This document shows positions 1-64,000 of a DNA stretch of 64,000 bases, piece by piece. The notes under the pieces were generated by a model that saw only the letters and a program-made list of their open reading frames with translations, did no database searches and was not told the origin of the DNA. The position numbers were made by a program, and so were the translations under genes. Origin of the DNA: Blepharisma stoltei ATCC 30299 (Eukaryota > Protista > Ciliophora); NCBI GenBank assembly GCA_965603825.1, contig CBFDEM010000022.1, positions 186,001 through 250,000 of the forward strand, given 5' to 3'. Position 1 is the first letter of the stretch. Every line of letters begins with the position of its first letter.

Positions 1-455
1 ATTTTGCAAGCAATACTGATGCTTCATGAACCCCTTTTTGCGTCTTGATTCCAATTAAAATCAAGAGGATTGATCAGTATGGCGTTAAAATTATGGGTTT
101 AATCCTGATTAAAGAAAACTCAAAGAAATTAACAGCATTGTGATCCAAATTCTGTATTATTGAAATTAAGTTAGATTCATTGAAATAACTTATTATAGTG
201 AGCATTAATTAATGCCTTTTTAGTAAATAAATATTTTGATAAATAGTGTTATTAAACATTAAAAAAAAATCATTTTTGTAAAAATATTCATCTTAGCAAT
301 AGTTAATGCTATTTAAAAGAATAAAATACATTCTAAAGAGTTTAAGCTATAGTTTATTTTAAATAAAAAATCCATATTAATTTTATTCAAAAAAATCATT
401 TACTGACTTTTTTATTTATTGAAAGAAAAATAAAAATAATCATAGAAATATTTAT

Positions 456-2531
456 TTAATGTGATTTGCATACCAAACATATCATTGATCTGATTTGTGA
501 CATAATAAAAACTTTATCATTTTCTTCTATTCGAAATTCATCAAGTGCTTCTTCCATTTTATCAAGAAACAAATTAAACTCTTCTTCTAAAATTCCTAAA
601 TTTTGATGAATCGTTCTAATAGACCTTCTAAACTCAAGTGACACATTTCCACTGAAAACATTTCGTAGCCCTGATAAAATCATTTTTTGATTCGAATCTT
701 CAAAACGTTTATTTAATTTGTTTTCTGAAATAATTTTTTGAAAGAGTTTTACAACGAATTTATTTCAAAATTCATCTCCTCCATATTTAGAAACGAAATT
801 TTGGTTCAAAGAAGTATTCTTGGAATTTAATTTCATTTCATCATACAATTCTACAATGTCTGAATAGTGTTTTTTGGTGAATGCATGACTTTCATCATTT
901 CATAGCGGTTTATTTCGTTGAGCTTTGTGTCTTGATAATAAATTGTGTTGCAGGCAGGGAAATGAAGGTTTTAAATAGTCTGACTCGTTAGGAGATGGAG
1001 TCTGTGATTTTGATTTTTGTGATATTGAATTTATACGATCATTGTAAATGTTGATACATTGATCTTTAATTGAACAGTTTGAGATTGGAGGAAGGTGATT
1101 TTTTTCAATAATTTTATCGATCTTTTCTGATACTTGAGAGTATCTTTTAAATAAATCTTTTTCAATGGGCTCTGATATTTCGATAGCTGGGCAAATTTTT
1201 GACTTTTTCAGAGATAGCTGCCTTGGTTTGATACTTCTAAAAACATCATTTGGCATATTTTCTGTTTTTTGAATAAAATTGCTTTCTTTTGGTTCGTTTT
1301 CTTCTAAAATATTAATTTTTAGTTCAGGATTACTCTGTGTTCTTTGATGATGGATAACTTTAGAGTTTTTTCTTTTTAATCCTTCTGTGTCTTTGCTTTC
1401 AATTGAGCATTCTTTGCAATCAAGTAGAAATCATTTTTTGTCTTTGCTTTGTATAAAGTCAAGCACAATTCCAGAAATTTCTTTATTCGCCAACACCTTA
1501 CTATTTAAAAACTCAACTAACTGAGAAATCATTCCTTCAATTTCTGTAGTTTTAGCTTTATAGTCAAATGTAAAGCAATCTTCAGGCTTTTCAGTTGTCA
1601 AAATTAGCTTGGTTTCATTTTCTATTTCATTATTAATTTCTTCTAGGGTATTATCGTCATTTAAAAATTGCGATTCTTCTTTTTGCTCTTTTTTTTCCTT
1701 TCTTGACTTCCCAACAACTAAGGATTTGCTCCTTTCTTTTCCTCTTTGCTGGACTCTAAAAGGATTATTAATTGATTGCGATGTTTTTTGCAGAAAATCT
1801 GTGTATTTGAAATTTGCATATTCTGATGAGGTGTTTTTCCTATGGAATTTATTATTTGCTGAATTTATTTTTGGGTTAATTCTTGGACGGCTTTTTATTT
1901 TATTTCTTTTTATTATAGTAAAATACTTTGTTGGCTGCCCAAGTCTTCATAGAACTCGAGTGATTGATATTTGATTAGTCCTGCACTTAATAAACTCTTG
2001 CATTATATCGCATTCCTCTATCGATAATTTTCAAGCTGACTCAGTTTCATCTTTATTATATATTGATACAAAGCCTTTATATGGAATTTTATAGCAAAAG
2101 AGCGCTTCTTCTGTGCTAGATTTTAAATTAAAAATGCTAAAAAATTCATGATCGTTGCTTTCTTTGAAATAAACCTTCCCTGAAGGATTTGTTTGTATTA
2201 AATATGGTTTTAAGCAGTTTTCAAGTCTTACAAGAGTAGTTGGTAAATTTAGGGCAAGACTGCCTGATTTTAAGTTTCTTATTATTGATTCAAAAATATT
2301 TAGTTTGAAGCTATCTGATCCTTTTGGAAGTAAGCTATTTAGCTTTCCTACTGTTTTTTCAAGGTAAGGATTGCTATAAGAAAAACTTTTATTGCTTGGA
2401 TTTAATAGTCCCTTTTTGGTTGAGCTATGAATTAATGCTAGTAAATCTACCTTAAACTCAGCATTGTCAATATCCTCTAAAGCATTTTGATGAGAACTTT
2501 TCAGGCGCTCTATAAAGACTGTGTTTTCCAT
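456..2531 (-). CDS. Array gene 1 (subfamily A): ATP-grasp-like + truncated haemoglobin fusion, ~691 aa with TGA=Trp
   Basis: ORF pieces 456..683, 900..1256 and 2031..2591 are in one frame, separated by TGA at conserved Trp sites (ETESA-W, TRVL-W, GGDEF-W). ATG at 2531 (MENTVFIERL) matches paralog starts. Globin: KYGGDEFW...RSIRTIHQNLGI. Confidence 0.85.
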
Positions 2532-2923
2532 GTTTATTAATTTTAATAGAAGTTCGTAAGTAAGAAACAAAAAAAAATCAAATCGCTCCACAGTTTAAAA
2601 AAGTTTAATGAATTTTATTTTAATATGATTTATATGTCTTATTTAAACATAAATTATGATATTAAATTAAAAAATCCATATGATACGTAAGCTATAAACT
2701 GCTGTCAAAATGTTGCATTCTTTCGAATTTAGCTCTAATTAAAGGATTGGCAATTATAGATGCCTATAATTCTCATATAAGTGATCAATAACTATAGACC
2801 TTTTATGAAATTTCGATTTTATGTTTGATCATTAATTTTTATTTTAATTGAATTTTAGAAATATTTGCTTAAAAATCATTAAGCTTCAATTCATTAAAAA
2901 ATCGAATAATTAATTTAAATTAT

Positions 2924-4957
2924 TTAATATTTGCAAATCAAGCATTTCATTGAGGTCATTTGCTTCATCATAATTTGTTTATCTTCTTCCTCAATTTCAA
3001 ACTCATTTAAGGTGTTCTGAAACAGCTCAGAGTATATATCAAATTCCCATCCATAAATATTCCTGTTTTCATGAGATTTTTTTACACTTCTTCTAAATTC
3101 AAAAGTTGCATTGCCATTAAAGATTTGGCACATTCCACATATTATCATCCTCAAATCAGAGTTTGAGAAATGCTTGCACAAATCATTATTCCCCATTATT
3201 TTCCGATACAGTGATTTTATGAATTCTGTCCAAAATTCATCTCCACCATACTTTTTGACCAAATTTTGGCTCTTCACCTTTGCAAGCTCAGTATTCATCT
3301 TCATTTCATCTATTTTAGTAACAGCATCTAGAATAAGCTTTCGACTCACATCAGAAGTAGTACAGCTGTTTGCTAAATTAATTGAGTCGCTGCTTGCCCT
3401 ATGCCTCAAATAAGAGCATTGAATGCTTTTAGAAGAATCACTAGCCTCGTGATTTAAATGAGGAAGATGAAATTTTGAAAGATGGGAAGACAATTGATAG
3501 CTGCGGATATCTGGGCCACTTAAACAAATATTCTTAGGACTTCCAATAGAAGGCGAATTCAAATTCATAACACGCTCAAGTTTCGCATTAATTTTTGTTC
3601 ATTTTTCAAGGAAAGCTTCTTCTGTATTTAATGTGTAATCTCTTTGATGTTTTTGGGTATTTCGAATTTTAAATGGCAGCTCATGAATCATTTCTAATTC
3701 TTTTTTCTCTTCAGGCTCTTTTTCTATCCTAATTTCTATGTTCGCTTTTTCTCTTTGCATGCTAATTTCCTTATTGGATGGAAATGAGCTTTTACTCAAA
3801 CTAGATGAACTTCTTCTTGAATTTTTTATGGCTCTTATTGATGCATTAGGTGTTTGGTAATTTGTGGTCACTTCTTTGCAACCAATCAAAACCCACTTTT
3901 TTTCAGAATCTCGCATGAAATCAGCTCTGATTCCTTTGACTCTTTCATCTTTATAAATAGTTTTATTTAAAAACGATGCAATTTCAATCATCATTGCTTC
4001 AATTGTGGGATGCCTTATGAAATTTTGGACAATTAGGACATCATCAGAGCTTTCAGTATTTAAAACATAATCTTGATTATTTTCTTCACAACTACGAATA
4101 GGGGTATTATCACCGACTGGAACTTTTAGAAGTTTGGAGGTTGATAATGAATCAGAGAGTTTAGATGTCATTCTTTCAGGAGAGGATACAGGAGAAACCT
4201 TGCAAGGATTATTAATTGATTTTGAAGTTTGCATAATCATGCTTGCATACCGAAAATTGTTTGCAGGGAGTCCGTACTTGGCTTTAATGTTGAAACTACT
4301 ATTCTGAGGCGATTTAGAAGCTTCTCTTGATTTTTTGCAAATTTTTTTCCTGTTGACTATGGTAAAATATTTGCATTTTCTATTAAATTTTCATAAAACT
4401 CTTATTACAGATATTTGGCTTGAATTACATTTTATGTAATTTTGTAAACACGAATTCTCTTGATTTGAATCGAAAGAAGATTCTGCACCTTCTTTTGAGT
4501 AAATAGGAACTGTCTTTTTTTCAGGACCTTTATAAATGTATAATGGCCCTTCTTCCAAATTTTTTTTTGCGAATAAATTTAAATATTCGCTGAGTTGGCA
4601 GGGCCTGGATATAACTTGTCCATTTTTCTTGGTCTGAACTAAGAATGGAGTATCAATATTGGCGATTTTAACAAGTGATGCTGGGATATTTACATTGATA
4701 TTGGTTGAGTTTGAATATTGTGCTAATAAGCTAAAAATATCTGTTTTTATACCGTCTTTCAACTTTGGCAAAGAATTTTGTTTTTTTCTAATTTTTGAGA
4801 AGTTCAGATCATTGTCTTTCTTTAGATTTTCAAAATCTCCATAAGATAAAATGTCTTGCGTAGGTGAATTATTATTATTTAATTTTTCTTCTTCTTGTTG
4901 CTTATCATTAATATTAAGGCTTTCTCTCAAAGCTGCTTGCATTAGATTGATATCCAT
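2924..4957 (-). CDS. Array gene 2 (subfamily B-like): ATP-grasp-like + truncated haemoglobin fusion, ~677 aa
   Basis: Three same-frame ORF pieces joined at TGA; ends in TAA. Globin: LVKKYGGDEFW..LYRKIM..HF..KKSHENRNI. Confidence 0.88.
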
Positions 4958-5342
4958 TTTATTAGAATACTGATGCAGTTACAGAAAAAAAAATAAAAGA
5001 ATTTACTAGCAAAAATTGATGAACAAACAGACTACTATTTAGTCTTAAAATATTTGCGTTCTCTATGAATTAAGATTATGATAAGAAATAAAGATTTGGC
5101 TATGATAAAAGTTGATTTCTGATGGCCATGCTATTTTTATTTATCAATTTTTCGCTAGAAGCTGAAAATTCAAATTTATTTAAATTTGACAAATGATTAA
5201 TTATTTGCTATAATATAAAGAATTTTTTATATTTTAGCCAGTTTAGACAATATTTATTTGATTGATATGAAATACCCATTATGCAAATATGTTAAACTCA
5301 TATGTAAGCTAATCTTAGCTAGTTTCATAAGACTAAGCATTT

Positions 5343-5454
5343 CTATTGTGCCTGCTTACAAATAAGACCTTTCATCGATTTAATTTGAGATGCAATTAAT
5401 TGCTTGTCTTCTTCTTGTACTCGATACTCATCAAGGGTTTTAAGAAAAATCTCA
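5343..5454 (-). pseudogene. Orphan 3' fragment (last ~37 codons including TAG) of array gene 4, left at the duplication junction
   Basis: 5343-5454 is a near-copy of 8173-8284 (…EEDKQLIASQIKSMKGLICKQAQ*), then switches abruptly to a copy of the gene 1/gene 2 spacer. Confidence 0.88.
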
Positions 5455-5748
5455 TTAAAATATAAATTATGATATTAAATTAAAAAATCCATAAGGTACG
5501 TAAGCTAATAAAACTGCACTAAAAATGATACATTCTTTCGATTTAGCTTCTCATTAAAGGATTGGCAATTATAGATGCCTGTAATTCTCATATAAAATTA
5601 TCAATAACTATAGATATCTACATACCTTTTATGAAATTTCGATTTATGTTTGATCATTAATTTTTATTTTAATTGAATTTTAGATATGTTGGCTTAAAAA
5701 TCATTAAGCTTCAATTCATTAAAAAATCTAATAATTACTTTATATTAT

Positions 5749-7779
5749 TTAATATTTGCAAATCAGGCATTTCATTGAGGTTATTTGCTTCATTATAATT
5801 TGTTTATCTTCTTCCTCAATTTCAAACTCATTTAAGGTGTTCTGAAACAGCTCAGAGTATATATCAAATTCCCATCCATAAATATTCCTGTTTTCATGAG
5901 ATTTTTTTACACTTCTTCTAAATTCAAAAGTTGCATTGCCATTAAAGATTTGGCACATTCCACATATTATCATCCTCAAATCAGAGTTTGAGAAATGCTT
6001 GCACAAATCACTATTCCCCATTATTTTCCGATACAGTGATTTTATGAATTCAGTCCAAAATTCATTTCCGCCATACTTTTTGACCAAATTTTGGCTCTTC
6101 ACCTTTGCAAGCTCAGTATTCATCTTCATTTCATCTATTTTAGTAACAGCATCTAGAATAAGCTTCCGACTCACATCAGAAGTAGTACAGCTGTTTGCTA
6201 AATTTATTGAGTCGCTGCTTGCTCTATGTCTCAAATAAGGGCATTGAAGGCTGTTAGAAGAATCACTAGCCTCATGATTTAAATGAGGAAGCTGTAATTT
6301 TGGAAGATGGGAGGACGATTGATAGCTGCGGATATCGGGGTCACTTAAATAAGTATTCTTAGGACTTCCAATAGAAGGCGAATTCAAATTCATAACACGC
6401 TCAAGTTTCGCATTAATTTTTGTTCATTTTTCAAGGAAAGCTTCTTCTGTATTTATTGTGTAATCTCTTTGCTGTTTTTGGGTATTTCGAATTTTAAATG
6501 GCAATTCATGAATCATTTCTAATTCTTTTTTCTCTCCAGGCTCTTTTTCTATCTTAATTTCTATGTTCACTTTTTCTCTTTGTATGCTACTTTCCTTATT
6601 GGATTGTAATGGGGTTTTATTTGAATTTGATGAACCTCTTCTTGAATTTTTTATGGCTCTTGTTGATGTATTAGGTGTTTGGTAATTCGTAGCCACTTCT
6701 TTGCAGCCAATCAAAACCCACTTTTTTTCAGAATCTCGCATGAAATCAGCTATGATTCCTTTGACTCCTTCATCTTTATAAATAGTTTTATTTAAAAACG
6801 ATGCAATTTCAATCATCATTGCTTCAATTGTGGGATGCCTTATGAAATTTTGGACAATAAGGACATCATCAGAACTTTCAGTATTTAAAACATAATCTTG
6901 ATTATTTTCTTCAAACCTACGAATAGGGGTATTATCACCGACTGGAACTTTTAGTAGTTTGGAGGTTGATAATGAATCAGAGAGTTTAGATGTCATTCTT
7001 TCAGGAGAGGATACAGGAGAAACCTTGTAAGGATTATTGATTGATTTTGAAGTTTGCATGATCATGCTTACATACCGAAAATTGTTTACAGGGAGTCCGT
7101 ACTTGGCTTTAATGTTGAAACTATTATTCTGAGGTGATTTAGAAGCTTCTCTTGATTTTTTGCAAATTTTTTTCCTATTGACTATGGTAAAATATTTGCA
7201 TTTTCTATTTAATTTTCATAAAACTCTTATTACAGATACTTGACTTGAAATACATTTTATGTAATTTTGTAAACACGAATTCTCTTGATTTGAATCGAAA
7301 GAAGATTCTGCACCTTCTTTTGAGTAAATAGGAACTGTCTTTTTTTCAAGACCTTTATAAATGTATAATGGCCCTTCTGCCAAAATTTTTTTTGCGAATA
7401 AATTTAAATATTCGCTGAGTTGGCAGGGCCTGGATATAACTTGTCCATTTTTCTTGGTCTGAACTAAGTACGGAGTATCAATATTGGCGATTTTGACAAG
7501 TGATGCTGGGATATTTACATTGATATTGGTTGAGTTTGAATATTGTGCTAATAAGCTAAAAATATCTGCTTTTATACCGTCTTTCAACTTTGGCAAAGAA
7601 TTTTGTTTTTTTCTAATTTGTGAGAAGTTCAGGTCATTGTCTTTCTTTAGATTTTCAAAATCTCCATAAGATAAAATGTCTTGCGTAGATGAATTGTCAT
7701 TTAATTTTTCTTCTTCTTCTTGCTTATCATTAATATTAAGGCTTTCTCTTAAAGCTGCTTGCATTAGCTTGATATCCAT
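5749..7779 (-). CDS. Array gene 3 (recent duplicate of gene 2): ATP-grasp-like + truncated haemoglobin fusion, ~676 aa
   Basis: Same-frame ORF pieces joined at TGA; near-identical to gene 2. Confidence 0.88.
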
Positions 7780-8172
7780 TTTATTAGAATACTGATGCAG
7801 TTACAGAAAATAAAATAAAAGAATTTAGCAAAAATTGATGAACAAATAGACTACTATTTAATCTTAAAATATCTACGCACTCTATGAATTAAGATTATGA
7901 TAGGAAATAAAGTTTTGGCTATGATAAAGGTTGGTTTCTGATGGCCATGCTATTTTTATTTATGAAATTCATCAATTTTTCGCTAGAAGCTGAAAATTCA
8001 AATTTATAATAATTTAACAAATGATTAATAGTTTGCTATAATATAAAGAATTTTTTTTTATTTTTTGTCATTTAGACAATATTTATTTGATTGATATGAA
8101 ATACCTATTATGCAAATATGTTAAACTCATATGTAAGCTAATCTTAGCTAGTTTCATAAGACCAAAACGTTT

Positions 8173-10272
8173 CTATTGTGCCTGCTTACAAATAAGACCT
8201 TTCATCGATTTAATTTGAGATGCAATTAATTGCTTGTCTTCTTCTTGTACTCGGTACTCATCAAGAGTTTTAAAAAAAATCTCAGTATAGCAGTCAAAAT
8301 CTCTTTCGCTTATACCTAAATGATGGTGAACAGATCTAATTTTTCTCCGGAGTTCTAAACCGACACTACCACTGAATATTTGAAAAATTCCTGAATGGAT
8401 TCTTGCAAAATCTTTAAGTTGTGAATTTTTAAAATGTCTGCTTAGGGTTTCAGATGATAAAATTTGATTATAGAGAGAAACAATAAAGCTATCCCAAAAT
8501 TCAGATCCTCCATATTTTTCGACTAGATTTTTAAAGCCTGTCTTTGCCATTTTGATCTTAGATATAATTTCATCAAAGTGATCAACAGTATCAGAAAAAC
8601 ATTTTTTTGTATAAGCATGCTGCTTATCGTTTCACAAAGAATCTATTTGTTTATTTAACAATTTCTTTTTGCTTGCTTGAAATTGATAAATCTGGCTGCT
8701 TTTCTTATCGTTATACGGTGATGAAAAGTTGCTGTTTATAGGATAATTATTACTTGGTTCATCTAAGCAATTTTTCGAAAATACCAGCTTTTTGCTTGAT
8801 ATTATTTTGTTTAGTTTTTCATTTATAGTGTTGTATCTTACAAGCAATTCTTTTTCGCTATCTATGCTTGCCTTATTAACTTTGCTTGCCTTTTTCCTTA
8901 TTTTAAATGGAAGCATATTTTCATTTTTTACTTCTTCACGAACTCGTTGCAAGCTATTTTCTTTTGCTCTTCCTTCTGACTTCTTTTTAACTGTTTCATC
9001 AAAAGATCTGGCTCTTCTTGTCTTCAGAATTTTCATTTGTTTATTTTTCATCCTCCCTATTTCGATTGGGAGTTTACTATCAATAAAGTATTCATTACAT
9101 TCTAAAAAAAATCAATTTTGATTTTTATCTTGTATAAAGTCCAATACAATCCCACCAACGCCTTGCTGATAAAATACCTGCGTACTTAAAAAATTCACAA
9201 TTTCTTCAAGCATCTTTTCTATTTGTGGAATTTTCGTATTAACTTCTATCCCATAGCAGCTTTCAATTTCTTTGGTATTCACAACAAAGCCTCTATCTCG
9301 TGCATCATTAAATATAATTTCGTCAAGCGAAAATGATTTTTCTTGAACACTCAGGTCATCTTCTTCTAAAATGCATTCTGAGCTCAACGATGCTTCAAGT
9401 GGAAAATTATTTGTTTTATTTGATTTATGAGGAATTTCAGTTCGAGAACGGACCAATCCAGATCTAATAAACTCTTGAGGCTTTGATTTAAGCTTGAAAG
9501 GGTTATTAACTGACTGTGAAAGAGGCTGAATCATGTTCCTATATTTAAAATCGCATAAATTTGAATACGATTTATTTAGCGTCATGGCTCTTTTTTTATT
9601 TCTCTGTGGATTTTTGAAAGATCTATAAATAGTTTTTGAACGGTTGATAATAGTGTAGTATTTAGATGTTGTACATTTTCTTCAAACAACTCTTATAATT
9701 GATTGCGGATTGCTCTTGCAATTAATGAAGTATTGCAATAAAGCATTGCTTTCTGCAGATTTCCATGTTTTTTTAGCATCATCAGCTGAAAATAAAAGTG
9801 AAACTCCTTTACTCTTTAGTTTATAGCAAAATAATGGAATAAAAGAAGATCTTTTATTTGTAAAAGGCTCAAAAAAGTCATCTTCTACAATTTCACTTGA
9901 TTGAACTTCAATAGACCCATTTTGGCTTGTGAATAATGCAAAGGGAACTGAAATATTGTCCATTTTCAAAAGAGTGGTAGGGATACTGATTTTTGGTTTG
10001 ATTTTCGTATTATATTTTGCAAATTGTTGAAATATATTGAGGTTCTGTGATTCTGTAGACTTAGGAAGCAAATTATTTAATTTGTGTACATAGGAATTTT
10101 TGGCAAATTCAGGAAATGCAATTGCTTTCGACTGAATGGATCGAAGAAGCCCTTTCTGCAATGAGGTGTTAATTAGTGATCTAATATCTTCTCTGAAGTT
10201 GATAATTTCATCTCTGACGATTGCATTTTGATGAAAATCCTTCAAGCATTCCAAGATTTTAGGGATATCCAT
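8173..10272 (-). CDS. Array gene 4 (subfamily A): ATP-grasp-like + truncated haemoglobin fusion, ~699 aa; retains an E-x-N motif
   Basis: Four same-frame pieces joined at TGA. VLDFIQDKNQN-W-FFLECNE; globin LVEKYGGSEFW…RSVHHHLGI; TAG stop. Confidence 0.88.
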
Positions 10273-10415
10273 TTTTTTGTCCTCAAGATAGTTAGGATTA
10301 ATTTTTAACTTTTATTTCGCCAATATCCAAAAAAAAATAAAGAATAAATAACATTTTATCTAATAATATACCTTTAAGCTACTTATGAAATTGACATTAA
10401 AATTGCTTATAATAA

Positions 10416-12482
10416 TTATATAAGCTTGCTATTATTTTTCCCTCTGCAAATAAGCCACTTCATAGACCTAATTTGAATCATTATAATATGTATGTCTTCG
10501 TCTTTTACATCATGCTCACGAAGCACACTATCAAAAATATCAACGTACAAGTTAAATTCTTTTTCAGTAATTCCCATCCCTTCATGCACAGCTTTAATTC
10601 TTCTTCTAAAATCAAGCGTAGCGCACCCATTGAACACTTTAAACATGCCATTAAAAATTGTTTGCAAATTATAATGCTCATAAAATTTGGTCAAAGCATC
10701 ACAAGCCGTAATCTTCTTATATAGTGAAGAAATAAAGCGGCTTCAAAACTCGTCTCCTCCATAAGCTTCAACTAAATTTCTACTCTTTATTTTTAAAAGT
10801 TCTGTATTCATATTCATCTCATCTATTTTATCAATGACATCTGTAAAGCATTTATTAATATGGTCGTTATATTTATTATCCCACAGAGAATTCGAAGTAT
10901 TATGAATATTCGATGCAGGAGACTCGTGGATGTCTTTTTTCCCTTCTTCAGGAGAATTAGTAATTGTTAAATCAGTCATTGAATCACTTTTAATATGCCT
11001 TGCTTGATAAGCTCTAATGCTTTGTTCTTCAGCGTCAACTAGCCTAGCCATCATAGATGGCTTCAAACTTACTGCATGGTCTATTTTTTTGGAAGCTTTG
11101 TGCCATTTTTCCATAAAATCAGATTCGTTAATTCCTGATTTTTGACTATCATTTAAAGGGGAATTTAAAATAAATGGGCAACTTTGCATAACTCCTGGAG
11201 TCAAACTCATTTTTCGGAGAGGCTTGCTTTCATCAAGCTGTGGAGAAGATGGGAGATAAGGGCATTTAGGGGTAGAGTCTGCAATTTGGTTGATTTTAAT
11301 GTTAAAGTTGAAATTTTTTATGTTTGGCTTCGGCATATTTACATATGATAAAGTTCTTCTTTTCATTTTTGGTGGTAAATCAGCTCTTTTTACATATCTT
11401 ATTTCCGGAAGCATTTTTTGCTGCAAAACAATTTCTTTTGAGTCTAAAAACACCCACTTTTTGTCCTTATCACAAGTGAAATCAAGTAGCATTTCTCCAA
11501 GTTCTCCATTTCTATATGCATTATCGCATAAAAATTTTGTAATTCTGTTGACCATGTTTTCTATATCAGCTACTTTTACTGTGTCTTCAATTACAGTTAT
11601 AGTGTCAAGTTCGCGTGGATTCACAATATTGCTATTTGTATTATTTGGCAAACTCATCACAGTTGAGATTTCACATAAGTTCTTATCATAAAAAGCAGGA
11701 TTCAGTATGCTATTCTGAGACATCAGCGACTCTGTGCGCTTATGTTTTAATTTGTCCTGAGCTAAGGTGACTTTAAAAGGGTTATTTATGGATTTTGAAG
11801 TTTTGGAAATCATATCAGTGTACCTAAAATCTCCACCCATCATGGTATTGCTTCTCTTTTTCTTGCTTACCATTGTAATTGTGTTGAGTTTTTTTATTGT
11901 TGTTTCTTTTTGCGTAAAATTGTACTTTACTCGGTTGGAAATCAAGAAATATTTACTTTTCATCCCAACTCTTCAATGGACTCTTATTATTGATGAAGGC
12001 TTAGACCTACAATGAACAAAATGCTGAATCCTCGCTGCAGTGTTGCTGGTGGAATTCCATAAGGATTCAGCGCTTTCTCGGGTATAGAGAAAGATAGTTT
12101 CGTGGCCTACAGTTTTATAACAGTAGATTGGGGATTCATGGTCACTTTTCCCGTTATATAAATTGAAAAATTCGCCTTCTGAACACTGTTTTGAGGTCAC
12201 CGCTCCATATTTATTGCTTTGAACCAAGTAAGGCTGTCCTACAGTGCATAGGCGAACTAGTGTGATGGGGATATTAATACATAAGTTATTTTGTTTGGCA
12301 AAGGTTGAAAAAAGTCGAAAGGGGTCAAACTGTTGCCCATTGTACAGCTTCGGTAAGGAATTGAATTCCCTGTGATTGGTGACGTAGTCGTCTATTTTTT
12401 GCCTTTGGCTTTGCTGGCCGTTTGATGGGGTTCCTGTTGAGATATTGCCAAAATCGTCAATTGCTATTTCACTTTCTTCCAT
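10416..12482 (-). CDS. Array gene 5 (subfamily B): ATP-grasp-like + truncated haemoglobin fusion, ~688 aa
   Basis: Same-frame pieces 10416..10694, 10743..11963 and 11973..12482 joined at TGA (IIRVH-W, GGDEF-W). Confidence 0.88.
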
Positions 12483-12871
12483 TCAGTTTATGGCTTGATT
12501 AATATTATCATCTTATATGTGAGGGATTTTTTTATAGTCTTAATTTAAATAATTTGGCAAGTTTTGGATTATAAAATATAATGAATGATTCGATTTTAGT
12601 GAGGGGAATGTTATAACTTGTAAATTTTAGTCAGTATTAGGTATTTATGATACATATTGATTTTGAGCTATTTCACTTCATAATTATAGAGATCTCTTTA
12701 AAACTTTTTGGCTTAATAGATTTGAGATATATAAATGGCTAGAATTGTTTATATTTATGTCTTAGAAAATATAAATTATATGATTAATAATTATTTTGAA
12801 TATCTTTTATCAATTTAATTTTATGCACCTTATTATCAATAGCATTATTGAATTTAAAAAATCTCAAAAAT

Positions 12872-14848
12872 CTACCGAAAAGACTGCCTACAAATTAAGC
12901 ATTTCATTGATTTGATTTGGGTCATAATTGACTGCCTATCTTCAGCGTCAATTTTAAATGACCTCAAAGTGTCCTCGAACAAAGTTGTGTACAGGAAAAA
13001 GTCTTTTTCCGAAATCCCTAAAAACTCATGGGCTGCTTTTATTTTTCTTCGAAACTCCAACGTGGCACATCCATTAAACAGCTTAAGCATCCCACCAATG
13101 ATCATCACTAAATTTGAAGACTTGAAATATCTTCTGAGACACTCATAAGCCATAACTTTATCATATAATTCATTTATAAACTGATACCAAAACTCTTCCC
13201 CTCCGTATTTTCTTACAAGGTTTTGCCTTTTTATTCTCAAAAGCTCAGTGTTCATGTTCATTTCGTCAATCCTTCCTATGATTTCTAAGAAACATTTATT
13301 AATATACTCATTTGATTTATCATTCCACAAGGAAGTCGCTCCAGCGGATTTATAAGGACATTGGGTTGCAGGCCTTTCTGATAGCTGTCCTTCAGTGTCG
13401 CTTGCTTCACCATTTACATTGCTGATAGAAAATCTATTTTGGTAAGCTTTTATGCTTTGCTCTTTCAAGTTCATCGTTCTTACATTTTGCGGCTTTAATT
13501 TTATAATTTGGTCTAATTTTTGGTTAACTTTGTTAAATTTTTGAAAAAATTCATTTTCAATTGGGTTTTGAGAAGTGTGGACAATCTTGGGGCTTGAATT
13601 TAAAGATGAAAAAGTTGCTTTAGGCTGGTCTTCATCTGCGGTTTCCCTTTGATCGTCAGTTGGCATATTATTTAAACCTTGCTCCTGGTTATTAAGTTTT
13701 TGAGTTTCCCCGTTTGACATTGTCCTTCTTTTAGTGAGTGGTTCGAGCTCCGCTCTTCTTTTTACTAGAGAATCAGACGGAGACTTAGTGAATAATGAAT
13801 ATTCTTGGCAACCCAAAAATACTCATCTTTTTTTCCTATCTTGAATAAAGTCAAGAATGATTTCTTTTAATTCTACACCCTTAAAAATGCTACCATTAAG
13901 AAATGAAACTATTTGTTGAACCATGCTCTCAATTTCGATAACTCGAATATTATTTTCTATTACAAAATAACTATCAGCAATCTTTGTGTTGACTATTGGG
14001 GTAACTCCAGACTCACTTGAAGGAAAAGTTTCATAATTCTGTGGACTTTCAACGATTCCTAATAATTTATTATCGTTTCCGTCGATTGGTATCATACTTG
14101 AATACCTTTGTCTTGCTTTTTTAAAAGGTTTGGAAAGTGTGTTTACGGTGAATGGATTATTAATGGATTTTGATGTTTTTGACATGAGATCTGACCATTT
14201 AAAATCTCCGACCAAAGTCATACTTCGCTTCTTCTTACTAAGCAGGGGTGTCTGAGTTTTTTTCAACTTAATGCTTGAGTTGCATTTCGGATTTTCTCTA
14301 TTAATCATAACAAAATGTTGGCTCTTCATTCCAACCTTCCAATAAACACGAGTTATTGAAGCATTTTTGGTTTGACAAGCCACAAACTGCTGCATCATCC
14401 CTAATGAGTCTGACGGCAACCTTCATAGTCCTTCAGCATTTTCTTTCGAATACAGAAAAACAGTGTTGGCATTTGACAGTTTATAACAATAAATCGGAAT
14501 ATCCTGGGCAGATTTCTCTGGTGTAAGCAAAAAGAAGTCTTGATCAAGGCATAACCTTGATATAACTGTACCAGTTTTACTCGTTTGGACTATATAAGGA
14601 TAATTAGAGTTTTCTACTCGAATTAATGTGGCTGGAATGTTGATATTAATGTTGCTATAATTTGCGTGAAGTGCAAACAAATTAAAAATATTTAGTTCTT
14701 CACCATTTGAAATTTTTGGTATTGTGACATGAGCTCTTTTCATCGGACTATATTCTAGATTTCTTAAGTGATTATTCACTGAGATTTGTGAGGCTTTTTT
14801 GGTAAATGAGGATTCACTCATAGCTGGAGCAAGTTTCTTATCTTCCAT
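12872..14848 (-). CDS. Array gene 6 (subfamily B): ATP-grasp-like + truncated haemoglobin fusion, ~658 aa
   Basis: Same-frame pieces joined at TGA (AEGL-W, RKKR-W); globin with KAAHEFLGI. Confidence 0.88.
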
Positions 14849-15349
14849 ATCGATTTTATTTTAAGGATTTGATAGCTTTGAATAGCCATTTATTGGTGGA
14901 TTAGCTTATATTTAATTGATGAATAGAAAGAGAAATTTAGATGATTATATCATATTCTTATATATTAAATATCATTAAAAGGATAAAGAAAGACTGCACT
15001 AATTTTGTGTCCATTACCATTTTATCGCTGATTATTCCTTGATTTTATTCAACTTCATTGAAAATTTAAATTTACTAATACATACTTTACAAGAAGTATA
15101 TGAATTTTAATAAGAGATATAGCAGGAATATGATAAAATAATTAATTCAACTTTAAATTCACTATTTTTGAAATTAATCTGCATAACTGAAACAGCCTAG
15201 AAAAAAGTCTCCAATATTATATCATAAGCTAAAGAGATATAATTTAATGCCTTTTATCTATATAATGAATAATAATTTCAATAAATTAATAATCTAAAAT
15301 TATTTATACAGGCTTCGAAACACATTTTAAAGATTATTATTTCCACAAT

Positions 15350-17422
15350 TTATCTGCATACTAACCCTTTCATGGAATTTATCTGAGCCATTATTATTCG
15401 CTGATCTTCGCTATCAATATCAAACTCCAAAAGAGTAGCGTTGAATAAATTTACATAGGAATTAAACTCAAATGTCGTAATGCTCATATTTTGATGAATT
15501 GACCTTACTTTTCTTCTAAACTCTAACGAAATATCTCCATCAAATATTTTAAACATCCCTGTCACAATCATATCAAAATTCTCAACACGCGTAAACTTAA
15601 ATCTAGCTTTTAAAGCTGCATTTTGAAGAATTTTACTATAAAGTGATATAATAAATTGGTTTCAAAAATCATCTCCGCCGTATTTCTTAACCAAATTTTG
15701 TTTTTTAGTTCTAGATATTTGTACATTCATAGCCATTTCATCAATATTATCGACAGCATCCATAATGCATTTTCGAGTAAAAATGTGTTTTTTATCATCC
15801 CAAAAAGTTTCTTTTGGCTGAGTTTCTTTTTCATACTCGCTTTGAATGGAATTTCAACTTTTAATTTTTGGGTCCATTTGAGGTGTCTTACAGAAATTAT
15901 ACATGGGTTTGTAGTTTTTGATGCTTTCTTCTTTAGGGTTAAATGTTCTTAATCATTCTGATTGGCCTTGAGTCAGAATTTTATCTAATTTTTCGTTTAC
16001 TTTATTGCATCTTTCCAGAAGCTCTTTTTCACTCATCATTAAAGTTTTCTCTGCCATAGCAGGCCTTTTTAATTTAATTTTAAATGGTAGATTCTTTTTG
16101 CTTTCTTGAGTATCATCATAATGTGCTTTGAATTTTCCTTTGGCTGGCTTTCTCTTTTCAGCCTCTTCTTCTATATTTGAAAACTCAAGAGATTGTGATC
16201 TGTTTGATTTTTGGGATTTTCTGCGTAGATTGAGATTATTGACTTCAAGATTGATTCTTGAGCCGCTTGTATATTCTTTGCAGTTTAATAGTACCCAAGA
16301 ATTAGTTTTGTCTTGCATAAAATCTAGGACGATTCCTTTGATATTATATTGCCGAAACACCAATGTGTTTAAAAAATTAATAATCTGATCAACCATGGCT
16401 TCTATATCGTCGATTTTGATGAAGGTTTCTATTGCACAGCAACTCTCAGTATTTTTGGTTGATACAATGAATTCTTTATTAAGCTCATCTTTTAATAGGC
16501 TTATGGTTTGAGGAGAAATCCAGTGATCAGTATAGTCAATGTCGCTTGAACTCTTTTCTCCATCTACGTTCGTATGAAAACTACTATCAAGTGTAGAGCT
16601 TTTTTCTATGTCTAAAGTGAATGAATGTGATTTATCTCTTTCAACTCTTTTGCTTAGTTTGAAAGGATTATTGATAGACTTTGAAGTAGGGAAAATTAAA
16701 TTTGTATATTTAAATTCAGCCATGCTTGTAAATGAGCTATTCCTCTTATGTGCGTTGATTTTTTTATTTGGGCTTTTTTTCTCTTTTTCATTAATCATCC
16801 TACGATTTATGATGGTAAAATATCTATTTTTCATACCTTCTCTCCATAATACTCGGGTTATAGATGCAGGGTTTGACTTTCCTAGGATAAAATTTTGTAA
16901 GCAGCGTTCTTCTTTATTCGAATTTCAAAATTTTTCTGATTGCTCTTTTGTGAAAAATAAAAGTAATTCTCTGCCTTGGATTTTACCACAATTTAATGGA
17001 AAATTGTCATTATTCATTTTACATTTGTGGACAAAAAATTCATCTTCATGGCAGGGTTTTACTTGCAAAAATCCATCCCTTCTTGTTTGAAGCAAATATG
17101 GTTTTTCTCTCCCTTCGAGTCTTAAAAGTGTGGTGGGGATGCTAAGCTTGATTGTCGTTTGGTTTTTTGCAAGCAAAGAATATAAGTTCAGTCTTTTACT
17201 TAGAGAAGCTTTTGGTAGTAAATTATTCAGTTTGCTGATAAAACAGTTTTGGCCATGCTCAGGTACCTGCGAAACAACTCTATATACAGATCTCATAAAA
17301 CCTGGCTTTGATGATTGATTATAAATTGATCTTAATTCCTCTCCTATAACTCGATATTTGCTTTCTTCCTCCTCATTTTGATGAATATCATTTAGGTTCT
17401 CTAAGATCTTAGGGACTTCCAT
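15350..17422 (-). CDS. Array gene 7 (subfamily A): ATP-grasp-like + truncated haemoglobin fusion, ~690 aa
   Basis: Same-frame pieces joined at TGA. KYGGDDF-W-NQFIISLYSKIL…RSIHQNMSI. Confidence 0.87.
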
Positions 17423-17772
17423 TAAGGCTTTATAAAAAAATACTTAATAAATTTTTTTTGAAATGATTAAATGCATTGATAAAAACGAAAAATAATTATA
17501 GCATATCGCAATACAAGCTACTTTGCCACCATTTTCTTTTAGAGTTAAAATGCTTTCATATACATGAAATAAGAAAATTGCTTTTTATTTAATCGAAAGT
17601 ATTTAGATCGGTAAATTAATTATCATCTTAAAAAAAATAAAAATATAAATTAACAAAAGAATACATCATGCATATTATATTAAGATGCAGAAGATAAGAT
17701 ATATTCCGATTAAATTTATGATTATTTAATATGCAAATTATAAGACTTAAGTTGTAACAGCTAGTTATTTTA

Positions 17773-19704
17773 TTATGAACCTATCTGAGGATATCTACAG
17801 ATGAGGCACCTCATAGATCTAATTTGTGTCATGATGACTCTTTTGTCTTCCTCTTCAATTTCGAACTCATTCAATGTACTTTCGAAGAAATCGGAATAAA
17901 GATTGAAATCTTTATCACTAATTCCCATAAATTCATGGGCTGCTTTTATTTTTCTCCTAAATTCTAAAGTGGCGCACCCATTAAATACCTTAAACATCCC
18001 TCCAATAATCATGTCCAAGTGAGACCCAACAAAATACTTATGCAGACTAGATTCATCTGACATAATTTTCTTATATAAAGACCTGATAAATTTATTCCAA
18101 AAATCATCTCCACCATACTTTCCTACTAGATTTTGATGTTTAACCTTTAAAAGTTCTGTATTCATGTTCATTTCATCAATTCTCCCAATAATGTCTGCAA
18201 AGCATCTATGAATATGCTGGTTTTCGTTATCCCACAGTGGGTTTGACGTAGGCTGTGTATTGGAAGTCAATGGACTTGAATCTGTTTCTAAAGAAGGTGT
18301 TGTTGGCTCTATGACTGTCCCGTGCCTTGCATTGTATCTTGTCTGATAAGCTTTTATGCTTTGTTCTTTTGCATCTTTTACATATGATGGCTTCAAGCTC
18401 ACAATTTTTCCAAGTCTTTCATTGACTTGATTTCACCTGTCGAACAAATCTTTTTCGCTTGCAGAAGTTGGGATGAGCTTTGGGGTTGATTTAATTGTAA
18501 AAGGGCAGCCAAGACTTGAATGAGTTGATGGAGTTTTATTGATTTTGATATCAGGTTTTGGGGTGCTTCTTTGGCTCTCAAGTATTAAAACTTCACCATA
18601 TGAGCTGGTCCGCCGTTTACTTAAAGGCTTTAATTCTACTTTTTTGCCGTTTTCAAAAGGAGTTTTGCATCTTCCTACAGAAATTTCTTTGCAGTCTAAT
18701 AATACTCATTTCTGCATTTTGCAAAGAACAAAATCTAAAACAATTCCATTAATTTCTTCTTCTTTATATACATTGGAATTTAAAAATGCCACAATTTGGT
18801 CAACTATAGGGTCTAGCTCAGCTCCTTTAATCGAGTCTTCTAAAACTAAGATATTATCAGTTTTCTTTGGATCCACAATCATATTGTTTTGGTCTTGCAG
18901 CTGAAAATCCCTTACTTCTATGTGCTTTTCATCTTTATTTTTAGCTGTTATCATTTTATCAGACCTAGTTTTTTCTCTCCTCATAGTCCTCGAAAACCTA
19001 CTTACTTTATATGGATTATTGATAGATCTCGATGTTTTGAGAATCATATCTGTGTATTTAAAATCTCCTAAAATGCTTAAACTCTTTTTCCTCTGGTACA
19101 AGCTTGGAGTTGCCGAAACTTTTCTTTGGGTTTCACACAAATTATTTATGACGTGAATCCTGTTAATTATTGTAAAATATTTTGATTTCATGCCAGACCT
19201 TCATAAAACTCTAAGAATTGACTTAGGGTTTGATGGGGATTCTATATAAGTTTGAATCATTGCGGAGGAATCTGTGGAAGAATTTCAAAGCGACTCAGCA
19301 GCCTCTTTAGAATTGAGAATAATACTTTCTTTATCAAAGCGCTTATATAAATAAGTATGCCCTTCACAGTTTTTATTTTTGTGGGAAAATATAAAAAACT
19401 CATTGTCTTTGCAAAATCTCGAGCAGAGTATTCCATTACTTTTTGCTCATAGTAAGCATGGGATCGGCAAATCTTCGGATTTTATTAAAGTTGTTGGCAA
19501 GTTTATATTGAGCTCTCGGGAATTTGAAAATAGCGCAAATAAAGTAAAAATATTGATTTTCTTTCCATTCGTCAGTTTAGGCAGGATGTCAAGGTTTTTC
19601 TTAGTATTATTGCCTGGATTTTTGCAAATATTTGTGGAGCTTCTAATAGAGCATCTGGAGATTGGCATCATAAATGTTTCTGTGCTTTTTTTGAGCTCGT
19701 CCAT
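17773..19704 (-). CDS. Array gene 8 (subfamily B): ATP-grasp-like + truncated haemoglobin fusion, ~643 aa
   Basis: Same-frame pieces 17773..18402, 18706..19191 and 19447..19704 joined at TGA. Confidence 0.87.
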
Positions 19705-20181
19705 CTAAGTCGTAATGAAAAATTATCTTATCCACGAAACATGGTTTAACATAAACCAAGAATCATGAATTAACTCATTTAAAAGATGTTGATTTTCTTA
19801 TTTTCCAATGAAAGCTTTATATTCTGCTCATTATGATTCTATGGAATGACAAATTATCCTTAAGATTTAAGCTATCATTTTTTGCCTTCATTAAATATTT
19901 ATTCAGACCTTTATTGATGAAAATTATTGATTATTATATGATTAATAACTAGTCTGATAAATGAGTCTAATTGAATATTTATTATTCTTATTTTATTGAA
20001 TGGAAAAAGTACTTAGGATATAGACACCAGATAATTGCTTCTAAACATATAAATATTCTCACTGCTAAAACTAAGCCAAATGCATAGATCTATAATAAAT
20101 TTTACTTCAACCTCATTATTCTCCAATTAAATTTCGATCTCAAAAATTATAAATGAGCTATTAATTCATATATATTATTAT

Positions 20182-22173
20182 TTAAAGCACTGTTTGTCTG
20201 CAAATTAAACATTTCATTGACTTGATTTGCGACATTATCATCTGCTTATCTTCTTCCTCTACATTAAACTCAATCAGAGTATCCTCAAACAATTTAATAT
20301 ACAGTGAAAAATTGCTCTCACTTATTCCTAAAGAATTGTGAGCAGATCTCACATTTCTCCGAAATTCAAGTGTGGCACATCCATTAAAAATCTTAAACAT
20401 CCCATCTGCTATCATTTTCACGCACGAAGTTTTAAAATAAGCTTTCAATGACTCAAAGCTCAAGATTTTTTGATAAAGAGAATCTATAAACATGCTTCAG
20501 AATTCATCTCCTCCATATTTTCCAACAATATTATGCCTCTTTATTTTTAAAAGCTCTGTATTCATCCTCATCTCATCTAAGTGGTTGATCCCTTCTGATA
20601 TGAATTTTCGAGTATGGTCAAGCATTTTATCAGTAAAAACTGCATTTGTAATAGGCTCTGTTTTAGCAGGTGACCAATTTTCTATTTTTGAAGGAGATGA
20701 AGCTTCTGTTGTTCGCACGCTTCCTTCTTCTTTATTTTGAGATGCAAAAAACGAGTAGCTTTCAAGCTGGAATCGAGCTTGATAAGCCTTTATGCTTTGC
20801 TCTTTAAAGTCTACATCTCTTAAGTAATTTAGTGGGTTTAAATTTACTATTTGGTCGATTTTCTCGTTGACTTTATTGCATCTTTCTAATAATTCTTTTT
20901 CAGACCGATGCCCTTGAGCATGATGATGCTTTGGGCTTGTTCTAATTCTAAAAGGACATTTAACTTGCTCTTCAGTAGTTATAGCAGCTTGTTTAGAGTC
21001 TGCATCAGAACACATTGGCGAATCTGTCTTATTTTCATAACTTTTCAGCATCACAAATGACTTACTCCTTCGCTTCTGTGTATTAGCTTCATATCGTTTA
21101 AGATTATCTACTTCAGGTGGCAGCTTGCTGTTTAAGCTGATTTCTTTGCAATTAAGAAAAACTCATTTACTATCTCGATCATAAACAAATTCAAAAATCG
21201 CGCCTTTCAAGTCTTCTTCTTTAAAAATATAAGCATTCAAAAAATCAATGATTTCGCTTATCATTGCTTCTATTTCAGGTATCTTGTTTTTATTCTCTAC
21301 CACAATAAAACTTTCTGGGTTATTTTTATTAAGAATGTACTTTTGGTTTTGCTTTGCCTTAAAAGCGAAAATTGATGGGTCGTCTGATCTGGTTTTTCTA
21401 ATCATAAAGCTTGGGTCATCCATATTTGCTTCTGAAAACGAATTTGTTAATTTTGGCCTTTCTTTGAGGCTGGATTTTGACGCTGCGTTGATTTTGTATG
21501 GGTTGTTAATAGACATTGAAGTTTTGAGAATTAAATTAGTGTATCGAAAATCAATCGATTGTGTTTTTTTCCTTTTGAAGGAAGAAGAAGGACACGTAGT
21601 TCTCTTTTGAAAATCTTGAGATCTAATTATAGGTTTTTCACAGCTGATAATATTAAAATATTTTGTTTTTCCTGACCTCCACAAGACTCTTGTAAGAGAT
21701 ACTTGTGAAGACATGCATTTTACATAATACTGGACGATTGCTGAAGAATCTTTGGAAGATTTCCAAAATGCCTCAGCACTTTCTTTTGAATGGAAAACAA
21801 TGCTTTCTCTATACAGTGATTTGTACAAATAAATTTGTGCTTCATGCTTTTTATTTTTTTGACTCAAAGCAAAAAAATCATTTATCCCGCATGGCCTACA
21901 ATGAAGAATGCCATTGGTTTTAGTCCTAAGCATGACAGTATGCTCTAAATCCTCAGTCTTAATAATTGTTGTCGGTATATTTACATTAAAGCTCCTTGAG
22001 GCAGAGTATAAGGCAAAAAGACTATAAATATCAATTGGTTTGCTATTAAATAGTTTCGGAAGATTGCTGAGCCCTTTACTGAACATGTCATTGGCTTTTT
22101 GAGGTGAATTTATAAGCGAGGCTCTACCGTTTGCCAATGAGAAAGGGTCTGTGCAAAATTTGAGCTCTTCCAT
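20182..22173 (-). CDS. Array gene 9 (subfamily B): ATP-grasp-like + truncated haemoglobin fusion, ~663 aa
   Basis: Same-frame pieces joined at TGA (RDSK-W, GGDEF-W). Confidence 0.88.
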
Positions 22174-22543
22174 CTATTATTCCAAGATTTTCTTAAACCA
22201 ATAAAGATGCTTATTAATAACCTGCAATTAATATAAATCAGAGCATGTTAAGAAAGCTGATAGAGATAAATTTTAATATAAATTGATGCTAACTGATAAT
22301 TATTTAAATGTTAAATTGATAAGACGAATACTATATCAATCCAATATTTTTATAATAACCTTAAAAAAATGTCAGAATTGATTTTAAGGTAAGATAAAAA
22401 TTCTAGTAGTAATCTTTTAAAATTCCATTAAAGCGTTTTATATCTTGTAGTTCATATTTTGTTAAAGTTATTAACATAAGTTGATATTTATTATATAATT
22501 AATATTTAATAAAAAGAAAAAGGGCAAAACTTTACAGCGAATC

Positions 22544-24604
22544 TTATGAACTTTGTCTACATATCAAACATTTCATAGACCGAATTTGTGTCATCACAAT
22601 ATTTTTATCAATATCAGTTACCTGAAATTCATTTAATGTGTCTTCAAAAATATCTACGTAGAAATTAAACTCTTTTTCCACCAATCCCATAAATTGATGA
22701 GAAGCTCTTACTTTTCTTCTAAACGCGAGAGTTACATTTCCATTAAAAAGTTCAAACATTCCATCCACTATCATTGCAAAATTTTCAAGCTTAGAGCTCT
22801 TGAAATATTTACTAAGAAGCTCATTTGCAAGAATTTTATTATAAAGCGAGAGTATAAATTTATTCCAAAATGCGTCTCCTCCATATTTTTCTACTAGTTT
22901 TTCATTTTTTACTTTCGCAATTTGTGCATTCAAATTCAGTTCATCTAAGCTATCAATCATATTGTTAATATGGTTTCTTGTGTAGGCATCAACTTTTTCA
23001 TTAAATGAACCTTCTGAGTTATTTGACGAGTTGCTGCTCTCAATTGTCGCTTTCTTATAAAATGGACATTTAAATTTAGATATTGATGGGTTCCAAATTG
23101 AGCATGACTGAGGGCTTATTCTTGCTTCATAAGCTGGATTGCTTTGAGGCTCGGTGAAGTGTGAGCTTAGGTTGATCTCACTTTGGTGGCTTACAATTTT
23201 ATCAATTCTTTCGTTTACTTTAGAGCATCTCTCAAAAATATCTTTTTCCGACAAATCTATAGGTGTAAGTCTATGCCTCGGCTTAGCTTTATAGCTTTCA
23301 GCTAGAGTGCTTTGAGTTTCTTCATTTTTTATACTCGGCTCTACCTCTGATGTTTCTAATTTTAAGGTTTTTAGTTTTAAATCTCGGCTAAAATCATTTG
23401 ATTGGCTTCTTTCTTTTCTTATATATCTTTTTTTCTCCCATCCATTGTTTAAAGCACAGCTTGTTTGCAAACTTTTATTATAGCTATTTGAAAATTCTTT
23501 GCACTTAAGCAAGACCCACTTCCTCTCATTATTTAGTATAAAATCAAGTACAATTCCTTTCACATTATCTTCTTTAAACACTTGTTTATTCAAAAAATCA
23601 ATAATTTGAGATACCATTGAACAAATTTCTTCATATTTTCCTCTGCTTTCAACAACACAGCATTTTTCAATTTTTTTAGAGTCGACTAAAAAATCGGCAT
23701 AGGAGTCTTCTCGAAGCCTTTTAGATGCTTCACTCTTGGGTTCCTGAGCAGGGAAAATTGTATCATCAGTAGGAATTTGGCAAAAAGATTGGGATAGAGA
23801 AGGGATTCGGTTTTTTCCTTTTTTCTCAATTGTTTTGATTTTAAAAGGATTGTTTATGGATTGAGAAGTCTGCTTAAGCATTTTTCTGTACTCAAAATTA
23901 GAGAGTGTGCGCTTTCTAACACCTTGCTGCCTATTAGGCCCAAGTTTGCTATCATTTTTTATATCCCACTTGAGCTTCTTATTGTTTATAATTGAAAAAT
24001 ATTTATTTTTTGACCCTTCAACCCATAGCACTCTTGTGATTGATGGCGGGTTTGATAGACTTTTAACAAATTTCTGTAGTCTTGCAGGCTCTTTTGAAGA
24101 TCTCCATATATTTTGAGCATGCTCTATTGAGCATATAACACTAACTTCTTTATTCGGGGTTTTATACGCATACAAAGGCGTACCTGCATTCGTTTCTTTA
24201 CATCCTTCATTTTCCATCTCAAAAAACTCATTCTCATAACACGGCCTAGAAGCCACCTTTCCATTTTTTATTGTGCGAATTAGAAAACAGACAGGTAGAT
24301 TCTCCGTCCTCATAAGAGTAGTAGGAATATTTACGTCAAGGTTATTGAGATCGAAGTGTTTTACGAACGTTTCGAAAATATCCAGCTTTCTTTTGAATAA
24401 ATTGTTTGGCAGCAAGCTGTTAATTTTTTTTGTGTTTAGACTCTGCAGATATTCAGATTCACTTCGAAGCCCTTTGAAATGGCCTTTTTGTTTTGAGTCC
24501 TTTATCATTGAAGCCAAATCTTCCTGAAAACTTTGAATTTCATCTTCCTCCATCGCTTTTTGGTGGAAAACATTTAGGCTCTCCAGTGTCACAGGCAAAT
24601 CCAT
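22544..24604 (-). CDS. Array gene 10 (subfamily A): ATP-grasp-like + truncated haemoglobin fusion, 686 aa, no internal TGA
   Basis: Uninterrupted ORF showing the full architecture; it has TGG-Trp where paralogs have TGA. Confidence 0.93.
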   Translation of the reverse strand: MDLPVTLESLNVFHQKAMEEDEIQSFQEDLASMIKDSKQKGHFKGLRSESEYLQSLNTKKINSLLPNNLFKRKLDIFETFVKHFDLNNLDVNIPTTLMRTENLPVCFLIRTIKNGKVASRPCYENEFFEMENEGCKETNAGTPLYAYKTPNKEVSVICSIEHAQNIWRSSKEPARLQKFVKSLSNPPSITRVLWVEGSKNKYFSIINNKKLKWDIKNDSKLGPNRQQGVRKRTLSNFEYRKMLKQTSQSINNPFKIKTIEKKGKNRIPSLSQSFCQIPTDDTIFPAQEPKSEASKRLREDSYADFLVDSKKIEKCCVVESRGKYEEICSMVSQIIDFLNKQVFKEDNVKGIVLDFILNNERKWVLLKCKEFSNSYNKSLQTSCALNNGWEKKRYIRKERSQSNDFSRDLKLKTLKLETSEVEPSIKNEETQSTLAESYKAKPRHRLTPIDLSEKDIFERCSKVNERIDKIVSHQSEINLSSHFTEPQSNPAYEARISPQSCSIWNPSISKFKCPFYKKATIESSNSSNNSEGSFNEKVDAYTRNHINNMIDSLDELNLNAQIAKVKNEKLVEKYGGDAFWNKFILSLYNKILANELLSKYFKSSKLENFAMIVDGMFELFNGNVTLAFRRKVRASHQFMGLVEKEFNFYVDIFEDTLNEFQVTDIDKNIVMTQIRSMKCLICRQSS

Positions 24605-24886
24605 ATTAATTTATCGGGTAAATAAAAAATTACCAGTTTTATGCGTGTTTCTTTTATAGTAAAGAGAAAAATAATTAAAATCTTCCTTCTTATAATTATA
24701 CAGTAATCAGTTTTCATCAAATATGGAACCAAAAATGAATTATTTTCTTTCATTTTGAATTCTTTAATTAACGAATTCGCTGGCAAAATCATATATAAAT
24801 TAAGTTTTTATCCATTTAGTTGATACTATCAAAATTTCAGCTGTTTATTTCAATAATATGGCTGTTTTTCATATTCTTAACTTTAA

Positions 24887-26905
24887 TTAAATATTTTTAG
24901 TTATTAGACATTTCATTGATTTAATTTGAGACATTATCAGCTGCCTGTCAACATCTTCAACCTGAAATTCGATTAAAGTCCCTTCAAAAATATCTGCATA
25001 ATACTCGAACTCACGGTCAGTTATTCCCATTTTTTGATGAGAAGACCGAATGGCTCTTCTGAACTCTAGATTTACCATTCCGTTGAAAATCATGAGCATT
25101 CCATTCATGATCATTGCAAACGTGTCTAGCTTTGTTTGCTTGAAATATTTAGTTAAGGCTTCATTTGCTAATATCTTATTGTAAAGGGATAGGATAAACT
25201 GGTTCCAAAATTGTTCTCCTCCGTACTTCTCTAAAAGATTTTTGTTGACTTTTGATAGCTTTGTATTGAATTTTGCTTCATCGAGGGTATCTATTACACT
25301 TTTATAGTGCTTTCTTATGCAGAGATGATTTTTGTCACTGTTTAAAGAATCTCTTATAAAGGAAGCATTCTCAATTTTTTGGTTGGTTTTTGGGGGACAT
25401 AGAAATGGGTTATTAGAAGGAATTGGGGAAAGCAAAGATCGAGAATTATATCTTATCTTATACGCTTGTATGCTTTGCTCTTTTAAGTCCATTGACGATA
25501 AACTTACAGAAGGCTTATGGCTAACAATACGGTCAATTCTTGCATTAACTTTACTTATCCTTTCCATGAGATCTTTTTCCTGCACTTCAGGCTTTAAATA
25601 CTCTTTTGGCTTAGCCCTAATTTTAAATGGCAGCTCATTTGTTTTTTCTCTGTGTTCTTTATATATAATAAAGCTTGTATCCAGATCTTTTTTGTCAATT
25701 TCAATTTTGGTACTAGATTTTTTTAAGTCACATGACCTACTTCTAGTAGAAATCGATGGAGTTGATTTTCGCTCTTCAATTATGTTTGCATCTAATGTCA
25801 GCTTATATATCAGCGAATACTCTTTGCAGTCTATAAGCACCCAATTCTTATTTTTATCTTGTATAAAATCAAGCACGATTCCTTTAATTCCATCATCCCT
25901 AAATACTTTGGTATTTAAAAATGAAATGACTTCAGATACCATGGCTTCGATTTCTGGGATTCTCCCTTTATTCTCCACCCCAAAGCAGCTATCAGGAATT
26001 TTAGAATTTACAATGAATTCTTTTGATAATGATAAATCAGGGCTGCTTTTTTCGTTTTCCTCGCCTAAATTTAATGAGCTGTCATTTCCTAATATTTCAG
26101 TTTTTTCCTCATGAATATCATTGAGATCTGGAAACTCAGCAGGATTTTTTCTGACTATTGACTGAGTTAGCTTAGACAGCATTTTAGAGGGTGTCATGCT
26201 TGGAGTGATTGATGATGCTCGATTCATTCGTCTAACCATCCTTTTAGGTGTGCTATTTGTGGATTCTGCTTTAGTTTTGTTTTTTACTTTGGAGCGGTTG
26301 ATAATTGTATAGAATTTGAGCTTACATCCAATTTTTCAGAGCACTCTTGTAATAGAAGCAGGGTTTGAATAACTTTGAATGTAATATTGCAGCATTGCAG
26401 GGGCTTTGGTTGATTTTCAAATTGCTTGAGCACTTTCAACAGCATTTAGTATTAGAGTTTCTTTGTTTTTGGCTTTATAGCAAACAATTGGACCATTTTC
26501 GTCACTTTTTCTCTGATTTAGCTTGAAAAAATCATTATCAAGACACGGCCTTGATACAACTGCCCCATTTTTTAAAGTTTGGATCAAAAATGGAACAGAA
26601 ATATTTTCAATTCTTAAAAGAGTCGTCGGAATGTTTACAATTACTCTTATAGAGTCCAAATGCTTAGCAAGTAAGCCAAACAGATCTAATTTTTGGTTTC
26701 TTGCTAATGGAAGTAATGTATTTAACTTTTTAGTGTAAATGTTCTGTATATAATCTTCTTTGTTTTTAGTGCAATTAAAAAGACCTTTTTCTGCTGATTC
26801 ATTTATGAGGGATATTACATCTTCTCTAAAGTTTTGAATTTCATCTCTTTCCATAGCTCTGTGATGGTAATCTTTGAGATTCTGCAAAATAACTGGAATA
26901 TCCAT
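24887..26905 (-). CDS. Array gene 11 (subfamily A): ATP-grasp-like + truncated haemoglobin fusion, ~672 aa
   Basis: Same-frame pieces joined at TGA (SAQAI-W, TRVL-W). Globin LLEKYGGEQFW…RSSHQKMGI. Confidence 0.88.
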
Positions 26906-27204
26906 GAAATTTTTTTAATCGATTTTGTTTATTAACGTGTTTTTGATTTATTAGATAAATATATTATAGCTCTAAAATGCTTATTAAAAGAATAATTAAA
27001 TAATAATTATTTAGCTAAGTTTTGAGGAAATTATATAGAAGTTTTATTATCATAAATTTATAAGAAATAGTTAAAACTTGAAAGAAATTTCACATAGTGG
27101 TAATGAGAATCGCATTTAAATTATTTAAACTGCGAAAAAATTTAACAAACTAAATAGAATGAAATAGTCTTTATTTTATGAAAATATATATTATTAATCT
27201 TAAC

Positions 27205-28818
27205 TTATACAGATTGAATCCTATGAGGAATTGCATCAAGAGTTTTTCCAATAAACTCAATTTCCTTACGCACATCATCCATTTGAGAAGACTTTTTCTT
27301 GCTAGACTCAGTTACTTTAGGCTGTATGCTGAGCTTATAAGTGTTTCTTGAAGCTGTAAACTGAGAATATCTCGGACCAGCATTTTTGCTTTGGTAAGTG
27401 GTAGGATGTCTTATCATATGTTTAAGCTGTCTATAAGCAGCTTCTAAATCAAGCGATTTTTCATATTCTTTTTCATCTCCAAGTAGACTTCTTGCAGCGT
27501 TTCTGAACTCTTCAAGTCTGGTCCTTTTGGCTTTTTCTCTCATCTTTTTCTCTCCTCCTTCAGTTTCTGTTAAGAAAAATTGATTTCCAGCACTTTCTTT
27601 TATAGGCCTAGATGAGCCTCTATCATTACTCGGTGTATAAATATCTTTATAAGCTGGAGGAGGCTCAATTGCAGGCGGGAAAATATCTTCTTCGATTTCT
27701 TGTGTTGAATTTATTTCAGAAATCGGCAGCACGCCCATATCTTTGCTAAGCTCAACCCCAAACAATTGATTTTTTAAAGCAGCTGTATAATCTTGAGTTA
27801 TATAAGCAATTGGTCTTGCATAAGGTGCTTTGTTTCTTTTTTTGTTATTTTGCGATTCGCTTATAATTGTTCCGCCTAGCTCAGTTGCGATTACCTCTTG
27901 TAATTTATCAACATCTTTGGTTTGTGCAAAAGGATTGCCTGTTATTATAAGTATTTGGAGACTTGGCATATTGCTTGCATACATAAGGTTATCTTGATTA
28001 TCTACCCAGTTATAAGAAAAATCCAGCTCTCTTAGATGTACGAATGCTTCTTGTTCAAGAGCATCGCTATGGATTCCTCTCAATTTATTTCTAGAAATAT
28101 CAAGCTTTTGCAAGCCAGGAATTGTAGACAAAGACCTGAATAATAAAGAAGCAGAAAATAAAACACTGTCAGTAGAAAACCCATTTGAGCTTAAATACAA
28201 TTCTTTCAAAGCCTTAAAGTCACTTAAATCTTCAGGTAAGGTGCATAAATCATTTGAAGATAAATCCAGCGATTCCAATCTTCCAAGTGAAGAAAGATTT
28301 GAAATACTTGATGCGTGGATTTTATTATAGCTTAAATTCAAAGTTTCCAAACATCTGAATGAAGGAAATGGGAGGGTTGGAATGTTCGTTATTTTGTTGC
28401 ACATCAAATTCAGCTCAGTCAGACTTTCTAAATTTTTCAGCTTTTCCATAGCAACTGCGTTATCTGAGAGATCTAATGTACTTAAGCTTGTAAAGTACTT
28501 TAAATCGTCCTCTACTACATCAGATATGCCTTCACCGCTGAGTCTTGCACAAATTGCTTCATTTGGCATTTCCACTTTGCATATTTCTAAAAGTAAAAAG
28601 CCGTCTAGGATTTTATTGTAGTTTTTTGGTTTAAATGACTCTGGGGTTTCTTTGTAAAATGCGTTGAAAGGGTTTTTTCGGAGATGCCGAGGGCGTTTTA
28701 CTCTTGCTGGTTGAATTTCAGCGTTGAGGTCGTGGACTTTGACGGGGAAACTTTGAAATTTATCGTTACTCTTGGTACCTTTGGAGCTGCTTATAATTGT
28801 GCTTATTGAGTAGGACAT
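27205..28818 (-). CDS. XRRA1: Leucine-rich repeat protein, XRRA1-like, 537 aa
   Basis: Multiple LxxLxLSxN repeats preceded by ILDGFLLLEICKVEMP…LSGEGISDVVEDDL, which resembles the XRRA1 N-cap. Confidence 0.7.
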   Translation of the reverse strand: MSYSISTIISSSKGTKSNDKFQSFPVKVHDLNAEIQPARVKRPRHLRKNPFNAFYKETPESFKPKNYNKILDGFLLLEICKVEMPNEAICARLSGEGISDVVEDDLKYFTSLSTLDLSDNAVAMEKLKNLESLTELNLMCNKITNIPTLPFPSFRCLETLNLSYNKIHASSISNLSSLGRLESLDLSSNDLCTLPEDLSDFKALKELYLSSNGFSTDSVLFSASLLFRSLSTIPGLQKLDISRNKLRGIHSDALEQEAFVHLRELDFSYNWVDNQDNLMYASNMPSLQILIITGNPFAQTKDVDKLQEVIATELGGTIISESQNNKKRNKAPYARPIAYITQDYTAALKNQLFGVELSKDMGVLPISEINSTQEIEEDIFPPAIEPPPAYKDIYTPSNDRGSSRPIKESAGNQFFLTETEGGEKKMREKAKRTRLEEFRNAARSLLGDEKEYEKSLDLEAAYRQLKHMIRHPTTYQSKNAGPRYSQFTASRNTYKLSIQPKVTESSKKKSSQMDDVRKEIEFIGKTLDAIPHRIQSV

Positions 28819-28872
28819 TTATATGAAAGAAATAATTGAATAAAGATAGCTAAAAATGAGTCAAGCAATAAA

Positions 28873-29346
28873 ATGCTTCTAGGTAGTATTTGTTTACTGA
28901 TGATTGGGGTGCTCGGGTTTTGGAGTGATTCAGACACAATAAATATAGACTTAGCATCACATATGCCGTATATCATTAAAAATATATTTGAGGATCAAGG
29001 TAATCCAGAAATTGAAGCTAAACTGATAGCGCAATCCTATTTAGCTAAAAGAGAAGTATTTAACTTAAAAAAATTGAAAAATGTAATATTTACAGGAGAT
29101 TTATTTAAGTATGCTGAAGAGTGAAAAAGAGAATTATTTTATGAAATCTTCCAAACAGAATCAAAAGATATCCTAAGAGACATCCATTATATTCCTTTTT
29201 CATATGAATATTATCAGGCTATTAAAACATCATTTCATACCTGAATGTCTCAGCAGCCTACAGAAGAAGAATATCAAAATATAGAAACATCCCATGCTGA
29301 GTCAATCGAATGCCCAATATTACTGAACTTTCCTTACACATTTTAA
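28873..29346 (+). CDS. Hypothetical protein with N-terminal hydrophobic (signal-like) segment, ~157 aa with two TGA=Trp
   Basis: ORF 28873..29124 continues in frame through TGA to TAA at 29344-29346. Confidence 0.6.
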
Positions 29347-29381
29347 GTAAAATTCTTCCTATTTAATTAATAATTTATATA

Positions 29382-30425
29382 TTATTCAATCGTTGTACTT
29401 GAACTAGTCTCATTGCACCAGTAAGGCTTCCAAACAAGTAGCTTGATATCATTTTCTGTTTTATATATATTTTGCTTTAATCCGCCTCTTATTTTCAGCA
29501 ATCCAATATTTTTCACTGCCTCAAAAATTTCACCTACAACTTCTCCTTTATCGTTAACAATTCTTTTTCCTGATAAATTTAAGTCACAAGCTTCGTCAAC
29601 AAATTCAACTGGAGGATGAACAGCATCAGTTAAGCCTTCAAGCTTATCTGTAATCAAAAATGGATAAGTTCTTGTTCTTACGACGCCTTGAGTGTGGACT
29701 CTTGCCATCAGTTCTTGGCCAACATAGCAGCCTTTATTGTAGCTTATCGTATTTAAAAGATCAAAATTTAGCATCTGCGGAATTTCATTGCAAATTGGCG
29801 GACCTTCAGGAATGCCTAATAAGATCCTTAAATACCTATAATGCTCAGACCCTTTCTCCACGATTCCACTATCTTCTTCAATTTCTAGGCAATCCTGCTC
29901 AGTAATCGTTCTAGTTCCTAATAGCTTGCATCTTGGATCAACAAAGCATGTATAACCATAAAGCATTCTCCCTAAGTCTTCGTCAATTTTAGGAGGCTCT
30001 CCTATTTCATCAAAAAATTGCCTTGCCCCTTCAGGCTCTTCTGGGATTGACACAGGTGATGCAGTTGCATATACACTCATGAGTTCATCAAGATTGTCTA
30101 CTTTCACGTCTTTTCTAAATGCATGTTGCTTGATATAAGCCATAAGAATTGACGATTGATTTATATGTGTATCTATAAAAAACGCAGGATCGTAATCTAC
30201 AAATGAAGGAGCTTTTACTATAATTGCGTGGCACTGAATCCTTCCTTTTGGGTCTAAAAATAAAGAGTTCATTCCCCATTGAGGACTGCTCACGAATTTA
30301 TCGATGTCATTTGTGCAGAGACCTTGGAGAAGCCTGAGTAAAAGTTACTTTATGCAGTCTTTGCCATGAATTACATTTATTGACCTATCTGCGAGTTTGA
30401 ATAAATATCCAACATTGGCCAGCAT
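29382..30425 (-). CDS. IBA57: IBA57/CAF17/YgfZ folate-binding-fold Fe-S maturation protein, ~342 aa, one intron
   Basis: KGCYVGQEL signature. Removing the 15-nt intron restores DCIKLLQGLCTND, matching the YgfZ 'FLQG..TND' motif. Confidence 0.92.
30334..30348 (-). other. 15-nt spliceosomal intron GTAACTTTTACTCAG
   Basis: GT..AG, A at position 10, contains an in-frame TAA; removal restores a conserved motif. Confidence 0.9.
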
Positions 30426-30459
30426 TTTTATTCGCAAAAATGAGAGATAGAAATTAAAG

Positions 30460-31884
30460 TTATTTATTTTTAACAATTTTCTTGGTAGGATCTAAAGGAA
30501 AAACTTTGATATTCTCATAAATCAGAATTTCGTCAATTAATTGTAAATCTCCACTTACAAGTAGCTCTCTTGGCTTGCTCTGAACAAAATTTAAATTTCC
30601 AGAAGGACTGCCATCTAATCCCCCTTTGTTTCTTGCAATTAGAAAACTCTCTAGCAAATTTTTTATTTTTTTTCTTCCTCCTGTGAATTGGATTGCATTT
30701 TCACTTAGAAATCAAGCTTTAATATCGCTGGAATTGATTTCTTCTTTGTCATTTTTTAAAACAGCAAGCTTTTTATTCTGTAAAATATTTTGGTTTAAAT
30801 GGGCACCAATATTATTTGTGAAGTGCTTTCTTGGTTTTATCGAATTTATAGAGACTCTTCCAGAAAAGCTGCTTATTTCTGAGCATCTTGGGGATGGAGT
30901 TTTTAAAGAATTTGCTAAAGCTTCTTTGCATGTTTTCATATTTGTATTAATCTCACTGTCAAGCTTGGATATTCTGTGTTCATATTCATCAAGCTCTACT
31001 GAAAACACTGGCTTAATATTTTCAATAAGCTCAGAGCTCATTGGCCTATCCGATTGTTTAGTTGAAAAAGTTGATGCAATTGCATTATTTTCTGCTTTAT
31101 GAAGCAGCTGTGGTGATAAAGATAATTTTGGAACATTTTTTGGTCTTTGCTTCTTAATTTTATTGCCTTTTTTATCTGAGCAGCTCATTAAAAGTCCAAC
31201 AAATAATAAGAGCTTCAAAATGACCTCTTCATACTTATATTGATCAATTAAATCTTTAAAATGCTCAGGATTAGAAACATCTTTGCAAAATAACTCAAAG
31301 TTTTGTTTATTTTGCATCAGCATTTCAATCATTTTTTGGGCATTCTCCATTACCTCTTTATTTTGCCTTTTTTGAAACTTGCTGAGTGTATCTGGAAATG
31401 ATTCATCGCTCATATCAGTTCATGATTCATCTATAATGTGCCCACTTCATCGGTCTTCAGCTTCTTTCAATCTTTTCATTAAATTTTTGTTTTCAATATC
31501 TTTATCAAATAATTCCTTTTTATATTGTTCAGCTTTTTTTAATTTATTCTCTTTTTCTTTCAGACTTTCAAAGAGGAAATCGCTTTTCTCTTTTTCCTTA
31601 GTTAAATCTTTAGTACATTCTGTAACAGACTGAATCAATGCTTCTTTTTCCTCTTTTGATTTTAAAAGCTCTTTCTCACAGTTCTCTAAGTTATTTTTTA
31701 AGCTATTAATTTTTTCTTTTGATGTTTGGAGATCTTCTTTCATTTTCCTAAATAGCTCTGAATCTTCGTAGTGAGGAATCTCATAAATGTTTCTGAGGCT
31801 GTAAAATTTTTCATTAGGCTTTATGGGGTTTTTGTTAGAGTCAACTCTTTTCTTCTGAGAACTCGATTTTCGAGAATGCCTCAT
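30460..31884 (-). CDS. Hypothetical coiled-coil protein, ~474 aa
   Basis: Three same-frame ORF pieces joined at TGA; K/E-rich heptads. Confidence 0.72.
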
Positions 31885-32224
31885 TATACAATGTTTAAAT
31901 TATCAACAGCATTTTAAAGATTCATCATAATAGTCTATGAGTAAATTAATGGCGCAATTGCTTTTTAATTAAACTCGAAAGATTATAATAAAAGGATTTA
32001 TCTAAAATAAATTGAATAATAAGAAGAAATATGCAGCATTATAATATAAACGATAGTAAAGCCTCTCAGGAGCTCTAAGATTATTTTTATGGTATAGAGC
32101 TCATTCTGAAATTCTATCCTAACAATTATTAAATCTTTTAGTCAGAGAAGTAAGTTTTGGATTCCTTCTATTAAATGTTTTATTGCAGCCAGTCTTTCCA
32201 ATCTTAATTAGAATTAAATATCGG

Positions 32225-35200
32225 TTAAATGTTGTCTTCAAATCTTTGTCTCATAAAAGGACTCCTTCTGCTGTCTCTTATAGACCCGTAATCCCCTGAA
32301 GCTCTATTTTCTTTGATATATGCTCCTAGTTTATCTTCTTTTTGTGCCAATTCAAATCTTAGCGAGTGTATTCTCTCACTCAAATCCTGCACATCATTTT
32401 TCCTCAATCTTGCAACCTGCTCTTTTTGTTCTCTTTCCTGCTCTAAGTACCCTTCTAACTCCAATATTCTATTTTCTAAATTTTTAACTTCTGTAAAGTA
32501 CCTTTCTTTTGGAATATAATCCTGCAAATTCAATGCTTGCCTTTCATAATTAAGTGATTTTAATCTTTCATTTTCTAATTCTTCTTTTATAGCAGTATAT
32601 CGCTTTTCATATTGCGATTTTACCTTTTCGATTTCTTCTTGGTGGGAGCTTCTCAGCTTAAATTCACTTTCACTCCTTTCTGTTATAGCTTTCCTCAAGT
32701 CTTCTTTGGTTTTTTCTAAGTCTTTTTCATATTTAGCTTGAAGCTCACTAGTTGATTTCCTTAATACATTTTGACTGCTTGTTTTTATTTTTAGAGCTCC
32801 TTCAGTGACTTCTTTTTGCAGATTATCAAAAGCTTCTGTATTGGCTTGCAGTCTGATGTGGAGTTTTTGATTTTGCCTATTTGCATCTTCTAAGTCCAAT
32901 TTAAATTTTGCAACTGACTCTTTAGCTTTTTCAGCCATAAGTTCACTTGATTTCTTTTTATCAATTAAGAGCTTGACAGCTTTTCTTACATTTTCCATAT
33001 CAGGATCATCCCATCATATGATTTCTTCTCTAATTAAACTTTCTTCAAGCTTATGAAGTTTATTTCTCCACTCTCTTTTAATTTCTTCTGAAAACCCTGT
33101 CACTTTGCTTTCAAGAGTTTTTCTTTGATTTACATCTTTTTCTATGAATTTAATAGATAGGTCTTTTACTATTGATTTAAGCATAGCGTTAAATGAACTA
33201 ATCTCAAAGTCCAAGGTTTGTTTTATCATAGATAAATCAGATTTCAACGACTGTATGCAGAATTTTGTGTTTCTCCATATTTTCTCAGTAGTGAGATTGA
33301 ACTTCCTCCCTTTTTCTAACAATTGAGCTTTGTGGGCCAACAGCTCTTCTTTTGTATACTCAAGTTCTTCTTTCATAGATATCATCATTGATTTTAGTTC
33401 GAAATTTTCCTGCTCAGCCGATATCAATCGTTCTCTATTAAGCTTATCCTTATTTTCCAGCTCAGAAGTCAAAGATTTCGTAAATGTTTGCGATTCTTTC
33501 AGCAAGTTCCTGGCTTCAGAGTGATGACATGTAATTTCGTCAATTTCATCTTCTAAAACCCTTATTTGGTTTTCTAGCTTTGATATAAATTTATGAGATT
33601 GTTCAAGGTCATCTTCAAGCCTTTGGCTTTTTTCTTTTTCTAAGCCTAAAAATCTTTTTTCAATGAACTCATTGTTCATAATTTCTTGTTTTTCTTGGTA
33701 CTTAATTGTTTGCTGCTTATAGTAATTTAATTGGTCTTCTAATTCTTTTCGCTTTATTTCAGATTTCATTAATTCATTTTCTACCTTGAACCTGAATTCT
33801 GATTCTTCTCCTTTGCATGACTTCAATAAGTCTAAAGTGTCACTAGCTTTTTCTAGCTGTGATAAAATATCAAGTTTTTCGTCGTTTAATTCTTTTATTT
33901 CGTTACTTTTCTGCTTGATTTCAGCCTGCAAAGCTGCCTTGCATGATTTTAAGTCACTTTTTAAGTTTTCTTCTCTGTCAATAGAATCCTTCAATAAATC
34001 CTTTTGGTACTTTAAGTCTCTTTTAAGTTTATTTATTTCTTGGTTTAAATTTTCAATGTTATCTTCATGTGTCCGGCTCAGCCTATCTATTTTTAGTTGG
34101 TGCTCTTTTACTAACTTCTTTTCATGGGCATCAATAGATTCTTGATGGGATACTTTTGGAATAAAGTCTCTTTCAATTTCTGATGATTTACTTTGTAGAA
34201 GGGATCTGATTTCTTTTTCTTTATCACTTCGTATTTTCATTTCAGTCGTGACGATTTCTTCTGCTTTCCTTTCTAGTTGTGTTTGCAGATTTATTATTTG
34301 AAGATCGTATTGAGATTTCAGCTCATCAATTTTCATTTTTTGGCTTTTTTCTGTTTCTTTTATCTTTTCTTCTGATTCTTTTAATAGATTTTTCAGATTT
34401 TCTTCATTTTCATACGATATTTTGAGCTGGACTTTGGCTTCTTCCAGCTTATCAGAACAATTTTTATAATCTTTTTGACTTTCCAAAATTTTCGATCTTT
34501 GTTCTTTTACTTTTTGCTTCAGCTTCCCATTTTTGGATTTTGAATTTTTTATGACACCTTGCAAATCTTGCTGAGACTTAGTAAGTTCTTCATATTGGCT
34601 CTGATAAGCTTGGAAACTAGATATAAGTTTGGCTTGGTCTTTTTCCACAGCTTTTTTCTTCTGTTTAAGCTCATTGTTTTCATCAATTAGCTCTTCTAAT
34701 CTCATTTTGAAGTTGTTTTTATTATCTTCAAGAGACCTAACAGAAATTTTCCACTGCTCTTCTCTATTCAATGCATCTTCTAGCTTAGATTTCAATCCAT
34801 CAAGTTCAAAGCACAGATCATTGATATGTGCCAAATCCTTTTGGCGCTGAGAATTTAAAACTTCATTATCGATTTGAAGCCTCTTAATTTTTTCTTCAGA
34901 CTCTATCATCTGGTTTCCAATTATTTTATTTTGGCTTCTTGCCATATCTTCTACTTTATGCGACCATTCTAAATCTTTTATTTTAAGCTTTTCATCGATA
35001 ATGGAATCTGTGTGCTCTACTTTCATTCTCATTTCATGGTAAACCCTTCCAATTCTGTCTTTTTCTAGCGATTCCCTTCTCACTTTGTCCTCTAAATCTC
35101 TAATAATTGATAATTGTTTCTGTTTTTCATACTCGAGCTTGAGGACTTCACCTTTTTCTTGGATCAATGAGTCTTGAAGTTTTGAAATTGTCAGTTCTTT

Positions 35201-35479
35201 TTCGTTGCTCATAATGCTTTCAAGCAATTCTTTGGCTCGCTGAGAAGCAAAACCTTGGCTTAATGAACTTTCTTTCATCGCGTGAAATATATCGTCGTTA
35301 TTTACATCTTCAAAATATCTTTGGACTTGGTAATTTAAATTTGAAATTCTTTGCTCATATAAGTCTCTAGCGTATTCTAGTTTCTCTTGATATTCTTTAT
35401 CCTTTGCTAACTTCGAGTCGTATATTTTGTCTGCCAAATCACTTTGGCGCAAGTTTATAGGCTCATCTGAAAAGTTCAT
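32225..35479 (-). CDS. Large coiled-coil protein, ~1084 aa
   Basis: 33014..35479 and 32225..32998 are in frame, joined by TGA-TGG (WWDDPD). Confidence 0.82.
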
Positions 35480-35704
35480 TCAAGTAATAATTTATTTAAA
35501 AATGACTAATTAATGATTAGGAGCCAATTTTTATATATAAAGACTTATAATTATAATATTTCAAATATTTAAAAATTAAAAATCTCAATATATTTTAATA
35601 TTTTCTTGATGTCAATTAATTGGATTTCAATTTTTAATAAATAATTAAAATGTGACTAAAATTAAAGTGATGAATAATTAATAGAGCTTCAGCTATTAAG
35701 CCTA

Positions 35705-38700
35705 ATGTCTGATATAGAAATCCCACTACTAGAAGCTCATAAAACAGAAACAGAAATAGAAGCAAATAAAAAAGGAATTACCAAAGCAGCTACCCGTGAT
35801 AATGAAAGTCTTTCAAAGTTTAGTGACGAAGAAAGAGTAAATAGTTATTTTATCAAGCAAGCAATCCCAAAAATAAAGCGTTACTTATCAAACAATCTTC
35901 CGAATCTCATCGGGAAGACCAGAAGATCTGCTATTTCTATCGACATCTCATCAAGTTTAAAAGAAATCCTAATTCCGTGCTATGATGGAATCTTAGTCTA
36001 TAATAATTTAGAAGACCCCAGTAAAACTAAAGAAATAAAAATTTCTGAAAAAGTCCTAACTAATGCCATTTTCAGCAAAAATGATACAGCAGCTATTGTA
36101 GGGTGCAGGGATAAGAAATTGTATATTATAGAATTGAATAATCTGAATATGACAATTCTTTCAGGGCACGATTCTTCGATAACTATGATTGCAACAACAC
36201 CAGATAAAACATTTTTGTTTTCAATTAGCAGCAGAAATGAAGTTTTTAAATGGAATATTAACAAAAAATCATTTTCTGAGATATCAAGTTTTGGAATTTT
36301 CAGTCAGAGTCATTATGATAAACTTGATGTTTCTCAAAAAATGGTTGCATTTCTTAGCAATAAAGGAATGGCCTGCTTATTTTCATTAGACGGTGACAGA
36401 TTTGGAGAAATGCAGTATAAAAAACGCTTGGAGTTCATAAAAATATCTCCTATGGAAGATTATGTTATTCTATCCACAGATGATGCAGTAATAATATTAG
36501 ATATCCATATGACTATTTTGCATGAAATCACAACTCAGCAGGTCCCTGCATCTTTGTCAATAACAGACAAATCCATCTTAATAGGAAACAGATTTGGAAA
36601 GCTTACGTTTTTCGATGTAATTGAGCTTACCTCAATGAGCACTCCTACATCAAATTGCTCAATTGAATGCATTTCTTATCAAATTAAAAATGATTCTATA
36701 TATATGTGTGATATTGAAGGAAACTTGTTTTGCATGAAAAACCCAGGCGCTGATTTTTCTTATAAGCTTCAAGATATTCCTTATCAGTTGGTTGATTTTT
36801 CACATAATAGCAAGAAATTGGTGTATAAAGATTTAATGCCATTTATACAAGAATTAGACTTGAATAGTTATAAAAGCAAACATTTAATAGAAAATGAAGA
36901 CTGGGCAGATAACTTGTTAGTTATGAAAGATAAACTGGTTTTATCGAACTCTCAGTTTATTAGTGTTGTTAATTTGGATACTAAAGAAGAGGAAAGCAGA
37001 ATTAGTCTTGATATGAATGAAGAAACTATAAATTTTGTGATAGAAAGCCAAGATTGCTCTTTATTAGCATTTGGTGGAAAGCTGGGATCGCTGATTGTAA
37101 TGAATTTGAATGAAAGAGCAATTAGGATTAAAATGAAAGAGCACTTGAATTCGTTGAAATGTGCGGTATTTAGTATGGATAACTCAATGGTTATGTCTGG
37201 AAGCTCAGATAAAACGATTATTGTTTGAAATTTAATTGAAAATAGGGTAATGAATACTCTTGTTGGCCATACAAGAGCAGTGCGTTCATTAGAATGTTTA
37301 AGAGATAGCAAAACACTTATATCAGGAGGGAAAGATTCAACAATTAGATTTTGGGATATAAATGCTGGGTATCAAACATACCTGATAAGCACTCAGCAGC
37401 ATAAAATAGTTGGGCTGTATGCTATGAAAGATTACCCTTATTTACTCTCTTGTGGCAATGAAGGATCAATTACTTTCTGAGATTTAAATACATATGAGCA
37501 AATTTTTTCAAGCCTTATAAGCCCGAAAACATCTAGAATGAAGCTATCTCCTAATGAAGATTATATTTTGTATACATCTAGAAGGGATTCATATATAATA
37601 AACAATCCAGTTAAAGCACACACAATAGAAATATCAGGCCCAGGCTCCCAAAAGTATGATTTTATGAAATATCTTGACTCATTGATGACTGTAACTCCTC
37701 TTCAGCACGATAAAGAGATGGATAAATGAGCAGTAATGCCATACTGCTTTACCTCAAAACACTTTTACAGCTTCTACAATCACTATGATCATCTTCAAAA
37801 ATCACTAAATCACAAAATTTCTTTTACAAGTGCTCTTAGTTGTGAAAATCCTTTATCAATCAGTCTTAAAAGAAAAAACTACGAATGCACCGAAGTGATT
37901 GTTGAGAAGTTCGCTGAAATTGCTAATACTCAGCCAAAGTTTTTATCATTGATTAATAATGATATTTTGGTAAAGCTTAACTTTGAGAATTTCCAAAGCC
38001 TTAGCAAGCTATATGATAACACTTTTATTAAGTGGCAAGAAATCAAAGCCTCGAAAACAGCTCCTTGCCCAGCATATGATTTAGTTGACACACTTGATAA
38101 GCATGACCATCTGGACCAACAAATTAAAAATAAATATTTCGGGAAGAAAAAAAATATGAGCCTGTGAAAGAGCTGCTTGAAATTAAATCTAGAAACAGGA
38201 TCGAATGACTCATCAAAGCTTCTCATTAGTATTAAGGAGGCAAAAAATCCACAGATTATTTCTACTTTGTTTATTCAATCTCTTATACATTTCAAATGAA
38301 ATCAGGCATACTTAGTTCATTTAATTCATCTTGCAGTATTTATTTGTTATATAGCTACTCTTATGCTTGGAGATGGCATAGACAGCACTGCAGCAATAAT
38401 TATTTCGTTTGCTTTTAATATTTTGTTAGCAATATATGACATATACCAGACTGTAATAGACTTTTTACAGATGCAGAAGCATAAGTTTTTTAAGCACTCA
38501 ATTGAGATTAGCAGATCCCTTTTATTTTTTGCTTATATTATATTCTGGTCTCAAGATATTTTACTATATTTAGTAACAATATCTTGAATTAATGGATTGT
38601 TTTTCTTTCGATTATATAGGCCAACTATGAGAGCATTGAGGTATATCTCTCATATTATCTGCAAATTAGTCCCAGAAATTATACTAATCATCTACATTAT

Positions 38701-39271
38701 TTTAGCTCTAGGTTTTATTATCTTTTTACAAAGCGCAGAAAGCAGTTTGCTTCACTCATTACATATTTCAACTTATTTAGCTTTGAAAAGCTCTGATTTT
38801 AGTTCAATCCCAGAAAATGAATTAATTATCACAATTGGGATAATCATCTCTGTCTTTATTTTATGCTCACTTATCCCGATATGTGAAGAGGTGCACAATA
38901 AAGTATTAATGGACCTTGAATGAGATGATAGCATTGAAGATATTGAAATGATTATTGAGTATGAAAATTTGTTGATTTGGAAACGAAAAAAAGGAAAGTC
39001 TAAATATTTAGTGGCTTGCTTGGAAAAAGAAGTTAAGAAAATTGACAAGCTGAATGGAAAAATAAATAAAATCAGCCATAGAGTGAGGTCTGAATTGCAA
39101 ATTCAACTGGCAGAAATTTCAAAGAACATTAAAGAAAGTTTTTTAGAGGAAGCTAAAAATGTTCGAGAAAATATTGATAATAAGTATCAAAGATTAGAAG
39201 ATCACATTAAGAAAATGGAAAATAAATATGCGGAAAAGCCCACCTTAACAAATAGCTCTCATTCTCCTTAA
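35705..39271 (+). CDS. WD40 repeat + helical/ankyrin-like + multi-TM (TRP-channel-like) + coiled-coil protein, ~1188 aa
   Basis: Seven same-frame pieces joined at TGA. WD repeats (SGSSDKTIIV-W, GHTRAVRSL…SGGKDSTIRFWD), LIHFK-W before about six hydrophobic segments, C-terminal coiled coil. Confidence 0.75.
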
Positions 39272-39286
39272 GATCTAATCATTAAA

Positions 39287-40933
39287 TTAATGGCTTTGTT
39301 CATTAAGTAGTTTCCTACATAAGTCCGCAAGTTCATCATAAGCTCCTAAGTCCACTTCTTCATTATTAGTTATTTGTTCAACTCTTTTAGTAAGTTCTTC
39401 ATACTTTGGATCGTTAAATTCTTTTAAAGTACCCAAGGATTGGTAAACAATTTCCATCATTTCTTTTTTTGAATTGGAATCATATGCCTGAATAATCATA
39501 TTCATGCAATAGCATGTTAAATAATCAGAATTTCCTTCTATTTCTATAATCTCTTCTCCTGTACCTTCTACCACTTCTTCTTTTTCTACATATTCTATAA
39601 CTTCGGAACGAGTTTCTTGCTTTCTAATAATTCTCGTTTCGCTGCTTTCTATCTCATATGTGGTTTTAGATTCACTCATAGTTTGGGATCTATCTAAAAC
39701 TTTGCTACTGCTTGTTTGTGAATTACTAAATTGTTTACTAAAATTGCTTATCTGGAGCTTTAAGCTTTCATTTTCTTTTTTTAGACTTTTGATTTCTACC
39801 TGAACTGTTTCGAATTGTTTTATCTGGCGACTCAACCTTTCATTTTCTTCTTTTAATCTTTGCATATCTATCTGAACTTCTGTGCTTCCCTTGTTCTTTG
39901 CAGCTTCACGCTTTAGTTTTTCATTCTCATCCATAAGGCCACTTATTCTATATTGTAGATCAGTGGTTTCTTTATCCTTTTTGCCAATAATTTCTTGTGA
40001 TTTGAATTTTTCAGAAGTAAGTGTTTTTATTATTCCATTAAGACTGCTAATTTCTTTGTTTTTTTCTTCAGCCTGCTTCTTTAATTCACTTTCAAGTGTT
40101 TCAATTTTTAGAGAGTATGATGATCTATAAGAACTCAGATCGTTTTGCAGCTCGACTATTGTATTTTTTAGCTCGTTTTCAACTTTTTGTAGCTGCATTC
40201 TATGAGTTTCTTCCATTCTATTTGTAATATCAAGCATCTTCTTATCAAACTCAGCTTTTATTTCTTCTTTCTCTTTATCAAATATTTCAATCCTCTTGTC
40301 TCTTATACTGATATTTTTCCTCAATTCTTCTAACTCTTGTCTGTATTGTTGTATTTTCCTATTATTTTCTTCGATTTCTATTTTATTTTGATCGAGAGTT
40401 ATCACATATCAATTGATTTGGTCTTCTTTTATTTTCAAAAGATTCTTATCATTCTCATGATCTTTCAGGCATTTTGAAAATAACTCTCTTTGGTACTCAT
40501 ATTCTTCTCTGAGATGCTTCATGCTTGCTTTTTCTCTTTCATAGCTTTCGATCCTTTTGTGGACTTGTAAAAAGCAAGAGTAGGTGAAATTTCATAACTC
40601 AACGGCCTCTTTATTCCAGGACTCCTCAATTTGTTTGAGATAGAACCTTAGTTCGCCAGATTTGGCTAATAGAAGGGATGATTTTGAGATGATTTTTTCT
40701 CGATACGCTTTAGTAAACTCTTTTTGACGTCTAAGCTCTTCAAGATACTCGTTTTGCTTGAGGTATTTTTCTTGCCTTTTTCTACGATTGAAATCCTCCA
40801 CAAGTTTTTTGCTGTTTAAGCTTTCTTCTTCCATTTGAATCATTAGATTGTAATTTCTTTGGCTTTCCTTTATAAAACTGGAAATAGGCTCATCTGCATA
40901 TTCAGCGGAGCATTTCCAGCACTTTCTATACAT
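39287..40933 (-). CDS. Hypothetical coiled-coil protein, ~548 aa
   Basis: Two same-frame pieces bridged by an open stretch containing only TGA. Confidence 0.72.
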
Positions 40934-41150
40934 ATTGGAATATAGATTATTAAAGTTATTTTTAATTAAAATAAGGCTGAAATCATTAAAAGCAAGGATT
41001 TTTTGTAACGCCTAGTGATTTATTACATTAAAGAATTTTCATTTATTTAAACATTTTTCTAGGGATTGACACTATATATAATTATATCTTGTTGGGCTGT
41101 GCATTAATTTAACTATAATTTAATAGCACTAACAACCATTTTAAAATAAA

Positions 41151-42173
41151 ATGAGTGAAGAAAAAGTCAACATCGGCAACTATAAAGGGGTTATGCTATG
41201 CAATCGTCCTAATCAATCATCAGAAAACTCCAAAAGAAATAGAGCCTTCATTTCAAGAGTTGATCCCAAAGAACCAATAGGTTGGAATCCTGTTAAAAAG
41301 CAAATCTACAATGTCTCTAAGCCAAAACCTAAAGAAATCTTAACACGGCATAGAAAATGACTTGCAAGAATCCAGGAAAACCGTATGAAAGCTCTAAAAG
41401 AAAACGAAGAAATAGAACGCCAAAAAGCATCCAAAAAAGAGAATTTCCAAACATCCATGAGCAAACAACGCAAAAGGCTGTTAGGAACAGTAGATCCAGA
41501 AGAGAAAAAACAAATCCTATCAGGTCAATACGAAGAAGAAGATTTAAATAGCAGCAAACCTCGAGCTCAGACAGCAGAACCAAGCACAAAGAAACCGAAA
41601 TGGGCACTAACTGAAGAAGAAGCAGAAAAACAAGAAGAAACCGAAGTAGACGACCTACTTAGGTTTGTAGAAGACTTGGATTACGACGAAATCGTCAATG
41701 ATCTAGAAGTAAAGATGGCACTTGAAGTCGTCAAAGAAAAAGTCACGAAATTGATTGAGAGCAAGCCAGATTTGAAAGAAAAATTCATCGCAAGACAAGA
41801 AGAGAAGAAAAAAGCAAGACTAGAAGGCAGAACAATTAAAACAGAAGCTTCAAAAGAAGACACTGACTGGGGCTCTGTCAAAAGTGAGTCAGTTGTACAT
41901 GACCAAGACTGGGATCCAACTAGCAAAGACGGCGACCCTAAGAAAAAATATCAAAAACTGGTGAAAAAGATTGCTGATAAGATTTTGAAAGAAAACCCAT
42001 TCCTTAAAGCGATTCACTCGAATTCGTCGATTAGGAAACTAATGGAAAATGAAATTCTGACTAGCATTGGGGCACAGCCTCCTGTGGTTTCAGTTGTCAA
42101 AGAAACTGCTACAAGAAAAGACGTGATTGATGCCAGTAATTTGCCTTATCTTCATAGAAATCCAGCAGTTTAA
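41151..42173 (+). CDS. Hypothetical protein, ~340 aa
   Basis: 41151..41360 and 41385..42173 are in frame via TGA (HRK-W-LARIQ). Motif-like termini (NYKGVMLCNRP; SNLPYLHRNPAV). Confidence 0.8.
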
Positions 42174-42252
42174 CTATAATCTTTATTTATTTATATTTAT
42201 TAGGAAATTTATCTCAAAATTATAAATTTGACGTTACTGATAATTAAAAAAA

Positions 42253-43725
42253 ATGGAAAAAGTCGCCCATAAAGGCGCTACCTTAAGCAATGTTGACAGA
42301 CTGATATTTGATACATTAAATTCGAGAACATCTCCACCTTCTAGTCCTATATTTAGCTCAAAATCGCAATCTTATTTCAGAATTTATACATCAAACTCAA
42401 GGATAATAAGAAAAGATTTAAATGGCTTCGAAAGGACTACCCAAGCCACTTTTTGGAACTATCGAATGAAAAAACCTTCAATTGATTATAAAGATTTGCA
42501 AAAGCAAACAAGCGGCCAAGATACTTATCTTCTTCTTGAAAATAGATTTTTTGATACCAGAAGAAACCTATTGCAAGCAAAAAGTGATTTTCTAGATATT
42601 AAACGAGATATTGCTACATATGAATATGAATTTGCTAAAAATGCATCGATAAGTTTGATACTAATGAAAGTAAGCAATGCTTCAGCAAATCTGCCGATTC
42701 CTATTGAAGATTTTCAAAATTCTAATTTAAGCACTTCAAGCCATCTTCACCTATTAAAAGAAAAATTTTCCCAAATTCATCAGTCAGCTCAGACACATAT
42801 TTTGAAAAAGAATAAAGAATATGTAAAAGAAAATATGGATGTTAGGGCAAAAACAAGCTATAATAAACTTTTTTTAATCTATCAATGTCTCGCAGATTTA
42901 TCATGTATATGCTGTTCTATTCAAATTTTGACAAATTCTTTATATAAAACTATAGTCGCTGTTGCTCTTCTTCCATCTGGCCAATCATTAAAGACTAATA
43001 TTGATAGAAAAATTATTACTTCAAAAGAAACTGATTTATCTAAAACAATAAAAAATGACTTAGTACCAAAGCTATTCCTCACAAATAGCAATGACGATTT
43101 ATTTTTGAATTGGCACGATGACTATGGATCATTATTTTTTACCATTATTACTCAAGTTAAAGGATACAAAAAGCCTGTAACACTACTTTTAAAAGAAAAA
43201 AGCTCAAAAGGGCTAGTTCTGATATATGGAGAGACTGAACTAGAAATTGCTTATTCACGATTGCAGATAAAAAAACTGGAAAAGAGTTCTTTACGCCATA
43301 TAAAAAAGAAGCTAATAAAGCACCTTTATTATGATTCGAAAATTGGCCATTTGCAGTGAATTGAAAATGCAAATTCTATGTTTGATAAAAAAGAAAAAAA
43401 TTCATTATTTTTGGATTTAAATTATATATATGAAGTTCTTGGTATTAAGCTATTTCATTTTAACTCTTATTTTATGTATGAGCTTGGAGAAGACACATAT
43501 AAAATCGAAATATGAGTATATAAAGAGCATGCCATGATTAAAGTATTCAAAAATTTGAAATTAATTGATCAAACTGAATCAGGAGCGCATAATTTTAAAT
43601 TCGTTACAGATTTGCAAATTCTTGATATTATTTCCAGTCCATTAACTTTATCTCGATCACTTGAATTCAAATTCTATCTCAAAAGTCTTGAATTTGAATG
43701 TTTGAATAGCAGCTTATCAATGTAA
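42253..43725 (+). CDS. Hypothetical protein, ~490 aa
   Basis: Same-frame pieces bridged through two TGA to TAA. Confidence 0.65.
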
Positions 43726-43983
43726 TGATGCTTATAATAATATTTTTTGCCTAAATCTAAAAAGAATAAAAGTTTAATAATTCTTTATCAATATTATTTG
43801 CTTTTAAAAATGAAAATTCATTTTTATTAATTACTTCTTAGTATTTTTCTAGCATAAAAATAATTTTACTATTTTCTTTAAATTTGAGGATCTTTTATTT
43901 TACTAAAATAATTTCCAAAATCTTTAAAATTATTCTTAGAATCATTATCAGCTAATTAATTTCACTTATTTAAATATGTCCGA

Positions 43984-44349
43984 TTATCTCTGGATATCCT
44001 TAAATGGGACTTTGCTTTCTTTTAACTTTTTTTGAATGCTTCCAGATGTCAATCCTTCGCTCAGTTCATCGTATCCTCCTACATGAATTCCTCCAATAAA
44101 TATATTCGGAACAGTCGGCTGATTTGTAATTTCTTTAAGCGCGCTTTTTATTGAGTCTCCTTCTTTTTCAGTGTCCACTTCAATTATTTTAGGCTGAATC
44201 TCCATTTTCTTAAACACAGATTTTGTTTGCATGCAATACGGGCAAGTTGTCCTAGAAAACATAATCACAGGATTAGATTCAATAAGACTAAGAGCCATTT
44301 GTTTCTGTTCGAATGAATGTGTAAAATTCCTTAAAAACAATTTAATCAT
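43984..44349 (-). CDS. Dithiol glutaredoxin (CPYC), possible mitochondrial presequence
   Basis: FSRTTCPYC, TVPNIFIGGIHVGGYD. Confidence 0.95.
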   Translation of the reverse strand: MIKLFLRNFTHSFEQKQMALSLIESNPVIMFSRTTCPYCMQTKSVFKKMEIQPKIIEVDTEKEGDSIKSALKEITNQPTVPNIFIGGIHVGGYDELSEGLTSGSIQKKLKESKVPFKDIQR

Positions 44350-44405
44350 AATACTTAATATATTTGAATTCCATATCCTAATTTAAATCCTGGCCATAAT
44401 ATTTA

Positions 44406-45680
44406 ATGTCCTCATCTGGCATTAACTGCCCTCTAACTTGGCAAGGAGTAGGAGATATTACAATTTTCCTAGGACTTGTAAGGATCATTTAGGTTGGTCT
44501 TACATTAATGGAACATGGCTTAGTCCGAGAAGGTTTTAGCAGTCACCTTCTTCTTAAAAATTGGCTCCAATTCTCAGTTGGTATCGTCGCATGGTGGCTG
44601 TTAGGCTATGGCTTTGCATTTGGAAACGTTGAAGAGAGCGAGTTTATTGGAAAAAAGAACTTTGGAGGTGAAGATTGGCTACAAGAAAGAGATCATAACC
44701 ATGGTGCTTGTGCTTCCTTTTTTGCGCTGTGCGGATTTTTTGTGTTATTTGTGATCAACGGCGCTATAAGTGAAAGAACTAAATACCATGTTTATCAATG
44801 GTATGCTTGGTGGGTCATGCTTTTTGCTTGGCCTGTTGTTGTAGCATGGTCCTGGGGTGGCGGCTGGCTTGATATGGAGCTCGACAAGCCTTTAATTGAC
44901 AATGGCGGAGCCATCAACGTCCATCTTTTCGCTGGCGCTTTTGGTCTTATTGGAGCAATTTTCTTAGGACCAAGGATTGGAAGATACTCTTCATCACCTA
45001 GCGTTTTCCACATGAAATTCCACGTTGCTTACATACTTGGGGCTACTTTGGTCATTTTAGGTATATTTGGACTTAACCAGTCCTTAAGTCCTGATGGTGT
45101 TTCAAGAGGCCTATCCGCAGTTAACACTTGGATTTGTGCAGGAGTTTCCTCAATAGTCTCGCTTAAGCTACTTACAATATTTTCAACAGACATTCACACC
45201 CACTTAATCGCAATTTACCAAGGATTCATTGCAGGGATGATCTGTGTATCAAACTCAGCTTACAATACTACACCATGGCAAGCTGGGCTCTTAGGGCTTA
45301 TCAGTGGAATCGTTTTTGCAGCTGGCTTTTACTTTTGCAGGTTCAACAAAATTGATGATGTTTTGAACGTCACGGCAACGTTCTTTTTCCCAGGCATAAT
45401 TGGAGGAATTCTCCCTGGGTTTATCACTGACGATAATGGATGTTTCTGGCAAGGAATCTCAGGCCACACCTTAGCGACACAAGTTGTAGGAGTCATTGTG
45501 GTCACTGGATGGTCTATGACCTGGGCTGTGATTCTTTTTGGAAGTATGGCCGTATTTAAAGCTTTTAGACTGGATAAAGATTTAGAACTATCAAAACTTA
45601 ATACTTGTGAAATCAAACAAACAGGATGGAAATTGCCTGAAGGAGCTGAAAATACTGCTAGGGAAAGTAATCAATCATAA
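44406..45680 (+). CDS. AMT: Ammonium transporter (Amt/Mep/Rh family), ~419 aa, one intron; atypical pore residues
   Basis: GAISER, WGGGWL, DNGGAINVH, GPRIGRY, KIDDVL motifs and many TM segments. Upstream ATG at 44406 is joined via a 15-nt intron. Confidence 0.9.
44478..44492 (+). other. 15-nt intron GTAAGGATCATTTAG
   Basis: GT..AG, A at position 10, in-frame TAG. Confidence 0.85.
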
Positions 45681-45715
45681 GTTAAATAATATCTTAAAAA
45701 ATATATCAGTTAATT

Positions 45716-48091
45716 CTAAAAAGGCTTGCAGTTGTCTTTATAAGGCATTTGGAACATTTTGTTGTGCTCACCTGTAAGCAGCCGAGGCCTTGAAAAGTCA
45801 GGCTTGCTACCTGCTTCAGTGTCTGCGTCAGAGCTTCGGTTTTTTCCTATTGGAATTGTTGCTTTTCCGCCTTTTATTGATTTTCGAATGCGAGTGCTTC
45901 CAGAACCAACTTCAATTGTAGATCCAAATGGAACTCTATTAATTATATTTTGTTCTTCATACTTCGCATAAAGGTCTTTTATGAACTTTTCAGCTTCAGC
46001 AAGCTTTTCTTTATCCTTCTTGGACTCTGCTTCTAGTTTTAGACATTTTTCATTGACATTGGCAAGTTTTCTATCAACAACTTGCTTTTGGATTTTGCTT
46101 TCGGCAAGCTGGCTGAAGAGATTGTGACTGTTTAAGGTTGACTGTTCAAATGATTTTTCCAGGCTTTCATTTTTTGATCTTAATTTCTTTACTTCTTCAG
46201 ATAGTGCTTGCTCCATTGTCGAGTAGTTTTCTTTGGTTTCATTAAGCTCTATTTGGAGTTCAGCTGATTTTTCAAGGATAGCTTGAAAATCGTTCATCAA
46301 GGTCTGTTTTTCCTCATTTCACAATGTTTGCTCTTCACGAACAGCTTCCTCTCGCAGATATTCCTTAATTTTATCTAGATTTGGAATAGCATTACTTGCC
46401 TGTTCATTTCATCGTCTTTCTAGGTGCTCACATCTTGCAATAAGTTCTTTGCTCTTCTTTTGCTCTTCTTGAAGCTGTGCTCTTAAGACTTGTATCTGAT
46501 GTTCTAAATCTTTTATATTTACTGTTGAAGGAGCTTCCCTTGGCTGGGTTTTCCATTTCAAAATTTCTTCATCTTTTTTAATTATAGTCTGTTCTAGCTC
46601 ATTTTTCTTCTCATTGAGAGAGCTTATATCATTTCTTAAGTACTCCTGCGCCATTATCAGCTGCTCAATATGTTCTTCTTTTTCAGCTAGTGTGCTTTCA
46701 GTAGTTGTCAGCTTTTCTTGAAGCGACCCTATATGTTTGTTTAAGAAATCATAGTCTCCTTTAATTTCTTCATTTTCCTTTGTTTTTATTTCGATTTCTT
46801 GTCGAAGTTTTGAGTTCATGTCGACTTCTTCAGAAAGCCTGGCTCTGGTGTCTTCTAATTCTTGTATCATATCATCGTAAACAGAAACTTTTGAAATTTC
46901 AAGTTCGCTTTCATCTTTGGTTGAGCTTTCTTCGTCGCCTCCAATTAAAATTCCTGATTTATTAACAGCTTGCTCTAATACTGAAATTCTTTTGTCTTTG
47001 AGCATGATTTCTTCTTTAGCTTTGGTCAGCATTAATTTAAGCTCAGCAACGGTGTATTCTTTGTTAACTTTGGCTTTATTTTTAATTGATTTTGCCCTGA
47101 TTCCGAATCGTAAGGTGCTTAGCGTTTCTGCTTCATTATAAGGATGTGGGGAGCAGGCTATAATTAGAGTAGTTTTTGAATTCCCTCCTAGAGAATCCTG
47201 CAAAACTCTTGTTAACTTTGAGTCTCTATAAGGCACGTGCGATGATTTTCCATCAGTCAGTGCATTAATGACTTGTCCTAGCGCAGTTAACGATTTATTG
47301 ATATTTTTTGCTTCTTCCAATCTTTTTCCTTCTGCCCCAGTTTTCCCTACTTTTTCTGATCCAGCTAAATCCACCAAATAAAATTTCCCAGACTTAGTTG
47401 ACATATCTAATTTATTAGTCTGAGTAATCGTAACACAGAACAGCGAATGCGACCTAGAAGACCCAGCGTTCATATGTGTATATGCTACTTCTCTATTATT
47501 TGTCCCAATCCTCATAAGTTCATATACTTCTCTATCATTTGTGACATAACTTTCAGTCAAGTCTTCAATATAAACTCCTCTTGCTTTGTCTTCATGGATT
47601 TTCAAATTATTTTTCCTTGGGTCTAGCAAGTCTTTAATCTTTTCCATATAGATTTCACAGTACCCAACTTTTACAGTGAACTCTATATGCTCGTCAGCAT
47701 TATTTATTTTTGCAAAAACGTCGCCTACCATTCTTGGAATAATTCCCATGAGCTCTGGATCAGTAATGACCCCTGTCATTGTAAAAGTTTTCCCTGAAGA
47801 AGTTTGACCATAAGCGAATATAGTCCCATTATATCCCTGCATTACCGCATCCACAATAGGGCTTGCTGCTACTTTATAGATTTTTGATTGGACTGTCGAG
47901 GGATCGAATACATAATCAAACACAAATCGCAATGGTTCAGAATTTTCAGTTTCAGCTCGCATCATAACTGTCTTGCTGTCAGGTCCGAAATCCACGCATA
48001 TGTTTTCTGCCATTGCCTTTTCTTTTTCGTTCAAAGGTCTAAATCTGCAGAGGACCCGGATATTTCCAGATGAATCATCAGATGTTTCCAT
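45716..48091 (-). CDS. KHC: Kinesin-1 (conventional kinesin heavy chain), ~791 aa
   Basis: GQTSSGKT, NAGSSRSH, DLAGSE and HVPYRDSKLTR motor motifs. Coiled-coil stalk continues through two TGA; tail IRKSIKGG resembles the IAK motif. Confidence 0.92.
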
Positions 48092-48318
48092 TTTACAACA
48101 ATGTTAACTTTGAAGTTTAAACATGAAATCCTTTATTCTACAATAAAGCAGCCTTAATTTATTCTTAATCTTATTTTTCAATTCCTTTAAAAAGTAAAAT
48201 ACTTTGTAAATAAGATTTAGACAGACTGCCATTTAATTTGAATTATTTTAAGGTTTTTTGAATATTTTCTGGTATTTAGAAATTAATTTCTTTTTATTGC
48301 TAGTAATATTTGAAGAAA

Positions 48319-48705
48319 ATGAAGCCTGTGCACAATGCTCATGAATCTTTTGATATAATTGGAGATGAACTGAGACAAGGAGTAAACAATTCAAGTGATC
48401 TAACGCCGATTGAAATTGCAGATATACAATTAGAGACTGGAATCAGCCAAGAATCAACAGCAATCCCGAAAAAAACTCTGGTTGCGTCGATTCTGCTTTT
48501 TATAATTGGAAGCATCTTGATTGTGGTAGGGTGCGTTGAAGAATATGTGCTCTATGATAAAAGTCAAGGCTTGGCTATGCTTGTGGTTGGGTCAATCACT
48601 TTTATCCCAGGAATGTATTATTCTTATCTGTTTTACAAAGTATATAAAGCAAAAACATTGGTAGAAAGGATGAGAATCCTTAGAGAAATTCCAGATATGA
48701 GTTAA
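48319..48705 (+). CDS. TMEM230: TMEM230/TMEM134-family two-TM membrane protein, 128 aa
   Basis: IPKKTLVASILLFIIGSILI…LVVGSITFIPGMYY…EIPD pattern; first ATG at 48319. Confidence 0.7.
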   Translation: MKPVHNAHESFDIIGDELRQGVNNSSDLTPIEIADIQLETGISQESTAIPKKTLVASILLFIIGSILIVVGCVEEYVLYDKSQGLAMLVVGSITFIPGMYYSYLFYKVYKAKTLVERMRILREIPDMS

Positions 48706-48722
48706 ATATTAAGTTTAATATA

Positions 48723-50642
48723 TTATAGCCTAAAAGGGCACTTTCTTTCCACACTTGATGCCTGTGCACGGGTGCTTCTCTCTCTCGGTACTCTTTTAAT
48801 GAACTTATTTTGACTGCTTAATGTAGAGTTTAAAAATCTCTTAGAAGGCGATTCTCCTACCTTCCTTTCTATATTGCTCGTATTAAGCGACATATCGAAC
48901 TCAAAAGTGGAGTCTGTTTGGCAAGAATCATTTGATTCGTATTCAAACTTATGGTCATATCTTGGCTTTACTTCAGACGTATTATATCTTTTATGCTGAG
49001 GAGGAATTTGGCCACTTGGGGTCAGGACATTTTTGCAGTTTTTATTGGTCACTTCAACTGAAAATGAAAGCCTGATGTACTCTTCAATATCAATCAGCCC
49101 AGTTCCAAGCTTGACCATGATTTTATCTTCATGATATGTAAGAGCAACTTCTGCTCCATTGTAAAGATAAAGGCCATTACTTTGCTTTATGAAATCCCGC
49201 TCTAAGCTTAAATCCACCAAAGCTTGCTGAACCAATGATTCAACGCTTGGGGCTGCTTGTTTTTGAAGTTTTTCAATCATCTGTGCCTTCTCAATCAAAC
49301 TTTCTTGGCTTTCAAACAGCTTGGTTGACAAGGTTTCTTTTTCTTGTCTTTCTTCATACACTTTGTGGTTAAGATTTCTGACTTGTTCTTCAAGCTGGAC
49401 TATTTGAGCTTTATAATCGTTGATCTGCTGAGAATGGTCAATGCTTCGTTTTTTGCTTTCCCGTTCATGGGCTTCTTTTAGTTGTTCAATTTCTTCTTTT
49501 ATGTCGTCAATTTCTCTTTTATACTCAAAAACTTTTTCATTTGCCTTTTCAAGTTGATCAGCAAGCTCATTCCTTTCTTCTTCTAAATTTTCTATTTCTG
49601 TTCTGTTATCACATGCGTTAATCCACTCTTTTCCTACCTCAGAAAGGGCTTCTTGCAAGTTTTGTCTTTGTTTTTCTGACTCTTCTAACCTTTCAAGGGC
49701 ATCTTGAAGCTCTTCGCTTTTATTCATGAATCTTGCAGTTGAGATTTCAATTTCTAGCTTTTCCACGACTTCTCCTAGCTGGACTTTTTCCCCTTCTAGA
49801 GTTCTGAGAGTGCTTTGTAGCTTTTTAAGCTCTCCTTGAAATTCTTTAAGCTCAGAATCTTTTATTTCTAGCAATTTCAGAAGGGATTTTTCTCTTGATT
49901 GTGATTTAGCAAGAGTTGTTTCATGTTTTTGTTTAACTTCGTTAAGGGATGATTCCAGAAGTTCTTTTTGTTTTCTTTCTGTGATTAATTGGTTTTGGCA
50001 AGAAACCAAACATTTAGTAAGATCTTCTTGTAAAGCTACCTGCTTTTTGTATTGAATTCTGAATTTTTCAATATCAGCATTTGGCTCATCATGCCATCTG
50101 AAGTCAGTAAACCTTGATTTTTCGTCCTCTGAACGATTTTCAAATCGGCTTCCTTTAGTTTGTATAAACGATTTTCTTGTCGATTCAAATGATTCTTGGC
50201 ACTCACAAACTTCTTCTTTTACTTCTTGAACAATTTCATTAGTTTCTGGGATATCAATTTGAGAAACTTCTATACATTTAGTTGCTTTATTCAATGAAAT
50301 TAAAATTCTTGCGCTTTCTGTTTCTTCAGGTAAAATAGTAAGCAAGTCTGATTCTGAATCTTGAAGGAGAGGAAGCCAAAGATACCCTTTGGAAGGTAGG
50401 AGGTCGACTGGCAGGCATACGCTTCCAATGTATTCATGTTCTGCACACATGCTTTTTACGATGAATTTCAACATTCCTTTAGCTGGGACGCATATTTTGT
50501 TTTCGTCGTGCTGAGAATTGATAGGGGTTATCACGTCGACCACTTGATCATCAAGTGAAACATAGCAGCCTAGACTAGAAATTTCTAAATCGATGCCATC
50601 TACTCTAACGATTTGGAGATCGAGCACACTTTCTTGAGACAT
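48723..50642 (-). CDS. C2-like N-terminus + coiled-coil + GAS2/GAR-like domain protein, 639 aa
   Basis: N-terminal beta-rich segment ending in LWLPL; long coiled coil; GLYLYNG…IMVKLGTGLIDIEEYI resembles GAR 'VMVRVGGGW'. Confidence 0.65.
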   Translation of the reverse strand: MSQESVLDLQIVRVDGIDLEISSLGCYVSLDDQVVDVITPINSQHDENKICVPAKGMLKFIVKSMCAEHEYIGSVCLPVDLLPSKGYLWLPLLQDSESDLLTILPEETESARILISLNKATKCIEVSQIDIPETNEIVQEVKEEVCECQESFESTRKSFIQTKGSRFENRSEDEKSRFTDFRWHDEPNADIEKFRIQYKKQVALQEDLTKCLVSCQNQLITERKQKELLESSLNEVKQKHETTLAKSQSREKSLLKLLEIKDSELKEFQGELKKLQSTLRTLEGEKVQLGEVVEKLEIEISTARFMNKSEELQDALERLEESEKQRQNLQEALSEVGKEWINACDNRTEIENLEEERNELADQLEKANEKVFEYKREIDDIKEEIEQLKEAHERESKKRSIDHSQQINDYKAQIVQLEEQVRNLNHKVYEERQEKETLSTKLFESQESLIEKAQMIEKLQKQAAPSVESLVQQALVDLSLERDFIKQSNGLYLYNGAEVALTYHEDKIMVKLGTGLIDIEEYIRLSFSVEVTNKNCKNVLTPSGQIPPQHKRYNTSEVKPRYDHKFEYESNDSCQTDSTFEFDMSLNTSNIERKVGESPSKRFLNSTLSSQNKFIKRVPRERSTRAQASSVERKCPFRL

Positions 50643-51394
50643 TTTAAACTTTAACGAATTTATATATCGAAACTATTGTTGGGGCAAAAATGGAGAAGAA
50701 GAATTGATATTGATTAGTTGGTAGAAAATTAAATAATAAGGGATTTTATAAAAGAATGAACTATTGAATTCCTTTAAGCTTATAGGCAGCTATAAATACA
50801 TTTCTTGGTTAAACTAGTGTCAATTTTTGATCAATGAAATCCTCAAAATGGGTGTTGAATTTAAATTTTGCAAGTCTTTTAAGGAAATACGAAGAGAAAA
50901 TTAATGATACAATAACTCAAATTTTAATTGAATATATAGAATTAATCTGGGTTATGAGGAAATGATTATTGTTTTAATAAAAATCAATTATTCTATTAAA
51001 CGAGAGCTATTTTAACTATAAAAGAGAGAAAACCAATTTTAATTACATTTATAAGAGAATTCATTTAAATTAAATTTTATTCTAATGCATGATATTATAG
51101 AGTTAGAAATTCTTATGTTGTAGAGTATCTAAACTATCACTTCTTTGAACAAAATATGATACCTCTCATCATTAAATTTAAAGATTGAGTATATTATAAA
51201 TTTAATATGTTTATTAACTTCTAAAGCCATATTCTATAAAATCCCAACATCTCCGAATGCTGATCATTTTCAATAAAACTAGATATCAAAAGATTACAGT
51301 CAGCTATTTTTTCTAGATAAATATTAACTATGCTTTTCATGATCCAGCCTTATTCAAAATCGATGTATCTAAAATTTTTGCAATCTGAATTTTC

Positions 51395-51399
51395 ATTGG
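51395..51399 (-). promoter_or_regulatory. Inverted CCAAT box (ATTGG) upstream of histone H2A, with TATAAAA at ~51433
   Basis: ATTGG lies ~75 nt upstream of the H2A ATG; CCAAT boxes are typical of histone promoters. The motif is short, so support is weak. Confidence 0.35.
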
Positions 51400-51471
51400 C
51401 TGATTTGTATCCATATCTAAAATAAAGGGAATATAAAAGGCGCTATGAGACTAAAAATTATAAAGTAATAA

Positions 51472-51885
51472 ATGTCAACAGTCGGAAAAGGAAAAGGAAG
51501 CAGAGGAAAGGCAGCAAGCGCAACTAAGACTTCAAGATCCCAAAAAGCAGGACTTCAATTCCCAGTTGGTCGTATTTCAAGATTCATGAAACACGGAAAA
51601 TACGCTGAGAGAGTTGGAGCAGGAGCACCAGTTTATCTTGCAGCTGTTCTTGAATACTTAGCTGCAGAAGTCTTAGAACTTGCAGGAAATGCCGCAAAAG
51701 ACTACAAGAAGACTAGAATTGTCCCAAGACACATTCAATTAGCAATCAGAAACGACGAAGAACTTAACAGACTTATGTCTAACGCAATCATAGCTAGCGG
51801 TGGGGCAGTACCATTCATTCACCAAGCCTTACTACCTGCACCAGACAAAAACGATAAAGAAGGAGGAGCAACCCAAGAATTATAA
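51472..51885 (+). CDS. H2A: Histone H2A with C-terminal TQEL (H2A.X-like)
   Basis: [40 protein letters not shown]. Confidence 0.97.
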
Positions 51886-52484
51886 TGATAACTTAATTAT
51901 TTCAATTCCCCAAATCCTTCTGACGTTATTAATATTGTCTCTTAACACATGAGGCTCTAAATCAAATTTGCCCATTGTCTTTTAAATAAATAGTTAGATT
52001 GCATACAATAGTCTTATAAAAGTTGCTCTTTCCTGTAGTAATAAAGTTCCAGCAGATTCTACTAATCTATTAAAGATAGCAGAACTATTTCCATATTCTC
52101 TGTAATTTTATATGAAATATGGATCCGTTCGTCTACGTTTTTTCGCTCGGTTCTTGGTTTTTGCCTCTTCTTCATGATGCAATAAAACTGAATCATTTTT
52201 TTGAGATTTTATGTTACATCTTTATCATTATTAACAGCAAAATTCACTACTTTAATCATTTGAGTTCTGTTTAAAACCTCCAGAGCATATGTTCTTTAAG
52301 TCGTGCAGCAGCTCTGTACTTTAAAATTAACTTATATTTTTTATAATAAGATAAAAATAGGTTAGATTATTAATTCTTTTCTATATAATTCAGCGAAAAT
52401 TAGCTAATACATATATAAAATTAGGTAAAAATATCAGCATAAATCAAATTTTAGGCTATCTCTATTGATTATATAACTATTAAA

Positions 52485-52940
52485 ATGGCACAGCCTGTCC
52501 ACACCCACCTTCCAAGAGTAGAAAGTGTTCAAACTTATGGAAAGAAGAAGCACGCTCAAGCAGTTGCCCTCATCACAAAAGGAAAAGGAATGATTAGAGT
52601 CAATGGCGTTCCTCTCCACCTTGTCGAGCCTCAAACCCTTCGTGTTAAAGTTTTGGAACCAATCCTTCTATTAGGAGAATCTCGCTTTTCAAAAGTGGAC
52701 TTCAAAATAAGAGTACACGGAGGAGGTTATGTAAGCCAAATCTATGCAGTGAGACAAGCCATTGCTAAAGGAATTATTGCTTTCTACCAAAAATACGTAG
52801 ACGAAGCTTCAAAAAGACAAATAAAAGAAATGATCCTTGCTTATGACAGATCTCTGCTTGTAGCTGATCCTAGAAGGAAGGAGCCTAAGAAGTATGGAGG
52901 TCCTGGTGCAAGAGCAAGAAGACAAAAGAGTTACAGATAA
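52485..52940 (+). CDS. RPS16: 40S ribosomal protein S16 (uS9)
   Basis: VQTYGKKK…[17 protein letters not shown]…[19 protein letters not shown]. Confidence 0.97.
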
Positions 52941-52977
52941 GTCTAAACAAATATTTAATAATAAGAATGGATCATAA

Positions 52978-54699
52978 TTAATACCTACTGCTTCTATAGT
53001 TATTGTATTTTTGCTGAGTATTGTTTAGGCTTGGCTGGCCTAGTTCTAGACTATCAAGATTCATTAACTTTGCTTCTAAATCGACAGGCCTTGAAGGCTG
53101 TACAGGAGCTGACTGGAAGCTAGTGAAGTCCATTTGTCTTGGATTTGCTTTGAGCTGAGACATAGTAAGTCCTTGACTATCTTGCATATTAAGATTTAAT
53201 TTCAAACTTTGAGTTCCGCTTTGTCCTTGCCCTCCCTGAGGGATACTCTCTGCTTGATTTCCCCAAACATCTGCAGGTATAGAAGAGCCTGTATATGAAG
53301 AATTTTGGGTTGACCATGCAGAATTCGTTTTAGGAGTTTGGCTTGATGGAATTGAGATCCCATTTCATGCCGAGTCATTATAAGTTGATGGAACTTTTGA
53401 ATTTCCCCATAAGTTATCAAGTGGATTTTGGGGCTTGGTTTCAGCTGGCTTGGAATAAGCAGGAGGATTATTGGGAAATGATGGAAGTTGGCTCGAATAA
53501 GATGAAGAAATTGATTGAGGAATATTGGAATGAGATGGAGGGTTTGATGGAAGTGTACTAGAAAATGGCAGAGGCTGAGAAGGAGTCTTCGTATGTGATG
53601 GCAATCCCCATGGGTCTGAAGTAGCTTGAGGATTCTGTGGAGTGAACAATTCTTGGCGTGGCTGATTTCATGAAGGCTGAGAACTCGTTGGCTGAGTCCA
53701 AGTATTTGATGGCGCACTGTTTGAAGTCTCTCCCCAAATAGCTTCTAACACATTTTCCTGCTTCTGAGGAGCTTGTGAAAATGCATTAAAAGCTTCAGGA
53801 GCTTTTTGTACTGCAGGCTGGCCCCAAATATCTGCTGGTTTTTGTACTGGCTGATTCCAGGCAGGCTCTGGAAAATTTGAATTTGTGTTTTTTACTGTAA
53901 CATTATTGAATAGATTCCCTCCACTTGGAGGTGGAACAATCCTTGCAGGCTGAGAAGCTATCCGATTGTGAGCTGCAGGTTTCACTGCAGGTGCTGAAAA
54001 AATGTCAACGTTAGATTGCTCGTTCCTTGTTGGAGCTATATCTTGGCCTTGCTCTCTGTAATCAGGCTCAGTATAATTCGATTGTCCATACGGCTGATAT
54101 TCTTGGTCTTGTTGCTGGCCATTTTCTGTTTGTCTTCTCCTTTCTGGGTAAGGATCATAAGACCCTCTGTTATATTCATCATTATACCCTTGGCTTCTTT
54201 CTGTATGGTACCCTCTACCACCATCAGATGAAGACCCTGAAAATTTATTCCACAGCTTTTTCGCTTTTTCTCTTTCTTCATCAAGAAATCTGTGGTCAGC
54301 TATTAATTGGTTGATATATTTGCATTTATCTCTGATGCCAGTTCCGCGCTCTTCACTGTTCTCTCGGTATGAAAAATCTTGAAGCAGGCGAATTTTAAAT
54401 CCTTCATCCCTTATTTCATTAATGCAGGAGGCCGAGCCGAACTTCAATAAATACTCTGCAAGATTCAGCGCTTTGTATATTCTTCGCCATTCTTTTGGGC
54501 TGGATTTCAGGTATTCCCATGTGCACCGCATGATGACTGCTCTTTCCTCAGGATTATAGGTTTTCTCAGCGATATCGTGGAGAAGTGTATTAGATGTGCC
54601 ATAGTTCTCATCACTGCAGACTTCTGCGACCATGCGCTCAAGAGGGGTTTTGGTGATGCGATCACGAAGGTTCAGAGCAGCCTTTTTCAGCGAATCCAT
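52978..54699 (-). CDS. Epsin/EpsinR-like ENTH-domain protein, ~573 aa
   Basis: ENTH motifs (WRRIYKALNLAEYLLKFGS, GTGIRDK). The disordered tail with DPW/DIW/DVW/DIF motifs reads through TGA in one frame. Confidence 0.88.
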
Positions 54700-54840
54700 T
54701 TTTATTATTGCATTAACTGTCAACAGTTTTCATGACAGAAAATTAATGAATTTTTCACAAAAAGTGATATAATGCCAAAGCATTATATGAAAACTAATAA
54801 AAAATCGAAAAAAAATAATAATTTCTGCAGAAATGTTTAT

Positions 54841-55932
54841 TTATTCTTTTTTAGGCTTTTTTTTCTTCTCAGCTGGCTTAGCCTCTTGTGATTCTGCCAA
54901 TTCACTCCTAACAACATTATTCAAAATTGAAATAACAAAGAAAGCAATCATCAAAATTATAAATACCTCCCATGCAGCTGCAAACCACGGCTTTTCTTGA
55001 ATACCTTGATTAGGCGATCTCAATAGTTTTTGCTGTGCTTCTAACCAAGAACTTAATCTTCCTTTCATAGATGGAACTAACTCTTCAATAAAGTGCAAAA
55101 TTACTTCCACATGATGTTGGCTAAATAAGAAAACTGTAAAAATCATCTGTATGTGTACCTTAAAAATCGCCTTCCCAATCATAGTCGACCCTAAAAAGAT
55201 CCAGATCGAAATCCCAAAGTGCCCACACATTAATCCAGCTAAATCAAACAATGGATTTGGTATTGACGCCATCAGCATTACTGTAATAAATCCGTGGCTT
55301 TTCAAGTGTTTTGCTATAAACAGCTTCGCTTTGTCCGCAAGTGTGTTTTTTTCTGGTTTTTCAAGGTCTTCTAGCTCTTCAGGCTTCCTATTCGCCATTC
55401 TAGCAGCTCTGGCAATGAAATAAGGAGGAAGCTCTCCTAAGGCAGTGCCAAATCCCCATAAAAAGCTTTCTAATTGCACGCTCCAAATAATTGCCCATAT
55501 TGATATTGGATCTTGAGTAGGGACAGGACAATCTTCGAAATTATGATAAGTCCATCGATTTGGCAGCATATTAGGAATATAATTGCAAGCATATGCAACT
55601 AATGTAACACCAGCTATATGTGGGCCAAGATAGAGAACAAAGGTATGTAGCCCAGTCCCAAGGCCTATTGATGATGCAACTCCAAGCATTATCCACCATG
55701 CTGCAAAGAAAAATATTTCTTCAGCTGTTGACACATACTAAATAAAATATACTGGCTGATGAGGTCCTGGAGTCATGTAAATAGTTATGCCGAGAACTAG
55801 AACTGATAGAATTAGGAAAAGATGCGAATAACAAAACTGGAGGGCTGCTCCAAGGTATCTTATACCAACTCTAGCTAAGACTTTGAGCGAGAGAATGGGA
55901 TGAGTAAAGATACTTACGTTCTCAATGTCCAT
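54841..55932 (-). CDS. VMP1: Vacuole membrane protein 1 (VMP1, DedA/VTT family), ~358 aa, one intron
   Basis: LGVASSIGLGTGLHTFVLYLGPHIA, GTALGELPPYF, SIPNPLFDLAG. Confidence 0.95.
55738..55752 (-). other. 15-nt intron GTATATTTTATTTAG
   Basis: Joins 55738..55932 to 54841..55734 in frame; contains an in-frame TAG. Confidence 0.9.
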
Positions 55933-55988
55933 TTTCTTATGTATAAAGTTAGAAAGGGATTAAAATGGGTCTTATTTATATTAATCCA

Positions 55989-56405
55989 TTAGATTTGTAA
56001 AATAAAATAAGGGGTTTGGAACTCCTCATCAGTAGATATTTGGTTTTGAGCTAATTTTATTTTCTTATAGAAAAAATTGCAAATGATGCAAAATAAAAAT
56101 ACAAATATGATTGAGAATGGTAATATTGAATAAAAATAAGCTTCAGTCATTATTTTTTGTCCTGACAAGCTTAGATCGTTAGCTAAGATCTGACTGTCTT
56201 TTGTGATTAATACAGGTTGAAGCAGAGGGTCGCATTCATCTTTGATGCATTTTTCGATATGATATTCAGTTTCTGCGTATGGAAGCATTGACCATGTCAC
56301 TTTACAGTTTACTACGCAATTGTTATATTTGTCTTGGTTTGAATCTGATACTGCAAACCTTGGAAATAGAAGTAAAGAAAAAACTATTGAAATAAAAGGC
56401 TTCAT
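55989..56405 (-). CDS. Small type-I membrane protein (signal peptide, 4-Cys ectodomain, one TM), 138 aa
   Basis: Hydrophobic N-terminus, CVVNC…CIKDEC, C-terminal TM followed by KKIK. Confidence 0.65.
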   Translation of the reverse strand: MKPFISIVFSLLLFPRFAVSDSNQDKYNNCVVNCKVTWSMLPYAETEYHIEKCIKDECDPLLQPVLITKDSQILANDLSLSGQKIMTEAYFYSILPFSIIFVFLFCIICNFFYKKIKLAQNQISTDEEFQTPYFILQI

Positions 56406-57042
56406 ATCCTGATAATTTTCAAATTATTAAAAGTTTTATGTCAGCCATTTAATCAATTAGCAGATATTTCCTCAAATAATCGCCGATATTACTGATTTCA
56501 TCATTTCTGCACTAAATAAGGCTTTCTCATATGTTTAAAGAATTTAAGAATCAGTGCTCGTCATAAGCAATCATTTTTTACAAATAGTAATGCTTTTAAA
56601 ATTAAATTTAAAATTTAGCATTAAATCTTAGACAAAAAATAATAAAAAATAAACAATAAAAGTTATAAGCTTCTTAAAATTAAAAAAATAAATCTAAAAG
56701 CCTTATCAATTTTAAAATAAATAATTTTAATAATCTTCCATTTTCTACTAGACTAAACAATGTGTATCCATAGAGCAACCATCAAGTTAGAGCTACATTA
56801 ACTAAGCTAAAAGCTTTCATTTATTATTTTTAAAGAAAAATTTAATTAGATCGTTCAATATGCTTCCATGGAAATATTTTAATTTAAATAAATTGAAACG
56901 ATAATTTTCCATTATTTCGCCATCAAATTGAAACTAAGGTATTTTTGTTTTCCTTTTATTCTATATCTATAGGCAATTCAAGTATTTAAATTTTGAGCAT
57001 TAACAATGAATGATCATTATTAGACATTAAATATTAATAGAA

Positions 57043-57654
57043 ATGCAAAGAAATGACTTATTAATGCAAATTTCTCTGCTTCCCACAAAGCAAGATGACA
57101 GTGTTAGTACAAATAGAGAAGATTTTCGTCTTCCTTCTTTGCGCTGCCCTCAAGCTGATCCTTTTCTTAATATGAAAATCACTGATAAAAACACTTTTGT
57201 GCTTAAACCTATATGCTTAACCAAGCATAAATCAAGTAAATCTTTATTTAATCCACAGGAGCAACTATCAAGCAAGTATTCAAAAAAAGGTACAGAAATA
57301 TTAATGAATTCAAACCGAAATTCTAAATTAACTGATAGAAATACCAAGAAAGTATTACACCCATTTTCTTTTCAAAACATAGATGGAAGCCAGCCTCTAA
57401 AAATACAAAAAAAACAGTTCTCAAGAATTCTCAGCCAACCTAATTTATATGATATAAATTCAAAAGCAGACCTGAATATCAAAAATTTCCCAAACAATGC
57501 AGCATATCAGCATCCTTCATCAACCAAACATAAAGCAGCTTCAAAGATACCTCAATCTTTTAGCTGTAGCCCCCATAAGGTCTCCAATCCTAATGAACCC
57601 CTTGCAGACATTTCATTTGGCGATATCAATCATATCTCATCTGCCTTCTTTTAA
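57043..57654 (+). CDS. Hypothetical basic, likely disordered protein, 203 aa
   Basis: ATG-to-TAA ORF flanked by AT-rich spacers. Confidence 0.6.
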   Translation: MQRNDLLMQISLLPTKQDDSVSTNREDFRLPSLRCPQADPFLNMKITDKNTFVLKPICLTKHKSSKSLFNPQEQLSSKYSKKGTEILMNSNRNSKLTDRNTKKVLHPFSFQNIDGSQPLKIQKKQFSRILSQPNLYDINSKADLNIKNFPNNAAYQHPSSTKHKAASKIPQSFSCSPHKVSNPNEPLADISFGDINHISSAFF

Positions 57655-57706
57655 GATAATAAATTAATTTGCAAGAATAAAGCATTTAAACACCTAATGG
57701 TTATAA

Positions 57707-58123
57707 ATGGCAAATCCTCTGCAACAATTCGCAAATCAGTATTTCAAAAGGCCAGATTCTTGGAAAGGTCTTGCACTTTTGGCTGGAATTATCTTCGTAG
57801 ACAGTTACTTTATAGATCGCGGTGTTAGAAACTACATTTTCGGGAAGGATGGAAAAGGAGGAGAAATGTTGCTTTGCAAAACCAGAATTGACCATCATGA
57901 AGAAGAGTACCGAGAAGCTCGCAAGAAGTGGTATTGGCATCAGAGAAAGGCTAAATTCTACATGCCTCAGGATGTTTCTTTCAACGATAAGCTGGATTAC
58001 AAGACTCTCAGCTACAACTACGCACACTTTAATAAGTTCTTAGACCCTGCAGACGTCCCTAGACATCATGACGCAGATGCGTTCTATTTCAACGAACTGG
58101 AGCCTGAAGATTATTATAAGTAA
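57707..58123 (+). CDS. Small single-TM protein, 138 aa, possibly a mitochondrial inner-membrane complex subunit
   Basis: Clean ORF with housekeeping-like codon use and one hydrophobic helix; family not recognised. Confidence 0.6.
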   Translation: MANPLQQFANQYFKRPDSWKGLALLAGIIFVDSYFIDRGVRNYIFGKDGKGGEMLLCKTRIDHHEEEYREARKKWYWHQRKAKFYMPQDVSFNDKLDYKTLSYNYAHFNKFLDPADVPRHHDADAFYFNELEPEDYYK

Positions 58124-58143
58124 CCTAATAAACTTTAGGTAAT

Positions 58144-58773
58144 ATGAAATTAAAACATATAGAAAGCGCTATACAACAAATTTGTCCTGTACAGGATTTT
58201 GATGGGCGGCCTACAATAGATCTGGAGCAATATACGACACCTCCAAGGTTAGCTGCTGAAATGATTTCGACGATTCAATATGACTTTGATGATATTGAAG
58301 GTAAAATTGTGGCTGATTTTGGATGTGGATGTGGAATTTTGTCAGCTGGGTGCCTATTGATGGAGCCAGATACGTTATACGCAGTTGATGTTGACATGAA
58401 ATGCATTGAAATAACACAAATGCATTTAGAGGAAGTAGATGGTATTGTGGAATATTTGCATTGCAATATCAATGAGCAGATGGATTTGAAGGGAAGAGTT
58501 ATAGATACTGTTATTACAAACCCGCCGTTTGGGACAAGGGTGCAAGGTGCTGATTTAGGATTTGTGGTGGCAGGGTTAAAAGCAGCCAATGTCGTCTATT
58601 CGTTGCATAAAACTTCAACGAGAGAGAATTTAAGAAAAAAAGCAAGAGAAATGGGTGCAAATGGAGAAGTTGTTAGCTCTGTAAGTTTCGCGTTGCCAAA
58701 GATGTATAAAATGCATAAGAAAAAGAGCGTTGACATTGAAGTTGATTTTTGGAGGTTTACAAAAGTAGAATAG
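58144..58773 (+). CDS. METTL5: METTL5-type rRNA N6-adenine methyltransferase
   Basis: LEQYTTPP, DFGCGCGIL, TNPPFGT, YSLHKTSTR, HKKKSVDIEVDFWRF. Confidence 0.93.
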   Translation: MKLKHIESAIQQICPVQDFDGRPTIDLEQYTTPPRLAAEMISTIQYDFDDIEGKIVADFGCGCGILSAGCLLMEPDTLYAVDVDMKCIEITQMHLEEVDGIVEYLHCNINEQMDLKGRVIDTVITNPPFGTRVQGADLGFVVAGLKAANVVYSLHKTSTRENLRKKAREMGANGEVVSSVSFALPKMYKMHKKKSVDIEVDFWRFTKVE

Positions 58774-59348
58774 ATATTTTTAATATAATTCAACTTACTT
58801 TGAGTAAATGTGAATAATATGGGTTTTATATTTCAAATATAAAAGATAGTGAGCTTCAATTGGTGTTGAATCTTCAGTAGGCTATAGTTAATTTCTCTTA
58901 TCAGCCTTTTTGTGACCACTTTGCTATTTTTTGTTCATTACATTGAAACTGATCACCTATGCATCTTTATAATTTATCACCAGAAAGAATTAAAGGCTAA
59001 TTGTTATTTAAAAAACAAAATTTAAGGTATTTAAGATAAATAATTCTTTGGGAAATTAGAGGGTAAAGCAATTAAACTTATTAATAGTATTAAATTGTTA
59101 ATAATTCTCAAATTGAAAAATCTGCTTAAATAAAATATAAAGATCCTTCTTATTATCATAAGGTTTACGCTCGCTGAATTTTCTTATAATTTATTCGGCT
59201 TTATTAACATTAATAATTTTAGCAAACTTAACCGTTCTTTCTTTGTGGATTTTGGACACAAAGCCTTGATCATTTAAATTATTAAATATGGGGGATCTAA
59301 ATTTAATAAAAAGGTTTTATAGCAAATCTAATAATTATTATAATTAAT

Positions 59349-60308
59349 ATGTGCAAAGCCTGCAAAATAGAAGCTTGGACAGTTCTTTTTAAAGCAAAGT
59401 ACCTAAAAAAGAAGAATAAGCTCATAAAAAAATTAAGGAAAAGAAGAAAGCGCAAAAACGCAAATAATACCCAAAAAATCGATTCTTGCAAAGCACCACT
59501 CTTGAGCTTGATAAAAGAAAACGACAATCAATGCTTGCAGAATAATGGATATCTTTTCTATTTTTCTGGCTACAACATCGTCAAAATAAATCTAAGTCTA
59601 AGTCCGATAGAAACAGAATATAAAACTTTCAGTAAAAATTCAGACATCGAAAGAGAAGTTATTATATGTGCAATCCCAAATCAGCTATTTTTATGCATAG
59701 ACTGTGGGAAAGGCCTAGTATTCATCATTAATCAAAACCTCGAAATTTCCGGAACGAAAAAAACAGCTCCAAGAGATTACTGCATGCTATTATATTTAGA
59801 AGAATTAATTTATGCTTTTACACGAAAAGGTAATTATTATACAATGATAGAGACATATGATTATAAAAAGAATAAATGAAGGCGGATGTCTGATGTGGAT
59901 TATGATATTTGGGCCTGTGTTGTTTTTGAAAGGAAAATTATAGTTGCACCTTTTAGAAATGAATACTTGAAAATTTTTGATCCTTTTGCGAATAGCTTCA
60001 CATATATATTTCGAGTACAATCGTGAGGTGCGATAAGTCTTTTAGTTGCAAATGATAGATGCTATTGCATTATTTCTAACTCTTTTGTTTTTGAAAGCTT
60101 GCATAGAGATTATTGGCAATGGACTTGCATTGGCAAAAACTGAATAAACGACGACATATTTGGACTGCATTTATTTTCTTTTTATAATGATTCAATATAT
60201 TTTATCGGAATTCCACATGCTCCCTCTTTGTATGAATTTAATTTAAAAGCTCTAGAAATCACATTGATTGATCATTTATATACATGGTCTGACGATGAAA
60301 GTGAATAG
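59349..60308 (+). CDS. Divergent kelch-like beta-propeller protein with a basic N-terminus, ~319 aa
   Basis: IYAF…IETYDYKKNK-W kelch-like blade. The frame stays open through three TGA to TAG at 60306-60308. Confidence 0.65.
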
Positions 60309-60609
60309 GCTAGTAATAATAAAATTTTAATCTTAAATTATATTTAGAAATCAGACATTTAATATATCAAATAACTAAAAATCATAACTTATTTTATCAA
60401 AAATTAGATTAATTAATAAACGTCATAAAAACTCCTCACTTATATTATTTTCAACAAGGTCCTTCAATTCAGTTTCAAAAATTTGTCCAATTAAAAAATT
60501 CTTTAATCTAAATTTATAACCTTGCAATCTGATAATAGCCAAATAACATTTAAAATTTAAAACCTAAATTAAAAGCATAAACTATATAATTATGTAATAT
60601 AAAAAGACA

Positions 60610-63009
60610 ATGGCAAGCTCATTTCCCTCTACTCCATCTCAACTCTATAACGCTTTACACATCAGCGCCCAGCATATTCGCAAATGCTTACCCAAAGCTG
60701 AGGTCTCAATTATAGTTGGGAGCAGTTTTGCCTATTTTTCAAATATTCTTGAGGATTGCGTAATGCTTGATTATTGTGATATTCCGTTTTTGCAAATCAC
60801 GACTGTAGCTGAGCATACTGGAATTCTATTTCACGGAAAAATAAACGGATGCCCAATCTATTGCTGGGGAGGCCGATTGCATGCCATGGAAGGGTTTTCC
60901 AATGACCAAATTACATATATAGCTCATTTAAGCGCATTTTTAGGTTGCCATACCCTTATAACAACGAATTCATCAGGCACAACAAACCCAGACGTAAATA
61001 TAGGCGATATTATGCTAATTACAGACTTTATAAATAATTCAGGCACAAATCCTCTCGACACTCGCCTCCATTGGACTTTTACAGATCTGCATAGAAATTT
61101 GAATATAAATAAAGAATTCAGTCGATGGGTTTTGGAAATGGCAAAGAAAGCTGAGATAAAATGTGTAGAAGGAGTTTATTGCTGAGTTAAAGGGCCGAAT
61201 TTTGAAATGCCATTTGGGATTGAGTGCTTTAGCAAGCTAGGGGCAGATATTTTTGGAATGAGCGCAGTACCTGAAATCATCGCAGGCTTAGTGCATGGCA
61301 TGAGGGTGATCCCAATAGCAATTATTACTAATAAAAATGAGGTTTTACCAGAGGATTCTGCCATGGATGGAATATCGATGGCTTTAGGGGAAATTCGAGA
61401 TTTCTTTAAATTCATTATAAAAGAGCTACCAAAATTTGAAGGAAATATAAATCTTGAATGAATAAATGACATAGAGCCTGTGCTCTTTCGGAAACCAAAA
61501 GAAGTTGCGGGCAAAGAGCATATATTAGAAAGTATTAAGTGGGTAAGAGGATTGATTGATGAAGAAAATAGTCCAAAAATTGCTGTGGTTATAAATGGCA
61601 AACACCTTCCATCTTTTAAATCTTTTAAATTTGTGTTTTACAATGAATTGCCTAACTTCCCACAGACTTCACTTGCTTCAAGATATGGCAAATTCATAAT
61701 TGGGGAATTGGGGAATAAGCATATTTTTTGCTTGCTTAATTGTGATTTTGAAGGTCTCGAAATCTATGAGTCTTATTTTATTGTGCAGCTGCTGATTGGG
61801 CTTGACGTGAATTTTCTTCACTATATAATCCCAGTTGTAAATGAAGGTCATAATCTGACTGGTATTAAAGATTATTTTTGTATGAAACTACAAAATGCAA
61901 CGGTAACCCCAGTTATTGATGCAGTAAATATAACTGGGATAGGAGATCAGCTTCTTTTAGCATTTCCAGGTCCTACTTTGCCGACTGAAGCTGAAAAGAA
62001 TTTAGCTCAGCTGCTTGGATCTAGCTTAGTTACTATATCAAATATGTCTATTTTAAATGAAGCAAGCAATAGAGGCCTCCCTCATTCAGCAAGCTGCTAT
62101 TCGACTGACTTCTCAGCTGGGACATTTAATTCCAATAATTTATCACAACTTATTGATTCTATCACTGATTCTAGCATGCAAATTCCTTTAAAGTTTCCAA
62201 TTGCTTCATTACTGACAGATACAAATTTAATAGAGCCACCTCTTACTCAAAATGATATAGAAACCCTTGCATCTGACATTAAAATAGGTCTTTATCCTCA
62301 TTTAACTGTTATTGTTACTGAAGAAATCGGGAATTTGTTGCTCCGCCATTTCAAAATAAGAACATCATACTCTTTTCGTTCAACCATCACCCAAACTCTT
62401 CATTTCACCATTGACGGAATTATGATAATCAAAGGCTCGCCTCTTTTAAAAGATCAAGACAATTTTTTCCAGTCCTTTTCTCCAGTTTTCCTTTCAAATC
62501 AAATAGGTATTGAAAGCTTGATTATTATTGAAGAAGTTTCTACATGCACACCAGAAATTTCACTAGGCACTATTGTAAAAATAACTGACCAATGCGGGCT
62601 ATCTTGCTTTAATCCCTTAATAGGTCCTAATATAGCGACTTGAGGGGAGAGGTTTCCATATATTTCAGATGCTTTTGATAGCAAAATACAATGAAAAAAG
62701 GTTTTCGAAGAGCATAGGATCAAAACTTGTGAGGCAAAATTGCTATTTACAAGCAAGGAACGTGGAATGACTGGATTTTCATTCGCAAAAATTGCAAGGA
62801 CTTTAGGAGCTGGAGTAGTCGGAAACTCAGGGCCATATTCAGTCATAATTTCTCAGCATAAGTTAGCACATCAACCCAAGCGAAAACTGTTGTATTTAGG
62901 CTATGTCAATCACGACCCTATAGAAAATATCACAATAAACGCTCCTCCTGTAGAGTACCAGCTTGCAATGAAACAAATAATTTTAAAAGAACTAAAAACC
63001 TTAATTTAA
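60610..63009 (+). CDS. PNP: Purine nucleoside phosphorylase with three tandem PNP-like domains, ~799 aa
   Basis: Four same-frame pieces joined by TGA. Domain 1 has GRLHAMEG, EGVYC-W-VKGPNFE, GMSAVPE and ITN; two further degenerate copies follow. Confidence 0.82.
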
Positions 63010-63028
63010 CCACATCAATTAATAAAAA

Positions 63029-64000
63029 ATGGCAGAAGCAGGCTATGTAGAAATTGTTTCAGCCCTTGAAGCAAGAATTGCTGAGCAAGATCTGCAAATA
63101 AATGAGCTAAAAAAAGAATTGGAAGAAACAAAGCTTCAGCTTCTTGAGCAAGCTTTCACACATGAAGTGCATTCACCTCAGCCTCCCCAGATTCCAGAAG
63201 GATCTAAGCCAGAAATCGAAATTCCAAAAGCAGGGCATGGAAGAGCGTTCATGACCAAGTCTGTGAAATTCTTTGCAAAAATTGTTGGAGGAGTTGCAAC
63301 CATTGAGTTTCCTAAAGGAGCACAAAAACAAGAGTAATTCTTATATAGTTCTGAAGCAGAAGCTCCTTCATTGCTACGTGAAATGACGAAAAATAGCTTT
63401 TTGACACATCAGTTTAAGGAGCTTGACCAAGCAAAACAGCAGAAACAAGATTTAGAGAATGAGATTCAAAATCATGCAGAAAAAATTAGACAGCAATCTG
63501 AAGTGCAAGTCAAGGCTTTGCAAGACTCTTATGCTCCTTTATTAGAAAAAGAACAAGCCACAATTTCAGATCTGATAAAATCAATTGGAAAAGAGCTTGA
63601 TGGAGCAATAATTTGTGAAAACGACTCAGAAAGAGCATATATTGTCGACCACTTTGATCAAAACACTTTACAAATCAGCCTTCAGCAAGTCCTTGATAAA
63701 AACGGAATTGCTCTCAAGGAGCCCAAGGCAATCCAAAGAGAATTCCAAAGTCTTGGCCCAGTCCACGCAATGCACAGAAGTGAGATTGACCAATTTATGC
63801 AGACCCTCCAAGATAAAATGATCACAGTTCAATACCAAATAGTAGAAATTGACGGAGAAGAAAAAATGTGCTGTCCAATTTACATTACCCCAAATTTTAT
63901 TTCCCTGCAAGATTATGAAATTAGGTTTAACAAAAATGAGGAAAAAATAACTGACATCGTTAACAAAGAAGACGGAAATGTTAAGTTTGAAGCAATCCAT
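63029..64000 (+). CDS. Hypothetical coiled-coil-containing protein, partial (runs off the window), one intron
   Basis: After removing the 15-nt intron at 63334-63348 the frame is open to the window end. Confidence 0.75.
63334..63348 (+). other. 15-nt intron GTAATTCTTATATAG
   Basis: GT..AG, A at position 10, contains an in-frame TAA; removal opens a long frame. Confidence 0.85.

Follow-up and report, generated by a model that had tools for sequence, protein, structure and literature searches.

Does a row of fragmented open reading frames in the ciliate Blepharisma stoltei encode proteins in which a globin is joined to an ATP-grasp-like domain, and what could such proteins do? The window, that is, the whole stretch of 64,000 nucleotides analysed here, had been read from its letters alone as holding 11 same-strand genes with TGA as a tryptophan codon, and retranslation agrees on both counts: under translation table 4 (UGA=Trp), positions 456-26905 contain exactly 11 intact ORFs, all on the minus strand and of 643-699 aa (g1 to g11, Table 1), with the in-frame TGAs coinciding with aligned Trp columns. 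Genetic codes 1, 6 and 15 were rejected, as all of them break up the genes, and the UGA=Trp assignment in B. stoltei has already been published (bioRxiv 10.1101/2021.12.14.471607). The array does not start at position 456, as had been supposed, since four further genes lie upstream of g1-g11 on the contig, giving a full array of 15 genes. It has a collinear twin of 16 genes in the same genome, on contig C58, and the genome holds about 57 fusion genes in total. Pairwise identity among g1-g11 is 27-44%, with the g2/g3 pair as the exception; the dead globin fragment between these two is a copy of the 3' tip of g4, carried along in their duplication.

Table 1. Features of the fusion-gene array, in positions of the window (trHb, truncated haemoglobin).
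Feature	Position	Strand	Remarks
g1, DC4-like/trHb fusion, 691 aa	456..2531	-	Phe B10, Gln E7; collinear twin is c6 on contig C58
g2, fusion, 677 aa	2924..4957	-	recent duplicate of g3, 92% aa
Recent tandem duplication	2637..8287	.	unit 2637-5457 vs 5450-8287, 94% nt identity
Dead globin 3' end fragment	5352..5465 (C22:191352-191465)	-	E 5.5e-9
g3, fusion, 676 aa	5749..7779	-	
g4, fusion, 699 aa	8173..10272	-	His E11; sole E-C-N at ATP-grasp metal motif
g5, fusion, 688 aa	10416..12482	-	Tyr CD1, Phe E11
g6, fusion, 658 aa	12872..14848	-	
g7, fusion, 690 aa	15350..17422	-	without twin in C58 array
g8, fusion, 643 aa	17773..19704	-	
g9, fusion, 663 aa	20182..22173	-	single unspliced RNA-like contig across gene, four runs
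g10, fusion, 686 aa, reference protein	22544..24604	-	zero TGA codons; transcribed in one piece
g10 DC4-like ATP-grasp-fold domain, residues 58-378	23471..24433	-	disordered insert, residues about 211-300
g10 long helix entering globin, residues 533-565	22910..23008	-	candidate transducer
g10 group I 2/2 trHb, residues 566-682	22559..22909	-	Tyr588 B10, Phe601 CD1, His636 F8, Tyr649 G8
g11, fusion, 672 aa	24887..26905	-	final gene of array

The two domains are carried by a single transcript, as the sequence-only reading had it. RNA-like contigs over g8-g11 (four runs, their RNA nature being guessed by the tool) have gaps at all spacers and no joints, and one such contig covers g9 end to end and unspliced in four of the four runs, and g10 in three. 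Moreover, an MMETSP transcript of 2097 nt with poly(A) has one frame of 684 aa bearing both domains. Two separate genes, or a misassembly, were rejected on the basis of these contigs, the MMETSP transcript and many standard-code homologues. No hidden tiny introns were found in g9 or g10 by the RNA-like contigs; a pattern scan of the array gave only two intron candidates, both in g7, one of which (16 nt) was discarded, as its removal would break an intact frame. Relatives with introns were scanned exon by exon, spliced models never being joined for the searches, and for one upstream array gene, interrupted by an in-frame stop, the comparison was local and X stood at the break.

The C-terminal domain, about 120 aa long, belongs to the group I 2/2 haemoglobins. 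Its profile reaches E 2e-11 to the Tetrahymena trHb, with group I matches from 1e-11 to 1e-5 and group II-type matches only at E>0.01, and its model gives a TM of 0.74-0.78 to THB1/THB4/THB11 (0.78 to THB1). The motifs from which it had been recognised were found again: besides KYGG, His F8 and the AB Gly-Gly are present in 11/11 genes of the window, and Tyr B10 (Phe in g1) and Phe CD1 (Tyr in g5) in 10/11 each. His F8 occurs in 27/27 array genes (both arrays) and in 94% of 87 fusions, being nearly invariant together with Phe CD1 and Phe G5; conservation of Tyr B10 across the family is only 45%. Certain relatives lack the globin or His F8, and some globins are degenerate. The 2/2 fold, AB Gly-Gly, Tyr B10, Phe CD1, His F8 and Phe G5 are common to group I trHbs such as those of Tetrahymena pyriformis (3aq5), Paramecium (1dlw), M. 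tuberculosis (HbN) and Chlamydomonas (THB1/THB11). Unlike the stand-alone proteins, the fusion globin is the C-terminal domain of a protein of 650-700 aa, and differs in Leu B9, Phe/Leu E7, hydrophobic E11, Met E14, Tyr G8 and a single Gly at EF. With distal positions assigned by ungapped alignment to 3aq5, the polar Gln E7/E11 network is missing, E7 being Phe/Leu/Val (Gln only in g1) and E11 hydrophobic (His in g4); as predicted from these residues, the distal pocket is remodelled and hydrophobic.

For the N-terminal domain, Pfam, NCBIfam and single-sequence PDB searches matched nothing, the Pfam ATP-grasp and TTL models included. Its model (pLDDT 83.7) has an ATP-grasp alpha/beta fold, 21 chains have Z>=8 and the top 50 are ATP-grasp-type. 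Model, Foldseek and VIA Z thus agree on the fold previously deduced, and the motifs named for it (PTTL, YK, Q177, R191-V-x-W and D354-F...W) are present. The suggestion of a TTL-like domain fell: the nearest solved relative is DC4, a trypanosomatid outer-dynein-arm docking subunit, and not TTL, with profile E values of 2.7e-8 to dDC4 (9e78_5K) and 1.5e-3 to TbDC65, Foldseek values of 1.7e-9 and 4e-7 for DC4 against 5.8e-4 for TTL, and VIA Z of 18.2/16.6 for DC4, compared with 11.3 for synapsin and TTLL11. Tubulin ligases of the TTL/TTLL type, like synapsin, share the ATP-grasp fold, but at Z of about 11 stand clearly behind DC4. Identity with DC4 is only 13-14%, and a common fold shows no function.

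DC4 (dDC4 9e78_5K/9y6s_5K; TbDC65 9e5c_7c) has, as the N-domain, an ATP-grasp-like fold without catalytic motif; common to both are IP(D/T)T, LQ.FI.P, RV.W and W.L.C, as well as paralogous diversification (2-3 paralogues in DC4, about 57 fusions), but DC4 has no globin. The ATP-grasp-like dDC4 sits on DC1/DC2 and contacts the outer dynein alpha heavy chain; proximal and distal paralogues exist, and its loss leads to slower swimming (PMC7617938). Chlamydomonas, along with other flagellates/ciliates, is reported to have DC4 orthologues (PMC11971395).

The catalytic E-x-N of ATP-grasp ligases, TTL/TTLL included, is absent from the N-domain in 10/11 of g1-g11 and, among the 27 array genes, present only in g4. 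From g1 to g11 the acid position reads D/G/G/E/D/G/N/D/N/K/D and the Asn position is mostly Lys (Lys/Arg/Gln in 26/27 array genes), and the family profile has K-C-K aligned to the E-C-N motif of PruB. The first Asp of the metal-binding D...E-x-N motif is kept; the second acid is Asp/Glu in 16/27 array genes and unconserved family-wide (Asp 20/82). Ile/Leu/Lys stands in place of the ribose-binding acid ahead of Arg191, and the N-terminal TTL domain is missing. At Lys148, Gln177, Arg191 and Asp354, g1-g11 vary little or not at all. Because E-x-N is lost in 10/11, the N-domain is probably a pseudoenzyme, and ligase output is unlikely because both this motif and the ribose-binding acid are missing.

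The fusion is also found in other standard-code ciliate-like genomes and therefore predates Blepharisma. Of the lineage expansion that had been proposed, a clade of 53 genes is indeed a Blepharisma expansion, and the fusion itself is older and wider. The named relatives all come from cilia-bearing groups (Ciliophora, Oomycota, Ploeotia, Aphanomyces). Judged by profile, the fusion clade stands further from DC4 than its globin-free relatives do (E 0.014 for the fusions-only profile, 1.2e-8 for that of the relatives). Between the twin arrays, dN is 0.16 for the globin, 0.13 for helix 533-565 and 0.22 for the DC4 core, with dS from 1.7 to saturated; purifying selection on the fusion genes is strong. 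Furthermore, each twin pair has retained its particular pocket residue (Gln E7 in g1/c6; at E11, His in g4/c8, Phe in g5/c9 and Met in g11/c15). Purifying selection and these paralogue-specific residues suggest tuned heme sites.

One polypeptide, then, has both folds, with DC4 as nearest solved relative, a conserved proximal His and paralogue-specific pocket residues. This suggests, short of proof, that the machinery of ciliary beating carries a heme module sensitive to oxygen, NO or redox state. The explanation that we prefer, held tentatively and with a chance of being right somewhat below even, is that a catalytically degenerate DC4-type ATP-grasp domain carries the globin, the ligand state of which tunes ciliary beating via docking. 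The globin would hold heme via His F8, and its pocket, which has Tyr B10 and Tyr G8 but lacks Gln E7/E11, would bind O2/NO weakly or serve a redox role. Helix 533-565, together with the linker helices, would relay the ligand state to the DC4-like domain. This domain may in turn serve as a protein-docking module, either on the axoneme (its outer dynein arm docking complex) or on another microtubule-associated complex. Paralogues would differ in ligand threshold and/or in where they sit, along one cilium or from cilium to cilium, and gas or redox state would thereby tune ciliary beating. Heme binding, ciliary location and sensing by the fusions are properties that we infer. The more specific proposal of a heme gas/redox sensor inside the outer-dynein-arm docking machinery, with dozens of tuned DC4-like paralogues and no second messenger, is doubtful. 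Counting against a ciliary reading, the about 30 globin-free DC4-like loci of Blepharisma could fill the DC4 role, and about 57 genes are many for one repeating axonemal site; nor does the full-length model, at pTM 0.51, show the two domains in contact.

It is unlikely that the fusions are tethered gas/NO handlers, with a globin that serves as a local O2 buffer or scavenges/produces NO, a DC4-like domain that is a mere anchor, and no signal between the two. Group I trHbs act as NO dioxygenases/nitrite reductases (PMC7082302), the full-length model (pTM 0.51) has long, low-confidence disordered linkers, and a dosage role fits the high copy number; but the Gln E7/E11 that stabilise O2 in Tetrahymena trHb (PMC7082302) have given way to Phe/Leu and hydrophobic residues, at least seven stand-alone trHbs already exist in Blepharisma, helix 533-565, adjoining the globin, is better conserved between twin genes (78% aa) than any other segment, and paralogue-specific pockets suit tuning better than bulk scavenging. 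The nearly invariant His F8, CD1 Phe and G5 Phe, and the axonemal nature of the sole characterised member of the N-domain family, speak against a heme-regulated protein located outside the cilium, in the cytosol, the myoneme, the cell cortex or its microtubule rows, and against a scaffold with a largely non-heme globin, the link to DC4 being one of ancestry only. This too has only a small chance, even though a quick tree of fusions and globin-free relatives, DC4 left out, sets the fusions apart from a globin-free clade with non-ciliate members (SH-aLRT 97), only heterotrich-like genomes, from organisms with large cortical microtubule systems, seem to have expanded the family, and certain relatives have degenerate globins. 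Quite improbable is a globin-controlled ATP-grasp enzyme (a TTL-like ligase or a nucleotide switch), for which the fold, the four retained residues, the second acid of 16 array genes, the E-C-N of g4 and the example of synapsin, which binds nucleotide without catalysis, can be adduced, but which the replaced Asn, the family-wide variable second acid, the lost ribose-binding acid, the missing TTL domain and the zero Pfam matches oppose.

The sequence-only reading had also taken the proteins for a candidate globin-coupled sensor family, which they are not: classical members have an N-terminal 3/3 S-family globin and MCP, GGDEF or kinase output (PMC7475203), whereas the fusions have a C-terminal 2/2 T1 globin and no enzyme output, MCP, GGDEF and kinase domains having no Pfam match in the array proteins. 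What is shared with HemAT and DosC-type sensors is a globin helically joined to another domain, with a proposed ligand-controlled output. That the architecture is undescribed is in line with the literature searched, where no description of a globin with a DC4-like domain was found. By description, the fusions resemble androglobin, a chimeric globin of eukaryotes with links to motile cilia (PMC8175508, PMC13331133) and located in the Tetrahymena central apparatus (PMC8175508), which, unlike them, has a permuted 3/3 globin and a calpain-like domain, and is single copy. Besides, THB1 cycles through Chlamydomonas flagella (PMC2806276).

If true, the preferred explanation would make the fusions, after androglobin, the second case in which a chimeric globin has independently become tied to motile cilia. 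Under the more specific proposal, tuned paralogues would let heterotrich ciliates adjust their beat to O2, NO or redox state, possibly region by region. Ciliates position themselves in oxygen gradients, with Blepharisma, Stentor and Spirostomum at oxic/hypoxic boundaries; to our knowledge there is no established molecular O2 receptor coupled to ciliary beating, for which about 57 concrete candidates are now available. For Spirostomum, one report places the organism at such boundaries (PMC7813818). The known globin count of Blepharisma increases roughly ninefold when the fusions, about 57, are set beside its stand-alone trHbs, about 7, and globins become one of the larger sensor-like families in its genome. 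The DC4 fold, reported in 2025 as a trypanosomatid docking subunit, becomes a large eukaryotic family, recruited as heme-domain carrier. As a minor observation, made by eye only and unclaimed, the linker helix at about 450-474 resembles the helix after the DC4 core.

The macronuclear genome of Blepharisma stoltei reads UGA as tryptophan and carries introns of 15-16 nt (bioRxiv 10.1101/2021.12.14.471607). Under this code, positions 456-26905 of the window hold 11 ORFs (g1-g11, by rising coordinate), all on the minus strand and 643-699 aa long, with spacers of 143-791 nt and 20-24% GC. The sequence-only reading had likewise proposed 11 head-to-tail genes; the standard and ciliate TAR codes, which break the ORFs, were both rejected. 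The proteins are alignable over their full length with 27-44% identity, except g2/g3 (92%), the result of a recent 2.8 kb duplication (2637-5457 versus 5450-8287, 94%). Contigs from four runs, whose RNA status is the tool's guess, cover only g8-g11, with a gap at every spacer and no joints; one contig runs along g9 in all four of these RNA-like runs and along g10 in three. Moreover, a 2097-nt MMETSP poly(A) transcript of a relative holds both domains in one 684-aa frame, the sole TGA of which is the conserved Trp of RV.W. Thus the fusion of a globin to a domain resembling DC4, a trypanosomatid outer-dynein-arm docking-complex subunit, is real and transcribed, and its two halves form one gene, as first read.

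The last 120 or so residues, initially assigned to the group I 2/2 truncated haemoglobins (trHbs), are confirmed as such. Residues 560-686 of the reference protein g10 align without gaps to the Tetrahymena pyriformis group 1 trHb (E 2.4e-4, single sequence), profile searches with the globin domain reach E 2.8e-8 and 2e-11 against this protein, and group I proteins rank first, with group II-type chains behind. In the AlphaFold model of full g10, pLDDT is >90 across the globin, which superposes on THB1, THB4 and THB11 with TM 0.74-0.78. The ungapped alignment places Tyr588 at B10, Phe601 at CD1, Phe609 at E7, Val613 at E11, His636 at F8 and Tyr649 at G8; His F8 occurs in 27/27 genes of this array and its twin (see below), and in 94% of 87 fusions. 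Whereas a distal Gln E7/E11 network holds O2 in ciliate trHbs (PMC7082302), the fusion globins have Phe/Leu and hydrophobic residues at these positions and an aromatic at G8. A few paralogues bear the automatic UniRef name 'globin family profile domain-containing'; the others are unnamed.

The N-terminal domain gave no match in Pfam, NCBIfam or a single-sequence PDB search. A profile of 15 sequences retrieved 186 clusters at 50% identity and, in the PDB, a faint match to Leishmania dDC4; a second profile, of 119 sequences, reached dDC4 at E 2.7e-8 and its T. brucei counterpart DC65 at 1.5e-3. With the model of g10 58-378 (pLDDT 83.7), Foldseek returned dDC4 (E 1.7e-9), DC65 (4e-7) and TTL (5.8e-4), and VIA dDC4 (Z 18.2, 222 residues, rmsd 3.9), DC65 (16.6), TTLL11 and synapsin (both 11.3). 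The ATP-grasp fold of the sequence-only reading therefore stands, but its TTL-like alternative yields to DC4, the nearest solved structure. Lys148, Gln177, Arg191 and Asp354 are kept across the family; where ATP-grasp ligases have E-x-N, the family profile has K-C-K, g4 alone having E-C-N, and the residue before the Arg191 position, acidic in the ligases, is hydrophobic or Lys. We read the domain as a probable pseudoenzyme that may still bind nucleotide.

The g10 model also contains an N-terminal helix (3-39). About 150 low-confidence residues separate the domains; they include one helix that is conserved (453-474), and another, long one (534-565) continues into the globin; since the pTM of the model is 0.51, relative domain placement is not predicted. 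The likeliest of four mechanisms, although held tentatively, is a sensor in which the globin would read heme ligand or redox state, helix 533-565 would act as transducer, and the non-catalytic DC4-like domain would dock onto ciliary or other microtubule complexes. dDC4 is described as an ATP-grasp-like protein on the DC1/DC2 coiled coil that touches the outer dynein alpha heavy chain, has proximal and distal paralogues, and is required for normal swim speed (PMC7617938; PMC11971395). THB1 (PMC2806276) and androglobin (PMC8175508; PMC13331133) set a precedent for a ciliary location of globins. A tethered NO/O2-handling enzyme, to be weighed beside the altered distal pocket, is unlikely, and a non-ciliary or largely non-heme scaffold, beside the near-constant His F8, equally so. 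A globin-gated ATP-grasp enzyme, set against the replaced ligase motif, is more doubtful still.

The globin is present in 87 of 155 retrieved family proteins. Many members lie on gene-dense eukaryotic metagenome contigs (GC3 0.31-0.60), TGA being a stop in at least one. One metagenome member has a 15-nt intron at profile position 67/68, as in older Blepharisma DC4-like genes, which points to heterotrich hosts and common descent; this intron is lost in the expanded clade of the window. A quick tree separates a 21-member globin-free clade, including Ploeotia and Aphanomyces proteins, from a fusion-dominated remainder (SH-aLRT 97), and recovers the window's clade as a well-supported group of 31; as the tree is unrooted with long branches, it only suggests one origin of the fusion. 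Globin-free members score closer to dDC4 (E 1.2e-8) than fusions alone (0.014), which argues that the latter are DC4-like paralogues rather than demonstrated DC4 orthologues.

Across the 41.5-Mb, 64-contig genome, 53 loci carry a globin of the window's clade at E<1e-49; there are also four older fusions (contigs C33, C32, C23 and C4), about 30 further DC4-like loci, globin-free where inspected, and at least 7 stand-alone trHbs. In ciliates and oomycetes the DC4 fold makes up a large family with neither annotation nor a Pfam model. Several relatives end in a Cys-rich segment (C.G..C / VC..C).

Four more genes upstream bring the window's array to 15; one has an in-frame TAG and resembles an allele or a truncated copy, a 15-nt intron being rejected as explanation of the TAG. 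A collinear twin array on contig C58 (genes c6-c15 among others) shares a flanking gene (window about 28870-29346) and pairs as g1-c6, g2/3-c7, g4-c8, g5-c9, g6-c10, g8-c11, g9-c12, g10-c13/14 and g11-c15, with 49-69% identity. This twin is evidence that Blepharisma underwent an old duplication, either segmental or of the whole genome. Over nine twin pairs dS ranges from 1.7 to saturated, and dN is 0.13 in helix 533-565, 0.16 in the globin, 0.22 in the DC4-like core and about 0.4 in linkers. Pocket residues are kept within pairs: E7 is Gln in g1/c6, and E11 is His in g4/c8, Phe in g5/c9 and Met in g11/c15. This conservation argues that the paralogues may differ in heme chemistry and that this difference would be under selection.

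Chimerism of 2/2 globins is in itself not new (PMC7475203; PMC7082302), and chimeric T1 globins are mentioned in parasitic ciliates, the partner domain being unnamed there (PMC7475203). In the open-access literature searched, nothing relevant joined globin, ATP-grasp and ciliate, and only the two trypanosomatid papers dealt with DC4. Our verdict is a real, undescribed architecture from two known folds, novel as first supposed and a variant of chimeric globin; the proposed membership in globin-coupled sensors is withdrawn, the fusion lying outside their definition.

Features of the window, its twin array and related loci (G000, B. stoltei genome; C, contig; L, DNA stretch examined; the window spans G000:C22:186001-250000)
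Feature	Location	Strand	Remark
Dead copy of g4 3' tip	window 5352-5465		left by g2/g3 duplication
WD40 protein	window 35678-39271	+	ordinary neighbour
Ammonium transporter	window 44493-45680	+	ordinary neighbour
Kinesin	window 45716-48103	-	ordinary neighbour
Ribosomal S9/S16	window 52455-52940	+	ordinary neighbour
ENTH	window 52978-54840	-	ordinary neighbour
VTT	window 54841-55737	-	ordinary neighbour
Methyltransferase	window 58132-58773	+	ordinary neighbour
Nucleoside phosphorylase-like domain	window 60598-63009	+	ordinary neighbour
Upstream array member	G000:C22:178561-180651 (L016:6562-8661)		in-frame TAG at start of globin C helix; Tyr in twin
Twin array	G000:C58:651521-690427 (L033-L037)		16 genes, collinear with window array
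Stand-alone trHbs	G000:C54:165910-168007; also C44, C38, C32, C18, C11, C41		three in tandem on C54
Shared 15-nt intron position	L041:1190, L042:1354, L043:3475, L045:1280, L046:1227, L047:1331, L052:2892, L053:3904		in older DC4-like genes, both globin-bearing and globin-free

The window has five further long ORFs (29382-30344, 30460-31899, 32225-35491, 42244-43725 and 48723-50672), of 320-1088 aa under UGA=Trp; the parts of them that were scanned matched nothing in Pfam. Finally, a leucine-rich-repeat protein of 537 aa (27205-28818, minus strand) adjoins g11.
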